A DNA stretch of 64,000 nt, the filler included, from Stramenopiles sp. TOSAG23-2 (Eukaryota), in assembly GCA_900128395.1 (NCBI GenBank). It is 15 parts of 15 records of this genome, joined end to end, with 100 filler letters (N's around TTAATTAATTAA, not from the genome) between each part and the next. Parts side by side here need not be neighbours in the genome. Positions count along the whole stretch, not along the records: positions 27,034 to 31,428 come from LT650911.1; 14 more parts are not named here. The stretch is one strand, 5' to 3'. Shown in pieces: positions 1-64,000 of this stretch; within the stretch, counting starts at the first letter, position 1; each line of letters begins with the position of its first letter. The translations under genes were made by a program, and so were the position numbers. Under the pieces are notes generated by a model, which was not told the origin of the DNA, searched no databases, and was given only the letters and a program-made list of their open reading frames with translations.

Positions 1-1038
1 CTTTGATTATATATTAATGGTGTTTATTCTATATATCTGGTTTGTTTATGTATATATATATATATATGGAGAAGATTATGTATATGTATGTATGTATGTA
101 TGACAAAATGGTATATATTTTGTTTTTGGGGGAGTTATTAGATTTTTTGTTACGTGCAAGTTGTTAATTGTTATTATATTGTTGTTGTTGTTGTTGTGAA
201 GCTTGCAAATTAAAACGCGTTACTATGGATAAAGTAAATGTAGCTGTTGCCGATGATGGGAAGAAAAAAACGCCATGATCTGATATCTTATAGTAAAGGT
301 TATTTCTTAGACTATTAACTATTTCTGAATGCTATTAATATTGGCACACTGCACCCAGATTCCCAGATTTACACAAAAACACTGTCGTCAAAGCTATAAA
401 AAAACCTAGAAAGCTAAAGCAATCTCGCTTCCTATCAAATTACAGTAATTTATACTTATATTGGATATTAGAATATTAGAATACCCTCTTGAATTTACTT
501 GTATAGTAGTAAGAACTACAGAGAGTTTTATAATGGGAAATTTTAAAACATAAAAAAATATGCACACATATAATTGAAATAATAAACGTAAAATACTATT
601 TGCACTTATTGACAACACATGTTATACTACAATCCGAAATGATGGTTAAAATAATCTAATAACACTTAATAATAATTTTACACTTCCCGTGCTAAGTAAT
701 GCATAATAGTTGCCAATAATCTACCATCGTTTGAAAATGATACCTAACCCTAACCAAACATTTTAAACCACTATAAATCTCGCATTAAAATATTTTTCAA
801 TTCAACAAATGATTCCCATCCTTTTACGACGAAAACAGTTGCTTCAAAAATCTGACCATTATCTTTCATCGTTATTGGTATTTTTCTCTCCTCGACATTT
901 ACTGCTTCATTTTGCAAAATAACAGCAACAACTTGGATATCTGCTCTTTGCCTATTTACCAATCTTTCACATATTGAGGTTAATGGTTGGTGATCATCAA
1001 CGAAAAAGCAAAATTTGTTACTATTATTATTATTATTA

Positions 1039-2289
1039 TTACTGCTTAATAAATTTATTAACAATTTGTTGCGCATGTATCGATTGCAATAGTGGCTTCA
1101 TTTTGCTATTTTTATATCTCATGGTTAATCCGACCATTAATCCATTCCATGACATTTGTGTCAATCCAAAAATAAAAGCCCTTCGAAGATTATTTCCTAC
1201 ATTATTCTTGTATTTTTTTGCGCCACGTGTAGTCTTTACCTCATTTTCACCATCTTTTAATTGCGATAATGTACGACCAGTCGCAAGTAAATATGTATAA
1301 ACAAGAATTTCAATGGTTGGAAACATCATTTTCAATGGATATAATTTTTCATCAAAATTATCCGTCTTCTCATCAATATGGCATTGCAAACCATTCTCAA
1401 AGAGTTTCGATAAAATCAAAGCTTGAATTGCAGCATTAGTATTTAAAGGATTTTCCTCACGTATTTCAATCAACAACCTTACAAATTTATCATTTGTATA
1501 GACATCTGGTGCATTTTCTTGTAACGTTTGAATTCCAAACAATAAATCTTCACCTTGTTTATCAGTTGGAAAATTTTTCAATGTTAGCATTTTCACAAAA
1601 CGCGATTCCCAGAATTTTTTCAAATGGTTTGTATTGACACATATAATCAAGGGAGTCAATTGGTTAGCTGATTTGCCACGTAAACCTTCATCAACACGTT
1701 GTGCATAACCACCACCAGATGTTGCCGTATATGCATTTACTAACGAACCTTTTAATGATTCATCTTTGCCTTGCTTATCCATTTTTTCTGATAATCTTAA
1801 ATAATTAATTTTTTCTGCAAAGTTTAATAGCTCATATCCAACAAATCGCATGATATCTTTCCATCTACATATATTGCCATAGTTTAAAGTACATGTCAAC
1901 GCTATGCGTGCAACTTCTTTTCTTGTAAACATTGTTAAAAGTATATGCAAATTTATCAATGTCAAAACAATAGTATTAAAAGGCTTTCCACTTTGACCTT
2001 GTTCAAGATCTAGTTTTTCCCCTAATTGCACAGCTACTTCTGCTGATATCGTACGAGTAACACCACCAGGTGCTAAATCGTTATTACGTTCAATAATTGT
2101 TTCTTCCAATGCATAAAAGACACATTCTTGAACTATTTTTGGTGGAACTGCATCACATTGATTCAATGTATTCAAGCGATCAAATATATCATCGTTTTTG
2201 TCCAAGCGATCAAATATATCATCGTTTTTGTCCGAACTCTTTGATTCAGTTGATGACTGATTTGTTGCATGAGCAGCCCAAGCTGCCAT
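1039..2289 (-). CDS. Hypothetical protein (416 aa)
   Basis: Long ATG-initiated ORF in AT-rich DNA, with an in-frame 30-nt duplication (DKNDDIFDRL x2). No family recognised. Confidence 0.7.
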   Translation of the reverse strand: MAAWAAHATNQSSTESKSSDKNDDIFDRLDKNDDIFDRLNTLNQCDAVPPKIVQECVFYALEETIIERNNDLAPGGVTRTISAEVAVQLGEKLDLEQGQSGKPFNTIVLTLINLHILLTMFTRKEVARIALTCTLNYGNICRWKDIMRFVGYELLNFAEKINYLRLSEKMDKQGKDESLKGSLVNAYTATSGGGYAQRVDEGLRGKSANQLTPLIICVNTNHLKKFWESRFVKMLTLKNFPTDKQGEDLLFGIQTLQENAPDVYTNDKFVRLLIEIREENPLNTNAAIQALILSKLFENGLQCHIDEKTDNFDEKLYPLKMMFPTIEILVYTYLLATGRTLSQLKDGENEVKTTRGAKKYKNNVGNNLRRAFIFGLTQMSWNGLMVGLTMRYKNSKMKPLLQSIHAQQIVNKFIKQ

Positions 2290-2922
2290 GATTATTTTTT
2301 TAAATAATTTTTGTTGTTGTTATGCGAATTATATCTATATTGATATATGTAGTATTGATTTTTTCTTTTTTTTTGATTTATTGATACTATCGCCTCTTTC
2401 TCTTTGTTCTTTTATCATAAATATAGATGAACATTACTACTAACGATGAATCTTTCCAGAAGAATGTATAGTGCTATACTAAAGTGAAAAGTCTACCTAG
2501 ATACCTAGATTAGTGCTATACCTTGATATATAAAATTAATACAAAAAAATAAATAAGAAGAAAAAATATAAAAATACGTGGCAAAGGAGAAATGAAATAG
2601 CATGCGAAGAGCATCCAGATAGCTTTTTTTTTTTCCGGGTTTTTATTAGTGGGCAAAAAAAAAAAAAAAAACATGAATAATAATTTTTATTCTATTTATA
2701 GCCCACATTTTTTTAAAGAAATGATGATGGAACTGTTTGTGTATAACACATAGACAACGAAAATGAATGTCGTTGAAGACTTTTTTCAAAGATGATCCAT
2801 CTTTTGATCTAGTAGTTGCAAATGCCCTCCCGGCTTTTATTATTATTTTATTACTAGTGCCAGATAGATATTAATACCTCAGTTACATCTTATTATTATT
2901 CTTTTGGAGAGTACAACTCAGC

Positions 2923-3897
2923 ATGAGTTGGTTTTTGGCTCGGCGAAATTCATCTATTTTTCGATGCGGTTTTAGCAATGCTTTTCGAGGTAAGCTATTT
3001 CGGAGTGCGTCCTCTTCTACTCAGTTAGGAGACTCGCATCCTTGGGATTCTATATACAATCGTTTAGACGAACGGGAGAAATCCATTCAAGAGCCTTTTT
3101 ATGCTATTGGGAGAATGCCTGTCAACGTTCCGGCATTAGCAAATGGACCCAATAGAAAGCACTTCTGGCGGGCCCGACTATTTCATCCTGATATGGTAAA
3201 AACCGAGTTAGTTAGTGGCGGGTATACAAAAGCTGAAGCAGATATATTTTACCGCAAAAAATACGTAGCAGGGGCAGTTGGCGTAGCGAAAAAGTACAAT
3301 CATTCACAATTGACAAAACCAGGGACGTTCCAAAAAGTTTATGATGGGGACGAGAACGAAGAGGCGTATTATGATTTTCACTTTTTTCCGGGTAAAAAAT
3401 ACCAACCAAAAGTTGAAAATGACTATGGACGTCACAGACAGCGGGCACAGTCTGGCAATCCGGACTTGCGGAAGAAAATTCCACATAGCCAAGTCATGGG
3501 GGGAGAGTTATTTTTTGACTTTGATACGCACGTGAACATGGCATCGATGCGGCATGTACGGGCGTTTCTATTCTGTTCTTGGCCTATACCGTTGTTATAT
3601 GTAGACATAAAAATTACAAGAAGCGATGGAAGTTTGAGTAATAGTTGGGACCATTGGGCAAGCGATATACTTTTCGATAAAGATACGAAGAGAATTGATT
3701 TTACGATGACAGATGTAAATAAAAAAGTGACCCATGTCCCTTGTATTGTTTTATCCGAGCTGCCGCACAAACCGTATGGCGTTCGTATAAAATACAACAA
3801 GGAGCGTTTCTTGTTTTCTTTAGCAAATGCTGCTACCCTGGCCGTGTTGTGCGGCGCTTTTGGTGGCCTAGTTCTAATATTAAAAATGTTGTCATAG
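2923..3897 (+). CDS. Hypothetical protein with a probable mitochondrial presequence and a C-terminal TM helix
   Basis: 324 aa ORF with an Arg/Ser/Phe-rich acid-free N-terminus and a hydrophobic C-terminal segment. GC is higher than in the flanks. Confidence 0.75.
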   Translation: MSWFLARRNSSIFRCGFSNAFRGKLFRSASSSTQLGDSHPWDSIYNRLDEREKSIQEPFYAIGRMPVNVPALANGPNRKHFWRARLFHPDMVKTELVSGGYTKAEADIFYRKKYVAGAVGVAKKYNHSQLTKPGTFQKVYDGDENEEAYYDFHFFPGKKYQPKVENDYGRHRQRAQSGNPDLRKKIPHSQVMGGELFFDFDTHVNMASMRHVRAFLFCSWPIPLLYVDIKITRSDGSLSNSWDHWASDILFDKDTKRIDFTMTDVNKKVTHVPCIVLSELPHKPYGVRIKYNKERFLFSLANAATLAVLCGAFGGLVLILKMLS

Positions 3898-4049
3898 GAA
3901 TTATCATGTAAAATGCATTTTTCAGTGAAATGTTACGCTCTCGTATTTTAGTAAGATTTCACCGTTGTTGGTAATTTTGATAAAATATAAATATTCGTTT
4001 AAACGTACTACTAATATTTTATACGTCGTATATTATATACTATAAAAAT

Positions 4050-4251
4050 ATGTTAGATTTTTTATTTGGAGTAATAGTTGGTGTTTGGATAGATCAAACT
4101 TTTACTTTACCAGGCTCTTACATGGGTCATACAGCAAACAAAACTAAAAAACTATTGCAAAAACATGCTGGTGGAGTTATTTTCATCAGATGAAGCCTAT
4201 TCACTTAACAATGGGGAAAAAGATTATTATGGGACTGATGCATTGGTTTAC
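4050..4251 (+). pseudogene. Frameshifted fragment of a CbbX/SpoVK-like AAA+ ATPase
   Basis: Manual translation gives GSYMGHTANKTKKLLQKHAGGVIFI, then after a 1-nt shift DEAYSLNNGEKDYYGTDAL (Walker B region). Confidence 0.6.
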
Positions 4252-4416
4252 ATTTTCTACCTCAAAAAAAACATATCTACTTTTCCTACAATTAATAAAG
4301 AATAAACAACAACATTATTTCTTCTATATACTTGCAAAATTGTCTTCGCGATTTTAGATGATTTTTTGCTTCGGTTTCTTTTTTTACGATGGTATTCTAA
4401 TTTCCCTCCAAGTACA

Positions 4417-4516
4417 NNNNNNNNNNNNNNNNNNNNNNNNNNNNNNNNNNNNNNNNNNNNTTAATTAATTAANNNNNNNNNNNNNNNNNNNNNNNNNNNN
4501 NNNNNNNNNNNNNNNN
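4417..4516. other. Artificial contig linker (N-run, TTAATTAATTAA, N-run; 100 bp). It recurs at 8930-9029, 13442-13541, 17943-18042, 22439-22538, 26934-27033, 31429-31528, 35921-36020, 40412-40511, 44892-44991, 49364-49463, 53832-53931, 58293-58392 and 62751-62850
   Basis: Identical all-frame-stop linker. The intervening contig lengths decrease from 4413 to 4358 bp. Confidence 0.98.
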
Positions 4517-5058
4517 GACGATCGTAAATCAAGTTCAAGGACAAAAGATGTAAAGATACTTCATAAACTATCAGTATTATTAATAGTATAAGTTAAGGTA
4601 CGGTAAAATAAATATACGTCGCCTTCATCAGCCTTATAAATGCACAAATCGGATATATACAATTACTATATACAAATATTAAAATGGAAATATTGTAAAA
4701 TAAGTTTAGATACAAGCATATACTATGAAATAAGTTTTGTTTATAGGCCGGAAGACTATTTTGGAATGGAAAAATATCTTCCAATTCTTTCTGTTTTTTC
4801 GCGCAACAAATTTTAGCAGGTAAATATTATTACGCAACAAATTTTAGCAGGTAAATATTATTATGGATACCACTGGTAGCGCAGGTCGTTTTTGTTTATA
4901 ATACGATTCATAAAGAAAACAGAACAATTCACAATCAAAGATAGATAACGATAGATTGTATAATACCTATATATAATCACACAACAGCAACAGTAAAACA
5001 AAAATCATTTCATAAAACAATAAACAATATTCTACATATTATAAAGAAAGGGAAAAAA

Positions 5059-6748
5059 ATGAAACTAATCACATTAATCGTGGTTATTTTATCAATTGCA
5101 TTATCCGTGAATACGTGTCAAGCTGGTGGTGGTGGTAGTAAACCATGGGAATACATCGCTTTATACCACTTAACCGGCCCTAAGATTACTGGCACGACTA
5201 CAACTGGCGACTACACATTCCTTTTTTACAAGCAAAAAGGTGCATATGCTGATAAAACCTTCGACGTAAGCTTTGGCATAAATTCGGTAGAAGGTCAAGA
5301 AGGTATTGAAAAAGCTGAACCAGATGCAGAGAACACAATATGGAAAACAACTCCAACCGTTGTACATGCAAACGACTTTAACACTTTTATGAGTAAGGAT
5401 AAATTATATCAACTAAATTTTAGTGATGCACATGCAGTATCCTCATTTAGGTTTAAGTTTAATAAGACGGAGAGTGCTTCCCCAACAGGCACTGGAACAA
5501 GCTGTGGGGGAGATTGTCATTTCATCTTCTTCTTTCAACATGTCCCATCAGAATTCGATTTGCATTTATTTGATGCGAATGGAAATGAAATTATGCCAGA
5601 GGCAACTGAACCAGCAACAGCAGGAAAAACGAAAAAAAGTCCAATAGTATATGCAAATTACACGGAGAATGGAGGCGAAGCTGTATTTGCTAGTATTCTA
5701 GTTGCGTTCTGTACGTTGTTGGGTATACTTACAGTATTGCCATGTTGTAATGTAGGACCAGAGAAGAAAAACTGCATGGATGGATCCAATTTTTTCATGG
5801 TATTAGCATCTGCATTCGCAGCCGGTACACTTTTCAGTACAACAGTGATGTTGATTTTGCCAGAAGGTGTACGAATGGTAGATGGTGCCATGGGGTGGGA
5901 CAATGAAGCAATGAACAATTTTGTTATTGGTATATGCTTATTTTCCGGTTTCTTTTTAGGTGCTCTTATTGATGTATTTTCCCATTTCATGGGTGGTAAT
6001 CCAGGTGATGCGAATACTTCCTCCGCTGATAAGGAAATTGAAATGCAAAACAAAAATGCAGTCGAAGAAGGAAAAGTTGGTACAAACGACGTTGGCTTAG
6101 AAAAGAAAGGAATGTTTGCAATAACACCACGCAAATGGGGAAGAATTGTAGGAACTATTATTGTTGGTGATTCTATGCATAATTTCATTGATGGTATTGC
6201 AATTGGAGTTGCATTTTTAGGTTGCAATACTACCGGTGGAGTAAGTAAACTCTATTTCCCTCCAGATCTAAAAAAATTATCCTCTCTAACACATCATCAC
6301 TCATTTATATACGCTACGCTCCACACAGTGGATTGTTGCCGGATCAGCAATTTTACATGAAATTCCACAAGAAGTATCAGATTTCTTATTATTAAAACTT
6401 CATGGTAATATGTCGAATTTTGAAGCTTTGCTTACAAATTTCTTATCTGGATTATCATGTATCATTGGTTGCCTTATTGCATTAGATGCAAAACCACAAG
6501 GTATGAGTCAAGGTGTGATTTTATTAATTGCAGCTGGTCAATATTTCTGGATTGCTACTGTTGAATGTTTCCCAAAAATATTACAAGTAAAAACAATGAA
6601 AGAATCATTCATCCATTTAGGTGCATGTTGTTTTGGTGTTTTATTAATATCATTTGTTGTGATGGTTCATGTACATTGCGCTCCTGAAATTATCTCTGGC
6701 GGCGAGGATGTAGCAGCCGCGGATCCACATGCAGGTCATAATCATTAG
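5059..6748 (+). CDS. ZIP-family zinc/metal transporter with a signal peptide and ectodomain; exons 5059-6240 and 6329-6748
   Basis: HNFIDG motif. Removing the GT-AG intron 6241-6328 restores WIVAGSAILHEIPQE in frame with the 6410 ORF. His-rich C-terminus DPHAGHNH. Confidence 0.92.
6241..6328 (+). other. Spliceosomal intron (88 nt, phase 0), member of a repeated introner-like family
   Basis: GTAAGT...CTAAC...CACAG. Splicing restores the ZIP frame. Alignable to introns 34110-34194 and 50312-50406. Confidence 0.9.
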
Positions 6749-7574
6749 ATATTTTCACATCACATGTATTATAATATATTATATTATACATAATGTAAAT
6801 CATTCATTTGTGAACGTTTTTTTTTTAGATGGAAAAGTTTTGCCTATTGTAAAACTTTATATTAAAAAGTACGCACTTGATATAACAAACACAATATTTC
6901 ATTTAGATCTTGTGTAACGTTTTTTTTAAACACAGAAAGGTTCCATGTGTGGTAAAACGTTATGCATACATCATTTTTGGTCGTATGTATATATTAATAG
7001 ATATATAGCTATACACAATTTTAAGACTTCTCATAAAAATATACCCCGGACCGCGTGTATTACGAATTCGTACCATGATACCTCGTAATTATTTTTCAAA
7101 TGTTTAATGGATTATAAAAACGAATATAAAGCAACAAATAATATTGAAGCAAGAAAATTTTATATATTTTATTTAATTTTTATTATAAAATCATATTTTA
7201 AGAGATGCATTTTAGATAAAAACTAAAATATTAGAGTATCATATATTGAATATATATCATATATTTAAATATATTATGATATATGCATCTTTTTAAATTT
7301 TAAGTAAGGAGAATTTTTTATATATTAATGCATATTGTTGCATATCATAATTTTAAAAAAAGTTTTTTATTTTTAGACATGCGCACTATATTTTGTTATT
7401 TAAAAAACGAAAAAAAAACCAAAAACAATGTTGGCAAAATAAAAACGCAATTTAGTATTAATACATTACGAGAATATTTTATTACACTTCTTTCCGCGTA
7501 TTTTTTTAAACACTCTGCGCACATTTATTACATGATAACACTTCTGGTCCAATGTGTGTTTTTTTCAATTTTTC

Positions 7575-8576
7575 CTAATACCCTTTGTCCCAATCAAATA
7601 AATAATTCAATTTACCATCATTCTCATCATCATCATTATCCATCATGTAAATATCTAAATTTTTACAAAAAACATTAGCAACATCATCTCCAAAACTTAA
7701 ACCTGCTATGTGTGGTGTAATTGTAATTTCTTTTCGATTCCATAATTTCGAATGTTCATCTAATGGTTCTTGTTTAAATACATCCAATACACAACCTCCT
7801 AACCAATGGTTATCAAGTGCCTCAATAATTGAATCTTCACTTATAATATCACCTCTTCCAGCATTAATAAATACGGGTGGTGGCATGTTATTATTATTAT
7901 TACATATTGATAATGCTTGATCATCTAATAAACCACTAGTTAAATTTGTACTCGGCAAAATATTTACAATATAATCCGATTTTTCCAACACATCCTCATA
8001 CGTTTGATAAATATGTGCAACATTAGGTACAATTTTTCCATTGCGTTGCCAACCAATTGTTTTAAATCCGATTGTTGTACAAAAATTGGCAATGGATTGT
8101 CCAATATCACCAGAGACTCCAAGAATACCAACTGTAACATTTTTATGGGAACGATATATTGCTTCCTCCGTACTCCAACGTCGTAATAATTGATTTTTTT
8201 TACATATATCGTATTTTCGTTCTATTGCTAATATATGTGTTAAAACATATTGAGCAATTTCATTTCCCATAATACCACCAGCTCTACAAGCAAGATAATC
8301 GTAACGTTTATTTTTTAACAAAGCATCACATCCAGCAAATGTTGACTGTAAAAATTTCAATTTTGGTGTTTCTGATTTATGAATGAAGTTTGACTTTGCA
8401 AAATTAGGTGGATCAGCAACAATTACTTCTGCATTGACAATTTCACCATTAATTATATTTTCCAATGTATTACATGCTATAATATTTATCTTTTTATTAT
8501 CTTTCAACCTATTATATATAGCATTATTTATACCATCTAATGAAGATATTAATGCTACATTTGTTTTTTTAATCAT
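7575..8576 (-). CDS. D-isomer-specific 2-hydroxyacid dehydrogenase (glyoxylate/hydroxypyruvate reductase A-like)
   Basis: GILGVSGDIG Rossmann motif, INAGRG, LDVFKQEPL and ITPHIAG. The first ATG is at 8576. Confidence 0.92.
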   Translation of the reverse strand: MIKKTNVALISSLDGINNAIYNRLKDNKKINIIACNTLENIINGEIVNAEVIVADPPNFAKSNFIHKSETPKLKFLQSTFAGCDALLKNKRYDYLACRAGGIMGNEIAQYVLTHILAIERKYDICKKNQLLRRWSTEEAIYRSHKNVTVGILGVSGDIGQSIANFCTTIGFKTIGWQRNGKIVPNVAHIYQTYEDVLEKSDYIVNILPSTNLTSGLLDDQALSICNNNNNMPPPVFINAGRGDIISEDSIIEALDNHWLGGCVLDVFKQEPLDEHSKLWNRKEITITPHIAGLSFGDDVANVFCKNLDIYMMDNDDDENDGKLNYLFDWDKGY

Positions 8577-8851
8577 TGTTACGTGTAAATACAATTTTTT
8601 TTCTCATAGACTCTCTCTATATATATATAGTTCCCCTTTCTGTTGCATACACTTGCACACACGATGATTAATTATATTGATAATATACTAGTCGTTTAGG
8701 GATGGATGAATTAGGAATATATATATTTCTTATATCTTCTTCACACACATCTCCTCCCAATAGATATAGAACCTCTTATTCATCACGGTGGCACACATGC
8801 GTATATATTAATATACCGTATCCAAAAATTAATAATTTTCTGAATTCTGAA

Positions 8852-8916
8852 TTGTTCAAAAACCTGGTTGCATAGTATTCACCTGCTATAGAGGTATATA
8901 CACTACATAGCATTGT
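8852..8916. repeat. Dispersed ~65-bp repeat with an inverted diverged copy at 36106-36166
   Basis: ttgttcaaaaacctggttgcatagtattcacctgctatagaggtatatacactacatagcattgt matches the reverse complement of 36106-36166 with a few differences. Confidence 0.85.
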
Positions 8917-9065
8917 GTAATAATAATAANNNNNNNNNNNNNNNNNNNNNNNNNNNNNNNNNNNNNNNNNNNNTTAATTAATTAANNNNNNNNNNNNNNN
9001 NNNNNNNNNNNNNNNNNNNNNNNNNNNNNTTTTTCTATTTTTGTATTTTTATAGGTTGTAATCTT

Positions 9066-11084
9066 TTGTATAATATAATTTTTTTTGGATATTTTTTTTG
9101 GATGATATTGTTGTCTTTTTGGATGATATTTCTTCCTTATTATTTTGCCTGGAAGGTAAACCACGATTTTGAGCCAGCAACGAACTATAAATTACTACGT
9201 ACATACTGGACAGAAGAAAGAAAACGTATGATTAAAAGCAAAAAGAATATCATAAAGGCCGCACATGAAGGCCCACGTAAGGCAAAACGGCAACTACAAG
9301 TACTTGTTGCTGCTCCTATAGTAATGATCAACAAGCTTGGAAAGGTGTGCCACGACGGCATTCTAGATAAATTGTTTCCCAAAACTTCCACGTCAGGCAA
9401 TGATAATGATGCATATTCCTCTCATTCTGACTCTGATGCAGATAACGATGATGACGATGATGAGGAAGGTTATTTCAAAGAAAACGCTAACTATTTTAAG
9501 GAACAAACCAATTTAAAAAGAAAGTCGATATCGAAAGGATGGGCAGTCAGTCCAAGTGAAGTGAAAACTAACATGTATAATCTTAATAGTGAAATATATG
9601 CGTTTGGGATTTTTATTTTAGAGCTATTATATGGAATATCGAAAGAAGTTGCTTTTGAAAAGGAAAGAAATTTAAAGGAAGATATGGAAAAGCAAGTGGA
9701 AAAAATTAAAAGAAATCGAAATCGATTAGAAATTATAATGAGACTCAACACTAAAGAATCTTTTTTCAATTTTGATACTAGAGCTGGTGGTAGTTTATCA
9801 TGGTTAATTGCACGTAAAGAATCGACTGGTGCATACAGGATGAAAAATAAAGATAAAACAATAAATAATTGGCCGATTTCCGTTGCTAGTGCCTTGCTTC
9901 AAGTTGCTGATTATTGTATAATGGACAAGGACCCAAGCATGCGTGGTGTACTAAAAAAATTACGAAAAATTGTACATTTAAAGGTGTTTGAAGATCGTGA
10001 AGTTATGAAAGAGAAAAACATTTTAAAAGAAATTAGTGTAGTGAGAGAAAAATTAAAAGCAAAGGCGCTTGAACTTAAAACACTGCAAGAAGAGCAATTG
10101 CAAGAGGAAGAAGAAGAAAAACGACAAGCGGAAAAAGAAAAAAAGCGCATTGAAGAAGAACAAAAAAAAGCGAAAAAGCAAGAACGATTATGTCCTATAT
10201 GTTATTGTGATTATGACGTTAGTGAAGGTTTAGAATGCAAAGGGAAAAATCATCATTTTGTATGCAATGGTTGTTTAAATCACCATGTCATGTACTTTGT
10301 AGATGCTGAAAGTTTAAAACGATATGCAAAACATGGAGGTGTACGATGCGTTGCTGCTGGTGAATTGAAATGTGAAGCACCGGTATATGCAGACACAGAT
10401 TTAGCAAGGCACTTGTCCGATGCAACGTTTTCTTTAGTCCTTGCAGCAAAAAATCAAGTAGCAGAGCAAAAAATAAATGCTGAATTAGAAAAAGATTTTG
10501 AGAAAAGACTTCAAGCGGAAAAAGACAAATTGGCAAAACTTGGTGCTGAAGCAGTCATGATTCGTGAGTTAAGAAATTTTGTAGTGAATGAAATTATTAC
10601 ATGCAAATGTCCACGCTGTGGTCAGGTTTTTATTGATTTTGCTGGATGTTGGGCCTTATATTGTGGTAGAGCTGGTTGCGGATGTGGTTTTTGTGGATGG
10701 TGTGGTGCTGATTCTGGAGGTGGAGATGCACATGGGCATGTTGGGAAGTGCAAACGATATGCAGCAAAAAATGCAACAGACAAATGGTTTGGTGGTGCAA
10801 AAGATAAACGTGGTGGAGCAAGTGGAGCTAAAAGTGGAAATGAATTTAGAGATGCGCAAAACGTTAGAAGAAAAGCACAACTTATTGAATTTTTAAGAAT
10901 GCTTCCGAAGGAGAATGCAGATATCTTGGTACAAGGTTTGGAAAAGGATTTAAAAGGTGTTGCGATGAATCCAAATGATTTTAGAAACAAACAAGGTTCT
11001 AAATATTACAGTAAACAAAATGATATTGATTGCATGAAGGTGGTAAAAAAATTAAAAAACAAGAAAGGTTGGAAGTGGAAGTAA
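9066..11084 (+). CDS. Probably 5'-truncated protein: TM segment, kinase C-lobe remnant, coiled coil, RING1 and RING2 (RBR-like E3 ligase)
   Basis: SEIYAFGIFILELLYG (kinase subdomain IX). RING1 CPIC..C..H..CNGC..C..C. RING2 CPRC..FAGC..LYC..C..FCGWC. The ORF begins next to the contig edge without an ATG. Confidence 0.85.
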   Translation: MYNIIFFGYFFWMILLSFWMIFLPYYFAWKVNHDFEPATNYKLLRTYWTEERKRMIKSKKNIIKAAHEGPRKAKRQLQVLVAAPIVMINKLGKVCHDGILDKLFPKTSTSGNDNDAYSSHSDSDADNDDDDDEEGYFKENANYFKEQTNLKRKSISKGWAVSPSEVKTNMYNLNSEIYAFGIFILELLYGISKEVAFEKERNLKEDMEKQVEKIKRNRNRLEIIMRLNTKESFFNFDTRAGGSLSWLIARKESTGAYRMKNKDKTINNWPISVASALLQVADYCIMDKDPSMRGVLKKLRKIVHLKVFEDREVMKEKNILKEISVVREKLKAKALELKTLQEEQLQEEEEEKRQAEKEKKRIEEEQKKAKKQERLCPICYCDYDVSEGLECKGKNHHFVCNGCLNHHVMYFVDAESLKRYAKHGGVRCVAAGELKCEAPVYADTDLARHLSDATFSLVLAAKNQVAEQKINAELEKDFEKRLQAEKDKLAKLGAEAVMIRELRNFVVNEIITCKCPRCGQVFIDFAGCWALYCGRAGCGCGFCGWCGADSGGGDAHGHVGKCKRYAAKNATDKWFGGAKDKRGGASGAKSGNEFRDAQNVRRKAQLIEFLRMLPKENADILVQGLEKDLKGVAMNPNDFRNKQGSKYYSKQNDIDCMKVVKKLKNKKGWKWK

Positions 11085-11731
11085 ACTTGTTTGTTGCATA
11101 ATCTTTTAGACACATGTTTTTTCTAATATATACCCACACCTGTTGCTGTATCTTTTTTAATATTCGTACAAGTATTCGTTGTATATATAATATACGAGTA
11201 TGTATAATATATAAATGAGTATTTAAATGATTTTTGATTTCAGATGTTAATGTCCGGGAGTAAAAGAAATTTATATAATATACGAGGTATGAGTAAGAGA
11301 ACATTTAATATAATACGTAGTCGTCTATATTAGATATAGATAGTCGTCTAATAAAAATTATCTAAGTCAAAAGAAAAAAAAGAAAAAATTATGCGTCGTG
11401 TGTTCCGACTAAAAAAATTATAATGGATGTAAAAAGCATAACCCTAACCGCTAACCACATCGTCATCAACAACTTTAACTTACACACACAACAAAAAAAC
11501 ACACCACACGTGTTCAACCTATAGAAATAGTAAATATCTTTTATATATAGATACATAAGCAATGTAGGAGATGGCCAGACTACATCGAAAAATCAACAAT
11601 AGAACTATAAATTGACAATAAAGATCATTGTGAATCATATATATATATTACAATATTATTTTTGAACCGAGCTGATATATATATATATACATTTCACGTA
11701 GTATATATATAATATAATATAAAACAATAAA

Positions 11732-12823
11732 ATGAGATTAAATAATCTATTATTAACAACAACTACATGTTTATTCATGTTTGTATTAATATTATTTACA
11801 GCAACAAATACATATGCAAAAAAGAAGAAAAAATCTGAAATGTACTTGGTTTTAGATATTGATGGAGAGATTAATTATAAAGCAACTTTTGATTCTTTAA
11901 CTGAAAAAGGATGCCATACCTGTATCAAAGCTGGTTTTGGATGGTCAGAGGAAAAACAACGATGTGGTGGTTTTGAAAATGACAAATGTACAGGTGATAG
12001 TGGCAGCAGCAACGATGATGATGATGATGAAGATTGGGAAGATGAAAGTGACGATCCAGATTTAGAAGGGTATGCAGCACCAGGTAATGATGATGATGAT
12101 GATGATATGACGGATAGTGATGGTGAAATTGATTACGTCAAATTATTTGCAAAATTAACTAAACAAGGCTGTGAAGCATGTGTAAAAAAAGGATATGGAT
12201 GGTCAGAAGAAAAAAGTCGTTGTGGTGGTTTTGCCAACACTAGATGCAATGGAAAAGAAATTGAAATGGAAGAAGAAGAGGACGATGATGAGGAGGAAGT
12301 GAATGCTAATCCTACTTGGAAAGATACGGATACTACGACAAAATTATGGAAATTAATTTCAAGTGCAAATTATGATGGATTAAAAACATTATTGGATGAA
12401 AATCCAAGTTTTGCTAAAGTACGATCTGCAGATGGAAGAGGACCATTATTTTGGGCATATGAATATTCACAACCACGTATGGCATCTTTATTATCATTTA
12501 AAGGTGCAGATACAAAAGCAAAAGATAAACATGGAAAAACACCAAATGGTATTGCTGATACATCTGATGTAATTGATCATGATGCTGGAAATGCTGGGAA
12601 TGATGATGAAGATGAAGATGTTGGTGGCGGAACAGATATGAGTAAAATGTTCAAAGGATTGACAAAGAAAGGATGCAAAGCATGTGTAGCTGCCGGGTAT
12701 GGGTGGTGTCCAATTAAATTAATGTGTGGTGGTTTTGCAAACAGAAAATGCGCAGATGATGTAAGTTCAAATGATGATGATGATGATATGGATGATGATT
12801 TGGAAGGGTATGCAAGTGGTTAG
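11732..12823 (+). CDS. Secreted/ER protein with three Cys-rich repeats, acidic linkers and an ankyrin-like module
   Basis: Signal peptide. LTxxGCxxCxxxGxGW...CGGFxNxxC occurs three times. DGRGPLFWAYEY...GADTKAKDKHGKTP is ankyrin-like. Confidence 0.85.
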   Translation: MRLNNLLLTTTTCLFMFVLILFTATNTYAKKKKKSEMYLVLDIDGEINYKATFDSLTEKGCHTCIKAGFGWSEEKQRCGGFENDKCTGDSGSSNDDDDDEDWEDESDDPDLEGYAAPGNDDDDDDMTDSDGEIDYVKLFAKLTKQGCEACVKKGYGWSEEKSRCGGFANTRCNGKEIEMEEEEDDDEEEVNANPTWKDTDTTTKLWKLISSANYDGLKTLLDENPSFAKVRSADGRGPLFWAYEYSQPRMASLLSFKGADTKAKDKHGKTPNGIADTSDVIDHDAGNAGNDDEDEDVGGGTDMSKMFKGLTKKGCKACVAAGYGWCPIKLMCGGFANRKCADDVSSNDDDDDMDDDLEGYASG

Positions 12824-12979
12824 ATTTGATAATATTTCATCGACTATGTTTGTGCGTGTATGTGTATGTGTGATACAAAGAGTGATACGCATGTGTGTAC
12901 GTTCGTACGAATAAAATATATTTTGGTGTGAGAGAGACGACAGAGCGTATGAAATACTTTTTTTATATATATATATATT

Positions 12980-13384
12980 ATGCTTCAAAATTAAAATTAC
13001 AAAAGTACAAAAGAAGCCATGAAAATGCACGTGCTAACGGTTCTCGCTCTAATGCATCAATAGTTCCATTCGCAGTCGATACGCTAGGAAATTTTTGCTC
13101 TATTGCTATTACCTTCTTAAAAGCAATTGCTAAAACAAAGTTTGCAAAAATCTCGAACAAAGCCGAAGTAAGGGAGCTCGCAGCTTCTAATTGGATTTCT
13201 ACTACGTGTAGAGATATACAAACCGCGATTATTAAGACTTGCGCCTATAATAATCGTTTTGCTTTAAAATGTGCATTTGGTGAGTCGTATAATGAATTGT
13301 ACCCTGGTACAATTTATTCTCCGCCTTCCTATGATGCCCATTTTCCATCAGCTATTATGAGTAGTTGATACTATCTATTTACCT
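12980..13384 (+). mobile_element. 5'-truncated non-LTR retrotransposon 3' end (restriction-like endonuclease domain)
   Basis: KLQKY...IVPFAVDTLG..F.KAIA resembles RLE C-termini. The last 79 bp (13306-13384) recur at 22360-22438. The element starts at a (TA)n tract. Confidence 0.65.
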
Positions 13385-14049
13385 TCATTGGTATTTTCGA
13401 TTATGAGAATATCAACACACTTGTGTGAGATAGATTATTTCNNNNNNNNNNNNNNNNNNNNNNNNNNNNNNNNNNNNNNNNNNNNTTAATTAATTAANNN
13501 NNNNNNNNNNNNNNNNNNNNNNNNNNNNNNNNNNNNNNNNNAATCTCTGGTCTAAGTACGGAGTAGTTGTATACTAGAAATATTTACCTATATAATATGG
13601 TTTTTGTCCATTTAGGGCCAGAAAAGTCCTCTCTCAGATAAACGGGGTCTTAATATTTAAATATATTTATCAAGAGATATAATTAAGTTTACCAATATAC
13701 GATTCGTATAATATTTTTTGAAAGATAAAAAAAAATTAAATATGCGCACATACCGAAGTATGATACGACCGTATATGTAAAAATTGACCAGTAAAAGTAA
13801 AATAAATTACGACGTACGAATGTACTCTCGTAATATCATACGAGTATTATATTTTTTTTATTAAAAATTAATACAAGGTACGGACGGTACGAGTACGTGA
13901 GTACAAAATATTCGCAATATACACGTATAATATAATTATATATACTCCTCGTATGACATATAATTTTAAAATATAATTTTTTTTTACGGTACTAAAATAC
14001 GAAGGTAGATACGTTCCGTGTGTGTGTAAATTGCCAAAAAATCTATCTT

Positions 14050-17000
14050 TCACGATAAATGAAATGCATCTTTACCATAATTTATTGCCTTTAGTATTTT
14101 TTCTTTCATAACATCTTTTGATTTATAATCAGGTAATTTAAAATAATTTGTACATGTGGAAGCAGATGGTAACGACGACTCTTCCACTCCCAACTCTGAC
14201 ATTGCAGATTCCATTGGTGCCTTTCTAACAACTGTTAAACGGGGTGACAATCCAGCTAACCCTTCATATGGTAAACGTGGAGATCCAGTTACAAAAATTA
14301 AAAAATTTTCTTGTTCCTCTGGGCTAAAATCAGCTAAGATTTCTCGTAAAAGAATTACCGCATTGCTGGTGGAGCTATACCCGTGGTCGTATAATAAATT
14401 ATTATCTAAATCCGTTTTTGTAAATAATGCTTTTGTACCGGAAATAATTATATCCAATTCCTTAGGGCTAAACGAAGCTAGATAAGAAATGTCAATAACA
14501 CCAGATAAACCTTCTGAAATCGATGGAACAACGTTAGATAATGTTTCGCCAATCATTACACGGCAAACACCGGCAACATATTCTTCTAAATTAACAATGG
14601 TAACATCTACTGAATTTCCATTTTTCATAATTTCAACATCCTCGAATCCTGGAACAGTGAAGTCTAGACATAATTGTTCAATTTTTGCACCATCAACATT
14701 TAATTCTTGAATCATAGTGTTTTTTTCTAAAATGCTAAGAGATGTATCGTCTTGTATACGCTTGTAATCTTTAGCAACCCCATGTAACTTGCTCATTTGA
14801 TTACTTAATGCTGGATCAATCAATTTTAAATCTAATAACAATTCATCAATCGATTTTTTATTATTATTTGCATTACCATTACGATAATTGCATATTGATC
14901 GTAAAAGTAAAGGAGAAAAGGATATGGCCAGCAATCTACGATCAACTAGCGCTTGCCCGACAAATCTACCCAACGTTTTATATAATTTACTCCGTCGATC
15001 TGCCTCTAATTCACCAAGATCATCTGTGAAAGGAGATGGATACAATCCTAGTGGAGCAAAACAATATTCACTATCACCGAGACCTTTATTAGTATCAAGC
15101 CATAGAGATAATTTTTTCGAATGGAATTCTTTTGCAACCAAAGTAAAAAATTCCATAGTCGGGCCTTCACCGGTACCAACTTCACCATCAAATTCAACAT
15201 CAATAGTTGTATTTTTATTCTTAATCTTCAAAAACAGGCCTTGTGTTGCCCCTAAGACACCAGTACGCAATACTCTCACTTTAACACGCTCAATGCGAGT
15301 CATCCTTTCTTTTTGAGATGAAGTGATATTTTGACCTCTAGCTTCTGCTTGATTTACCATATATTGCAATGAGCGTTGAGGTGAAAAAGCAGACGAATAA
15401 AAATACTGTCTACGAATTTCAAATGGGAAAAAGAATCTGTAGTTTTGCGTTAAAGCAGAACACCATATTGGTAAACAATTGCTGCATACAGAGAGCGGAT
15501 CTTGCGCTTGGTGTAATAATTTTGATGCAAGCTTACTGTTGTAAAAAATTTCAACATTTAAAACTTGATAATCTTCTTTTTCTACCTTCTTTTCCTTCGC
15601 CTTACTCGTTAGTGCATTGGTATTATTAATAATCGAACCAATATCGTTTTCCTCAATTGCATCACGTAAGATGTGAATAATTTTCATCAATGTAATTAAT
15701 GATGTAATGGTATTATTTCTTCTCGTATGAATTGTCTCATTGAAGCTGCTTCCACTTGAAAATTGGTTTGTAAAACTATAATTATCACCATCCTTCTCGT
15801 AATAATTAGTCAAATTTGACATTGTTAATTCAGATCGCAATGCATGTATTAAGGAATGCTCGAAACGCGACATTGGAGTCAATGCTTTTAACCTGTCATC
15901 CTCTAACATTGCCAAAGACATTTCATCATTGATGTTAACTCCAAAATTGTTATCATCGGGCGTAACTGGTGTTGGCTGCTTTCTTTTAGGTCGTGCACGT
16001 CTAGGAGATACTGGAATGTCTTTACTTTTTGAGCCACTCTTTTTCGAATTAATATTTAAAATAGTTTTTTCTTCTTGGATTTTATAGTACATCACATGAG
16101 GCATATTCCAAATTGCTGGTGTTGGTGGTTTGCAAAATTTTATCATGTTCAAATTAGTGATACCGTGGCTGCTATGTTCCGCCACCATACTATCTTCCGT
16201 TACATATCCTTTCCCGACACCACCACTTTTAGCTACCGCTTCGATTACCGTAGATCCTGGCTGAATTTTATACCCGTTAATGTACAAACAAATATTTTCC
16301 TGTTTGTACTTTTTCTTGACACGATGTCTGGAAGAAGACGACGACGATGATTTCTTTCGATGGTATCTCTTACTGCTGCCATCCGTGAAAGTTGAGGATG
16401 AACCACTGCTATCTCCAACGTCTTTTTCTTCATTATCTCCTCCTTTACTTGATGTCTTTTTTTCCATATTAGAGGATTTTTTCTTATCTACATCATCTCC
16501 ACCATTCTTACTACCGTCGACACTACTGGAACCTTCCCCACTTGATGTTTCCACTTCATTTGTATCTTTTTTTTCTAAACTGGATATTTTCTTCTGTAAG
16601 CTTTCTGTTTGCATTTTTATCATCTTTTGCAGCCGATCGTATGCGCGATCAGCAGAGTCTTCTGATTCATCCATATCCATATCCCCATCTTCATCATTTA
16701 ATCTTTGAAGAAGGAACTCAGTCAAAGCTTTCGTGTTTGCCATTGGCTCTATTAAAATCGTAACACCCTCATCTTGCCAATTTCTTCGTTTCTTTATTTT
16801 TCGCCTATGAGATAATATTTCGGATGCGGACATCTTTCTATTTGATTTAGATTTCTCATCGCTTTCATCAACTTCCTCTTTTAACTTCTTAGTACCGCTT
16901 CCATCTTCGTTATTATTTGCATCTTCCTCACCTGTGTTCTTACTGGTACCAGGCATACGAATTAATTGTATACGTAACGGACTTCCAAGCATTGCTAAGC

Positions 17001-17942
17001 CTTGATCAACTTTGATTTCACCTCGACCATTATGACTCCTCCTATGGCCACCAAATCCACGATGTCTGTACCTAAAACTCATATCTTTTGCACTATTTGA
17101 TTTTGATAAATCTCTCAAATACGTCGGAAATCGTTCACAAGATGCAATTGCCGCTTGAAGACGTTCTATCAAAAAATGTAATGGTATATTTGATGAAGAA
17201 GAAATTCCTTTTTTCATATATTGATTAGTGAAAAATACATTCAAGAATGTTTTTATGCGACATAAACGGTCTTTGAAACGCAGTGTATCCAATTGAGGAG
17301 ATGATGGTGAAGACATGGAGAATGAAGAACTCAAACTGTGTTGCTCCAAAGACGCACGACTGTCGGTACTGTTCGCAGGTGACACCGATGCAGAAATGAC
17401 CTCAAACGAGCGAAGGTTAGTTAAAAAGTTATGCAAGCCATCTATAATCCCACTATTGATTAATTCATGAGTTGATACACTTGCATCTTCCATGAAAATA
17501 TCTTTTAATGCTACTAATATATCAAAATACCGAGATTCGACACTTGCAATTTCATTATTTGAATTAGGACTTGTTGAGTTCACCCGCATACGTTTTGTAC
17601 GCTTTGTCTTTCTCCTTGATCCACTAATTGACTTCTTATTAGTTTCCATATTTGAATTGGCATTGCTATTATTGCTATTCATCCCATTTCCCAACGGAGA
17701 TCTGTTATTCATAAGATTCTGTCTTGGTAAGGGCATCATTTCGGTCATTATACTTTCAATAGATTTTCGTATATCAATTAAACGTTGCATGACCTCGGAA
17801 ACGTTGCGGAAAGTATTTATTTTCTGCACTCCTTCATCAGAATGATCCAAATCTCCCGTTTTCATATTGACATCGCCATCATTAAAATATAAATGCAAAA
17901 ATGAAATTGCAATTGCTTCTACTGTTACCCGTTGATATCTTG
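14050..17942 (-). CDS. UPL3: HECT E3 ubiquitin ligase, UPL3/TRIP12/Ufd4-like, 5'-truncated at the contig edge
   Basis: C-terminal HECT domain (EFDGEVGTGEGPTMEFF; LPSASTCTNYFKLPDY with catalytic Cys). VSTHELINSG and QDPL..C..LP.WC segments are typical of this subfamily. Confidence 0.92.
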
Positions 17943-20900
17943 NNNNNNNNNNNNNNNNNNNNNNNNNNNNNNNNNNNNNNNNNNNNTTAATTAATTAANN
18001 NNNNNNNNNNNNNNNNNNNNNNNNNNNNNNNNNNNNNNNNNNTGGTTGTTGTATTATATCGTAGTTTTTTCGCACTGTGTGTGCGTGAATAATAAAATAT
18101 TTTGAAATTAGTGTTAATAAAATTGTACGTAGTGTCTAAAAAATTTCGAAAGAGATCTTTTTTCTCTCCGCTGCCCACACACACAGTCAAGCCTTGACAA
18201 CTAATAAGGTTTTTTTAAAATCCTTCGGCATTTAGCATTAACAGAGTTGAAGACGAAGAAGTTACAAAAAAAAATAATAATAATAATATGTGTAATTACA
18301 AGTACATGTAAATACAATAATATACGTTGTGTACAAATAAACAAAATAAATTAATATAGCTATTAACTCTCAATCAATCACATCCATTCATATTGTAACA
18401 TCAAATAAATTAGCTGTGATACAGTCGTAAATATTCTATTACATATGATATGATAGAGCTTTATAATATGAAAAATGTCAAAAACAGTGAAATCAGTGTA
18501 CAAATTTCATGATAAAAATGATGATAATGCTGTCAGTGATGAGTCCCCTGAGAGTTTAGAGATGAATCGTGATGAGAAAAGAAGTAAACATTCATTAGAA
18601 AAACCTTCTAAAGTATATAAAATTGTAAACAAAATATGTCGCCCTGTCAAGGCGCGTTATGCACGCGCAAAGGATAATTTTCTATTAGATCCAAGTAATA
18701 CTTGGAGGGAAAATAGTAATGGACTATTGGCATGTCCAAAACAACCAAAGTACATACTATTTAGCTCGTAAAGCAATTGCTGATAGTTCCTTTCGAATGG
18801 ATGCTGTTACAGAAGAAGAATCGGAAAATAACGACAAAGAATCAGTAGCAGTCAAGACGGACGAAGATCGTTTCTTTTATTTTATTTTGTAAACGTCTTT
18901 GGTATTGTTTTACTTTTGCATGTGATTTTATTATTGTAATGTGAGTTTTTAATCAAATATATATTGTATTTTTCTTTAACTTATATATATTTACGTGTTG
19001 CATACTGGCATACCTGGCATACTGTACTAGTATAGTGTATATACTTTTAATAACTCTACTCATTTTAATTTTATAGCACTGCCATACCGGTATTTCCACA
19101 TATTTCGATAACGAATCTACACATAAATTTCAGATGAACCCTTCACTCAAGTACAAAAAATACCTAATCTGGCCTATCAAATATATCAAACACTACAAAT
19201 CTGCTGAGTTTATGAAAAGGACGACATTAAGTATAAATATGATAGGAAATGAAAAACAGAAAACATGGCAGAAAAACACAATTTTCACAAGTAAAATGTT
19301 GAAAGAACTATCTCCATGCTAATTTTATAATGCTACTTCCATATATTAAAAAAAACTTCATAGGGGACAATATCATTACTATAGAAAACAACAAAAAATC
19401 TCCATACTATAGTTTTAAGTACTCTACTCAAACACGAATATTTTTGCCAATTTTATTTTCATTTTGAGAAGTTCCGCCAAAATGGGTACAAAAATTGAGA
19501 AATTTCATCAGATATATGAAATTTGCATTATGTCTCCAAACATCATTCCCAAAATTTATAAGCCATATAAACTTCCACATCCTTTCTTTATATATATAAC
19601 TTGTATCTCTAAACTCCAACCAAAATAAATATTACATTTACATGAAACGCTAGACCCAAAGTGAATTTTCACTAAAAAATGCACATTTTTTGACACTTTT
19701 ATTAAGGTTTTACAAGCCTATTTCATAGTAAAGGTACTTTGACATGTAATCAAAACGTCGTTAGTAAAGTATCTTTCTGACACTCAGTTGTCATCAACTT
19801 ACTCTTAAGTTTGGCTCTATACATGTGGAAATGAGATTCCGTACTACTTTTGTATTAATATTTTCATTGACTCGAGATATTTTGTTTCAACAATACCCCA
19901 TTTTACAATATATTTTAACATGCCTGAAAAAGGCCTAGAATTCCAAATCGATTTTAAATCACAACAATTCTAACTGGAGCTAGAAATCTTCATTGTGAAC
20001 ATGAAACATAAAAAATTTTGATAAAATATCATAGTTTCTATATCGTAGGTGATATATTTAACTTTTCTCCGAGAGTTTACATGTATAATTATGTTTTTAA
20101 AGAAAAGTCCTGAAAAAAAAATTTAAATCGTACGTTAGCATGGAGTTAGTATTAGAGCATTTTTCATCGAAATGGTGAAAATAATGAAAGGTTGAAAATT
20201 TTCATTGAAGTTATTAAAATTAGACTTTGAAACGTTGCATATCCGTTACTTATTACGTATACAATGTCTGTAGGTCGTGGTCTGGGGAGTTTATGAGTAG
20301 AACCATGTTTATTAAAAATATCGTGCATTTTGATCATTTACGTTAGGGTTAGAGATGCTAGCATTACTCAGCACTGCGGGGTCATACCCGTACATGACGG
20401 GACCTCTCACTCTATTTTTCAGGACCAACATACACTCACACAAATGCCATTTCTACACTTTCCCATTATATACAAAGCTGAAACCAATACCTAAAAGTCG
20501 TATACTGACCACCTAAACAATCCCCGACTGTTCTCCTGTCCATACATCACGTATAAGCCGAGCTTTATACCGATATGTGATTTTCAAGATCGGGTTAGTT
20601 TAGGGTTACAGACCAAAAAATGACCAAAATATTGAAATTTTTTCAGAAATATCACCAAAATAGAATGTGTCGATTTTTTCTATCTAAATCTTCAACAAAT
20701 TAATTCGAAATAAGACACATCTCTTAACACATGTCTAAACGAAAGAAGTGCGTAAATATTTTGATCTAATTATGTTTTAAATGAAACGGACAAGGTATTG
20801 AATTTTTTTCAAAATGGTGATTTTTTTTCAAATTAGTATGGACATAGGCTGGACTAAAACTGGAAAATTTGAAAATTACAAAAGGTAGTTTATTGTGTAT

Positions 20901-21349
20901 AAATACACATGACTTTAGCAAAGTAAGTATCCACGATCAATTTATATATATTTGGTAATAATCTTACCAAGTATATCAATATATGTGTATCTACTTCATA
21001 TTTGAATAACCGTTAAAAGTTGAAAAAAACGCGTAACCCTATAGCTGTAACACTACTTGATAGGTGCTTTTCACTTGTAGTGTCGGCTCTGTCACAATTT
21101 AGTACAAAAATAGTGATTGTTTTTTTGATAGGGACTAATATTTTAAAAATGATATTTACAATTTATGTAAAAAAGTGAATTTCCATGTAAAATATGATAT
21201 TTTGTATAATTTCATATTTGGTGGTATTTATATGTAATTTTAAGAAAAGGATGAAATTGTTCAAATGACGATAAAATTTTTACATGTTTTTGTGTTTTAT
21301 AAAACGGATATTTTTTTAATTTAATGATTTCTATGAATTTTATAGTTTG

Positions 21350-21598
21350 TTTTAGTCATTTCTGTAAATTAATAATTTATTTAAGTACAAATTTTAATGT
21401 AAAAATTTGATGCTTAAAATTCTGCTATCCCTAATTTCTGAAAACAAGAAATGTCAAAATTATTTTGCCAATTATTTTAGTCATTTCTGTAAATTAATAA
21501 TTTATTTAAGTACAAATTTTAATGTAAAAATTTGATGCTTAAAATTCTGCTATCCCTAATTTCTGAAAACAAGAAATGTCAAAATTATTTTGCCAATT
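21350..21598. repeat. Tandem duplication, 125-bp unit x2
   Basis: ttttagtcatttctgtaaatt...ttttgccaatt is repeated at 21350 and 21475. Confidence 0.9.
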
Positions 21599-22017
21599 GA
21601 TAGGAAAAATAGTATACTAGTGGAGCCTAAGTTTAAAAAGGTATTTTCAATGTTTTTCCTTTGTTTTCATGTAATGAAATGAAAAATCCATCATCATAAC
21701 AATGAATTAGAAGAATTTAGGTTGAAAATGTTGATTTTGATGGAATTTGATGAAAAATATGCGCTATGTAATGGTATGTAGTTTTAACATTAAAGCTAGG
21801 CGGCATCGTAGAGTACAAGTATAGTATATACCTATATCATACTAGCTACTGATCTACGAGGACTGATGAAGAAGTGAAGAAGGTGGGTACACATTTTTAT
21901 TATAACGAGGATATAAAATATATATAATCCATTAAATAATATGAAAGTGAATAAATGTGCATACACACCAAAACGAAAATAATTGCAGCATAGTACATAC
22001 ATCTATTATATTGAAAG

Positions 22018-22422
22018 ATGTCTTCATCAGTAGCATGGAACATGAACGTTAAGAATGGCGCTGTTATTAAAATTCCAACAATTGATGTAAACGATGCAGA
22101 AGACAATACTGTGCTAGAAGAGAATAATATGGAAAACGCGCCAATACTTAATAAAGAAACAAATGATAGCACTGTTATACATAAAGATGAAGTACAATGT
22201 CCTCCACCTCTGTCTCCATCAACATCACAAATAAATTCAAGTAAACAGATACCATATCCCAAGCGATCTCCGACACCAGATGATATTGATACGCAAAGAA
22301 AGTTTCACGAGTTATGTTATAAAATCAAAGAACTTATATTCATCTTCTTTCATCAATTGGGTACAATTTATTCTCCGCCTTCCTATGATGCCCATTTTCC
22401 ATCAGCTATTATGAGTAGTTGA
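22018..22422 (+). CDS. Hypothetical ORF whose 3' end is supplied by a non-LTR element fragment (22360-22438)
   Basis: ATG start. The last 20 codons (GTIYSPPSYDAHFPSAIMSS) are identical to the end of ORF 12895-13368. Confidence 0.5.
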   Translation: MSSSVAWNMNVKNGAVIKIPTIDVNDAEDNTVLEENNMENAPILNKETNDSTVIHKDEVQCPPPLSPSTSQINSSKQIPYPKRSPTPDDIDTQRKFHELCYKIKELIFIFFHQLGTIYSPPSYDAHFPSAIMSS

Positions 22423-22538
22423 TACTATCTATTTACCTNNNNNNNNNNNNNNNNNNNNNNNNNNNNNNNNNNNNNNNNNNNNTTAATTAATTAANNNNNN
22501 NNNNNNNNNNNNNNNNNNNNNNNNNNNNNNNNNNNNNN

Positions 22539-25500
22539 AACCCACCAATAGCTGCACGTTCAAGCAATTCGGTGCACGCTGGTTGCCCTCTCATGGGTGT
22601 CTTGGACGCACCCGATACTGGTACGTCCTATGGCGCTTGGTGTTCAACAGATGCAGGAAAGAGTGATAATAATGTTTACCTCCAATTGGATGCAGGGTCA
22701 ATGGTTGGTATAGGCGGAGCAGTGATAGAAGGCCGTTCGCACGAGACGTATAAAGAATATGTGACTCGATTAAAATTTGCTGTAAGTGATGATGCGGTTA
22801 CATGGATCGAAGTTGATGATGGCAAAATTTTTGATGGTTCTGATGACGAATACAGTAAACAAACAATTACGTTTTCAAAGACCTACATGTCGCGATATAT
22901 TCGATTCATACCCCAANNNNNNNNNNNNNNNNNNNNNNNNNNNNNNNNNNNNNNNNNNNNNNNNNNNNNNNNNNNNNNNNNNNNNNNNNCAGCCATTTTA
23001 ATATGTGGTGAAACATGCATACATCGTGTGTACAACCCAACGTTAGAACAACGTGCATATAGTGACATTGGCAGCAATTGTGGGCTTGGTGTCTTGGGAG
23101 GTGAAGCATGGTGCGAAGACAATAATAATGTAACTCAATTGGACAATTACTTGCAATTAGATTCAGGGTCAATAACGAAACTTAGCGGAGTGGTAATACA
23201 AGGAAAAAGTGGTAGCGATGAACGAGTCACTTCGATAAAAGTTTTAGTGAGTAATGACACGGATACATGGGTGGATGTTGATAATAATGGAGCTATATTT
23301 AATGGCAATACAGATGCAGATTCAGAATTAAAAATATACTTTCCTAAAATTCAAACTGGAAGATTTATAAGGTTTGTGCCACAATCATTTAATGTATGGC
23401 CATCTATGAGGGCTGGAATCCTATTTTGTAGTCAGAAAAGCGTAGTAAGACATCAAATATGTACAAATAAAATTGTGAATCCGACCATTAACTTCCGGCA
23501 GACAAACGGAAATCATGCAGGCTGTACAACATCTGCTTCATTGGGCCTTTCTTTGGGTTATTGTTTGATTGGAAACCCGCAGAGAATGGATATTGAGTTA
23601 ACAAAAAATTCCCAGATCCATGGTATTGCAATCGAAGGTAGAAACAATTCTAATCAGTACGTAAAAAAAATGAAATTTCAAGTTAGCGACGATAATACAA
23701 ATTGGAACGACGTTGATGATGGAAAAATATTTCAAGCAAATATCAACGCAAACCCTGGAAATCGGGTTATTATTTTCTTCACGCGTGCACATTATGGGCG
23801 ATTTTTACGTTTGTTACCAACAGAGTATCTCGAGTATCCAAGTTTAAGGGTTGGCGTCATAAAATGTACACGGGATGATGCATCAGATGACGTTATTGCG
23901 CAGATACCACCACCACCAGATTTAGAGGTAAAAGCGAGTGAAAATCTTGGAAAGGTTTCCAATATTCAAGATTATCATGGGAAAACAATTTGGGAAACAA
24001 ACGGCCCAAGCCCTGAAATTGTTCATGGTAGATATGGTTGGATTTTAGAAGATTATATGGAAAAAACAAGTGGTGCCAATTTATGCTTGAAACAATACCA
24101 CACATTGGCAATGTGGATTTATGTAGATGAGTCATCAGCTACGAATTGGAGGACGGCATTTATAGGTGACAACGCTCACTGGGTTATAATGAAATTTCAT
24201 AGTTCCAGTGAACGGTATGTGTTGGGTTCACATTTGAATGACCACGGAAATTGGTTCAGTGGTAATGTGGAAATGTTAAAAGGACAATGGCAATTAATTG
24301 TTTATGTGGGAGAAGGATCTACGTCTCCACATGGTTACTCCAATGTAGCGCGTACAGGCCAAACAAAAATTTACATCGGAAATCAACAGTTTTCTCCAGT
24401 GCTTGCTTCAACGATTGATAAAGTATCCTCTGGTGATTGTATATATCGTATGGGCTGGCCAGGCCAGTCTCCCGGAACTGTCTCTGAATTTGCAATTTGG
24501 AATCGCGCGTTAACTATCACTCAAATCAAAGCGTACTGGGAACAAACAAGGCATGGCGATACTTTAAATAACGATGTACACCATGTCATAAATTGGGGAT
24601 CCAAATCGAATAATTATTTTTATACAGATGGCATTGTTCATGGTATTGGTGCTGGGCGAGGGAATGATTATGTACCGTATGAAATTCCCCTTGGAACCGA
24701 TGGTTGGTGTGCGACTACCTCTGATGTGCATCAAAATGTCCCAGGTTGTGGCAGAGTGTGTCACAATAAAATAAGTAATTTTCGTGGCGTGAAGNNNNNN
24801 NNNNNNNNNNNNNNNNNNNNNNNNNNNNNNNNNNNNNNNNNNNNNNNNNNNNNNNNNNNNNNNNNNNNNNNNNNNNNNNNNNNNNNNNNNNNNNNNNNNN
24901 NNNNNNNNNTAATTTTCGTGGCGTGAAGAAAGATAGTTTATGGTCAAATACAGTTCCATGCTCTGCATGCCCAGGAGCAAATTGGCCTGGATGCCCAAAA
25001 CAAGATATTTTGCCTACGACAACGTTGTACAACACAGTTGAATACGCTCTTGTATCTACATCGCATGTATGTTCAGGCTATTCATGGGCAACCGATAAAG
25101 CTGGTGCGAATTTAAATGCCAGGCAGCTTGATGGTGGAGGATATGATTACATGGACTGCGTCAGACAGCTAACTTTGAACTTTCCAAACGAATGTTCCAA
25201 AAATTGGTTCATTGTAAACTCTGATAATGGAAATTGTGGCTGTTATCCAAAGAATACAGATTGTTCCATTACCGAACCGACTGCAAGCGGGCGGAGTGAT
25301 AGTTTATATAAACGAGTGTATTGGATTCAAAGGGGATCTTATGAAGAAATCAGTGGAGACCGTGCCATGCGTTTTGGTCCGTATGTAGAAGATGGGAACA
25401 CCAATGCCTATACGGCTGTAGATTGCCAATCTGCATGTAAAAATTGGAATGATATTGCATATACGTACTTCGCAATTCTAGATGGTGGTCATTGTGCATG

Positions 25501-26933
25501 TGATAATGATTGGGAAAACATTATTAAACATGGAAAGATAATAAGCAGTGGTTTTGATGTTTATGAGAGTATTTTCACAAACACAATTTACATTCAAAAC
25601 GGTGCTGTTCACCATGAATGGGTCGGGAGTGCAATTGCAAACCCGATATTGTCAACAAACGTTTTAAACCAAAATTTATCTTTTAAAAATGCATGGCATC
25701 ATATACTTGTTCAATACGATGGCAATTCGAGGCTTATATATGTTGATGGGGAATTAAAAGCATCAGATACCCCGGCATTGCCAAATGCAGTTGCTCCGTC
25801 GAGTCACGTAAATATCGGCCATTTAGATTTCCATTCTTTTTTCGATGGGTGGATAGGTCAAGGAATAATTTGGTCTAAATTTTTGAATGCTGAGGAAAGA
25901 AATGCCTTGCTGCAACCAAATGTATGTGACATGAATGTAAACCCAACCGTTTGCATGTCTTCATGCGATGGTTCGATTGTATTCCCGGACCATGCAAAAT
26001 TGGATTTTGAAAACTTAGCAAATTACGAACTAACGAAGAAAGTTGGTATTGAAATTCGTCAAACGCGGTGGAATTCCAATGAAAAAAACTGCACCGACGA
26101 TGTTGTATGGCCAGTGTTTTATTGGAAAAAAATATTGCAATACCATGACATGTATTCACCGTCCTCCGGCGAGGTCTCAGCAAGTAATTTAAATAGTCCG
26201 CCATCTGAAGTCGGGTTTGCAAAGCTAAGCGATGACAGCATCAATGAAATGAAGTCTATAGATGGTTTCTACTATTATAAAATAGAACAAGAGGTTTATG
26301 AAGACGAGGATGATGAATTCTCTTTTGGAAATCGCGAAAATTCATTCATATATATAAGAACGAAAAATGAATTTATTGACACAATGAAATCTTTTGGATT
26401 CAGCGATTCATATGAAACATGCCAAGGCACAATTGATGTTGAAGATTGCACTTGGCAGTTTCAAAACAATTTACCATATTTGAATAGCTTTAATGAGTAT
26501 GGTTCGACCGCGCTTGACACTTGGATGACTGATCGAGATGGTACGATTGATTGTGTAGGGATAGATTCAAATCAACGTTGCTTTTCATATGGATTAAATT
26601 GGGTGAAAATTGTACAAATTGGTAAATCGTATACGCCAACGACAGATGCTATTGGAATTATGTCAAAATCATCTATAAACAACGCGGTCGGTGGGACATT
26701 GTTTGAAGTAGCAAAACTTTCAGACGCCGATATTAACGCTATATCGAAAAAAGTTATTTTTGAAGAAGTAACTGTTGGTACTCCTGCATTGAGCATGACG
26801 AGTATTACTGTTGAGGAATGTAAAGCCTATGCAAGATCGAATAGTATATTTTCTTGGGGAGGAGTTTCGCCAGCTGTTGGAGATTACGATACGATTGGAT
26901 GTGTCAGGTATGTTGATACACATCCAACTCACG
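22539..26933 (+). CDS. Internal part of a very large extracellular protein: three F5/8 type C (discoidin) domains, LamG/ConA-like domains and a WSC/PAN-like Cys module
   Basis: Repeated YLQLD..G..IxG.....VT..K..VS.D...W..VD...R.IRF.P....SxR.G discoidin pattern. WHHILVQYDG...IYVDG is LamG-like. C.SAC..Y.YFAI..G..C.C is WSC-like. Open across the whole contig apart from N gaps at 22917-22989 and 24795-24909. Confidence 0.85.
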
Positions 26934-27033
26934 NNNNNNNNNNNNNNNNNNNNNNNNNNNNNNNNNNNNNNNNNNNNTTAATTAATTAANNNNNNNNNNN
27001 NNNNNNNNNNNNNNNNNNNNNNNNNNNNNNNNN

Positions 27034-28249
27034 AAAAAATTTTAACTAACTATGTAGATCTATATCTATTAATGTCTAATAAATATGATCTTGAAACATA
27101 TCCTCTATGTGTGTATGACTCTTAGATCTACATATATATATATTTAATGTATATATATATATATATATGCCGTGAGGATAGGCCCCTTCTTTCTTAGTGA
27201 CTTTTTCTTTATCTAAAAGTTCCTCACCTCGTTGTACCGAGTACAGCATATGTATACTCAGGTGTAGGAACTTTCCCCTATCTGATGATGCTCGTGAGCT
27301 ACTTGTTCCTATCAGATAATTAATGGTGGACATTATTTACCATACACTAGTATCTATCATACCCTAGTAAAATGTCGTCGGTAGTCCAAACTATTAAGGC
27401 ATATCTAGCTCTGTAAATAAATTAATTATTTGGCCTCGATTGCATGATGCAAATAATATAGAATTATTTACAATCGGCGATAGGTAAACTAAATATACCT
27501 TACTGACTACTCAAGCTTACTTCCTTAATTTAATTTAATTTACTCTCTAATACAACGTTGTGTTTGTTGGCATATGAATGATGATTTATGGCCCAGCTCA
27601 TGGAGCTGAATATGCTGCCTTCCAACCCATAGCTATCATTCATACACCATACAACGTCGTGTGTTGCAGCTACTGTGCTTTAATGTCTAACACAACTCTT
27701 AACTCTTTAAATTATATATTACTGTCTAATACTAATGTAAAAAATTTTAACTAACTATGTAGATCTATATCTATTAATGTCTAATAAATATGATCTTGAA
27801 ACATATCCTCTATGTGTGTATGACTCTTAGATCTACATATATATATATTTAATGTATATATATATATATATATGCCGTGAGGATAGGCCCCTTCTTTCTT
27901 AGTGACTTTTTCTTTATCTAAAAGTTCCTCACCTCGTTGTACCGAGTACAGCATATGTATACTCAGGTGTAGGAACTTTCCCCTATCTGATGATGCTCGT
28001 GAGCTACTTGTTCCTATCAGATAATTAATGGTGGACATTATTTACCATACACTAGTATCTATCATACCCTAGTAAAATGTCGTCGGTAGTGTCCTAAGTA
28101 GCTATTAATGGTGGACATTATTTACCATACACTAGTATCTATCATACCCTAGTAAAATGTCGTCGGTAGTCCAAACTATTAAGGCATATCTAGCTCTGTA
28201 AATAAATTAATTATTTGGCCTCGATTGCATGATGCAAATAATATAGAAT
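27034..28249. repeat. Direct repeat of ~430 bp (27034-27464 and 27739-28249, offset 705), with an extra ~67-bp internal duplication in the second copy
   Basis: Identical spurious 85-aa ORFs at 27076 and 27781, with a direct sequence match. Confidence 0.9.
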
Positions 28250-28554
28250 GATTTGCAACTGCTGGACTGCAGCACTGCAGCATTTGTTTTTTTATGATGA
28301 GATGTCAATTACATCATTCAGCACTATTATAATATTAATACCAGTCTTTTTATTTTTCCAGGCAGCATGTTGTTGCTTTTTCACACCAATAACTGGAAGT
28401 AATAAAAAAGCTGCTGAATGTTGTATAGAAATTTATTATTATTAATAACGTCTAGGACAGAGAATCTCTCTGCGTCTATTCCATTTACCAACAATAAACC
28501 ACACATCCACATCACCTCCAACCATCACCAACTTGTATATGTATATATAATATA

Positions 28555-30795
28555 ATGAATCTTGCTGCCACAACCAGACCACCACCAGCAGCAAGAAAAT
28601 TTCCTTCTGGTAAATCCTCAGAATCATGGAAACAAGAATTAAACAATAAAGAATACAAATGTTTAATTGATAAAACATATGAGCCACCATGGAAAGGAAA
28701 ATATTTACACAAGTTTCCAAAACGGGGTTACTTTGCGTGCCGTGGGTGTAAAAAGCCATTATTTTCAACACAATCTAAATTTGATGGTGGAGTAGGATGG
28801 TGTTCGTTTCAAAAATGTTTTAAAAATAGTCTTTGTACAGACGAAATAGAATACGATGCAGAAGAAACTGTTGTTACTTTAACACGATGTATACATTGTG
28901 GAATTTTTGTTGGAAAAGTATATGTTGGTGAATACAGGACGGTGTCCAATGAAAGACATAGTGTAAATAGCCTTAGCATTGTCCACGTAAAAGAAGATTT
29001 AGATGAACCGTTGGAAGAATGCACATTGATTTATGTTCCTGAAGTAGATGAAAAAAATGACTCAAAGAATAACGATGGCATTGACGAAGAAACAGCTGTA
29101 GCTGCAGCTAGAATGCTTGATTTTCAAATTAAAACATGTCCTCACCTTGATAGTATTATCGAAAAAATGCGTAGTCTATTGAAATATAATCGTGCATATT
29201 CATTCAATGCGGCATTTGATGGAGTGGAATTCGGTCAATTACCGATACCAAAACTTGTAAAAAATAATATAAAATCACCATGCCGTACTTGTGTAGAACG
29301 ACATACTCCGTTACACCAATGTCGTGGAAGGGATGCATGGGTTTGCCTTTCCCCGAATTGTTGGGGTATTTTCTGTTCAAAATATATTAAAAATCATCAT
29401 GTAGATACCAATCATCCTGTTGTCGTTTGTCCATCTTTAGCTACGTTTTGTTATGTCTGTGATCGTTTTGTTGCGCATGATGATACAAAATCGATTATAC
29501 GTGCATTGCATATTGCAAAATATAAGGCAACGCCAGGAAGCAAAACACCATCCGATAAAACTGGTGCTGGAGTTTTATTTCAACTTGGTTATGCAGAGGC
29601 TGAAACATGTTTATGTTGTGCTTGTCAACATGGAAAACCAACGAAATATATCCTTGATATGGTACCATCTCCGTCTATGACAACACCGCGCCATCCGTCG
29701 TATATAAAAAAAACTATGGAAAGTGCAACTGTCGGTAAAGGTGGACTAATTGATCGAATTAAAGGCTTTATATATGGAGCCGCGTTTGGATCCACAATCG
29801 GAGCTTGTGCATCAAACATGACACGTACGCAAATTCAAGGCTTATATGGGGATTTGCTGAAAACAAAGAAACTGTCTTCTAGACATGGTAAATTGCGTTC
29901 AAAGTTGAGAAAGAAATATTTGTATAAAACTGGAGAATGGAGTATAGCAATGGATTATTTTGTTTCCGCCATGTCATCCTTAGTTGCATTTGGGGGAAAG
30001 GTTGAGCAAAAAGATATGGCATATCGTTTATCACATGCAGTTATTTGTGGCTATCCAGCAATTGATAAGAAACCAAATCATGTTAGTCCATATATGAAGG
30101 CTGTTATAGAAGGTGGGGATGTAGAAGAATATATAATGGATCCAATACGCCATGCAAAAAGCGTCTATGGAGAATTTAAACAATTTCCTATCGCAGATAA
30201 TAATGAAGCATTATTAAGATCCATGATTTTGTCCGTAATACGATTTACTGATCCAGACAGTGTTGCTCGTAATACAAAATTGTCTGTAATTTTGACACAA
30301 CTTTCAATGAAAACATTAGTAGCATCTTGTTGCTTAAATTTATTAATAGCAAAGTTATTGACATTACCGAATTTAAAATTAGATAGACCAGCGATGGTAC
30401 GACATCAAATTAATTGTTTCAATGTTGTTTGTAAAGATTCTCGTGCAAATTCATTACAGGATGAGCTGTCAAAACATTTATTTTTAGAGGAAGAGGATGG
30501 TTTAGAACCTTTAAATTTGACAGATCCGGACAATTGCACGAGTGCATTTAAATCTGTTGGTGTTGCATATGCCGCAGCACATTACAATGGCTCTGATTTT
30601 GTAGGAGCAATAATGGATATAATTGAAGAGGGTGGAGATACAATGGGTAATGCTATGATTACGGGTGGTATTATTGGTTTAAAACTGGGCTATTCACGTT
30701 TACCTTCGCATTGGATGCAAGATATGAAAGCTCGCAATTGGCTTGGTGAAATTGTGGAAAATTTAATTTCAGTAATAGGGTTAAGAGATGAATAA
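28555..30795 (+). CDS. Fusion protein: MsrB/SelR-like domain, ZnF-UBP and ADP-ribosylglycohydrolase-like domain
   Basis: CRGCKKPLF..SKFDGGVGW.SF..C..C..ERHSVNS (MsrB fold). CPHL..CRTC..WVCL..C..C..HH..H..FCYVCD (ZnF-UBP). DRIKGFIYGAAFG...GGD..NA..GG..G...G...LP..W (ARH fold). Confidence 0.88.
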   Translation: MNLAATTRPPPAARKFPSGKSSESWKQELNNKEYKCLIDKTYEPPWKGKYLHKFPKRGYFACRGCKKPLFSTQSKFDGGVGWCSFQKCFKNSLCTDEIEYDAEETVVTLTRCIHCGIFVGKVYVGEYRTVSNERHSVNSLSIVHVKEDLDEPLEECTLIYVPEVDEKNDSKNNDGIDEETAVAAARMLDFQIKTCPHLDSIIEKMRSLLKYNRAYSFNAAFDGVEFGQLPIPKLVKNNIKSPCRTCVERHTPLHQCRGRDAWVCLSPNCWGIFCSKYIKNHHVDTNHPVVVCPSLATFCYVCDRFVAHDDTKSIIRALHIAKYKATPGSKTPSDKTGAGVLFQLGYAEAETCLCCACQHGKPTKYILDMVPSPSMTTPRHPSYIKKTMESATVGKGGLIDRIKGFIYGAAFGSTIGACASNMTRTQIQGLYGDLLKTKKLSSRHGKLRSKLRKKYLYKTGEWSIAMDYFVSAMSSLVAFGGKVEQKDMAYRLSHAVICGYPAIDKKPNHVSPYMKAVIEGGDVEEYIMDPIRHAKSVYGEFKQFPIADNNEALLRSMILSVIRFTDPDSVARNTKLSVILTQLSMKTLVASCCLNLLIAKLLTLPNLKLDRPAMVRHQINCFNVVCKDSRANSLQDELSKHLFLEEEDGLEPLNLTDPDNCTSAFKSVGVAYAAAHYNGSDFVGAIMDIIEEGGDTMGNAMITGGIIGLKLGYSRLPSHWMQDMKARNWLGEIVENLISVIGLRDE

Positions 30796-30983
30796 TAAAA
30801 GAGAGAGTGAATTTTATCAGTCGGAGCACACGACGCTCAGCTATATTTTCGTACGAATTCGTATTTTTTTATGCATATGACCCACTGTTGATAATATCCG
30901 TATGATTTGGGAAAAAACCTTAACCTGATAGGGAGCATCCTATGTATTATTTTATATACTAATTAGTACAAACATATACCTGA

Positions 30984-31284
30984 TCTCCCTTTTCCTGTAC
31001 TCAAAGACCAAGAAGATTACCAGCACCTATCTAATACTGTAAAAAATAATTTAAAAATTTCTTCTGCTAAATTTTTTACGTAAATTTAGAAAATACCTTA
31101 ACATCAATAAGGGGTATCCCTTGATATTCCCGATATTTTCGTAAACTAACTACCTATAATTTAGTATAACATGTGTTTTACTCCCCTTTTCCTGTACCAA
31201 AGACTCAAAAAGATTACCAGCACCTATCCAATACTGTAAAAAATAATTTAAAAATTTCTTCTGCTAAATTTTTTACGTAAATTT
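30984..31284. repeat. Local direct repeat (~105 bp x2)
   Basis: ctccc..ttttcctgtac...aagattaccagcacctatc.aatactgtaaaaaataatttaaaaatttcttctgctaaattttttacgtaaattt occurs twice. Confidence 0.85.
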
Positions 31285-31528
31285 TATTTTTGTCCAAAAA
31301 AATTTCAGGAGATGATTTTTAACATCCTAGGTTATGCAATATACGACAAGGCGAGACAAAATGCAATCACACGAGCAATGAAAAAGTTTTGGGAAGTCAC
31401 AAGAAAAAAATATTTTTTTTTTTGGTTTNNNNNNNNNNNNNNNNNNNNNNNNNNNNNNNNNNNNNNNNNNNNTTAATTAATTAANNNNNNNNNNNNNNNN
31501 NNNNNNNNNNNNNNNNNNNNNNNNNNNN

Positions 31529-32667
31529 TATGTATGGATTCTGAGGCGGAAAATTACAATCCTGAAGCAGAAATAGAAGATGGTTCTTGTAAATTTCCAC
31601 CTCCACCTCCGATTAAAGGATGCATGGATACGGATGCTACTAATTATAATGCCGAGGCAACGGAAGATGATGGCTCATGTCAGCTTCCAGTAAAAGGATG
31701 CATGGATCCGAAGGCAAAGAATTTTAATAGAAAAGCAGCGCAGGATGATGGTAGTTGTGACTATCCTGAACCACCAAAACCGCCGGCGCCAGAATGTGAA
31801 CCATGGCTATCCAAACATCAAGCAGGTCAATTCTTTGATTGTAATGATAATGGACGTGCAAGAGATGCGGGCAATAATCAGCCATGCATTGATAGTGTTT
31901 TAGGAAAACCAGATCCATTTGGTGATGGTAGGAGAGTACAAATTGTAAGAAATTGGGGTGCAGATGGACATTGTGTTGCAGTTAAGCCAAAACCGGAAAA
32001 TCATGAATACAGTTGTGAAAATAGAGCAAAGACGAAATCATGGGGTCAAGAAACAACTATAAAATTTACTGTCACTGGAGCGGGGGGGGCTGACGGGGGA
32101 GATAGAGGCCATCATGGTAATCCAAATGGTGGATCAGGACAAACGCTGACAGGTACAATTAAAGTACCAGCAAACACCGCGGTAACTATGTATGTAGGAT
32201 GCAAAGGTCATACATCTGGTGGTAGAAAAGGAGGTGGTGGTGGTGGTTCATCTGCGATATTGGTAGGAGGCAGAGAAATGGTTGTTGCTGGAGCAGGTGG
32301 TGGTAGTGCAGCTGTTGCTAATGGAGTAGGTGGAAATGCTGGCTTCCCAAGTGGATCTCAAGGAGGTAGAGATGCGTGCGGAAGGTCCTCAGGTGCTAAG
32401 GGGGGAACAGCTTCATCTGGCGGAAAAGGTGGAGGGGGTAATCGTGGCAAACCCAGTGGTGCAAGAGGAGGAAAGAGGAATGGTGGAAATGCTGGTGGCA
32501 GCGGCGGTGGTTCTGGTGGATGGGGCGGAGGTGGTGGAACTGGTTGCCATGGTAACGGCGGCGGCGGTGGTTCTTCCTATTTTGGATCAGGAGTAATACA
32601 AGAGAGAAACAGTAATGCAAATAATAGAAATCAAGATGGAAAAATAAATATTTATGTAACATTTTAG
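31529..32667 (+). CDS. 5'-truncated extracellular protein: GCMD-x-A-x-N-Y-N-x-A-x-DDGSC repeats, Pro-rich linkers and a C-terminal ALK/LTK-type glycine-rich domain
   Basis: Three GCMD...DDGSC repeats. FTVTGAGG...GGSG..L.G...V.......YVG..G....GGGGGSS......VVAGAGGG...GGGGSSY pattern. Confidence 0.8.
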
Positions 32668-32960
32668 TATGATTTGTTGTTACAGAATTAGATGAAAATT
32701 GTATGAAAGCAAAACTACCGAGGAGTAGGTAGAGGTGATTTATATCATTTTAATAAAAATATTAAAATGTATTTGTAATACTGTACCTGGTATATTTATA
32801 TTACATGTAATATACTCTGTAATATAAGGCCTGTGTTAGTGTGTCCATCACCTTAACCTGTCCAGCTGTCTGGCTGTCTGGCTGTACCGTCTATATAGTA
32901 GCACCAAGTTTAGCTGAGAGGGGATCCTATATCTACACCAGGTGGTAGTCCTGTACATCG

Positions 32961-33132
32961 TACTTAAGGAAACATTTCTGAAATCCGTCATACTTTTTTT
33001 TAAATATATTAAGTATATCTATTTGTATACTAATAGTGCGAACAAATAAAATCGGAATCTTAGTTTACAAATATATATACTTAATATATTTTTAAAAAAG
33101 TATGACGGATTTCATAAATTTTTCCTTATGTA
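32961..33132. mobile_element. MITE-like hairpin element (about 73-bp inverted arms, TA at both ends)
   Basis: 32961-33033 is the near reverse complement of 33060-33132. Confidence 0.7.
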
Positions 33133-33503
33133 TGGCAACTATGTACGAATAAATACACATATTATTGAATTACAAATATTGTTGATATAAATTAATAAAT
33201 ATATCATCTTTAAACTAAAGGAAATATAGATATACACAGAGAGAATTCTCTCTGATATACAAGAGCACAATTCCATAATATAGGCATACCAGTATAAAGA
33301 ACACATTTATTCCTTTTCTAATTTGTTCTTCTTTCCATATATTACCTTTAATTAAATTTCTGTGTTGATTTAATAAGTATACTGTATATATATATATATA
33401 TATATATTTATACAAAAGGAAATAGATATTAATATACTGTAAACAGCACAATTCCCCAATAAAAAGAACATATTATAAAAAATTCATAATAATAATAATA
33501 ATA

Positions 33504-34398
33504 ATGAAAATAAGTTATACGTGTATCGTAATAATAGCAATGACTATTTTAGTCGTGCAACCAATATCAAGTGAAACAGTAACATTAAGATATTTTGATA
33601 TAAGAGGATTAGCAGAACCAATCAGACTTGCATTGAGTTATTTAAATATTGACTATGAGGAGGTAAAATATGCAAGATGTGCACCGGATTGTAAAAATGG
33701 CTTAACAGATTGGACTGAAGCGAAAAAAGTTGGAACCGAAAGTGGTTTGTTTGCATTTTCACAAGTACCATCATTGACATATGGCGAGACTAGTTTAGTT
33801 CAAAGTGAAGCCATATTAAGATTTTTAGCGCGTAAACATGGTATTGCTGGAGAAACTGAAATCGAACAGCAACGAATTGATTTGTTTGTCGGTGGTTTAA
33901 AAGATATGCGTAGTAAATATGGAAAAATGGTATATAACAAGAAAGCATTGACAGATCCAAAAATTATGAGCGATTATCTTGATGTTCAACGAACTTGGTT
34001 ACCATTTTTTGAGCGATTACTTGTAAAATCATCAGTTGATGGTCCATACGTCGCCGGAGCACATGTTACGTTTTCTGATTTTATTGCCTTTGATATGATT
34101 GATAGTAATGTAAGTAAATTTCTATTCTCCTCGTAACCCTAAAAAGGATATCCTTTTCTAACACATCAAATCGTTCATACGCTATGCTCCACAGATGCGT
34201 ATTGAAGCCAATGCATTTGATGACTTACCATTGTTACGAGGATTAGCTACTAAGATTAGTCAAATGGATGGTGTTGCAAAATATTTACAATCAAATAAAC
34301 GAAGAAAAAGAGCAAATGGTGCTTCAGCAACGTTTGATAATCCAACAAATCCGCCAAACTTTATTCCAGATTGGGATGCTGGTAAAAGAGATTTGTAA
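33504..34398 (+). CDS. Glutathione S-transferase (Tyr-type, sigma/pi/mu-like) with a signal peptide; exons 33504-34109 and 34195-34398
   Basis: LRYFDIRGLAEPIRL, FSQVPSL, LVQSEAILRFLARKHG and VTFSDF motifs. A phase-0 intron joins the two ORFs. Confidence 0.92.
34110..34194 (+). other. Spliceosomal intron (85 nt, phase 0), introner-like family member
   Basis: GTAAGT...CTAAC...CCACAG, colinear with intron 6241-6328 over its whole length. Confidence 0.9.
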
Positions 34399-34649
34399 AT
34401 TTGTGAAAAAATAGAGAGAATATATCATATGATACGACACCTCGTATTTTTTTTGTCGGAGATGATAAAACATTATGGAAATTGATTTAAAATATAAAAA
34501 ATGATGTACACTCTCGTACGTTCGTATAATAATATATTATATGTGTGTGTGTGTGTGTGTAAAAAATAAACTCTATTCTACGACTCGTACAAAAAAAGAT
34601 ATTTTTTCTCTCTCTCCAAAATCTCCTCTCTGGACAACACAACAAAAAT

Positions 34650-35540
34650 TTATTTACTACCACCTTCTCCTCTTCGTAATGAACTTCGTTTCTCAATCAA
34701 TGGCCAAATATCATTTTTAATAAATTCAATAATATCCATATCATTACTCATCATTAATTTAGATAAATGATAATCTAACTTTGGTAAAAATGGATCTGAA
34801 TTGATAGATATATATTCGAAATCATTATATTCGATTTTTACTTGAATATTTATGTTTAAATTATTACATAAAGTATTAAAAGATAATATATTATCCTCAT
34901 AATAATTGTTTTTGTTGCCATTATTTATGCCGGTTTTGTTTGTAGTATTATTAATATTATTATTAATAATAATTTCATTTACATCCGTACAGACAATACT
35001 ATTATTGTCATCAATGTTGATTGAATTTTGATTTTTATTACATGATATACTTAATGTCTTATACCAATACTTCAATAATACGTTAGGACTTTGTCGTATC
35101 TGTATTGCTGATGGTTTCTTTACATTATCATTTTCAATTTCTTCTTTACTTTTATATACAGTGGCAAAATTATCATATATATTTTCCATAAAATTTCGCA
35201 ATTCAATATCTTCACATTGTAATATTGTATTTATAATTTCTTCATCATCATCTTCTTCGGACGTAACATTGCTGTTATTATTGTTATTATTATTAGAGTC
35301 AACAAAATTATCCAACTGTGCTTTGATATAATTTGCTTGAAATGTATATTCATTTAATACTTCATATTTTTTTCTATATTCTTCTTCTTTATTTAATTGT
35401 AATTGATATTGTTTTTGATATTTTTTTTTAATTTGTTTCGTTAATTGTTGAATTTCTTTTAATTTATCATCATCATCATCTTTATTATTTGTACATTGTT
35501 GAATTAATAGTCCTTGCAATTGTTCTATCTGATCATTCAT
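34650..35540 (-). CDS. Hypothetical coiled-coil, Asn-rich protein
   Basis: 296-aa ATG-initiated ORF convergent with the GST gene. Confidence 0.65.
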   Translation of the reverse strand: MNDQIEQLQGLLIQQCTNNKDDDDDKLKEIQQLTKQIKKKYQKQYQLQLNKEEEYRKKYEVLNEYTFQANYIKAQLDNFVDSNNNNNNNSNVTSEEDDDEEIINTILQCEDIELRNFMENIYDNFATVYKSKEEIENDNVKKPSAIQIRQSPNVLLKYWYKTLSISCNKNQNSINIDDNNSIVCTDVNEIIINNNINNTTNKTGINNGNKNNYYEDNILSFNTLCNNLNINIQVKIEYNDFEYISINSDPFLPKLDYHLSKLMMSNDMDIIEFIKNDIWPLIEKRSSLRRGEGGSK

Positions 35541-36363
35541 TTGTGTATTTGCTGTTCTATATATTGACGATCTGCATTATCAAATATGTATAGTTTGGTG
35601 GATGATGTTTGGTGCAAAATGTCTTCCTATATATCTATATATCTATTCTATAAAGATATGATCTACTATTATAGATCTGTATTCTATCTATTTTGTTTGG
35701 TGCAAAATGTCTTCCTATATATCTATATATCTATTCTATAAAGATATGTGATCTACAGTATTAGATCTATATTCTATCTATTTTTTTATAAAAAAATTCG
35801 CGGCGCGGTTTTAGGTTTTTAAGGCACTTCCTTAGCTATCCAGCTATCCAGCTATCCAGGCTATAGTATTACTTTTATCATATTCTCACTGCTTTTTTTA
35901 TTGTGCTCATATGAACACAANNNNNNNNNNNNNNNNNNNNNNNNNNNNNNNNNNNNNNNNNNNNTTAATTAATTAANNNNNNNNNNNNNNNNNNNNNNNN
36001 NNNNNNNNNNNNNNNNNNNNAACCATTGTATATTTGATAGGTATATTATTGTATTTAGTATATAATAAGTACGAAATGGACCACCGGCAAATAAATAATA
36101 CCATTACAATGCTATGTAGTGTATACCTCTATAGCAGGGGAATACGATGCACCAGTTTTTGAACAACATTTGCGAACCAACACTCAAAAAATGACAAGCG
36201 GGCAAAAAAGCTCTTCTTTTTTATTATCGTCGTATGCTGCCAGGTATATGCACGTATTAGTATCTTTATATTTTATCTATATTTAACCTGGAATAATGGT
36301 GTATTTTGAAGTATTTTGAAGTGTTACCTTCATATTGTATCTAGATTATATGATAATACGGTA

Positions 36364-37968
36364 TTAAGTTTTATTGAATCTAGAAAAAAATCCCCGCTTT
36401 TTCTTCTTCACTGGTTGACCATCTTTCCACATTCCATCATGATAGATCGAACCATCTGCATTAGTGAATTTACCTTTTCCATTTCTCTTACCATCTTTAT
36501 ATTCACCAACATATACATCACCATTAGTCCATGTATATGTACCTGTTCCATGCATCTTATCATCTTTATATTCACCATCATATACATCACCACTAGCATA
36601 TGTATATGTACCTTTTCCATTTCTCTTATCATCTTTAAAGTCACCAACATATACAGCACCATTAGTCCATGTATATCTACCTGTTCCATGCATCTTATCA
36701 TCTTTATATTCACCATCATATACATCACCACTAGCATATGTATATGTACCTTTTCCATTTCTCTTATCATCTTTCCAATCACCATCATATACATCACCTT
36801 TATTCGATCCACTATTCCATGTAAATGTACCTTTTCCATGTGATTTACCATCTTTAAAGTCACCAACATATACATTACCACTAGCATATGTATATGTACC
36901 ATTTCCATTGTATTTATCATTTTGCCATTCACCATCATATACAGCACCACTAGCATATGTCATTGTACCTTTTCCATGCCGTTTACCATCTTTCATTAGA
37001 CCTTCATATACTTTACCATCGTCATACTTCTTTGTTACAGCTGTAATTATAGGTCTCAATGGTCCAATACTATAACTTGTATAGTTCTTCACACCAGCAA
37101 GACAAGGTTTAGCTTTTCCTTGCGTTGCTAACGTACTCGAGACTGCATCAAATAAACTTAAAGGTTGAATAAATAACACTTCATCATTTTTCTTTTCATC
37201 AACCATTTTAGTTACCTCATCAACAAGGCAATGTGTAAAATCACTTGTTCCAGGTGCTGTTTCTGTTGCGCGAGCTGCAGTCATAATAAGTTTACCAGAA
37301 GAATTACAAATTTCTTCCATTTTTCGATTAAATGATTCCGTACCAGCTTTTATCATTCTATTGTTACCAGATTTAACAATTCCATTTCTTCTATTTGTTT
37401 CGCTGTTGCTATTACTATTATTATTATTGTTATTGCTATTTTGTTCTCTTATACTTTTCACTGTATCATTATAATTTTGATGTCCATCGATTTGTGATTT
37501 TGGCTTTGTATCAAACGTATCAAAACTACCAGAATAACACGCATCAAGAAATATGATTACGCGATCTGTACTAACTTCACTTATTAGTGCATTCATTTCT
37601 GTATACTTTAAATATGTATTATGTGCACAACAAAATTGAAAGTTATTATTTTTTACTTCACCGTGTCCTGAGTAATATATAATTAATGAGTCAAGTGAGG
37701 TAATTTTATTTTGTAGTACATTTTGAAAGACAACTTTAATTTTATCGGCAGTTGCACATGGAATTTGTTTCGTATAAGATTTGTCATAATTCAATTTATC
37801 TCTGAATAAATCATGCATTTTATTGACGTCTGCTTCCCACAAATCAGCATGTGGATCGCCACCACCAATACATACTGAATAAAATTTACCTTGATTGTTT
37901 ATATATTCTTCAGATTCTACTCTTTGCAATGGAGGTTGGTTGCTTTTCGAGGAGGGTTTGTTTCCCAT
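36364..37968 (-). CDS. Caspase-like (peptidase C14) protein with a C-terminal MORN repeat array and an N-myristoylation motif
   Basis: YYSGHG and FLDACYSG catalytic dyad motifs. About eight YxGxxKDxKxxGxGxYxxxxG repeats. N-terminus MGNKPSS. Confidence 0.9.
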   Translation of the reverse strand: MGNKPSSKSNQPPLQRVESEEYINNQGKFYSVCIGGGDPHADLWEADVNKMHDLFRDKLNYDKSYTKQIPCATADKIKVVFQNVLQNKITSLDSLIIYYSGHGEVKNNNFQFCCAHNTYLKYTEMNALISEVSTDRVIIFLDACYSGSFDTFDTKPKSQIDGHQNYNDTVKSIREQNSNNNNNNSNSNSETNRRNGIVKSGNNRMIKAGTESFNRKMEEICNSSGKLIMTAARATETAPGTSDFTHCLVDEVTKMVDEKKNDEVLFIQPLSLFDAVSSTLATQGKAKPCLAGVKNYTSYSIGPLRPIITAVTKKYDDGKVYEGLMKDGKRHGKGTMTYASGAVYDGEWQNDKYNGNGTYTYASGNVYVGDFKDGKSHGKGTFTWNSGSNKGDVYDGDWKDDKRNGKGTYTYASGDVYDGEYKDDKMHGTGRYTWTNGAVYVGDFKDDKRNGKGTYTYASGDVYDGEYKDDKMHGTGTYTWTNGDVYVGEYKDGKRNGKGKFTNADGSIYHDGMWKDGQPVKKKKRGFFSRFNKT

Positions 37969-38724
37969 TTATTATCGACCAATTTCAAAGAACTTGTTAT
38001 ACTTGCTGTTCACACGACGATATTTCATATAAAATATTTGAACGACTCATCAATTTTTTCTCCATCACAATGAATGAATTGCTATAATAATTAGTAGTTA
38101 GATTTTAGTTTTTTTTTATAGTTTTATATCATTAATATCATCAATGTATATACGCAGAGAGGATGATATACGTCAAACATACGTAAGTGTATTAATACTA
38201 TGACAAAAAAACTATTTTGTTTGTAATTATTTATGATATAAAATCAATAGTACCAAATTATACAAATATGCGTAATAATATATGAATATAATGGCAATTT
38301 TGACATATATAAAAACACCTATTTTAGCTTGACTATACTAAAAGTAAAATAAGCTATACTATATCACTTCTTACTTCTTACTTCTTACTTCTTATACTTA
38401 TTATTATTATTACACACTATTATAGCATTATAGCACAGTCGATCAGAGGAAGATCTGGAATCACAACACTTAATAACAACACCACCCCTCCTCCGATTTT
38501 ACACTTTAAACACCGAAAATTTTCTATTTAATATATGATACAACCAACACCAACTTCTTCAACATATGTTTTTTTTGCTGCAAAGTTAGATAATGTATAA
38601 GCCAATACTATTGAATGCATTGTAAATCGAATTTGTCCCCGCAAATAAATTAAAGATATTTACAAAGATAAGGAGAACTATCCGAAGATAAGGAGAACTA
38701 TCCCAAAAAATCACAATCGTGAGT

Positions 38725-39408
38725 ATGAACAACCGCAGTTTCGTAGTTATCGAAGATAACAAGGCACTATATCACCAAAAGAAAACAAATCAACTTGGTA
38801 AGAAACCATCAAACAGTACGGGTACAACTAAGCAACCAACTACATTGGCTAAATTGCAAAAACAGTATGAAAATAGGAAAATTTTGCGTGGAGCAGATTA
38901 TTATTGTGCATTTACTGAATTAGTATTCCAAAAACTTTATCATATGTGGATGATTATTGAATTGGACAACGGTAATGGTAATGTTGGTACGATACTTCGT
39001 ATAGAAAACAACGGATCTTCCCAAAAAGACCCAACAAGTCAAATTACAATTAGACAACTTCATCCAAATGAAAAGAGAAATGTCTACCATGATGACGAAG
39101 GCAAAATGTTTCGTTCATGGACAGCACGTGGAGACTTTTTTTTTGCAGACATTTTAACAAAACTAAAGGAAATAAGTGACGAAAACTACAAGTTAGCTCA
39201 ACAAGATTGTCAAAACTTATTAAAGGAGGTTCACCGTATAGGCAAAGAATATGAAGTAAAGGTTGAAAGTGGAGCGCAAGATGTCTCAAAAGTTGCAAAT
39301 AGTGAATTGCAACGTGCTTTGGCAACTTTACTACATCATGGTGAAAAAAAAGAAGGAAAGAATGCCAAAGTTAGTAAAGGAGAAGATAGTTTTTGCATGA
39401 TATTGTAA
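38725..39408 (+). CDS. Hypothetical protein, possibly a permuted papain-like (PPPDE/LRAT-like) fold, with a C-terminal CaaX
   Basis: HMWMIIE...IRIE followed by NYKLAQQDCQNL resembles the H...YxLxxxNC signature. The protein ends in CMIL. Confidence 0.7.
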   Translation: MNNRSFVVIEDNKALYHQKKTNQLGKKPSNSTGTTKQPTTLAKLQKQYENRKILRGADYYCAFTELVFQKLYHMWMIIELDNGNGNVGTILRIENNGSSQKDPTSQITIRQLHPNEKRNVYHDDEGKMFRSWTARGDFFFADILTKLKEISDENYKLAQQDCQNLLKEVHRIGKEYEVKVESGAQDVSKVANSELQRALATLLHHGEKKEGKNAKVSKGEDSFCMIL

Positions 39409-39795
39409 AACGTACTTGATGATATCAAATGATATGATATGCATATGATATCATACGAACGTCATCTTCTAAATCTAATTCTTCGGGCGATTGCCATGAC
39501 AATGTACCAACTACACGAGTATTTTTGGACGGAATACTAGTGCGCAATGCATCTGCTTTGGATAAACCAAAATCACTAACTTTTGCGATCATATCACGGC
39601 CAAAATATTAATTTTAAAAAAAATATATATAATATACGAAGTATATTAAAAATATTTTACGAACAACGTGTATATATGTGTCTTGTTAGGGAGTTGTACC
39701 TTTAGCGCATGACACGCTCTACACTCTAAAAACGTGTTACGAAAGTCGTATCTCATATATATAGTAATCAAATATTTTAATAAGATTATTTGTGT

Positions 39796-40411
39796 TCACA
39801 AACTAGACCTTTTCCTTGTTACATTCTTCTTCATACCATCCTTATTACTATTTTTATAATTATCACTTTTTACAATTTCATCGACAATTACTATGGCTTG
39901 ATGGCGCATCATTGGTAAACCGCCAAATGAAATCCATAAATGATTTGAATCTTTCACTTTATGACCAGTGGTACCAGCATTTATTATATTTTCAATACCA
40001 ATTTCATTAAAAATATTGAGCACTTGATTTGACCCATAACAAAATCTTTATAACTATCCATTAATGCTAATGATTTTATAATGCTTTCTCTACTTAAAGA
40101 CTTTCCATCTGCCGTTTTTGTCGGGGTCGCAAGGACAAAATCTACATCATTATCTGTAAAATATAGATCGCATATTGGCAATTCTTTTCTTGTATATATT
40201 TGACATTCTTTGTAGTCTGTTATATGCGTGTATGAATCATCTGTTTTAACAACGTTGTCAGGTACTAGTTCGATACAAATTGATATAAAAATGGATAAAA
40301 ATACAAAGCTACACATAATTTTCAATATTCGATTATTTTCATTGATAATTGATCTAAAAGCTGTTGCTTGGACTACAATGACATAATAAATCCATGTATA
40401 AGCGTACAAAG
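39796..40411 (-). pseudogene. 3' part of a hypothetical membrane protein split by a frameshift near 40025
   Basis: Two overlapping minus-strand ORFs (39984-40409 and 39796-40023) with no intron space between them. 5'-truncated at the contig edge. Confidence 0.4.
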
Positions 40412-40566
40412 NNNNNNNNNNNNNNNNNNNNNNNNNNNNNNNNNNNNNNNNNNNNTTAATTAATTAANNNNNNNNNNNNNNNNNNNNNNNNNNNNNNNNN
40501 NNNNNNNNNNNAAAATGGGGCTGTAATGCAATGATAATACTAATACACCATCACTATCATGTAATT

Positions 40567-41911
40567 GGTTTGTACGTATATTCTTGTTCTTCTTTTTGTT
40601 GTTGTTTGGTAGTATTGTTATTCTCGTTTGACGATGTTGTTGTTGTTGTGGTGGTGGTGGTGGAGGTTGATGAAGATGGTGGCGGTGGTGGTACGATGTT
40701 TGTTGCTAGTGCTAATGGTGATGATAATTTCAAGACAGGTATGGAATTATTATTAAAAGACCCTGCGTTGTTGTTGCTATTATTATTATTATTATTTGAC
40801 GAAGTTGGTGATGATGCTGGTGCAATAATTGGTGATATCATTGATGTTAATGAATTATTATTACGTGTATTGTATTTCATATTCATACCTTTCTTTGTCA
40901 TATCATCACCATCATCATTATCTACATCCATCGCTTTTGGTTTCTTTGATTTTTTCATATCATTATTATTCTTTGGTTTTAAATGTATATCTGGTTCTTC
41001 ATTTGTAAATATATCATCCATACCATCATCTTCAATACCATTGTATTTAATCGGTTCAATTTGACAATTTATATTTAATGATTTTGCAAATTCCTTTTTT
41101 GTTGGTAAATTTAAATCCACTGTACCGATTAATGAACCATTTTTTGTGAAAAATATAAAACGTTCTTCAAAATGTATACCACAACCAACTACATCACCGG
41201 TGCTATATTTTCTTTGTTCTATTGATTTTTTATTATTGTTACTACTATTTGGAAATAATGATCCATTATTGTTATTGTCCTCGTCATCATCATCATCATC
41301 ATCATGAAACCATTTATCTCCATTTACATAAAATTGTCCTTCATTACCATTATATCCATATGATCCTATGTATATTATTATTATATATTGTTTAATGTGA
41401 CAGTGAATATATTGTTGTTAGTATTCGTGTAGACTTGATATAGTTGCAAATGTATATATAAATATATGTTGATGGCACATATTGTGGATATTGCTTTATA
41501 CAAATACTTACCCTTTGTCATACCAATATTTTGATTTAATTTTGCATCTTTATCAACATATCCAATGGATATATCACCATTTGTACCAGCATTTAATATT
41601 TTGACTTCAAAATAATTAAATTGATATTCAACAGGTATTGGTTCAATCGTTCTTGCGCCACCTGCATCGTGTGTATGATTTGCACGTCCATAATATTGTA
41701 AGGTTAAACCATTTTTTTGTATTCTAGCAAAAACTGGATGTGAGAAACCTAACGTTGTATTCATAGTTGGTTTACTTGGTAATGGTTCAATATCATCATC
41801 ATTATTATATATTATGTTATTGTCGTAGCTGTTGTTATTATTATTGTTATTGTTATCGTCTTCTTTACGTTCATCGTCATCATGAGAAGTGGTAGACATC
41901 ATACTTGCCAT
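40567..41911 (-). CDS. SPRY-domain protein (RanBP9/10, SSH4-like); exons 41911-41512 and 41365-40567; 3' end lost at a chimeric junction
   Basis: YFEVKIL..G....ISIG. After removing intron 41366-41511 the frame reads GSYGYNGNEG and YSTGDVVGCGI...IFFTKNG. Confidence 0.88.
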
Positions 41912-42300
41912 GATTTAATGATGTTAGTATTAAACGATTGTTCTTTTGTTTTAGTTAATTACAATATTATTTCGAAAGAAATAAAAATGTTGTTGGACTA
42001 AAATTACTAACTATCCTCAAAAATTACAAGAAAATTTATATAATTATTTATATAAAAAATGTGGATGAATGATGATTTTTAAAAAAAAAATAAAAAATTC
42101 TAAAAATTCTTCGTAGCAAAACAATTGTAATACAAATGTTATCGAAATATAATGAATTGATCAATACAGACAATATTATCTTTTTCTTTCGTTTATATAT
42201 AATACATATATATATATATATATATACACTTGCTTGACATTTTACAGAATCAATTAAATCAATCAATTATTTATTGAAGTAAGAAATGTTCTTGATGATG

Positions 42301-42634
42301 TTTGTACTTAAACGAGAATATTTAGTATACTTTTTGGTGGTATTTTCACCTAGATAAAATATTACAGGTTTTTGTACTTAATGAGATTATTTGGTATACT
42401 CGTTGGTGGTATTTTCACCTAGATAAAATATTACAGGTTTTTGTACTTAATGAGATTATTTGGTATACTCGTTGGTGGTATTTTCACCTAGATAAAATAT
42501 TACAGGTTTTTGTACTTAATGAGATTATTTGGTATACTCGTTGGTGGTTTTTCACCTAGATAAAATATTACAGGTTTTTGTACTTAATGAGATTATTTGG
42601 TATACTTATTGGTGGGAATATCACCTAGATAAAA
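42301..42634. repeat. Minisatellite, ~69-bp unit, about 5 copies
   Basis: tttgtacttaatgagattatttggtatactcgttggtggtattttcacctagataaaatattacaggtt is repeated. Confidence 0.93.
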
Positions 42635-42747
42635 TGCTTCATTAGAATATTTACAATTTCCCGTTGCTGTGTTGCTGTTAATTTCTTATAATATATAGGA
42701 ATAGCATTGTACCTTTTCAGAAAAGACAACTCCACACGTGCTGTGTG

Positions 42748-43126
42748 CTGTGTTCATGTTAATGTGTGATTATCAATGCTATGTTCATGTTATCCAATAC
42801 TGTGTTCATGTTAATGTGTGATTATCAATGCTATGTTCCTGTTATCCAATACTGTGTTCATGTTAATGTGTGATTATCAATGCTATGTTCATGTTATCCA
42901 ATACTGTGTTCATGTTAATGTGTGATTAACAATACTATGTTCCTGTTATCCAATACTGTGTTCATGTTAATGTGTGGTTATCAATGCTATGTTCATGTTA
43001 TCCAATGCTGTGTTGATGTTAATGTGTGGTTATCAATGCTATGTTCATGTTATCTAATACTGTGTCCATGTTAATGTGTGGTTACCAATGCTATGTTCAT
43101 GTTATCTAATACTGTGTTCATGTTAA
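42748..43126. repeat. Minisatellite, 52-bp unit, about 7 copies
   Basis: ctgtgttcatgttaatgtgtgattatcaatgctatgttcatgttatccaata is repeated. Confidence 0.93.
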
Positions 43127-43590
43127 AATACCACTAAAACACTATATATATATGAGGTGAATGTGTATATATCATATGTATTGATATGTACAATCTATAT
43201 ATATATATATATACATAGTCATCGATAGTGTACATTGTATTTGTTTTGTTTGGTTTACTTTGAAACAGAACCATTGGTTCAAAAAAATATAAAAAAATAA
43301 TTTTGAACTACAACATCATTTCTTCAAAAAATTTTATTAATTTATTTTAATAATTTTAATAATTTTGGACTAAAAAAACACGAAAAATAGTAAGATAGAA
43401 AGTTAACCGTCTTTTATAGAAATATAATATTGCAAGGGATACAATATAGAAGATACGTTCAACAGTATAAACATCAAGAGAAAAATAATACTGCGATATC
43501 CATATCAATATTTAAATACATATATATCATATATATAACCTCAAATAATAATAATAATCATCCAAATATAAACGAATAATAATAATAATC

Positions 43591-44455
43591 ATGGATAATA
43601 ATAATAATAATAATAACAATAAATTTATACAACCATTAGCAATCAATAAAAAAAATAGTAACGACAACAAAAACAACGACAACAATAAAAAGCGTAAATT
43701 ATCCGATACAGAGCAACAACAACAACAACAACAACAATGCCCTGCACCTCCACAATGTATCTTAAATTTACAATCATTACCATTTGGTAAACATAATTTT
43801 ACAAAATTCTTTTTATTATCACCAAATATTACTTTTCTTAATCATGGTTCATTTGGTGCAACAGCAAAAGTCGTCTTAGCAAAACAACGTAAATTAGTAA
43901 ATACATTAGAATCGCATCCGGATCAATGGTTTCGACGTAATGTACAAACTGAAATACGTAATAGTGCGAAAATATTAGCAAATTTTATCGGTGCAGATGA
44001 AAATGATTTAGTATTTGTACAAAATGCAACGACTGGTATTAATAGTGTTTTACGTTCATTGGAATTACATGATAGTGATGGTGTATTAGTATTATCATTG
44101 CATTACAGCCCCATTTTAACAACATTACGTAGAACATGTGAATATAAACAAGAAATTATTGATTTAAAAGAATTAAACGTTAGTAATAAATTGCCATTAC
44201 CAACATCAAGTGAATTGATTGAATTAGTAGAACAAAATTTAATAGCAAATCCACATATAAAAATTGCTATATTTGATCATATTACATCACCAACTTCATT
44301 AATTTTACCAGTGAAGAAATTAGTAGAAATATGTCATAAATATGATGTACGTGTATTGATTGATGGTGCACATGCATGTGGGCAAATACCATTAAATTTA
44401 AATGATATCAATTGTGATTATTATGTTGGTATGTATCATTTTGTTTATCTATCTA

Positions 44456-44488
<33 letters not shown>

Positions 44489-44825
44489 TAAGTTAAAACT
44501 AACAATATCTTACTACGTATATTATTAGGTACCTGTCATAAATGGTTGTTTTCATGTAAAGGTTCTGCATTTTTATGGGCAAAACAAGAAGTACAAAATA
44601 TTTTATCACCATTGGTTACGGTACAATGGGATGCTGATTTTATTAATAATTTCTTACGACAAGGTACAAGGGATGAGACTGCATTTATATGTGCCGGTGT
44701 TGCAGTGAATTTTTATCAACATATTGGTTTTGAGCGTTTACGTAAACGTAATAGTGAAATGGTTATTAAAATGGCATTGACATTAGCAAAAATGTGGAAT
44801 ACAGAAATTTTAGCACCAAAAAGTA
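43591..44825 (+). CDS. Class-V PLP enzyme (L-cysteine desulfhydrase / isopenicillin-N epimerase / Egt2-like); exons 43591-44428 and 44529-44825; 3'-truncated
   Basis: FLNHGSFG, NATTGIN, FDHITSPT and LIDGAH motifs. Removing intron 44429-44528 restores GTCHKWLF (PLP lysine). A second intron starts at 44826. Confidence 0.9.
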
Positions 44826-44835
44826 GTAAGTTTGT

Positions 44836-44891
<56 letters not shown>

Positions 44892-44992
44892 NNNNNNNNN
44901 NNNNNNNNNNNNNNNNNNNNNNNNNNNNNNNNNNNTTAATTAATTAANNNNNNNNNNNNNNNNNNNNNNNNNNNNNNNNNNNNNNNNNNNNA

Positions 44993-45307
44993 CATTTCCA
45001 AGTAGTTAAATATTTAATTGAACAAGGTGAAGCTGATCCTAATATTACAAATAGTTATGGACAGAATGCATTACATTTAGCAGCATTTAATAACAGAATG
45101 AATACTGATCTGATAAAATGCTTACTTGAAAATATGTCATTGCAGTGCATTAATCACTCTGATAGCGATGGGTGTACCCCGTTAGATAATGCGTACCAGA
45201 GTAATATTAATAATGAAATTAAAGATGAAATAATTCAATTAATACGCAAACACGGAGGAATATCTCACAAATATAATGAAAATGGTGAAAGAAAAGAGAG
45301 TGCTTAA
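44993..45307 (+). CDS. 3' end of an ankyrin-repeat protein (5'-truncated)
   Basis: HFQVVKYLIEQGEADPNITNSYGQNALHLAA...DGCTPLDNA. Confidence 0.85.
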   Translation, partial: HFQVVKYLIEQGEADPNITNSYGQNALHLAAFNNRMNTDLIKCLLENMSLQCINHSDSDGCTPLDNAYQSNINNEIKDEIIQLIRKHGGISHKYNENGERKESA

Positions 45308-45523
45308 AGAAGAGTCTCGTAGTAGTGGTGAAGATGATTAAACGGTACCGATGTGGTGTTAATCCAAAATAGATGTACTTTAATATTAATCATATTTGTA
45401 ATACCACTAGAATTTCTACTTTTCATACGTAATTACGAGAATTCTCTTTTTACCGTCGGAGGTCTCTCTCTCTCTACTATCTTAATCTTCTATGTGTTGT
45501 AAAGGATTTATTGAATGATTTTA

Positions 45524-48500
45524 TGATATTTTCCAACATCCAGATGCAATCAGGATCGCTGGAAAATATCTCAGTTATTTTAAGTAGCAGCAGTATTGCC
45601 ATATGGACCTGGATCGATGCTTGTGTAACATGCAGAAGACTTGATAGAGAATTTAGGAGCCTAGATTAGGAGGTATTATATAGCGGAGTATACATGTGCT
45701 GTAGTCGATCAACGTGCTATGTTAATGCCATCGAATTTAGGACTTTGAGTTGTTAGGAGGAGGAATTTGGAATAAGTTGGAGGTAACAGACAAATATTAG
45801 TTATGGAATAAATTGATTATCACTAGATTAAATAAATGTTTAGAGAGGGATTTTACATACACAGAGAAGAGGTTAGGGATGTTTTAATATCTTATAGGAT
45901 GTTGAGAAAGATATTTAGGTATTAAGTGGATTAGAAAACAAAATTTTTTTGCAAGTTTATATATATGGAGGTTCATATCCGGTTATGCCGAATATGGATA
46001 TAAAATTGCAAATTATTTAGGTTATAATTATCATGGACTAAATGTTGTGTCTATTTTTGGACATAATTTTTATCGTAAGTGTGGAACACATATATAGATG
46101 AGATATCGGTTCTAATAGCCTAGTCGTAGATCTTTAGAGGTCAGGTTAAGATATTCTAGGACAAGAGAGATTAGTTTTAGGAGGAGGAACGAATACACAA
46201 TGGCCAGGTGATATATTTTGGAAGAAGGAATATTTGAATTTCCGGTTGTGACGAATATGGATATAAAATTGCAAGCCAGTGGGGTATAATATCATAGACT
46301 AAATGTTGTGCCAAATTTTGGACATAATATATGGATATCCGGTCGCTACAATATTTGAAGGTATGGCTGAGGAGAATTTGAGTTGCCGTAGAAGATAAAA
46401 TTGGATAGAAGATGAGAGGAAAGTGTATAAAGATCAGGTTACACAGGAAACAGCAATAACGAGATTTGCAGGACATCAGGATCTAGTTAACAGGTTTTAG
46501 TTGGTCGAACAATCGACATCAGAATGTAGTTGGTCAAAAGATTGACATCAGGATTTAGTTGACAAGGGATAGTTGACACCAGGTTTTAGTTGACATGGGA
46601 TAGTCAATATCAGGATTTAGTTGACATGGGATAGTCGATATCAGGATTTAGTTGGTCGAAAGATTGACATCACAATAGATGGACATCGGGATTTAGTTAA
46701 CATGGGATAGTTGACAAGATGTCATTGGTCTTAAGACTGGCAACCAGGATATACACCATGGGATTGGGGTTCCGGATTTAGTTAGCCATGGGATCGGTTA
46801 GCAATCGGGATTTCGTTGGTCTAAAGATGGACATTGGGATTTAGTTAACATGGGATAGTTGACAAGATTTCGTTGGTCTTAAGACTGACAACCAGGATAT
46901 ACACCATGGGATTGGTGTTCCGGATTTAGTTAGCCATGGGATCGGTTAGCAATCGAGATTTCGTTGGTCGAAAGATGGACATCGGGATTTAGTTAACATG
47001 GGATAGTTGACAAGATTTCGTTGGTCTTAAGTCTAACAACCAGAATATACACCAAGGGATGGGTGTTTAGGATTTAGTTAGCCGACCAGTTAGCTATAAT
47101 AATTTCGATGGTCGTAAGACTGACAACCAGAATATACACCAAGGGATCGGTGTTCTGGATAAACACCAAGGGATAGGTGTTTAGGATTTAGTTAGCCAAC
47201 CAGTTAGCTACAATAATTACGTTGATCGTAAGACTGACAACCAGAATATACACCAAGGGATCGGTGTTCTGGATAAACACCAAGGGATAGGTGTTTAGGA
47301 TTTAGTTAGCCAACCAGTTAGCTACAATAATTACGTTGATCGTAAGACTGACAACCAGAATATACACCAAGGGATCGGTGTTCTGGATAAACACCAAGGG
47401 ATAGGTGTCCAGGATTTAGTTAGCCAAGCAGTTCGCAATCAGGTTTACGTTGGTCGTAAGACCGATAACCAGGATATACACTATGGGATGGGTGTTCAAT
47501 ATTTAGCTAGCCATGGGATCGGTTGGTAATCGGGATTTCGTTGGTCGTAAGATGACAACCAGGATATACACCATGGGATGGGTGTTCAGGTAAGTAAGTG
47601 CATGATGACGTAGCGAGATCGAGATACCGGAGCAAGATATAGGATACTGTTGTCGTACGATGATATGGCATGAGCAGAATACCAGAGCAGGATACAGGAT
47701 GGCATGTTGTCATTAGACGAGATAACTCGTTAGAATTTTGTCGCTTAACGATATAGTGAGGTTTAACGTGTTACCGGTTACCAAGAACATGAACATGATA
47801 TGTTAGGTTACATGACGAATAGAGTGAAGTGACAATGGGTCTTAGGTGGGAGGAGATCATGGTATAGGAGAGAAACGAGGCAAGATAGAAGATGGAGTAG
47901 CAATATTGGGTTAATGATGGTAGCAGAGACTGGCAAAGTATATAACTGAATTGGTTGAGGCCCGAGTAGTACTAGGTGAGGTCGAAGAAGCTAAGAAGGG
48001 TGGTGGAGTAAATACAAGGTGATAAGGGGGCATAGGACATGCTCAATAAATAATATGAAGCAATCAAAACTAAGGCAGATAGGAGAGCAACAGAGTATGT
48101 CGCGAGGTTTACGATACTATCACATCTAACATTGGTGTATAGTTACACAGGGTAAATATACAGTATGGATGGAGTGCAATGTATGATGTGTGAAGAAGTT
48201 GGGATAATGGTAGTGGGTTTAGGACAAAACGGGACCGGTTGGTATCACTAGATTAAATAAATGTTTAGAGAGGGGTTTTACATACACAGAGAAGAGGTTA
48301 GGGATGTTTTAATATCTTATAGGATGTTGAGAAAGATATTTAGGTATTAAGTGGATTAGAAAACAAAATTTTTTTTTTGTTTTGTTGATTGTTAAGTGAG
48401 AGTGAGTGGAAGTGGACAGCACATCCGGTTGAGTCTCCGGACTTAGCTGGGTCCATAAAAGTTAAATGCCAATTAAAGTAACGTTGTTTATTATAGTTTA

Positions 48501-49111
48501 AGGGAATATTGCGATTGCCCAAAATAATTTTATGATATTTTCCAACATCCAGATGCAATCAGGATCGCTGGAAAATATCTCAGTTATTTTAAGTAGCAGC
48601 AGTATTGCCATATGGACCTGGATCGATGCTTGTGTAACATGCAGAAGACTTGATAGAGAATTTAGGAGCCTAGATTAGGAGGTATTATATAGCGGAGTAT
48701 ACATGTGCTGTAGTCGATCAACGTGCTATGTTAATGCCATCGAATTTAGGACTTTGAGTTGTTAGGAGGAGGAATTTGGAATAAGTTGGAGGTAACAGAC
48801 AAATATTAGTTATGGAATAAATTGATTATCACTAGATTAAATAAATGTTTAGAGAGGGATTTTACATACACAGAGAAGAGGTTAGGGATGTTTTAATATC
48901 TTATAGGATGTTGAGAAAGATATTTAGGTATTAAGTGGATTAGAAAACAAAATTTTTTTTTTGTTTTGTTGATTGTTAAGTGAGAGTGAGTGGAAGTGGA
49001 CAGCACATCCGGTTGAGTCTCCGGACTTAGCTGGGTCCATAAAAGTTAAATGCCAATTAAAGTAACGTTGTTTATTATAGTTTAAGGGAATATTGCGATT
49101 GCCCAAAATAA
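45524..49111. mobile_element. Non-coding LTR-like element: 299-bp TG..CA direct repeats (45524-45822 and 48533-48831), a second repeated module (48248-48527, 48832-49111, partial after 45822) and an internal minisatellite
   Basis: The direct repeats begin TGATA and end TATCA. There is no long internal ORF. Confidence 0.6.
46477..47590. repeat. Complex higher-order minisatellite
   Basis: Recurrent ggatttagtt, catgggatagttgaca and acaaccagRatatacaccaWgggat modules. Confidence 0.9.
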
Positions 49112-49463
49112 ATGACTATTATATAGAAATGGTGAAATAAATTGAATTTTGAATTAAAATAAAAATAGAAAAATATAGAAACTATATATATTAGTAGTAC
49201 AGTATATATATACATTGAAAAATAGTATATATATATATATATATATAAATAATAAAAGAATGGCATCATCATCATCAAACAAGAAAGCATGTACGACATT
49301 GTCGTCCCTTACGGAAGAAGATAATACTATATTGGAACGTCTATTTGAAAAATATGGAAAATGNNNNNNNNNNNNNNNNNNNNNNNNNNNNNNNNNNNNN
49401 NNNNNNNTTAATTAATTAANNNNNNNNNNNNNNNNNNNNNNNNNNNNNNNNNNNNNNNNNNNN

Positions 49464-50742
49464 CCAGAAGGTATAAATTTTATATTTGCAATTGTTGAAA
49501 TCGCATTGTATACTTTTCCATATTTTTTAATATTAAAAACAAAAAAACAAAATGAATTTCAAGTTGACGATAGTGAGGAAAATGTCGACAATGGGGCAAT
49601 AAACAACAATAACAAGATTGGGGAACTAATTGCTCTTGATGGAAAAAAAGAGGAAGATGATGAGGATGGAATACAAGGCAACATTACTGAAGAGAAAGAT
49701 ACTGCTGATGTTGAATCTTCTAATTCTGATGATAATAATAATGATAATGAAAATATAATAAATTCACGTACGGTTCAATCATCAATGTAAAAAAAGAGGA
49801 AGATGATGAGGATGGAATACAAGGCAACATTACTGAAGAGAAAGATACTGCTGATGTTGAATCTTCTAATTCTGATGATAATAATAATGATAATGAAAAT
49901 ATAATAAATTCACGTACGGTTCAATCTTCAATGTACAATGTTTCCTTTTTTGAAGCGTTAGGTATGATTGAATTTTGGTGCTTATTTTTTATATTTTTTG
50001 GGGGAACTGGCGCAGCGTATATGACAATTAATAATCTTGCACAAATTAATTATTCTTTAGGTGGAACTTTAGTGAAAAAAAATTATCTAGTTATTTTGGT
50101 TGGTGTTTTCAATTGTATTGGACGAATTGTTATGGGTAACATCCAAGATGTTGTTGGTTCAAAATATGGCATTACACGTCCATTATTATGTTTAGTTGCT
50201 ATACTATGTGTTGGGGTTTCCCAAATTATTTTAGCATGGACAGATAATACTCCTGTTGGCGTATCATTGATGGCTTTTGGCTTTGGTAGCACATGGTGTT
50301 TGATCGGGCCTGTAAGTAACAACATTGTAGTATTATTAAAAACTATAAAACCTCTCTCTAACAATATACATCACTTATTCATATACTATATGTATGCTCC
50401 ACACAGGTTACTAGTGATATTGTCGGTCAAAAAGCATACGGTAAAATTTTCTCTGCTGTTAGCATGTCTGCAATGTTGAGTACAACAATATTCAATTCCG
50501 TCATTGCAGGTCCAGCATATGATCTTGCATATAGTGCTCAACCTGAAAATGAAACGAAAACATGTTGTGGGGGAGAATGCTACTTATCAGCACATATCAT
50601 TGCCGCGATGGTATCATTTGTAGTATCACTTGCACCTATCATCTTGTATTTTAGAACACGAAAATTTTATACATTTTTTTTTGCACAAAATAAATACCAA
50701 GATAGAAAACCAACTTTGTACAAACCATTAATTGAGCCATAA
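49464..50742 (+). CDS. MFS transporter (nodulin-like/NFD4/Mch1-like), 5'-truncated; intron 50312-50406; frame broken by a 146-bp duplication
   Basis: EFWCLFFIFFGGTG...INNLAQI...FNCIGRI..G...D. After splicing it reads VTSDIVGQKAYG. C-terminal CCGGECY. Confidence 0.85.
50312..50406 (+). other. Spliceosomal intron (95 nt, phase 0), diverged introner-like family member
   Basis: GTAAGTAA...cctctctctaaca...catcacttattcatatac...tatgctccacacag. Splicing joins ORFs 49931 and 50464 in frame. Confidence 0.88.
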
Positions 50743-51200
50743 GTTAATATTTTACCAACAGAGTATAATGATATTTTTATTATATTATATTTAAAATATT
50801 ATTTATATAATATATATGCATACGGTAAAAATAAACTCTTTGTTTTTATTATATATTTTATTTTTTATTTTAAAATTATTTTCGTAAAAATATAATATAT
50901 CATATAGAGAGCGCTGAGCTAAGAGTCAATGTAAAAATATCCACTGCTGCAAGATAGAAAACCAACTTTGTACAAACCATTAATTGAGCCATAAGTTAAT
51001 ATTTTACCAACAGAGTATAATGATATTTTTATTATATTATATTTAAAATATTATTTATATAATATATATGCATACGGTAAAAATAAACTCTTTGTTTTTA
51101 TTATATATTTTATTTTTTATTTTAAAATTATTTTCGTAAAAATATAATATATCATATAGAGAGCGCTGAGCTAAGAGTCAATGTAAAAATATCCACTGCT
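50699..51200. repeat. Tandem duplication (~252 bp x2) of the MFS gene 3' end and UTR
   Basis: aagatagaaaaccaactttg...ccactgctg is repeated. Confidence 0.9.
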
Positions 51201-51237
51201 GTGTCAGTGTTAATTTAAGGTAAAAATTCACTACATA

Positions 51238-53253
51238 TATTATACATATAAATAGCAGTGTAGACGAGCGCAGAAGATGCGTAGTAGGGGAATAGCATGG
51301 GAATCATATGAGGAGAGTGAAACCATATATTCAGTCATAATTATTATAAATAAAGCGGGGCGCCTGGAAACATATATATATATAGATATATATATGTAAG
51401 AGGAAGTGGGAGAGATAGATATAAAGAAAGCCAGATGGAAGTTTTCGAATATGCATGGATGCAAGAAAGTTAAACGAACTGACAGTTAAAGACGCATATC
51501 CAGTACACAACGCACAAGAGAATTTGGAGAAGTTAGGGGGTAGTATTCTATTCAGTGCAATGGATTTATTAAGCGGATTTTGGCAAATTAATTTAGACGA
51601 TGAACCATCAACATGAATAATAAACGGTTTCGTCATGTCTGGATGCATCATTACTGTATCTGATGTTAGTACCTGCTTAACTTTTTCGAAAGCTTGACTT
51701 TGTTCGCGCCCCCACATCTCATTAAATTCATCGTTCGCGTGAATGTTTGCGGAGCATTGCAAAGACCCATAGGCATGACTACGTGTTCAAATAATCCATA
51801 CGGTGTCGCTACTGCCGTTTTCTGTTTTGAATAATAAAGCACTGGAAAGAGCAAGACAAAGAAGAGCAGAACAAGACGCGCTAGGAAGACGAAATAGTAC
51901 ACGAATTAGAAAGGAACCAGAAAGATTAATAGAAGTAAACTCAATAAATTTAACAGCAGAAGCATTGACCCGAGATAGTGAAGAATTAGAATATTATTAT
52001 CGTTACCACGACGTAGGACACATAATAAAAGAGGTGTTGCAAAGTACAAATATATACAAATAAGGGTAGGTAAAGACTTATAAATAACTAACACGAAAGT
52101 TAATATTTACACAATGCAGTGTTTTAATAGGAAATTTTTGTAAACTACCAACTACGGTGCTCTTTTTGTACTCGCATGGAGCAGATCGTTTTACAGCGTT
52201 TTTTTTAACGAAAAACAGTATACTTACAAGTAACAACATGTGTTGATAGGGCATTGATAACGAGCAAAGTTATAGTCTATCACTGTCTTGATAGGAAACA
52301 ACAAATAACAGGTAATAAAGACGAAACACGGAAGTTTGTAAACAAATTCCTAGAAAAGCAGGGAGATAGTGCTATAGAAGATAGTGCTAGTAACGAGAAG
52401 AAGAAAAGTATTAAGAGAAGAAGAGGAAGAAAAGAGAAGAAGTCGAAGAGGTCTGCGTAAATGCATTTCTGCACCTTTTGTACCCACAGGGTTTTGGTGT
52501 TCAGTTTTAGTCGGTAGTGAATTATTCGAGTCCGACAGTACCTAGAGTTAACAATGTGTTTCTTTTTCTTAATAATTATTCCGACAAAATAATAATAATT
52601 CCTGGACATTAATGTACCAGAAGCCCACAAAAGTAGTGGAAGACGCAGGAGGCGTAGGAGAAGAGAAGAAGTAGAATTAATAATAATAAACCCACAAATT
52701 CTTAATAATTATTCCGACAAAATAATAATAATTCCTGGACATTAATGTACCAGAAGCCCACAAAAGTAGTGGAAGACGCAGGAGGCGTAGGAGAAGAGAA
52801 GAAGTAGAATTAATAATAATAAACCCACAAAAGTAGTGGAAGACGTAGGAGACGTAGAGAAAGTAGAGAAGAGATTAAATATTAGAAAGTAAAGAAAGTA
52901 GAGAAGAAATTAAATATTAGAAAGTAGAGAAAGAATAGAATAGTAAATAGCGCAGAAGAGAAAGCAGAATATGTACGACCTAATCGGAGACGTCTGATTG
53001 GAGGAGTCATAAACATACATTCAAACGAACGTTTATTAATAAAGTTCTAGAAAGGAAGAGAGGTAGTATTATACATATAAATAGCAGTGTAGACGAGCGC
53101 AGAAGATGCGTAGTAGGGGAATAGCATGGGAATCATATGAGGAGAGTGAAACCATATATTCGGTCATAATTATTATAAATAAAGCGGGGCGCCTGGAAAC
53201 ATATATATATATAGATATATATATGTAAGAGGAAGTGGGAGAGATAGATATAA
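51238..53253 (+). mobile_element. Degenerate, rearranged Ty3/gypsy LTR retrotransposon
   Basis: ~187-bp direct repeats (51238-51424 and 53067-53253). Polypurine tract gaaaggaagagagg immediately before the right copy. RT peptide KPDGSFRICMDARKLNELTVKDAYP...MDLLSGFWQI on +, and [22 protein letters not shown] plus the RT-RNaseH linker on -. Confidence 0.9.
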
Positions 53254-53620
53254 AATATATAGACGATCTGAGAGAACTAATAATATAATAACTATATAGC
53301 GTAAACACGTACTATACTAATCACATACCAAGAAGAATAACTAGACCAAATACATAATTACACTTTATTTCTCATTGTTTTAGCCCTTCAAAGTCGTTTG
53401 AAATGCTTCATGGAAGTGTGTACGACACACATGTTTTACACAAAAAATTATGAAAAAATGATATCTGTGCGTTTAAACTTCATTAATATGTTCACTAAGT
53501 ATGTATATTTGAAATATGAACTAACATTAACTCACAACATACAACAATAATAGTGTTTTATATGGAATTATGTGGTACGACCATCAATTTTTTCGTCTGA
53601 GGGACACATTTGCCAAAAAT

Positions 53621-53807
53621 AGACAAACATGCCAAAAATGTGCTAGTTTTTCACGTTTTACGGATTTATGCGGGAAAAAATCGAAAAACAAAAAATGTAG
53701 CCACATGGGGAAGCAGTTTCCCTGTGGCTACATTTTTCTTTTTTTGAAATTTTTTTTTCCAAATTCGTAAAACGTGAAAAACTAGCACATTTTTGACATG
53801 GTTGTCT
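53621..53807. repeat. Long imperfect palindrome (about 90-bp arms)
   Basis: aaaaatgtgctagtttttcacgttttacg / cgtaaaacgtgaaaaactagcacattttt and atgtagccaca / tgtggctacat form nested pairs. Confidence 0.88.
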
Positions 53808-54339
53808 CAAAAAGAGAGTAAATGAATGACTNNNNNNNNNNNNNNNNNNNNNNNNNNNNNNNNNNNNNNNNNNNNTTAATTAATTAANNNNNNNNNNNNN
53901 NNNNNNNNNNNNNNNNNNNNNNNNNNNNNNNTGGACCACCCATCCCCAAGTGAGCTTGGGGATTAAGGATATTTTTCAGGATTCCGCTGCACTACACTCA
54001 GACTGATGGTATTCCTATATTATATTTATATTAGAACTATAACTTAGATTTTAACCATCCTAATAATATAATTAATAATTAGAATAATATTGGCCAATTC
54101 ATGATATTCTTCATTTTCATTTTTTTTATTTATATTTTCTTTTTTATTTTAAAGCGATAAAACTTTTCAGAACAGGGAACAGGAAGAATATAATTTTATA
54201 ATTTTTAAATACCTTCACACCCTTCTCTGGAATATGATCTATAATCCTTCCTACTCCTCCTACTAATATGATATGCATGTAAAAATGATATAATTATTAA
54301 AACGGTTCGTATTTTTTTCAAAATGAACTCCTCTCTAAT

Positions 54340-56121
54340 TTAATGTTCTTGACTCCATTGGATGCTTTTTAAATCAATGCCTTCTTGCACCATTTCCCAT
54401 AATGGACTCATTTCTCTTAAACGATTGATATGTTTGACACATAAATCAACTGCAAAATCAATCTCTTCCTTTGTAGTAAAACGTCCAATACCAAAACGTA
54501 TTGATGTATGGGCTAATTCTTCATCTACGCCTATTGCACGTAACACATATGATGGTTCCAAAGATGCGCTAGTACATGCACTACCACTACTAACTGCGAT
54601 ATTTTTAATTGCCATCAACATACTTTCACCTTCGACATATGCAAAGGATAGATTTAAATTCCCAGGATAACGATGTTCTTTATCCCCATTCAATATGACC
54701 TCGTCCACTTGCGAGGTTATTCCATTGTATAAACGATCACTTAAATAACTAACCCATTGGTGGTCACTTTCCATATCTTCCATTGCTACTTCACATGCTT
54801 TGCCAAATCCAACACATAATGGTGGTGCCAATGTACCACTACGTAAACCACGTTCTTGGCCACCACCATTCATAATTGGCTCCATACGTACACGTGGGCG
54901 CCTGCGTACATATATCGCACCAATTCCTTTTGGGCCATAGACTTTATGCCCACTAATAGACATGCAATCAATTTTCATATCGTCCACATCAACGGGCATT
55001 TTACCGACCATTTGTGCGCAATCGCTATGAAAAAATACTTTTCTAGATCGACACATTTCCCCAATCTCCTTCAATGGTTGTACTACACCAATTTCATTGT
55101 GTACCCCCATGACGGAGACTAAACTTGTATCTGGCCTAAATGCAGTTTCTAAATCTTTTAAATCGATTAAACCATTTGTTTTCACTGGTAAATATGTCAC
55201 TTCGTATCCTTCTGTTTCCAATTGCCTGCATGAATCCAATACACATTTATGCTCCGTTTGCGTTGTGATAATGTGTTTTTTACGATCACCATAAAAACGT
55301 GCAATTCCTTTGATTGCCATATTATTTGATTCAGTCGCACCAGAAGTAAAAATAATTTCCTTTGCATCACAATTAATTAAATTTGCAACTTGTTCTCTTG
55401 CTCGTTCAACGCTTGTCTCTGCATCCCATCCATATTCGTCTGTATATATATAATTTTATTGAATGGTGTATGTGTTAGTTATTTTTAATGTTATGTTTTA
55501 ACTTTTATGAAGATTATGTTGCTTAAACTTACGTGTACGACTATGCGGATTACCAAAACGTTGCATATACATTGGCATCATTGCATCTAATACTCTTGGA
55601 TCCATTGGTGTTGTTGCTTGATTATCTAAATATGATGCAATGCCTGGTAAGAAACCATCTTTAATCGAAAATTCTGATGTGTAATCCTATGTGTGTGTGT
55701 GTTTTAATATAATGACATGTATAATCAATATAACATGTTAGTTGGGATGTTTATTTATTTTAAAGTGTTACAAATTAATATTGTGTTTTGTATTTGTATT
55801 TATGTCTATAGATGAATAAAATGATATATATCTATATCTGTATGTGTGTGTGCGTGTGTGTGTGTACACGTGGTAAACAAGATAACTTACTTGTTGTAAT
55901 AAACTATCTGGTGCATCCATTGTTGCTTGATAACGTTTATCTGTTTCCATTTGTTCATGAGACATAGATGCGCGTGGTTCATTTGATATGGTACTGCTGC
56001 TGCTGCTACTACTACTACTACTACTACTGCTTGATGCGAAACTATTAAAATGAAAATGATTATTATTATTATAAATGGCTGTTCTTTTTGTTGTTGATGT
56101 AATAAAACGACGTAATAACAT
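54340..56121 (-). CDS. NFS1: Mitochondrial cysteine desulfurase; exons 56121-55891, 55686-55533 and 55439-54340
   Basis: [39 protein letters not shown] and [17 protein letters not shown] motifs. Mitochondrial presequence. Two GT-AG introns restore the frame. Confidence 0.97.
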
Positions 56122-57497
56122 GTTTGAAATCTTGATTTTTGTTTTTTTATATTGTGTGTATTATGTTTTATTGTATTGTATATAGTATGCCTTTTACTAT
56201 ATGATATGATATATATATATGTATATCTTTCTTTTTAATGAAGAATCGAATAATATATTATATCTCACAAACTAAGATTTCTAGAGATATTAAATATAAA
56301 ATTAATAACAATTATTTTAATAATTTGATTAATTTCAACAAAAAAAAAAAATTAAATTCTCTTGAGAAAAAAAATGTAATAATAATAATATATATCTACG
56401 TGTTAACAAATTATGACTATATATATATATATAAATTGTGTGATATGTATTCGATATATCTAATTATTCCTATAGTTTGCCATGTATCCCTGCAGCTGTG
56501 CAGATGGATCTTCTATTTTGATGAATTTTCGACGTACGAAGAACTTTTGTGCCGTGCCTTGAAGATCCAGGAGAATACTATTGTATTGTACTTTAAAATA
56601 TTAATTATCCTATCAAGTAGACAAATCAGCATATCACATGGCCCGACATTCCAATACTCCCTTTTTTAAAGGTTTTTATATTATAAAAAATATCATATAA
56701 ACAACTAGTATATTAACGTTAAAATTATTTATACATATTGGATATATTGATATAAAAATAGAAGATTAGTCTTTTAACCGTCTTAAAACCCGACAGAAAA
56801 TCAAACCAATATCAGTGTAATAAGTGGATTTCAGATTTCATTAAATGTTTCAAAAGATTAAGATAAAAAATTCTCTTACTTAAAGATTAAGATATATGAT
56901 GGTTAATGTTTTTCAAAATATACGCTCGTATTGGTTAAAATCTAAGTTATAATAGTTTCAAATAATATTATATGTGTTTCAAAATATAAAATGGTACCCT
57001 GGTATAATAATATTATATATTTTAATACAATGTATATTATATTATATCTGTACTTTTTTTCCGGAAATTTGTTTTATTTTTAGATATTTTTAGACATGTT
57101 AATGTTGGAAAACCTATAAATTCCTCCAAGTTTTATATACCTCTCGCCTCTCGTAGCGTTTTAGCTGGTTAGCCGCGTTCTTCGCTGCGCTCATAATTTA
57201 AGAATTGAAGAGATAAATACGTACAAAAATACAAAAGCGGTGTAAAATTACTATATTTGTTGTAAATTTTAAAAAAATGCGAACTGACAATGTGTGTGCG
57301 TGCGTACTGTTTTAACACTGGTAATGTACTTTTTTCAAATACCACTTTTTCCCATCTCATATTCATTTTAATCTTTTATATATCTATACGAACACTTTGT
57401 AAATTTAAAAATCCAAAATTGTGTCTCTCTCCATAATATCCTTCCACGTGTACAGCAGGATTGTGTATACGAAATGTTGCTATCTCGTCGTGAAAAA

Positions 57498-58292
57498 TCA
57501 ATCATCCCCATCATCATCATAAGTTTTTGGTTCTTGTGGTTCTAAATCTTCACCATATTGTATACAATGATCGCAATGATGAAATACTTTTTCAACTGTA
57601 TCATCATCATTGATATTTAAACTAACAAAACTAACCATACTATATTCTTCAATTAATGTTGCAATTGCATGGTTTAAATGTTGATATCGTGTTGATGTAC
57701 TTTTATTTAACATGGAAAGGATTAAATTCTTTTGTGGATATAAATATTTTTCTAACATTTCTTCTTTTTCTTTTGTATCAATCAAATCGCATTTTGTAAT
57801 GACATTGATATGTGGTAATTCCAACGATGCCATTGAACTTAATGCACACATAGTACCTGATAAAAATTTACTTGCATCATCTATAAATAATGAATCAATT
57901 AAATAGACACCACATAATTTAACATCGCAATGTTGTACAATATGTTGCAAGATTGTTTTCATAATTGGTACGTGTGAAAACAATTCGATTTGTCCTGGGC
58001 AATCAAATAAAAAATACGCATCGGAGCTAAACGAATCCAATTCTTCCTCTAACCATGATGATAGATTATTTGCTAAATATTCCATGCAATACATTAAACC
58101 ACCATTTGGTCCTAAATTTAATTCTTCCATAACATCTTCTACACTTATTAATTCTTTAATATCGACGTCTACTTTATAATTGAATACTTCCGCTGCTGGA
58201 TCTAAATTGACAATATGAACCGTGCGTTTTACCACTTCCGCATGTTCTTGTATGTATTTACAATACGTGGATTTTCCAACACCTGCTGGGCC
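57498..58292 (-). CDS. GPN3: GPN-loop GTPase 3, 5'-truncated
   Basis: GPAGVGKSTYC, VNLDPAAE, LGPNGGL, DCPGQIELF and IQYGEDLEP motifs. Confidence 0.93.
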   Translation of the reverse strand, partial: GPAGVGKSTYCKYIQEHAEVVKRTVHIVNLDPAAEVFNYKVDVDIKELISVEDVMEELNLGPNGGLMYCMEYLANNLSSWLEEELDSFSSDAYFLFDCPGQIELFSHVPIMKTILQHIVQHCDVKLCGVYLIDSLFIDDASKFLSGTMCALSSMASLELPHINVITKCDLIDTKEKEEMLEKYLYPQKNLILSMLNKSTSTRYQHLNHAIATLIEEYSMVSFVSLNINDDDTVEKVFHHCDHCIQYGEDLEPQEPKTYDDDGDD

Positions 58293-58392
58293 NNNNNNNN
58301 NNNNNNNNNNNNNNNNNNNNNNNNNNNNNNNNNNNNTTAATTAATTAANNNNNNNNNNNNNNNNNNNNNNNNNNNNNNNNNNNNNNNNNNNN

Positions 58393-58642
58393 TTATGTGC
58401 ACCACTTGTGAAAAAAGCTTTTCCAAAAAGGGATTGAAATTATATATAATGTATAATATTACGTGCGACGAATATTTTAGAGAGGAGTAATTGTCATATA
58501 TGGCATTTTGTGTTGTGTTTTAACGAACTTCGTACGTAGTATAAAATGTACACATGTACACACACACATAAAAACTCTTTCAGTTCCCTGTGAATACACT
58601 TAATATAACATTTTAAATACGCGTAATTCTTCACACGCGCCT

Positions 58643-58681
<39 letters not shown>

Positions 58682-58746
58682 TACTATGAATCCGTCGTAT
58701 CATTTTCCTCATCATCAGATGTACTCGTATTCATATTCTCATTCTT
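58393..58746. repeat. Left arm of a diverged ~350-bp inverted repeat (partner 62407-62750)
   Basis: The reverse complement aligns with 62407-62750, with substitutions and indels. Confidence 0.92.
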
Positions 58747-60813
58747 ATCATTACTAACTTTACTTAATGGAACACCTGCTCTTCGTAATAATGAACGTAC
58801 TGTACCAGCTAATCCAATCATATTTAATCCTACTAATAAATATTGTACGATTATGATCAATATAGGTCGTAATGAATTCATCCATTCAGATTCACGTACT
58901 TTTTTATCTTGAAAATCATCAATACTATTTTTCAATAATGTTCTATATTGCAATCGCATATCAAATACTTCTTTTGTACCTTTCGTTACACGTGATTTGA
59001 TTAAATTAGATTGAACTCGTATTTCTTCACGACTTTTTCTTAAATTATCTTGTCCATAATTTTTAACAACTATTTGAAAATGATCTAATTTATCTTTATA
59101 ATTATCGATATCATTTCGTACTTTTTCTTTCATACGATCAATGTAATTATTATATTCATCTAATATTTTATGTAAACGTGCTATACGTTCTTCCTCTTCT
59201 TGTAATAATAATTCAAAATCTTTTTCTGCCATTTTTGATAAATTTGATGAAGATGTTCTACGACTGATTGTACCAGTATATTTCTCCGTATTATTTACTA
59301 AAATATTTTTATGTTTGTTCCGTTTTCTATTTTTCCTAGCTCTGCGTTCTAATAATTTTATTAATAATTCTTCTTCTACTTTATCTAATTTACCATTTGT
59401 TGATTGTAACCATGGTTTAGGTTCATCTTTTATATTATTATTTTTATTTTTCAAAGTACTTCTTGTAATAATAATTCAAAATCTTTTTCTGCCATTTTTG
59501 ATAAATTTGATGAAGATGTTCTACGACTGATTGTACCAGTATATTTCTCCGTATTATTTACTAAAATATTTTTATGTTTGTTCCGTTTTCTATTTTTCCT
59601 AGCTCTACGTTCTAACAATTTTATTAATAATTCTTCTTCTACTTTATCTAATTTACCATTTGTTGATTGTAACCATGGTTTAGGTTCATCTTTTATATTA
59701 TTATTTTTATTTTTCAATTTATATGCTTTTACCTTTGCTGCTTTTACGGAATAATATAATAATAATTCTTCTTCTACTTTATCTAATTTACCATTTGTTG
59801 ATTGTAACCATGGTTTAGGTTCATCTTTTATATTATTATTTTTATTTTTCAATTTATATGCTTTTACCTTTGCTGCTTTTACGGAATAATATAAATCAAA
59901 TTGCGAACCATATGGTAAATTTACTGGAACAAATGCATCTCGTTTACGTGTATTGGATGATTTAGAACTATAAAATTTAAATCGATATTTATATTCATCC
60001 ATTGGTGTAAATATACATTTCTTATATGCAGATAAAGTATGTTTTGCAACTTTTTTATAAGATTTATCTTCTTGATTACTAATTCTAGCATAGGCAACAC
60101 AATAAATTGAAAAATCACATGGGTTTTTCAATAAAATTTGTGTAGGTCGATCGCGTGTATCTGATATAATAAATTTATTAGCATAGCTTGGGTTGTTATT
60201 GATGTTATTATTGTTATCTAACTGTTGAATATGTTCACTAACTTGTTTTGCAGCTTCTCTTGTGACAATTGCTTCATCAAAATTGTTGTTATTGTTGTTA
60301 TTATTATCATAAACATTTCTACCATATTTTATTTCAATTATTTGTCGCAGCTTCTCTTGTGACAATTGCTTCATCAAAATTGTTGTTATTGTTGTTATTA
60401 TTATCATAAACATTTCTACCATATTTTATTTCAATTATTTGTCGACTATTATTGAATGATGATAAAGAAGAAATATTGACATTATTATTATTATTGTTAT
60501 TGTTATTCTTGTCATTGTGGTTATTATTTTCGATATGTAATGGCATTGTATTTGTGGGCAATTGACCATCGATATGATAAGAACTTCTTCTTACAGCTTT
60601 ATTACGTCCTCCCCTTCCTCTTACATGTTTTCCATTTTTGTTATTATTATTATTTTCTTCCTCTATTCCTTTATTGGATAGCCATGCACGTACAGAATTA
60701 TTATCTTTCAAATTATTATCATTGTTATTAATATTCATTTTTTTTTTTTTCAACTTTTTTGTACTAACAATGGTGGTATTATTTTTAATATTATTTAAAC
60801 CAATTATATACAT
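58684..60813 (-). CDS. Hypothetical Asn-rich coiled-coil protein with a C-terminal TM; one gene broken into three ORFs by local duplications
   Basis: ORFs 60334-60813, 59451-60422 and 58684-59454 share duplicated peptides at their junctions. Confidence 0.65.
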
Positions 60814-61521
60814 ACATATATATATATATACGTATAAAAACGTCTTACTCTACAACAATTAATAATATTATAGATGATGATGATGGATGTTTTCATATAT
60901 CTATCTATCTGTATCTATCTACAGACAGTATCTATGTATGTATGTTAGTCTGCGTCGTCAGACTCTTTCGAATATGTATGTTTACACAGAGATACATCTC
61001 ATTCATCAGGTTAAGGTATAATAGCTAAAAAATCATTTTTTTGTGCACTGGGTGCAATGCTATTTGTATAGTAAAGTGATTTTATACTTATTAGACTAGT
61101 TATCATCGTGCGTGTGAAGTGTGTAGCGCAATGCTATTTGTATAGTAAAGTGATATTTTATACTTATTAGACTAGTTATCATCGTGTGTAGCGCAATGCT
61201 ATTTGTATATTAAAGTGACAATATCCCGACTGTCGGATATGCTTATAAATTCAATGTTATCTCTCCATATGGCTTTTTGCAACCTTTTTTTTGTGTCTTT
61301 CATTATATAGCACCTATACATACATTTCAATATTAATATCCATTTTTGTTTGCTGCTTTCTTTGTATCCTTTGCGACACCTTTACCACGTATAGATACGT
61401 CACCGAGACTATCTCTCCCTTCCAACGATATTTTGGATATATATACATTACATTATTGTCCATTTACATCGGAAGAAAGTAATATATATATATATTTCTT
61501 TTATATTGAAACATATTTATA

Positions 61522-62454
61522 ATGTCTACCACAACTACAACCACAACCACTTCTATGGAAAAAATAAAGTCAGAAAATAATAATAATAATTCACAGGAAT
61601 ACGATGAAGATGAATATGACCGTCTATGGAAACGGCATATGTCACGACGTGAACAACGACCACAACAATTAGTGGAATTTCATGATGGTGGAAGGAGAAT
61701 TATCAATACTCAGCCATGTCGCCGTCCAAGGATGGTAGCGCCAATAATTGCAAAGTACCAACAGTTGTATCAAGCTATAAGTAAAGCTAGTAAAAACCCA
61801 ACAACGAGGTGGAGAGTTGTTGATTTATTAAAACGATATGAAAGATGGATGCAAATATGTGGCGATCGAACAACTTGTTCTGACACAGAGTTTAAACGGT
61901 TGATATCTAATGAATCAGGCATAAATGATATAATAGTGCAAGAAGTAATAGACTTAACAAATGAGGAAAATGAGGAAAATACGATTGATCTTCAAGACTG
62001 GGTTTTGGAATGTATAATCGAAAAAGTACAGAAACCAGAAGTTGATGGTGGGAAAGATAATGATATAAAATGGCAAAACGCAAAAATGTGTATGATCGGT
62101 TCTGACGATGATGTTGATAACGAAGCAGTAAAAGCAAAGCAAAATGAGCAAAAAAAGAGGAAATTTAATGAAGATATAAATGCCGGTTCTAGTTCTAGCC
62201 CAAGTAGCTTTAACAAAGAAAACAAAAAAAACAAAAAAAGAATGATGATGGCTGATGATAGTGATAATGATTTATTTAATTTTGACCGTGATAAAAATCC
62301 AGAAAAATATAATGGTGCAGTTGAAACTAGTACAGATAAAAAACTTACAAAGGAAGAAAAAAAACGTTTAGAGGAAAAGCGTAAATTAGAAAAGATAGAG
62401 CATAAGAAGAATGAGAATATGAATACGAGTACATCTGATGATGAGGAAAAATGA
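61522..62454 (+). CDS. Hypothetical charged protein (310 aa)
   Basis: ATG-initiated ORF. The C-terminus NENMNTSTSDDEE derives from the inverted repeat. Confidence 0.7.
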   Translation: MSTTTTTTTTSMEKIKSENNNNNSQEYDEDEYDRLWKRHMSRREQRPQQLVEFHDGGRRIINTQPCRRPRMVAPIIAKYQQLYQAISKASKNPTTRWRVVDLLKRYERWMQICGDRTTCSDTEFKRLISNESGINDIIVQEVIDLTNEENEENTIDLQDWVLECIIEKVQKPEVDGGKDNDIKWQNAKMCMIGSDDDVDNEAVKAKQNEQKKRKFNEDINAGSSSSPSSFNKENKKNKKRMMMADDSDNDLFNFDRDKNPEKYNGAVETSTDKKLTKEEKKRLEEKRKLEKIEHKKNENMNTSTSDDEEK

Positions 62455-62750
62455 TATTATGGATTCATAGCAGAGAGAGAGACCGAGAAGGGCGTGTGTG
62501 AAGAATTACGCGTATTTAAAATATATTATATTAAGTGTATTCACAGGGAACTAAAAGAGATTTTATGTGTGTGTGTATGTGTACAATTTTATTACTCTAA
62601 GCTAAAAAACACAACACAAAAAAATGCCATATTTTATGACAATTACTCCTCTCGCTCTAAAATATTCGTCGCACGTAATATTATACATTTTATAAATATA
62701 TAATTTCAATCCCTTTTTGGAAAAGCTTTTTTCACAAGTGGTGCACATAA
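62407..62750. repeat. Right arm of the inverted repeat (partner 58393-58746)
   Basis: The reverse complement aligns with 58393-58746, and both arms end at the same base at the contig edges. Confidence 0.92.
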
Positions 62751-62850
62751 NNNNNNNNNNNNNNNNNNNNNNNNNNNNNNNNNNNNNNNNNNNNTTAATT
62801 AATTAANNNNNNNNNNNNNNNNNNNNNNNNNNNNNNNNNNNNNNNNNNNN

Positions 62851-64000
62851 GGTGCCGCAAAAATTTTATTACGATCTACTTTCCCCCTCATATCAGGTGG
62901 CGGAAATGGTTCTTTTTTTTCCCTGGAGACAGTTCTTGGTGTTATACCACTATAATTATTATTATTATTAATATTGCCAATGCCATTACTATTGGTGTTA
63001 GTACTATTCTTATTGCTGTTGATGATATTACTATTACTACTACCATCATTATTATTATTATTATTATTGTTCATCATCATATAGCCACTTCTGTTATTGT
63101 TGTTATTATTATCATTTTCATTAAACGATGATGGAGATGATGTAAGATTTGAATTCTGAGTTTCATTGCTTCTTCTCTGATTACTTTTCTTGTAATATTT
63201 GGATAATTTTTCTATTGAAGATAAAAAATCTGGTTCCCTCAGATACGCTTTGAATTTGATTTTTTCTTCATTAAAAGATTGTTTTAATCTTTTCTTAAAG
63301 GCAAGATTATCATCTAATGTCATTTTTAGCATATTTAAATTTACATTATTTACATCGATCATTTTCTTTTTCCTACTATTGCCGTTCTCTCCATACAGCT
63401 CTATAGCTATCTGAACTATATGCTGAAATGAGGAATGATCATAGCCCTGAATACCGTATGAACGGGCGAAGTATTTGAAATTTTTTTGGTTGTTATCCAA
63501 CATCCATATACTTAATTTCTTGATATTGGAAATGTCATTTATCAAATAATTCATTATTGTTGCCCTGGAATCACTACTTCCTAACCCTAGCCCAGCTAAA
63601 AATTCACGTATTGGGCCAGTAGCCCCATACGAAACTAATACCAATGAAACAAACCTTTTAAAGAAAGTTAAAGCTTTTCTATTACCAGCACCTAATAACG
63701 CTAACCATATAATGGTACCACGTGCTTCTTTCATTTGAATTACGGCTTTACCGGATCTTTTATCCCGTCTTGAACGTACACAAGATAACACTTGGTTCAT
63801 TAGTGATGCCACATTTGGATCGTCGGGATCTTCTTTGCGCAATTCTGATACTAATTCATTTATATTGATATCCTCTATGTTATTTACATCTGACGAATTT
63901 GTAAAAAAAGTTTTGAAATAATTTTCAGCTCTATTAGTTAATTTGTCAATTGCATTTAGCACCTTAGCATCTTCAATAAAGTTATATTTAGATGGATCTT
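62851..64000 (-). CDS. Partial ORF, possibly DUF6589/KDZ (Dileera-like) transposase-related
   Basis: Open through the visible contig. ALLGAGNRKALTFFKRFVSLVLVSYGA...L..LGLG.S...IWMLDN resembles the N-terminal block of such proteins. Recognised from memory only. Confidence 0.45.

What the first reader, a model, noticed from the sequence alone, without database searches (positions are those of the whole stretch)
6241..50406. Introner-like family: three related introns in three unrelated genes
Seen: the introns of the ZIP transporter (6241-6328), the GST (34110-34194) and the MFS transporter (50312-50406) lie on different contigs. All are phase 0 and 85-95 nt long, and they share far more than the splice consensus. 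The ZIP and GST introns are colinear end to end (gtaagtaaa-tctatt-cctc-taaaaa-atcctYtctaacacatca-atacgctaYgctccac(ac)ag). The MFS intron shares the start and the 3' half (cctctct..aaca..catcact.att.atatac..ta.gctccacacag). The other complete introns here (SPRY, class-V lyase, two in NFS1) are unrelated AT/microsatellite-rich sequences. Established: introner elements that create introns en masse are known in Micromonas, Aureococcus and some fungi. Inference: 3 of the 7 complete introns I could define are related, which suggests a large, moderately old intron-generating element family in this lineage. I see no consistent target-site duplication or terminal inverted repeat (TGGA flanks only the ZIP copy), so the mechanism is open.
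Basis: partly seen in the sequence, partly recalled or inferred. Interest (0 to 1): 0.88.

Follow-up and report, generated by a model that had tools for sequence, protein, structure and literature searches.

The report
Self-copying 80-base intron family confirmed
Three short introns in unrelated genes of a marine protist belong to a large family of near-identical, roughly 80-base elements that each form a complete intron, a new example of the known way in which introns multiply through a genome.

Summary
The ZIP (6241-6328) and GST (34110-34194) introns are full-length members of a repeated family of about 79 nt, and the MFS intron (50312-50406) keeps only the 3' half. One motif scan of public metagenome contigs returned 76 loci. 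66 of them carry the element, at 57 different places. With neighbouring copies and the window's MFS intron this makes 65 unique insertion sites in unrelated genes.

Every copy is a whole intron with its own 5' splice site, branch site and 3' end. At 63 of 65 sites the sense-strand reading frames are the longer ones, and at 55 of 65 both flanks are open for 40 codons or more. All three phases are used. I found no target-site duplication, no terminal inverted repeat, no predicted RNA structure and no intergenic copy.

Poly-A RNA contigs of two runs join 6240 to 6329 exactly, and the one DNA run laid does not. The host is probably a stramenopile.

I favour RNA-level, seamless insertion (reverse splicing), but this is inferred. 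A DNA-level mechanism without duplications is nearly as likely.

I file it as a new member of a known kind. It may already be listed in supplements I could not open.

Two extras were seen: insertion sites are enriched for ATGG, and one copy sits in a GC-rich, virus-like primase gene.

The parts
6241..6328 (+). ZIP-transporter intron. It is a full-length copy of the ~79-nt intron family (88 nt, phase 0) with a GTAAGTAAA 5' end, a TCTAACA branch site and a GCTCCACACAG 3' end.
   Evidence: Family profile E 2.2e-14, model positions 1-78. 72 of 88 aligned columns are identical to the consensus. RNA contigs of runs X15 and X16 join 6240 to 6329 (skip 88, GT..AG), and there is no such joint in DNA run X5. 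Relatives align across the junction without gap or insertion.
34110..34194 (+). GST intron. It is a full-length copy of the same family (85 nt, phase 0).
   Evidence: Family profile E 3e-15, model positions 1-79. 72 of 85 columns are identical to the consensus. The same intron stands in metagenome locus L028, 83 of 85 identical. The flanking exons continue the GST fold. Splicing was not tested with RNA.
50312..50406 (+). MFS/NFD4-like transporter intron (95 nt, phase 0). It is a decayed family copy: only 50352-50403 (branch site to 3' end) still matches, and the 5' half has diverged apart from GTAAGTAA.
   Evidence: Family profile E 0.0049, model positions 38-78. 62 of 98 columns are identical to the consensus. 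In the masked shuffle test the 3' segment gives z = 7.0 against ZIP and 4.0 against GST, while the 5' segment is not similar. Splicing was not tested with RNA.
5059..6240 (+). ZIP transporter, exon before the intron.
   Evidence: Pfam Zip profile 6-198; alignment with relatives P0130-P0137.
6329..6745 (+). ZIP transporter, exon after the intron. It starts WIVAGSAILHEIPQE.
   Evidence: Pfam Zip profile 212-321; alignment A2.
33426..34109 (+). GST, open frame before the intron.
   Evidence: Pfam GST_N and GST_C_3; mu-class GST residues 2-165.
34195..34392 (+). GST, open frame after the intron.
   Evidence: Weak match to alpha-class GST residues 171-211, E 0.09; 67 open codons.
49751..50311 (+). 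MFS/NFD4-like gene, open frame before the intron.
   Evidence: Pfam NFD4_C profile 14-103, below the curated cut-off (24.5 against 27 bits).
50407..50742 (+). MFS/NFD4-like gene, open frame after the intron.
   Evidence: Pfam NFD4_C profile 143-214, 29.1 bits.

Best explanation
The three introns are copies of one mobile intron family (an introner) of a marine protist that is probably a stramenopile. ZIP and GST are full-length copies. MFS is an old copy whose 5' half has decayed.

Each element is about 79-85 nt long, G-poor and predicted to be unstructured. It is a complete spliceosomal intron in itself: it brings its own GTAAGTAAA 5' splice site, YTCTAACA branch site and GCTCCACAG 3' end. A new copy can therefore be spliced out at once and leaves the mRNA unchanged.

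Copies enter coding regions of unrelated genes seamlessly, without duplicating the target, in the sense orientation and in any codon phase. They land preferentially within about 5 nt of an ATGG.

The route I think most likely is at the RNA level. An excised intron is reverse-spliced into another transcript, the product is reverse-transcribed, and the copy is recombined into the gene.

Shown: the family, its anatomy, its sense-only genic location, the lack of TSD and TIR, the ATGG bias, and splicing of the ZIP copy. Inferred: mobility itself, since no empty site in the same species was seen, and the RNA route.

My odds: about 0.95 that this is a true introner family; about 0.5 for the RNA route, against about 0.4 for a DNA-level mechanism without duplications.
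For: Family:
- 66 of 76 metagenome loci returned by one motif scan hold the element, at 57 distinct places. With neighbouring copies and the window's MFS intron there are 65 unique sites.
- Median identity to the consensus is 0.86 and pairwise identity 0.78. This is biased upward by the motif scan.
- Controls: 0 of 2 viral-contig matches, 0 of 2 prokaryote-genome matches (596 Gb) and 0 of the 10 remaining metagenome matches resemble the family.
- Host genes are unrelated: ZIP, GST, NFD4-like, desaturase with cytochrome b5, polycystin, Band 7, cNMP-binding proteins, ion channel, class-3 GPCR, D-lactate dehydrogenase.

Whole-intron unit:
- Similarity runs from the first to the last intron base.
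- 55 of 65 sites have at least 40 open codons on both sides.
- The phase counts for 0, 1 and 2 are 22, 16 and 27 (chi-square p 0.25).
- In the two testable cases the insertion is seamless. ZIP relatives align across the junction with no gap. The L047 gene and its uninterrupted homologue P0124 have the same number of residues across the site.

Splicing: joint 6240 to 6329, skip 88, GT..AG, in one contig each of poly-A RNA runs X15 and X16 (both from one study). It is absent from DNA run X5.

Support for the RNA route:
- At 63 of 65 sites the sense-strand frames are the longer ones.
- No copy lies outside an open frame, although only 78.5% of the 404,009 bases of family-bearing loci lie in frames of 100 codons or more. 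The window has intergenic stretches of about 800 nt.
- No direct repeat at any offset for k = 3-6 against permuted pairings.
- 5 of 20 terminal bases are complementary, so there is no TIR.
Against: - No empty site (intron-less allele) was found: 0 spanning hits among the loci held. These loci were all selected for having the element.
- ZIP relatives at 71-74% identity are uninterrupted, but they may come from RNA assemblies.
- Reverse splicing would be expected to favour exon-junction-like (AG|G) sites. None is seen, and the ATGG bias is not predicted by it.
- No reverse transcriptase source was looked for.
- Sense-only genic copies could also result from selection after DNA-level insertion in a compact genome.
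- All copies outside the window were found with a pattern that demands intact splice signals. 12 neighbouring copies were found without that pattern, and they too lie in sense orientation in frames.
- Splicing was shown for one copy only, and in RNA contigs about 96% identical to the window, so they come from a close relative.
- The taxon rests on one conserved protein.
Confidence: 0.5

Rival explanations
1. The same introner family, but it moves as DNA. It would be a non-autonomous element using a mechanism that leaves no target-site duplication or terminal inverted repeat (Helitron- or Crypton-like, or still unknown). Selection would then remove every copy that is not a sense-oriented, spliceable insertion in a gene.
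For: - Most introner families surveyed are consistent with DNA transposition, and families without TSD or TIR exist outside fungi (PMC9860276, sections 7-8). Families of unknown mechanism are reported, for example in Parmales (PMC12130899, passage).
- A sequence preference at the target (ATGG within about 5 nt: 20 of 65 sites against 4.4 expected) is typical of transposases or recombinases.
- One copy sits in a GC-rich, virus-like gene.
Against: - No non-genic or antisense copy was found among 65 sites, although about 21% of the loci and about 38% of the window lie outside long frames.
- Both ends of the element coincide exactly with the splice sites, and the insertions are seamless.
- There are no terminal repeats and no duplication.
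- No longer relative of the element was seen in 517,660 bases.
Confidence: 0.4
2. There is no mobility. The shared sequence would be a lineage-wide, extended splice-signal consensus, or a functional RNA embedded in introns and kept alike by selection or gene conversion.
For: - The best-conserved blocks are the 5' splice site, the branch site and the 3' end.
- The ZIP intron seems at least as conserved as its exons between two relatives. The read-through translation is identical in P0130 and P0131, which are 95% and 88% identical to the window's exon.
Against: - 6 of the 9 candidate introns in the same window lack the sequence and use AACTAACA or TACTAACA branch sites and other 3' ends.
- Similarity covers non-signal positions end to end at 65 sites.
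- The consensus has no predicted structure (MFE 0.0 against -2.9 +/- 1.9 for shuffles).
- There is no Rfam match in the three loci searched of the 66 that hold copies (6,210 bases).
- An AT-rich copy lies inside a 57% GC gene whose homologues are uninterrupted there.
Confidence: 0.03
3. The similarity comes from gene duplication (paralogous genes that carry one ancestral intron) or from an assembly artefact such as adapter sequence.
For: Nine pairs of loci share flanks. The source is a fragmented draft assembly made of 4.4-kb contigs.
Against: - The nine pairs are the same locus from different samples and were collapsed. The remaining flanks share no similarity, and the host proteins belong to different Pfam families.
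- The element occurs in contigs under many different record prefixes.
- It is removed exactly at GT..AG in RNA.
Confidence: 0.02

Closest known systems
Ascomycete introner-like elements / 'direct insertion' introners (van der Burgt et al. 2012 as cited in PMC11282704 and PMC3609843; Alternaria example in Fig. 2A legend of PMC9860276)
   Same: The repeated unit is the whole intron and carries all splice signals. There is no TSD and no TIR. Copies are strongly biased to genes, insertion is seamless, and copies decay until they look like ordinary introns, as the MFS copy here does.
   Different: - The host is a marine protist whose NFS1 is closest to stramenopile proteins, not a fungus.
- The element is short (mode 79-85 nt) and not longer than the other introns of the window (55-245 nt).
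- It has no predicted secondary structure, whereas fungal elements are described as longer than regular introns and stably folded (abstract of PMC3609843, seen in the listing).
- It shows an ATGG-proximal insertion bias. I saw no mention of such a bias in what I read.
MITE-like introners of Micromonas pusilla and Aureococcus (Huff et al. 2016, as summarised in PMC11282704, and PMC9860276)
   Same: A marine picoeukaryote host; many near-identical short introns in unrelated genes; the element supplies splice signals.
   Different: Those families have 3-9 bp TSDs and TIRs, and they recruit one splice site from the duplication. Here TSD and TIR were tested and are absent, and both splice sites lie inside the conserved element.
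Introner families of unknown mechanism in marine stramenopiles, such as the dominant family of Parmales sp. 'scaly parma' (passage of PMC12130899), and families found in 520 partial aquatic genomes (PMC9860276 section 6)
   Same: A marine stramenopile-type host, a single dominant family and an unresolved mechanism.
   Different: I could not compare sequences.
Introners carried by double-stranded DNA viruses (title and abstract start of PMC12166617 in the listing; abstract of PMC12130899, seen)
   Same: One copy (L047) interrupts a gene with a weak match to a phage-family DNA primase, in a contig of foreign base composition.
   Different: The viral nature of L047 is not established. There is no Pfam hit and no relative in the viral contig collection, and only 3.4 kb is available.

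Membership tests
Introners (operational definition of PMC9860276, Methods passage: at least four introns of similar sequence, with similarity reaching both splice boundaries, not explained by paralogy or artefact) | At least four introns with similarity that extends to near both splice boundaries | tested here: met
   65 unique sites. The profile aligns from model position 1 to 78 or 79 in most copies.
Introners (operational definition of PMC9860276) | Host genes are not recent paralogues, and the similarity stops at the exon boundary | tested here: met
   The flanks of different sites share no similarity, apart from 9 same-locus pairs that were collapsed. Pfam families differ between hosts.
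Introners (operational definition of PMC9860276) | The copies are real, spliced introns | tested here: met
   The ZIP copy is removed exactly in RNA contigs of 2 runs. 55 of 65 sites have at least 40 open codons on both sides in one phase. RNA was examined for one copy only.
Introners (operational definition of PMC9860276) | Evidence of gain: the site is empty in relatives or in other individuals | tested here: inconclusive
   - Homologues of the L047 gene at 43-50% identity are uninterrupted at the site.
- ZIP relatives at 71-74% identity are uninterrupted, but they may derive from RNA.
- No empty allele was found among the loci held.
MITE-like / DNA-transposon introners | Target-site duplication flanking the element | tested here: not met
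   No offset pair for k = 3-6 exceeds permuted pairings in 65 sites.
MITE-like / DNA-transposon introners | Terminal inverted repeats | tested here: not met
   5 of 20 terminal bases of the consensus are complementary.
MITE-like / DNA-transposon introners | Copies in both orientations and outside genes | tested here: not met
   At 63 of 65 sites the sense-strand frames are the longer ones; the other 2 are near ties. No copy lies outside an open frame, while 21.5% of the family-bearing loci lie outside frames of 100 codons or more. The sample is biased towards contigs that carry a spliceable copy.
Ascomycete introner-like elements | Whole-intron unit without TSD or TIR, gene-restricted | tested here: met
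Ascomycete introner-like elements | Longer than regular introns and with stable predicted secondary structure | tested here: not met
   The length mode is 79-85 nt against 55-245 nt for the other window introns. MFE is 0.0 kcal/mol against -2.9 +/- 1.9 for shuffles.
Ascomycete introner-like elements | Fungal (Pezizomycotina) host and sequence homology to those families | tested here: not met
   The closest named NFS1 proteins are from Hondaea (78%) and oomycetes (74-77%). This rests on one gene, and its tree is poorly resolved. Sequence homology to the fungal elements could not be tested because no fungal element was at hand.
Group II-like retrohoming (target recognised by intron-exon base pairing) | Complementarity between the insertion site and the element | tested here: not met
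   The longest pairing run at insertion sites averages 5.89 against 5.98 at control positions (p 0.58).
Known structured RNA families (intronic snoRNA and the like) | Match to an Rfam model, or a stable fold | tested here: not met
   No Rfam match at E up to 1 in the three loci searched of the 66 that hold copies. The consensus is predicted to be unstructured.

The most novel reading that the evidence does not exclude
This would be an RNA-propagated introner outside the fungi: a minimal, unstructured 79-nt 'pure intron' that spreads by reverse splicing into transcripts. It would have a so far undescribed preference for sites next to ATGG, and it would also have entered a transcribed gene of a GC-rich, virus-like element in the same nucleus. 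The host is abundant in public marine DNA and RNA data sets, which would make it a natural system for catching intron transposition and possible virus-borne transfer in the act.
Probability: 0.3. Interest if true: 0.8.

Novelty: new member of a known kind. Interest (0 to 1): 0.6.

Why it matters
How new spliceosomal introns arise is an old open question. Introners are the only known process that makes them in bulk.

Most described families look like DNA transposons. The class without duplications or inverted repeats is reported as an outlier largely confined to ascomycete fungi (PMC9860276 section 8), and its mechanism is unproven. This family belongs to that class by anatomy, but it lives in a marine protist that occurs in many public metagenomes and poly-A metatranscriptomes.

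Three tests that are hard in fungi could therefore be run on existing data:
- empty-site polymorphisms among natural strains;
- intron RNA intermediates;
- whether insertion frequency follows transcript abundance.

The element is very small, which also makes it a compact statement of what this spliceosome needs to recognise an intron.

On the practical side, about a third of the introns in this window come from the family (3 of 9 candidates). Gene prediction in this lineage can use the profile directly.

Tried and rejected
- **Whole-genome search.** No genome is held for this window, so all-against-all intron clustering of the source assembly could not be done.
- **Three-copy profile on the window.** It found nothing beyond the three introns themselves; the next hit had E = 4.2. 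The short motifs alone are not enriched in the window.
- **Laying RNA on GST and MFS together.** Run X17 had no cover at the ZIP intron, which says nothing either way.
- **Empty alleles among fetched loci.** 0 spanning hits. This is uninformative because all the loci were selected for the element.
- **Exon-intron complementarity as a target guide.** Rejected.
- **Protosplice-site (AG|G) preference.** Not seen.
- **U12-type intron.** I considered this because the GST copy contains ATATCCTT, and rejected it by eye. That motif lies mid-intron beside the branch site, and the 5' end is GTAAGT. The U12 consensus is recalled, not tested.
- **Taxon.**
  - The protein atlas gave only 'Eukaryota' for a GPN-loop GTPase.
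  - The NFS1 tree is poorly resolved, with animals nested inside.
  - A search of papers for the accession prefixes of three named contig sets found nothing.
  - MAST genome papers gave no intron or GC figures in the passages searched.
- **L047.** No Pfam family at E up to 0.01 for the primase-like frame or the two other long frames; the 116-aa end fragment gave only a weak AAA_10 match (E 0.0079, below the cut-off). No relative in the viral contigs.
- **High depths at 7181-7476.** These lie in an AT-rich intergenic stretch and were not interpreted.

Full report
**What the window is**

The 64,000 bases are 15 contigs of about 4.4 kb (the last is cut at 1,150 bases). GC runs from 28 to 39%. The contigs are joined by N44-TTAATTAATTAA-N44 spacers. 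No whole genome is held for the window. Open frames are long and carry poly-Asn runs, and there are few introns.

The ZIP gene region occurs in 20 of 24 listed public runs from 13 studies. Most are marine metagenomes, and six are RNA libraries. The closest named relatives of the window's NFS1 are Hondaea (78% identity) and oomycetes (74-77%), while unnamed environmental proteins reach 88-96%. A quick tree did not resolve the position. I therefore call the host 'probably a stramenopile' and no more.

**The observation**

They are 88, 85 and 95 nt long, and each joins two open frames in phase 0.
- The Pfam Zip profile runs to position 198 before the ZIP intron and resumes at 212 after it.
- GST exon 1 matches mu-class GST residues 2-165. 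Exon 2 matches alpha-class residues 171-211 weakly.
- The NFD4_C profile is split at 103 and 143.

I masked the first 8 nt, the branch site and the last 3 nt, then compared the remaining segments with shuffles.
- The branch-to-3' segments are far more alike than shuffles in all three pairs: z = 6.7, 7.0 and 4.0, with 0, 0 and 4 of 2000 shuffles reaching the observed score.
- The 5' segments are alike only between ZIP and GST: z = 2.4, 48 of 2000.

An ORF-continuity scan gives six further candidate introns in the window: 12761-13005, 44429-44528 and 53499-53553 on the + strand, and 55890-55687, 55532-55440 and 41511-41366 on the - strand. These are not RNA-verified.
- They are unrelated to the three: local scores 12-38, against 58 for ZIP-GST and 44 for ZIP-MFS.
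- Five of them show a CTAAC branch site preceded by AA or TA. The three family introns have CT or TT in that place.

**The family**

The window alone holds no further copy. I therefore scanned public collections with one pattern made of the shared 5' end, branch site and 3' block.
- Viral contigs gave 2 matches, both in ordinary coding sequence.
- 596 Gb of prokaryote genomes gave 2 matches, neither resembling the family.
- Metagenome contigs gave 76 matches.

Of the 76 metagenome loci, 66 hold an end-to-end relative of the ZIP and GST introns. The 10 others are chance matches with no profile hit. After collapsing nine same-locus pairs there are 57 distinct places, with a 79-nt majority consensus.

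A profile built from these found 80 hits at E up to 1e-3 in the 517,660 bases held. 78 were in the 66 loci, and 12 of those 78 were neighbouring copies that the strict pattern had missed. Because none of the 12 neighbouring copies fits the pattern, the pattern sees only a minority of the family. The true number of sites in the collection must be several times 57; this is inference.

In the window the profile matches GST (E 3e-15, full length), ZIP (E 2.2e-14, full length) and the 3' half of MFS (E 0.005). The next hit has E = 1.2. The profile includes L028 and L034, which are the GST and ZIP loci of close relatives.

Identity to the consensus is 72 of 88 aligned columns (ZIP), 72 of 85 (GST) and 62 of 98 (MFS). 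The family median is 0.86, which the pattern biases upward. The window thus holds two middle-aged copies and one old, half-decayed copy.

**Anatomy**

With refined boundaries there are 75 copies at 65 unique sites. This count includes the window's MFS intron, which I added by hand.
- Lengths run from 64 to 108 nt, mostly 79-85.
- The similarity begins at the first intron base and ends at the last.
- 55 of 65 sites have at least 40 open codons on both sides in one consistent phase. Phases 0, 1 and 2 occur 22, 16 and 27 times (p 0.25).
- At 63 of 65 sites the sense-strand frames are the longer ones, and the other two are near ties.
- No copy lies outside a frame. Only 78.5% of the 404,009 bases of family-bearing loci, and 62% of the window, lie in frames of 100 codons or more. 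The window also has intergenic stretches of about 800 nt.
- No direct repeat links the two junctions at any offset for k = 3-6.
- The termini are not inverted repeats: 5 of 20 bases are complementary.
- The consensus has only 6 G in 79 bases. It has no predicted structure: 0.0 kcal/mol against -2.9 +/- 1.9 for shuffles.
- Rfam has no match in the three copy-bearing loci searched.

Host genes are unrelated to one another. One gene, for a secreted protein with repeated DGGKTW motifs, carries four copies within about 1 kb, two of them 29 nt apart.

**Splicing and seamlessness**

Contigs of two poly-A RNA runs from one study join 6240 to 6329. They skip exactly 88 bases with GT..AG ends; one of the contigs has 102 bases on the shorter side. 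The DNA metagenome that was laid shows no such joint. The RNA contigs differ from the window by a few percent, so they come from a close relative.

ZIP relatives align through ...GG|WIVAGSAILHE... with no gap. Two genomic relatives (95% and 88% identical) read through into the same intron.

Relatives at 71-74% identity are uninterrupted. Their contigs could come from RNA assemblies, so I do not count them as empty sites.

**How it most likely works**

Shown: a repeated unit that is a complete intron, and that inserts seamlessly, in sense orientation, in coding sequence, in any phase, without duplication.

Inferred: how it moves.
- These features are what reverse splicing of an excised intron into another transcript predicts, when followed by reverse transcription and recombination. 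That is the route proposed for the fungal elements (PMC9860276 section 8).
- They are also compatible with an unknown DNA-level mechanism followed by selection.
- Against the RNA route, there is no AG|G-like site preference.
- Instead, ATG occurs within -4..+1 of the insertion point at 30 of 65 sites, against 11.9 expected from other positions of the same frames (p 2.5e-7). ATGG occurs at 20 of 65 against 4.4 expected (p 5e-9).
- Pairing between the site and the element does not explain this bias.

I put the RNA route at about 0.5 and a DNA route at about 0.4.

**A copy in a foreign-looking gene**

L047 is a 3.4-kb contig of 57% GC. It carries a 75-nt AT-rich family copy in phase 2 inside a P-loop frame. 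That frame has no Pfam family and a weak match to a phage-family DNA primase (E 1.7e-5).

Homologues at 43-50% identity, about 476 residues long, run uninterrupted across the site with the same residue count. Two closer relatives (99% and 85%) stop at about 313 residues, as expected if they carry the intron. No relative was found in the viral contigs.

This is the best evidence here for insertion into a pre-existing frame. It is also a lead towards virus-borne or mobile-element-borne introners, a theme of recent papers: the abstract of PMC12130899, and the title and abstract start of PMC12166617 in the listing.

**Comparison with what is known**

Introners are known from about 200 species and more than 1,000 families (abstract of PMC12130899). 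Most carry TSDs or TIRs, and ascomycete families are the stated outlier without them (PMC9860276 sections 7-8).

By anatomy the present family belongs with the outlier class. It differs in host, in being short, and in being unstructured.

I found no paper that holds both 'introner' and 'MAST-4'; among the papers listed for the terms 'introner', 'marine' and 'stramenopile' (which required only 2 of the 3) I saw none on such a family. However, PMC9860276 screened 520 partial aquatic genomes (section 6).

**Verdict**

It is a new member of a known kind. It has two features that merit follow-up: the ATGG bias and the copy in a virus-like gene. Interest 0.6.

Noticed in passing
window 4417-4516 and every ~4.5 kb after it; also 22917-22989 and 24795-24909: The window is 15 contigs in descending length order, joined by N44-TTAATTAATTAA-N44 spacers. 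There are two further internal N runs inside one contig. Features must not be read across the spacers.
   Followed up: yes
L047 2937-3011 (contig Ga0070752_1020430): A 75-nt AT-rich family copy interrupts, in phase 2 and seamlessly, a P-loop gene in a 57% GC contig. The gene has a weak match to a phage-family DNA primase. Homologues at 43-50% identity are uninterrupted at the site. It may be a virus or a mobile element of the same host.
   Followed up: partly
exon flanks of the 65 family insertion sites (loci L003-L078 and the window): ATG and ATGG are enriched within about 5 nt of the insertion point (30 of 65 sites against 11.9 expected; 20 of 65 against 4.4 expected). The offsets vary, and pairing to the element does not explain it.
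   Followed up: partly
L011 557-1524 (minus strand): Four family copies lie within about 1 kb of one gene for a secreted protein with repeated DGGKTW motifs. Two copies are separated by an exon of only 29 nt, and one copy has a degenerate GTAAAA 5' end.
   Followed up: partly
window 12761-13005, 44429-44528, 53499-53553 (+); 55890-55687, 55532-55440, 41511-41366 (-): The six non-family candidate introns are rich in (TA)n, (CA)n or (GAT)n runs. Five of them show a CTAAC branch site preceded by AA or TA, whereas family copies have YTCTAACA. The boundaries come from ORF continuity only.
   Followed up: partly
proteins P0130 and P0131 (relatives of window 5059-6240): The read-through translation of the ZIP intron is identical in two relatives whose exons are 95% and 88% identical to the window. 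The intron may evolve more slowly than the coding sequence around it.
   Followed up: no
window 6750-7580: An AT-rich intergenic stretch of about 830 nt lies between the ZIP gene and a convergent gene. It shows very high summed contig depth in one DNA run and two RNA runs, probably from low-complexity matches of other organisms.
   Followed up: partly
window 36364-37968 (-), 14050-17942 (-), 40557-41417 (-): By eye from the translations (recalled motifs, no search run), there is a MORN-repeat protein and a large protein with a HECT-like C-terminus. Several proteins have long poly-Asn or poly-Asp runs, which fits an AT-rich protist genome.
   Followed up: no

What the first reader, a model, noticed from the sequence alone, without database searches (positions are those of the whole stretch)
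28555..30795. MsrB + ZnF-UBP + ADP-ribosylhydrolase fusion with both enzyme domains apparently dead
Seen: a single intronless 746-aa ORF with three recognisable folds. The MsrB domain keeps both CxxC zinc pairs, but the catalytic RxCxNS reads RHSVNS (codon AGT, not a Sec TGA), GWPSF reads GWCSF and HLGHVF reads FVGKVY. In the ARH domain the metal-binding acids are gone: GDAxG reads GSTIG, WTDDT reads WSIAM and GDxDT reads GDTMG. The central HDAC6-type ZnF-UBP retains most Cys/His ligands. Inference: this is a pseudo-enzyme scaffold that might read oxidised methionine, ubiquitin C-termini and ADP-ribose together, or act structurally like ARH-derived crystallins or ARH2. I do not know this architecture from characterised proteins.
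Basis: partly seen in the sequence, partly recalled or inferred. Interest (0 to 1): 0.8.

Follow-up and report, generated by a model that had tools for sequence, protein, structure and literature searches.

The report
Three-domain dead-enzyme ubiquitin-finger protein
A gene of an uncultured marine microbial eukaryote joins a methionine-sulfoxide-reductase fold, a ubiquitin-tail-type zinc finger and an ADP-ribose-hydrolase fold; both enzyme folds have lost their catalytic residues yet selection keeps them, so the protein most likely binds partners and does not catalyse a reaction.

Summary
Window 28555-30795(+) is one uninterrupted 746-aa ORF with three folds.
- MsrB/SelR: Pfam E 2.4e-21; VIA Z 20.1.
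- HDAC6-type ZnF-UBP: domain model pLDDT 88; best Foldseek hit 3phd.
- ARH3-like ADP-ribosylglycohydrolase: Pfam E 8.2e-23; Z 34.7 to 2foz.

RNA-library contigs are colinear across both junctions, and independent assemblies and orthologues share the architecture.

New here:
- The ZnF-UBP+ARH part is homologous as one unit to a two-domain family with intact catalytic motifs (hhalign E 7.7e-56). That family includes the Capsaspora protein noted in print.
- The window family added an MsrB domain.
- It replaced three of the four metal-binding acids of the ARH site, and also the MsrB substrate-binding residues. The nucleophile Cys survives in 1 of 7 lineages.
- All domains are under purifying selection (pN 0.10-0.13 against pS 0.62-0.77).
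- The ubiquitin-tail pocket is partly eroded.

Best reading: a selection-maintained, non-catalytic binding protein. Its ligands are untested. It is a new variant of a known kind, of moderate interest.

The parts
28555..30795 (+). Whole ORF, 746 aa plus stop, with no intron
   Evidence: No joint inside it in 4 of 4 RNA-library runs. Same-length proteins in independent assemblies.
28612..29004 (+). MsrB/SelR-like beta-tent domain (residues ~20-150). The zinc site C62/C65/C112/C115 is kept and the catalytic and substrate positions are replaced: S136 (codon 28960-28962), F118, K121, V107, L109, Y42, V80, C83.
   Evidence: Pfam SelR E 2.4e-21. pLDDT ~95. VIA Z 20.1, rmsd 2.0, 129 residues aligned to 3cxk_A. 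Residue counts. Codon.
29005..29124 (+). Linker 1 (residues 151-190). It is acidic and predicted disordered, and ends in a conserved helix (AARMLDF) that leads into the zinc finger.
   Evidence: pLDDT < 50 for residues 160-191. Conservation in alignment A1.
29125..29529 (+). HDAC6-type ZnF-UBP (residues ~191-325). It has a family-specific helical insert after C195xH197 and a 9-residue insert (R249-R257, with H250 and C256) after C243xxC246.
   Evidence: PDB sequence hits. Domain model pLDDT 88.2. Foldseek HDAC6 3phd_B E 2.7e-6. Ligand and pocket table.
29530..29733 (+). Linker 2 (residues 326-393). It is predicted disordered but conserved. It holds C352-x-C354-x-x-C357 and P378-x-H380-P-S-Y383, invariant in all 7 family members aligned and absent from the two-domain relatives.
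   Evidence: Invariant columns of A4. pLDDT < 50 for 330-382. pN 0.147 against pS 0.612. Its function is unexplained.
29734..30792 (+). ARH3-like ADP-ribosylglycohydrolase fold (residues 394-746) without the binuclear metal site. Equivalents of human ARH3 T76/D77/D78 are S463/I464/A465, and of D314/x/D316/T317 are D695/T696/M697/G698. It carries an enlarged basic loop, ~436-456.
   Evidence: Pfam E 8.2e-23. pLDDT ~90. VIA Z 34.7, rmsd 2.4, 306 residues aligned to human ARH3 2foz. Residue counts. ARH3 ligand list.

Best explanation
The gene encodes a real, expressed, selection-maintained protein that no longer catalyses either ancestral reaction and acts through binding.

Origin (shown in part): a ZnF-UBP + ARH3-like hydrolase existed first. 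This two-domain protein is still found with intact catalytic motifs in Capsaspora, Rhodelphis and Cavostelium. One marine eukaryotic lineage gained an N-terminal MsrB domain, a zinc-finger insert and a Cys-rich linker motif.

Loss (shown):
- The ARH site lost three of its four metal-binding acids, one of the two metal-binding Thr (the other is Ser or Gly in the close clade) and the Glu of the first motif.
- The MsrB cradle lost its nucleophile in 6 of 7 lineages. All 6 lineages aligned also lost both His, the Arg/Glu pair and the recycling Cys.
- The structural zinc sites and the fold-forming glycines and hydrophobic residues were kept.

Mechanism (inferred): three folded modules on two flexible linkers form an adaptor.
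- The zinc finger offers a partly conserved pocket for a free C-terminal tail. That tail may be ubiquitin-like or something else.
- The metal-free ARH shell and the remodelled beta-tent cradle serve as protein- or ligand-binding surfaces without turnover.
- This matches ARH-fold and beta-tent-fold proteins that act non-catalytically elsewhere.
- The most likely field of action is ubiquitin/ADP-ribose signalling, perhaps by competing with or regulating an active relative.

Rough odds:
- Real gene with these three folds: 0.97.
- Neither ancestral activity retained: 0.85.
- Binding or adaptor role in ubiquitin/ADP-ribose signalling: 0.45.

The confidence given for this entry (0.6) is for the core claim: a non-catalytic protein, kept by selection, that acts by binding.
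For: Reality of the gene:
- Exact ORF.
- Four related loci in other assemblies.
- RNA-library contigs from 4 of 4 runs laid, in 3 studies. Two of the runs are polyA-selected. The contigs are colinear with no joint in the ORF and bridge both junctions.

Folds:
-.

Common origin with the two-domain family:
- One colinear hhalign match of 478 columns, from the zinc finger to the end of ARH, probability 100, E 7.7e-56.
- P0076 is the Capsaspora protein, P0042 is from Rhodelphis and P0098 from Cavostelium.
- These keep GDAxG..TEF, WTDDTDQ and GDADTN.

Loss of the ARH centre:
- ARH3 ligands are T76, D77, D78 and D316 for Mg-A, and D314, D316 and T317 for Mg-B. The authors call these acids critical for hydrolysis, and D77A loses all activity (PMC8141533, passages).
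- In the 5 family members aligned, the columns read I/I/I/I/P, A/T/S/T/A and M/T/M/S/S. Other ARH domains have Asp there in 45 of 51, 44 of 51 and 45 of 53.

Loss of the MsrB centre:
- Nucleophile column: S, S, S, A, C, V, S in 7 lineages, against Cys in 76 of 82 others.
- His columns: F/F/Y/Y/Y/H and K/K/K/K/R/R, against His in 80 of 83 and 79 of 83.
- 3HCI R97 column: Val in 6 of 6, against Arg in 76 of 84.

Selection:
- Window against L002: pN/pS is 0.116/0.769 for MsrB, 0.101/0.619 for ZnF-UBP and 0.127/0.666 for ARH. Overall dN/dS is about 0.08.

Relaxation exactly at the former active sites:
- Of 56 ARH columns that are >= 85 % conserved in 52 other domains, 29 are kept in all four close orthologues. 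Five are replaced by a new invariant residue and 22 vary among the four.
- The former metal-ligand columns fall in the replaced or variable classes, except D695 (ARH3 D314), which is kept.

Precedents:
- ADPRHL1/ARH2 as an ARH pseudoenzyme (abstracts listed; PMC7050489 passage).
- The beta-tent fold described as a scaffold that mounts a binding site (PMC4287342, passages).
Against: - No binding was measured or modelled, so the mechanism is inference.
- The zinc-finger pocket is only partly kept. For HDAC6 W1143/R1155/Y1156/W1182/Y1184/Y1189 the window has W/K/Y/F/Y/F. The Y1189 hydroxyl is lost in all 8 family rows. Y1184 varies (Y, Y, T, S, Y, F, M, L), while the two-domain relatives keep Y1189 in 7 of 7. 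Canonical ubiquitin-tail binding is therefore doubtful.
- One orthologue keeps the MsrB Cys.
- Several pocket-lining ARH residues remain invariant (D467, N550, R555, T581, D695, N699). A changed chemistry or a retained small-molecule ligand is not excluded.
- The ARH tree does not place the family inside the two-domain clade (support 22).
- Synonymous sites between window and L002 are near saturation (pS 0.68), so dN/dS is approximate.
- RNA-library contigs cannot formally exclude carried-over DNA.
- The full-length model was made from alignment A3, in which ARH-only rows were partly misaligned onto the MsrB columns. Confidence was nevertheless high.
Confidence: 0.6

Rival explanations
1. It is a neo-functionalised enzyme. 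The ARH-like domain, or the MsrB-like domain in some species, still turns over a substrate with a different, metal-independent or differently liganded centre.
For: - Strong purifying selection acts on both domains.
- Invariant polar residues remain around the old ARH cleft: D467, N550, R555, T581, S584, D695, N699.
- New family-invariant residues sit at former active-site columns: S413, I464, Y468, and V107, L109, K121.
- P0006 keeps Cys in R-H-C-V-N-S.
Against: - Three of the four acids that ARH3 needs are replaced by small or hydrophobic residues. These differ between close orthologues (A/T/S/T at one column, M/T/M/S at another). That is the pattern of relaxed columns, not of a new catalytic set.
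- The MsrB nucleophile column holds five different residues in 7 lineages.
- Both His and the Arg/Glu pair are gone even in the Cys-bearing orthologue.
Confidence: 0.15
2. It is a purely structural or complex-subunit protein. None of the three ancestral ligand sites is used, and the folds serve as rigid bodies in a larger assembly, as with ARH2/ADPRHL1 or crystallin-type ARH proteins.
For: - All three ancestral sites show erosion.
- Conserved elements lie outside the old sites: the linker-2 C-x-C-x-x-C and H-P-S-Y motif, the basic loop at 436-456 and the zinc-finger inserts.
- The VIA list includes ARH-fold chains that are subunits of large complexes. Examples are a Ycf2-FtsHi motor chain at Z 33.4 and a trypanosome mitoribosome assembly chain at Z 24.8.
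Against: - Pocket-forming residues of the zinc finger (W262, Y277, K/R276) and of the ARH cleft remain conserved.
- The flexible beads-on-a-string model (pTM 0.60, disordered linkers) suits an adaptor better than a rigid building block.
- No partner is known.
Confidence: 0.2
3. It is an artefact: a chimeric assembly, a decaying pseudogene, or a selenoprotein MsrB read wrongly.
For: None found. The upstream region does hold a perfect 705-bp-spaced duplication and polymorphic joints at 28363-28437, but both lie outside the ORF.
Against: - The same 746-aa protein is present in many contigs (cluster of 29 members).
- Two other assemblies carry the gene at 99-100 %.
- Orthologues at 78, 73, 54 and 53 % identity are full length.
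- RNA contigs bridge the junctions.
- pN is far below pS in every domain.
- The nucleophile codon is AGT, not TGA.
Confidence: 0.01

Closest known systems
Two-domain ZnF-UBP + ARH3-like proteins of diverse eukaryotes (P0076 = Capsaspora owczarzaki ADP-ribosylglycohydrolase; P0042 from Rhodelphis; P0098 from Cavostelium). Drawn but not characterised in Perina et al. 2014, PMC4245714.
   Same: The zinc finger, linker and ARH are colinear and homologous as one unit (hhalign probability 100, E 7.7e-56, 478 columns). Both zinc fingers are closest to HDAC6 in PDB.
   Different: - The relatives keep GDAxG..TEF, WTDDTDQ and GDADTN. Their ubiquitin-pocket residues are better kept: R1155 and W1182 equivalents in 7 of 7, Y1189 in 7 of 7, Y1184 in 5 of 7.
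- Their ARH Pfam scores are 192-215 bits, against 82 here.
- They lack the MsrB domain, the 9-residue zinc-finger insert and the linker C-x-C-x-x-C motif.
ARH3 (ADPRS) and other active ADP-ribosylglycohydrolases (DraG, MJ1187)
   Same: Same fold over the whole domain: Z 34.7, rmsd 2.4, 306 residues aligned to 2foz; Z 34.7 to 1t5j; Z 31.9 to DraG 2woc.
   Different: Of the ARH3 metal ligands T76, D77, D78, D314, D316 and T317, only the D314 equivalent is kept, with a Ser for T76. The Glu column of the first motif is S/S/F/F/S.
ARH-fold pseudoenzymes: vertebrate ADPRHL1/ARH2 (and, recalled, jellyfish J1-crystallins)
   Same: ARH fold with the catalytic residues lost and a non-catalytic role (abstracts of PMC10601310 and PMC7390403 in the listing; PMC7050489 passage).
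   Different: Those are single-domain animal proteins. No specific relationship beyond the fold was tested here. The window protein carries two further domains.
MsrB / SelR methionine-R-sulfoxide reductases
   Same: Beta-tent fold with the 4-Cys zinc site. W82, F85, R134, H135, N138 and S139 are kept. Z 20.1 to 3cxk_A.
   Different: - Nucleophile Cys is absent in 6 of 7 lineages.
- Both His, the Arg97/Glu99 equivalents, the Thr26 column, the recycling Cys and the Pro of GWPSF are all replaced.
Non-catalytic beta-tent domains (cereblon CULT, Yippee, Mis18), as grouped by Lupas et al. 2015, PMC4287342
   Same: A zinc-bearing beta-tent whose cradle binds a ligand without a catalytic residue (passages). 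This is what the window's MsrB-like domain may work like.
   Different: By sequence the window domain is plainly MsrB-derived (Pfam SelR). It does not have the three-Trp cage. No CULT or Yippee match was seen.
HDAC6 ZnF-UBP
   Same: Best sequence and fold match of the middle domain. 11 of the 12 zinc ligands I recall for HDAC6 have aligned Cys/His (the ligand list itself is recalled).
   Different: Pocket substitutions are R1155K, W1182F and Y1189F. There is a 2-residue insert between the C1145 and C1148 equivalents. The H1164 region is deleted. There are extra inserts with H250 and C256.

Membership tests
MsrB / SelR (PF01641) | Profile match above Pfam's gathering score, and the beta-tent fold | tested here: met
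   76.3 bits against 24.9. Z 20.1, rmsd 2.0, 129 residues aligned to 3cxk_A.
MsrB / SelR (PF01641) | Structural zinc site made of two CxxC pairs | tested here: met
   C62, C65, C112 and C115 are present in all 6 family rows aligned.
MsrB / SelR (PF01641) | Catalytic Cys (or Sec) in R-x-C-x-N | tested here: not met
   S136, codon AGT. The 7 lineages read S, S, S, A, C, V, S, against Cys in 76 of 82 other domains.
MsrB / SelR (PF01641) | Substrate-binding residues: two His of HLGHVF, the Arg/Glu of the RxE strand, and Thr26 (E. coli numbering; PMC8417374 and PMC4287342 passages) | tested here: not met
   The window has F118, K121, V107, L109 and Y42. Other domains have His 80 of 83, His 79 of 83, Arg 76 of 84, Glu 79 of 84 and Thr 74 of 82. 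Trp82 and Asn138 are kept.
ZnF-UBP (PF02148) | Profile match above Pfam's gathering score | tested here: not met
   The window protein matches only zf-UBP_var, at 11.7 bits against a cut-off of 22.6. Family member P0037 passes zf-UBP at 30.1 bits against 22.7.
ZnF-UBP (PF02148) | ZnF-UBP fold and sequence similarity to solved ZnF-UBP domains | tested here: met
   7 of 7 PDB sequence hits are ZnF-UBP. The family profile hits HDAC6 at 1.2e-9. Domain model pLDDT 88.2. Foldseek 3phd_B E 2.7e-6, TM 0.67, rmsd 2.0.
ZnF-UBP (PF02148) | Cys/His zinc ligands | tested here: met
   C195, H197, C243, C246, C264, C269, C274, H281, H287, C299 and C302 align with Cys/His of HDAC6 and of the two-domain relatives. 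One His, in the H1164 region, falls in a deletion. The assignment of ligands to zinc ions is recalled, not from a call.
ZnF-UBP (PF02148) | Pocket for the free C-terminal Gly-Gly of ubiquitin (HDAC6 W1143, R1155, Y1156, W1182, Y1184, Y1189; bioRxiv 10.1101/268557, passages) | tested here: inconclusive
   The window has W262, K276, Y277, F298, Y300 and F305: 3 identical and 3 conservative. Y1189 is lost in 8 of 8 family rows, and Y1184 varies.
ZnF-UBP (PF02148) | Binding of ubiquitin | not testable with these tools
   No ubiquitin sequence is held in the window or the loci, so no complex job was sent.
ADP-ribosylglycohydrolase (PF03747; ARH3-like) | Profile match above the gathering score, and the ARH fold | tested here: met
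   81.9 bits against 26.2. Z 34.7, rmsd 2.4, 306 residues aligned to 2foz.
ADP-ribosylglycohydrolase (PF03747; ARH3-like) | Binuclear Mg site: T76, D77, D78, D314, D316, T317 of human ARH3 (PMC8141533, passages) | tested here: not met
   The window has S463, I464, A465, D695, M697 and G698. One of the four acids is kept. Other domains have Asp in 45 of 51, 44 of 51, 50 of 53 and 45 of 53. The mapping rests on the T-D-D and D-x-D-T motifs, not on a residue-level structural alignment.
ADP-ribosylglycohydrolase (PF03747; ARH3-like) | Catalytic Glu of the first motif (Glu41 of ARH3; the mapping is inferred from the GDAxGxxTE column) | tested here: not met
   S420. The family reads S/S/F/F/S, against Glu in 47 of 51 others.
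ZnF-UBP + ARH3-like two-domain family | Colinear homology over the zinc finger, linker and ARH | tested here: met
   hhalign probability 100, E 7.7e-56, 478 columns.
ZnF-UBP + ARH3-like two-domain family | Placement inside that clade on an ARH tree | tested here: inconclusive
   The three-domain proteins form one clade (SH-aLRT 99) on a stem of 1.07 changes per column. Its link to the rest has support 22 (quick tree, 58 rows).
ARH pseudoenzymes (ADPRHL1/ARH2, J1-crystallin) | Specific relationship to those proteins | not tested
   No ARH2 or crystallin sequence was in the alignments. ARH1 structures score lower than ARH3 (Z 27-28 against 34-35).

The most novel reading that the evidence does not exclude
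The two-domain ZnF-UBP + ARH3-like proteins may be ancient erasers of ubiquitin-linked ADP-ribose marks. The window's family would then be their catalytically silent counterpart: a decoy or reader that holds such hybrid marks, or free ubiquitin-like tails, without cleaving them. The remodelled MsrB beta-tent cradle (Lys/Arg in place of His, Val in place of Arg) would give it a third, new recognition surface.
Probability: 0.1. Interest if true: 0.8.

Novelty: new variant of a known kind. Interest (0 to 1): 0.45.

Why it matters
- It is a clean natural example of one polypeptide carrying two different pseudo-enzyme domains around a ubiquitin-type zinc finger. The active ancestor-like form is still alive in other eukaryotes, so the steps of catalytic loss can be read. 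The two-domain proteins are intact, the P0036 clade is half-eroded, and the window clade has lost nearly all of the site.
- It points to the uncharacterised ZnF-UBP + ARH3-like proteins, such as the Capsaspora one. These are candidates for the link between ubiquitin and ADP-ribose signalling.
- The window protein itself comes from uncultured marine eukaryotes and has no known partner. Its direct value is as a comparison and as a probe, not as an answer to an open question.

Tried and rejected
- Whole-genome search: no genome is held for this window. I could not ask whether the organism also has active MsrB or ZnF-UBP-ARH paralogues.
- ESM Atlas: no usable hit.
- The 150-row alignment A3 put the N-terminal halves of ARH-only proteins onto the MsrB columns. 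I discarded those counts and redid them on domain-cut alignments. A3 was still the input of the full-length model.
- The ARH tree did not resolve the position of the family relative to the two-domain proteins.
- Synteny: the neighbours of L002 and L004 are unrelated to the window's neighbours. The window's HECT ligase does not match the long ORF next to the L002 orthologue.
- Ubiquitin complex prediction: no ubiquitin gene is in the window or the loci, so no job was sent.
- P0004 (593 aa, no MsrB) looked like a two-domain close orthologue. Its 90 % cluster holds 746-aa members, and the one fetched, P0200, has the MsrB domain, so P0004 is a short gene model.
- P0038 and P0126 looked like stand-alone dead MsrBs. 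They are fragments of family members.
- Uncovered stretches in the laid RNA contigs (for example 30211-30574 in run X1) are not interpreted.
- Literature: no paper held both 'ADP-ribosylglycohydrolase' and 'ZnF-UBP'. None held three of MsrB, SelR, zf-UBP, ZnF-UBP, ADP-ribosylglycohydrolase and ADP-ribosylhydrolase. The library lacks most subscription journals, and I opened no supplements.
- Taxon of the window: not determined. The evidence for 'marine microbial eukaryote' is this:
  - eukaryote-type neighbours (HECT, GPN-loop ATP_bind_1, metacaspase-MORN; 11 of 21 ORFs scanned had Pfam hits);
  - polyA and marine metatranscriptome holders;
  - membership in a eukaryotic protein set.


Full report
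**1. What is there**

Window 28555..30795 (+) is a single ATG-to-stop ORF of 746 codons. The window is AT-rich (GC 0.26-0.40 in 2-kb steps). Of 21 larger ORFs I scanned, 11 had Pfam matches. These include a HECT ubiquitin ligase, a GPN-loop ATP_bind_1 protein, a metacaspase fused to MORN repeats, a GST and two class-V aminotransferase fragments. That is eukaryotic gene content. No whole genome is held for the window.

**2. The three folds**

MsrB and ARH:
- Pfam gives SelR at residues 29-143 (E 2.4e-21) and ADP_ribosyl_GH at 404-719 (E 8.2e-23). Both are well above their cut-offs.
- The full-length AlphaFold model has mean pLDDT 81.7 and pTM 0.60. The MsrB part is near 95 and the ARH part near 90. 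Two linkers are below 50, at 160-191 and 330-382.
- VIA-align gives Z 34.7 (rmsd 2.4, 306 residues aligned) to human ARH3 2foz, and similar values to MJ1187 and a Listeria ARH.
- VIA-align gives Z 20.1 (rmsd 2.0, 129 residues aligned) to the MsrB 3cxk_A. Foldseek agrees.

The middle domain:
- It fails Pfam's zf-UBP models for the window protein.
- Residues 185-330 hit only ZnF-UBP domains in PDB: 7 of 7 at E <= 0.01, best HDAC6 at 5.7e-7.
- The profile of five orthologues reaches 1.2e-9.
- The domain folded alone has pLDDT 88.2.
- Its listed Foldseek matches at E <= 0.001 (28 counted) are all ZnF-UBP domains or proteins that hold one. They are HDAC6, USP49, Ubp8 and VDU1; USP16, USP20 and USP5 follow at weaker E-values. 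The best is 3phd_B: E 2.7e-6, rmsd 2.0 over 91 columns.

**3. Not an artefact**

- The 90 % cluster of the protein has 29 members from several sources, many of exactly 746 aa.
- A metagenome scan returned four loci. Two carry the same gene at 99-100 % (L001, L003), one an orthologue at 78 % (L002) and one at 53 % (L004).
- Thirteen of 21 listed runs that hold part of the stretch are on record as RNA, from marine samples.
- I laid four runs from three studies. Contigs are colinear with the DNA, and the only joints lie upstream of the ORF, at 28363-28437 and 28388-28436.
- Single contigs cover 28447-29417 and 29418-30136 (run X1), 28436-29164 and 29596-30143 (run X2), and 29323-29562 and 29361-29511 (runs X2 and X7). 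Both domain junctions are therefore bridged.
- Two of the runs are polyA-selected. Contigs of an RNA library cannot strictly exclude DNA, as the tool warns.
- The Ser at the MsrB nucleophile position is encoded by AGT.

**4. The catalytic positions against the families**

I cut the domains out of the best 150 hits listed by the representative search (3491 hits at E <= 0.001) and aligned each domain set on its own.

| MsrB column | Family rows | Other domains |
|---|---|---|
| Nucleophile (7th lineage) | S, S, S, A, C, V, S (7 lineages) | Cys 76 of 82 |
| First His of HLGHVF | F/F/Y/Y/Y/H | His 80 of 83 |
| Second His of HLGHVF | K/K/K/K/R/R | His 79 of 83 |
| Recycling Cys | V/V/A/A/S/S | Cys 77 of 85 |
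| Pro of GWPSF | C/S/A/A/C/C | Pro 77 of 85 |
| 3HCI Arg97 | Val in 6 of 6 | Arg 76 of 84 |
| 3HCI Glu99 | L/L/L/L/V/R | Glu 79 of 84 |
| Thr26 | Y/Y/D/D/Q/A | Thr 74 of 82 |

- PMC4287342 names W73, R97, H111 and F113 of 3HCI as the binding site (passages).
- PMC8417374 names His103, His100, Asn119 and Thr26 (passage).
- The four zinc Cys, Trp82, Arg134 and Asn138 are kept.

| ARH column (human ARH3 equivalent) | Family rows (5) | Other domains |
|---|---|---|
| T76 | S/S/G/S/T | Thr 47 of 51 |
| D77 | I/I/I/I/P | Asp 45 of 51 |
| D78 | A/T/S/T/A | Asp 44 of 51 |
| D314 | D in 5 of 5 | Asp 50 of 53 |
| D316 | M/T/M/S/S | Asp 45 of 53 |
| T317 | G/G/G/G/A | Thr 40 of 53 |
| Asp of GDAxG | S/S/S/S/D | Asp 49 of 51 |
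| Glu after it | S/S/F/F/S | Glu 47 of 51 |

- PMC8141533 lists those six residues as the ligands of the two Mg ions. It reports that D77, D78, D314 and D316 are critical for hydrolysis. D314A and metal-free ARH3 bind ADP-ribose about 44-fold more weakly, whereas D77A binds 23-fold more tightly (passages).
- My mapping to ARH3 numbers rests on the consecutive T-D-D and D-x-D-T motifs, not on a residue-level structural alignment.

**5. Kept by selection, relaxed at the old sites**

- Nei-Gojobori counts for window against L002 give pN 0.127 and pS 0.675 overall, so dN/dS is about 0.08.
- Per domain, pN/pS is:
  - 0.116/0.769 for MsrB;
  - 0.101/0.619 for ZnF-UBP;
  - 0.147/0.612 for linker 2;
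  - 0.127/0.666 for ARH.
- Synonymous sites are near saturation, so the ratio is approximate. In comparisons with L004 they are saturated.
- Of 56 ARH columns that are >= 85 % conserved in 52 other domains, 29 are kept in all four close orthologues. Five carry a new invariant residue and 22 vary among the four.
- Of 38 such MsrB columns (82 other domains), 23 are kept, 3 are newly invariant (V107, L109, K121) and 12 vary.
- The former ligand columns fall in the replaced or variable classes, except the D314 equivalent (D695), which is kept. The kept columns are largely glycines and core residues.

**6. Where it came from**

- Among the 183 proteins held at that point, 25 had all three domains (all from this family). 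Eleven had the zinc finger plus ARH, of which 3 are short gene models or fragments of this family. None had MsrB plus ARH without the finger.
- Only 7 of 1.84 billion representatives reach E <= 1e-30. All 7 are family members or fragments of them, so no three-domain protein with intact centres appeared.
- Pfam finds zf-UBP plus ADP_ribosyl_GH with strong scores (192-215 bits) in 6 of the 14 proteins scanned.
- Those proteins keep GDAxG..TEF, WTDDTDQ and GDADTN.
- One is the Capsaspora owczarzaki protein. Others come from Rhodelphis limneticus and Cavostelium apophysatum.
- Perina et al. 2014 draw the Capsaspora zf-UBP + ARH3-like architecture without characterising it (PMC4245714, passages).
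- A profile of seven family members against a profile of eight two-domain proteins gives one colinear match of 478 columns. It runs from the zinc finger to the C-terminus, probability 100, E 7.7e-56.
- A second, more distant branch of the family (P0036 with a 35-member cluster, P0037, P0039) is half-way. It reads GDALG, WTPATD and GDASAN, and has the MsrB domain, the zinc-finger insert and the linker motif.
- On an ARH tree the family is one clade (SH-aLRT 99) on a long stem of 1.07. Its attachment is unresolved, with support 22.
- The order of events therefore fits the data but is not proven: first a two-domain protein, then gain of MsrB, then loss of catalysis.

**7. The zinc finger**

- Aligned Cys/His are present for 11 of the 12 HDAC6 zinc ligands as I recall them.
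- The ubiquitin-tail pocket of HDAC6 uses R1155, Y1156, Y1184 and Y1189 for hydrogen bonds, and W1143 and W1182 for stacking (bioRxiv 10.1101/268557, passages).
- The window has K276, Y277, Y300, F305, W262 and F298.
- Across 8 family rows the Y1189 equivalent is never Tyr, and the Y1184 equivalent is Y, Y, T, S, Y, F, M, L.
- The 7 two-domain rows have Tyr at Y1189 in 7 of 7, and Arg and Trp at R1155 and W1182 in 7 of 7.
- The pocket exists but is eroded. I rate canonical ubiquitin-tail binding at roughly one in three.

**8. Unexplained conserved extras**

- Linker 2 is predicted disordered. It nevertheless holds C352-x-C354-x-x-C357 and P-x-H380-P-S-Y, invariant in all 7 aligned members. This may be a further zinc knuckle or a docking motif.
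- The zinc finger has a family-specific insert with H250 and C256.
- The ARH domain has an enlarged Lys/Arg-rich loop (~436-456) next to the former metal site.

**9. Verdict**

- Its class, pseudo-enzyme, is supported. The specific idea of a triple reader is not supported by the state of the three sites and remains untested.
- The closest known thing is the uncharacterised two-domain ZnF-UBP + ARH3-like family.
- I did not find the three-domain form in print. Those searches cover open-access papers and bioRxiv only.
- It is a new variant of a known kind, of moderate interest.

Noticed in passing
window 27034-27333 and 27739-28038 (also 27319-27473 / 28104-28258): A perfect 300-nt direct repeat spaced 705 bp apart lies just upstream of the ORF. 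Each copy has an (AT)19 run and an identical 85-codon ORF on the minus strand. RNA-library contigs show alternative joints nearby (28363-28437 skipped in X1; 28388-28436 replaced by 86 other letters in X2). This could be a duplication, a polymorphic promoter region or an assembly effect.
   Followed up: partly
window 31534-32667 (+): The next ORF (377 aa) starts with repeated ~25-residue modules ending in D-G-S-C. It ends in a very Gly-rich half that weakly matches the ALK/LTK glycine-rich domain (21.8 bits, below the 24.5 cut-off).
   Followed up: no
window 22572-24926 (+) and 24923-26989 (+): Two long ORFs overlap by 4 bases. The first has three F5/8 type C domains plus Laminin_G_3, and the second has Laminin_G_3. 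They may be one gene split by a frameshift or a short intron.
   Followed up: no
window 36364-37968 (-): A caspase-family (Peptidase_C14) domain is fused to eight MORN repeats, giving a metacaspase-MORN architecture.
   Followed up: no
window 14050-17898 (-): A 1282-aa HECT ubiquitin ligase lies about 11 kb from the finding. It does not match the long ORF beside the L002 orthologue, so no conserved linkage is seen.
   Followed up: yes
P0076, P0042, P0098 and other two-domain proteins (not in the window): ZnF-UBP + ARH3-like proteins with intact catalytic motifs and a largely conserved ubiquitin-tail pocket occur in Capsaspora, Rhodelphis and Cavostelium. I found no functional study of them. 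They are candidates for hydrolases acting on ubiquitin-linked ADP-ribose.
   Followed up: partly
PDB chains 8xqw_G, 8xks_Q, 9hny_FP, 6sga_FP: ARH-fold chains that are subunits of a chloroplast Ycf2-FtsHi motor and of a trypanosome mitoribosome assembly intermediate match the window's ARH domain at Z 24-33. They may be precedents for structural use of the fold. I did not check their catalytic residues.
   Followed up: no
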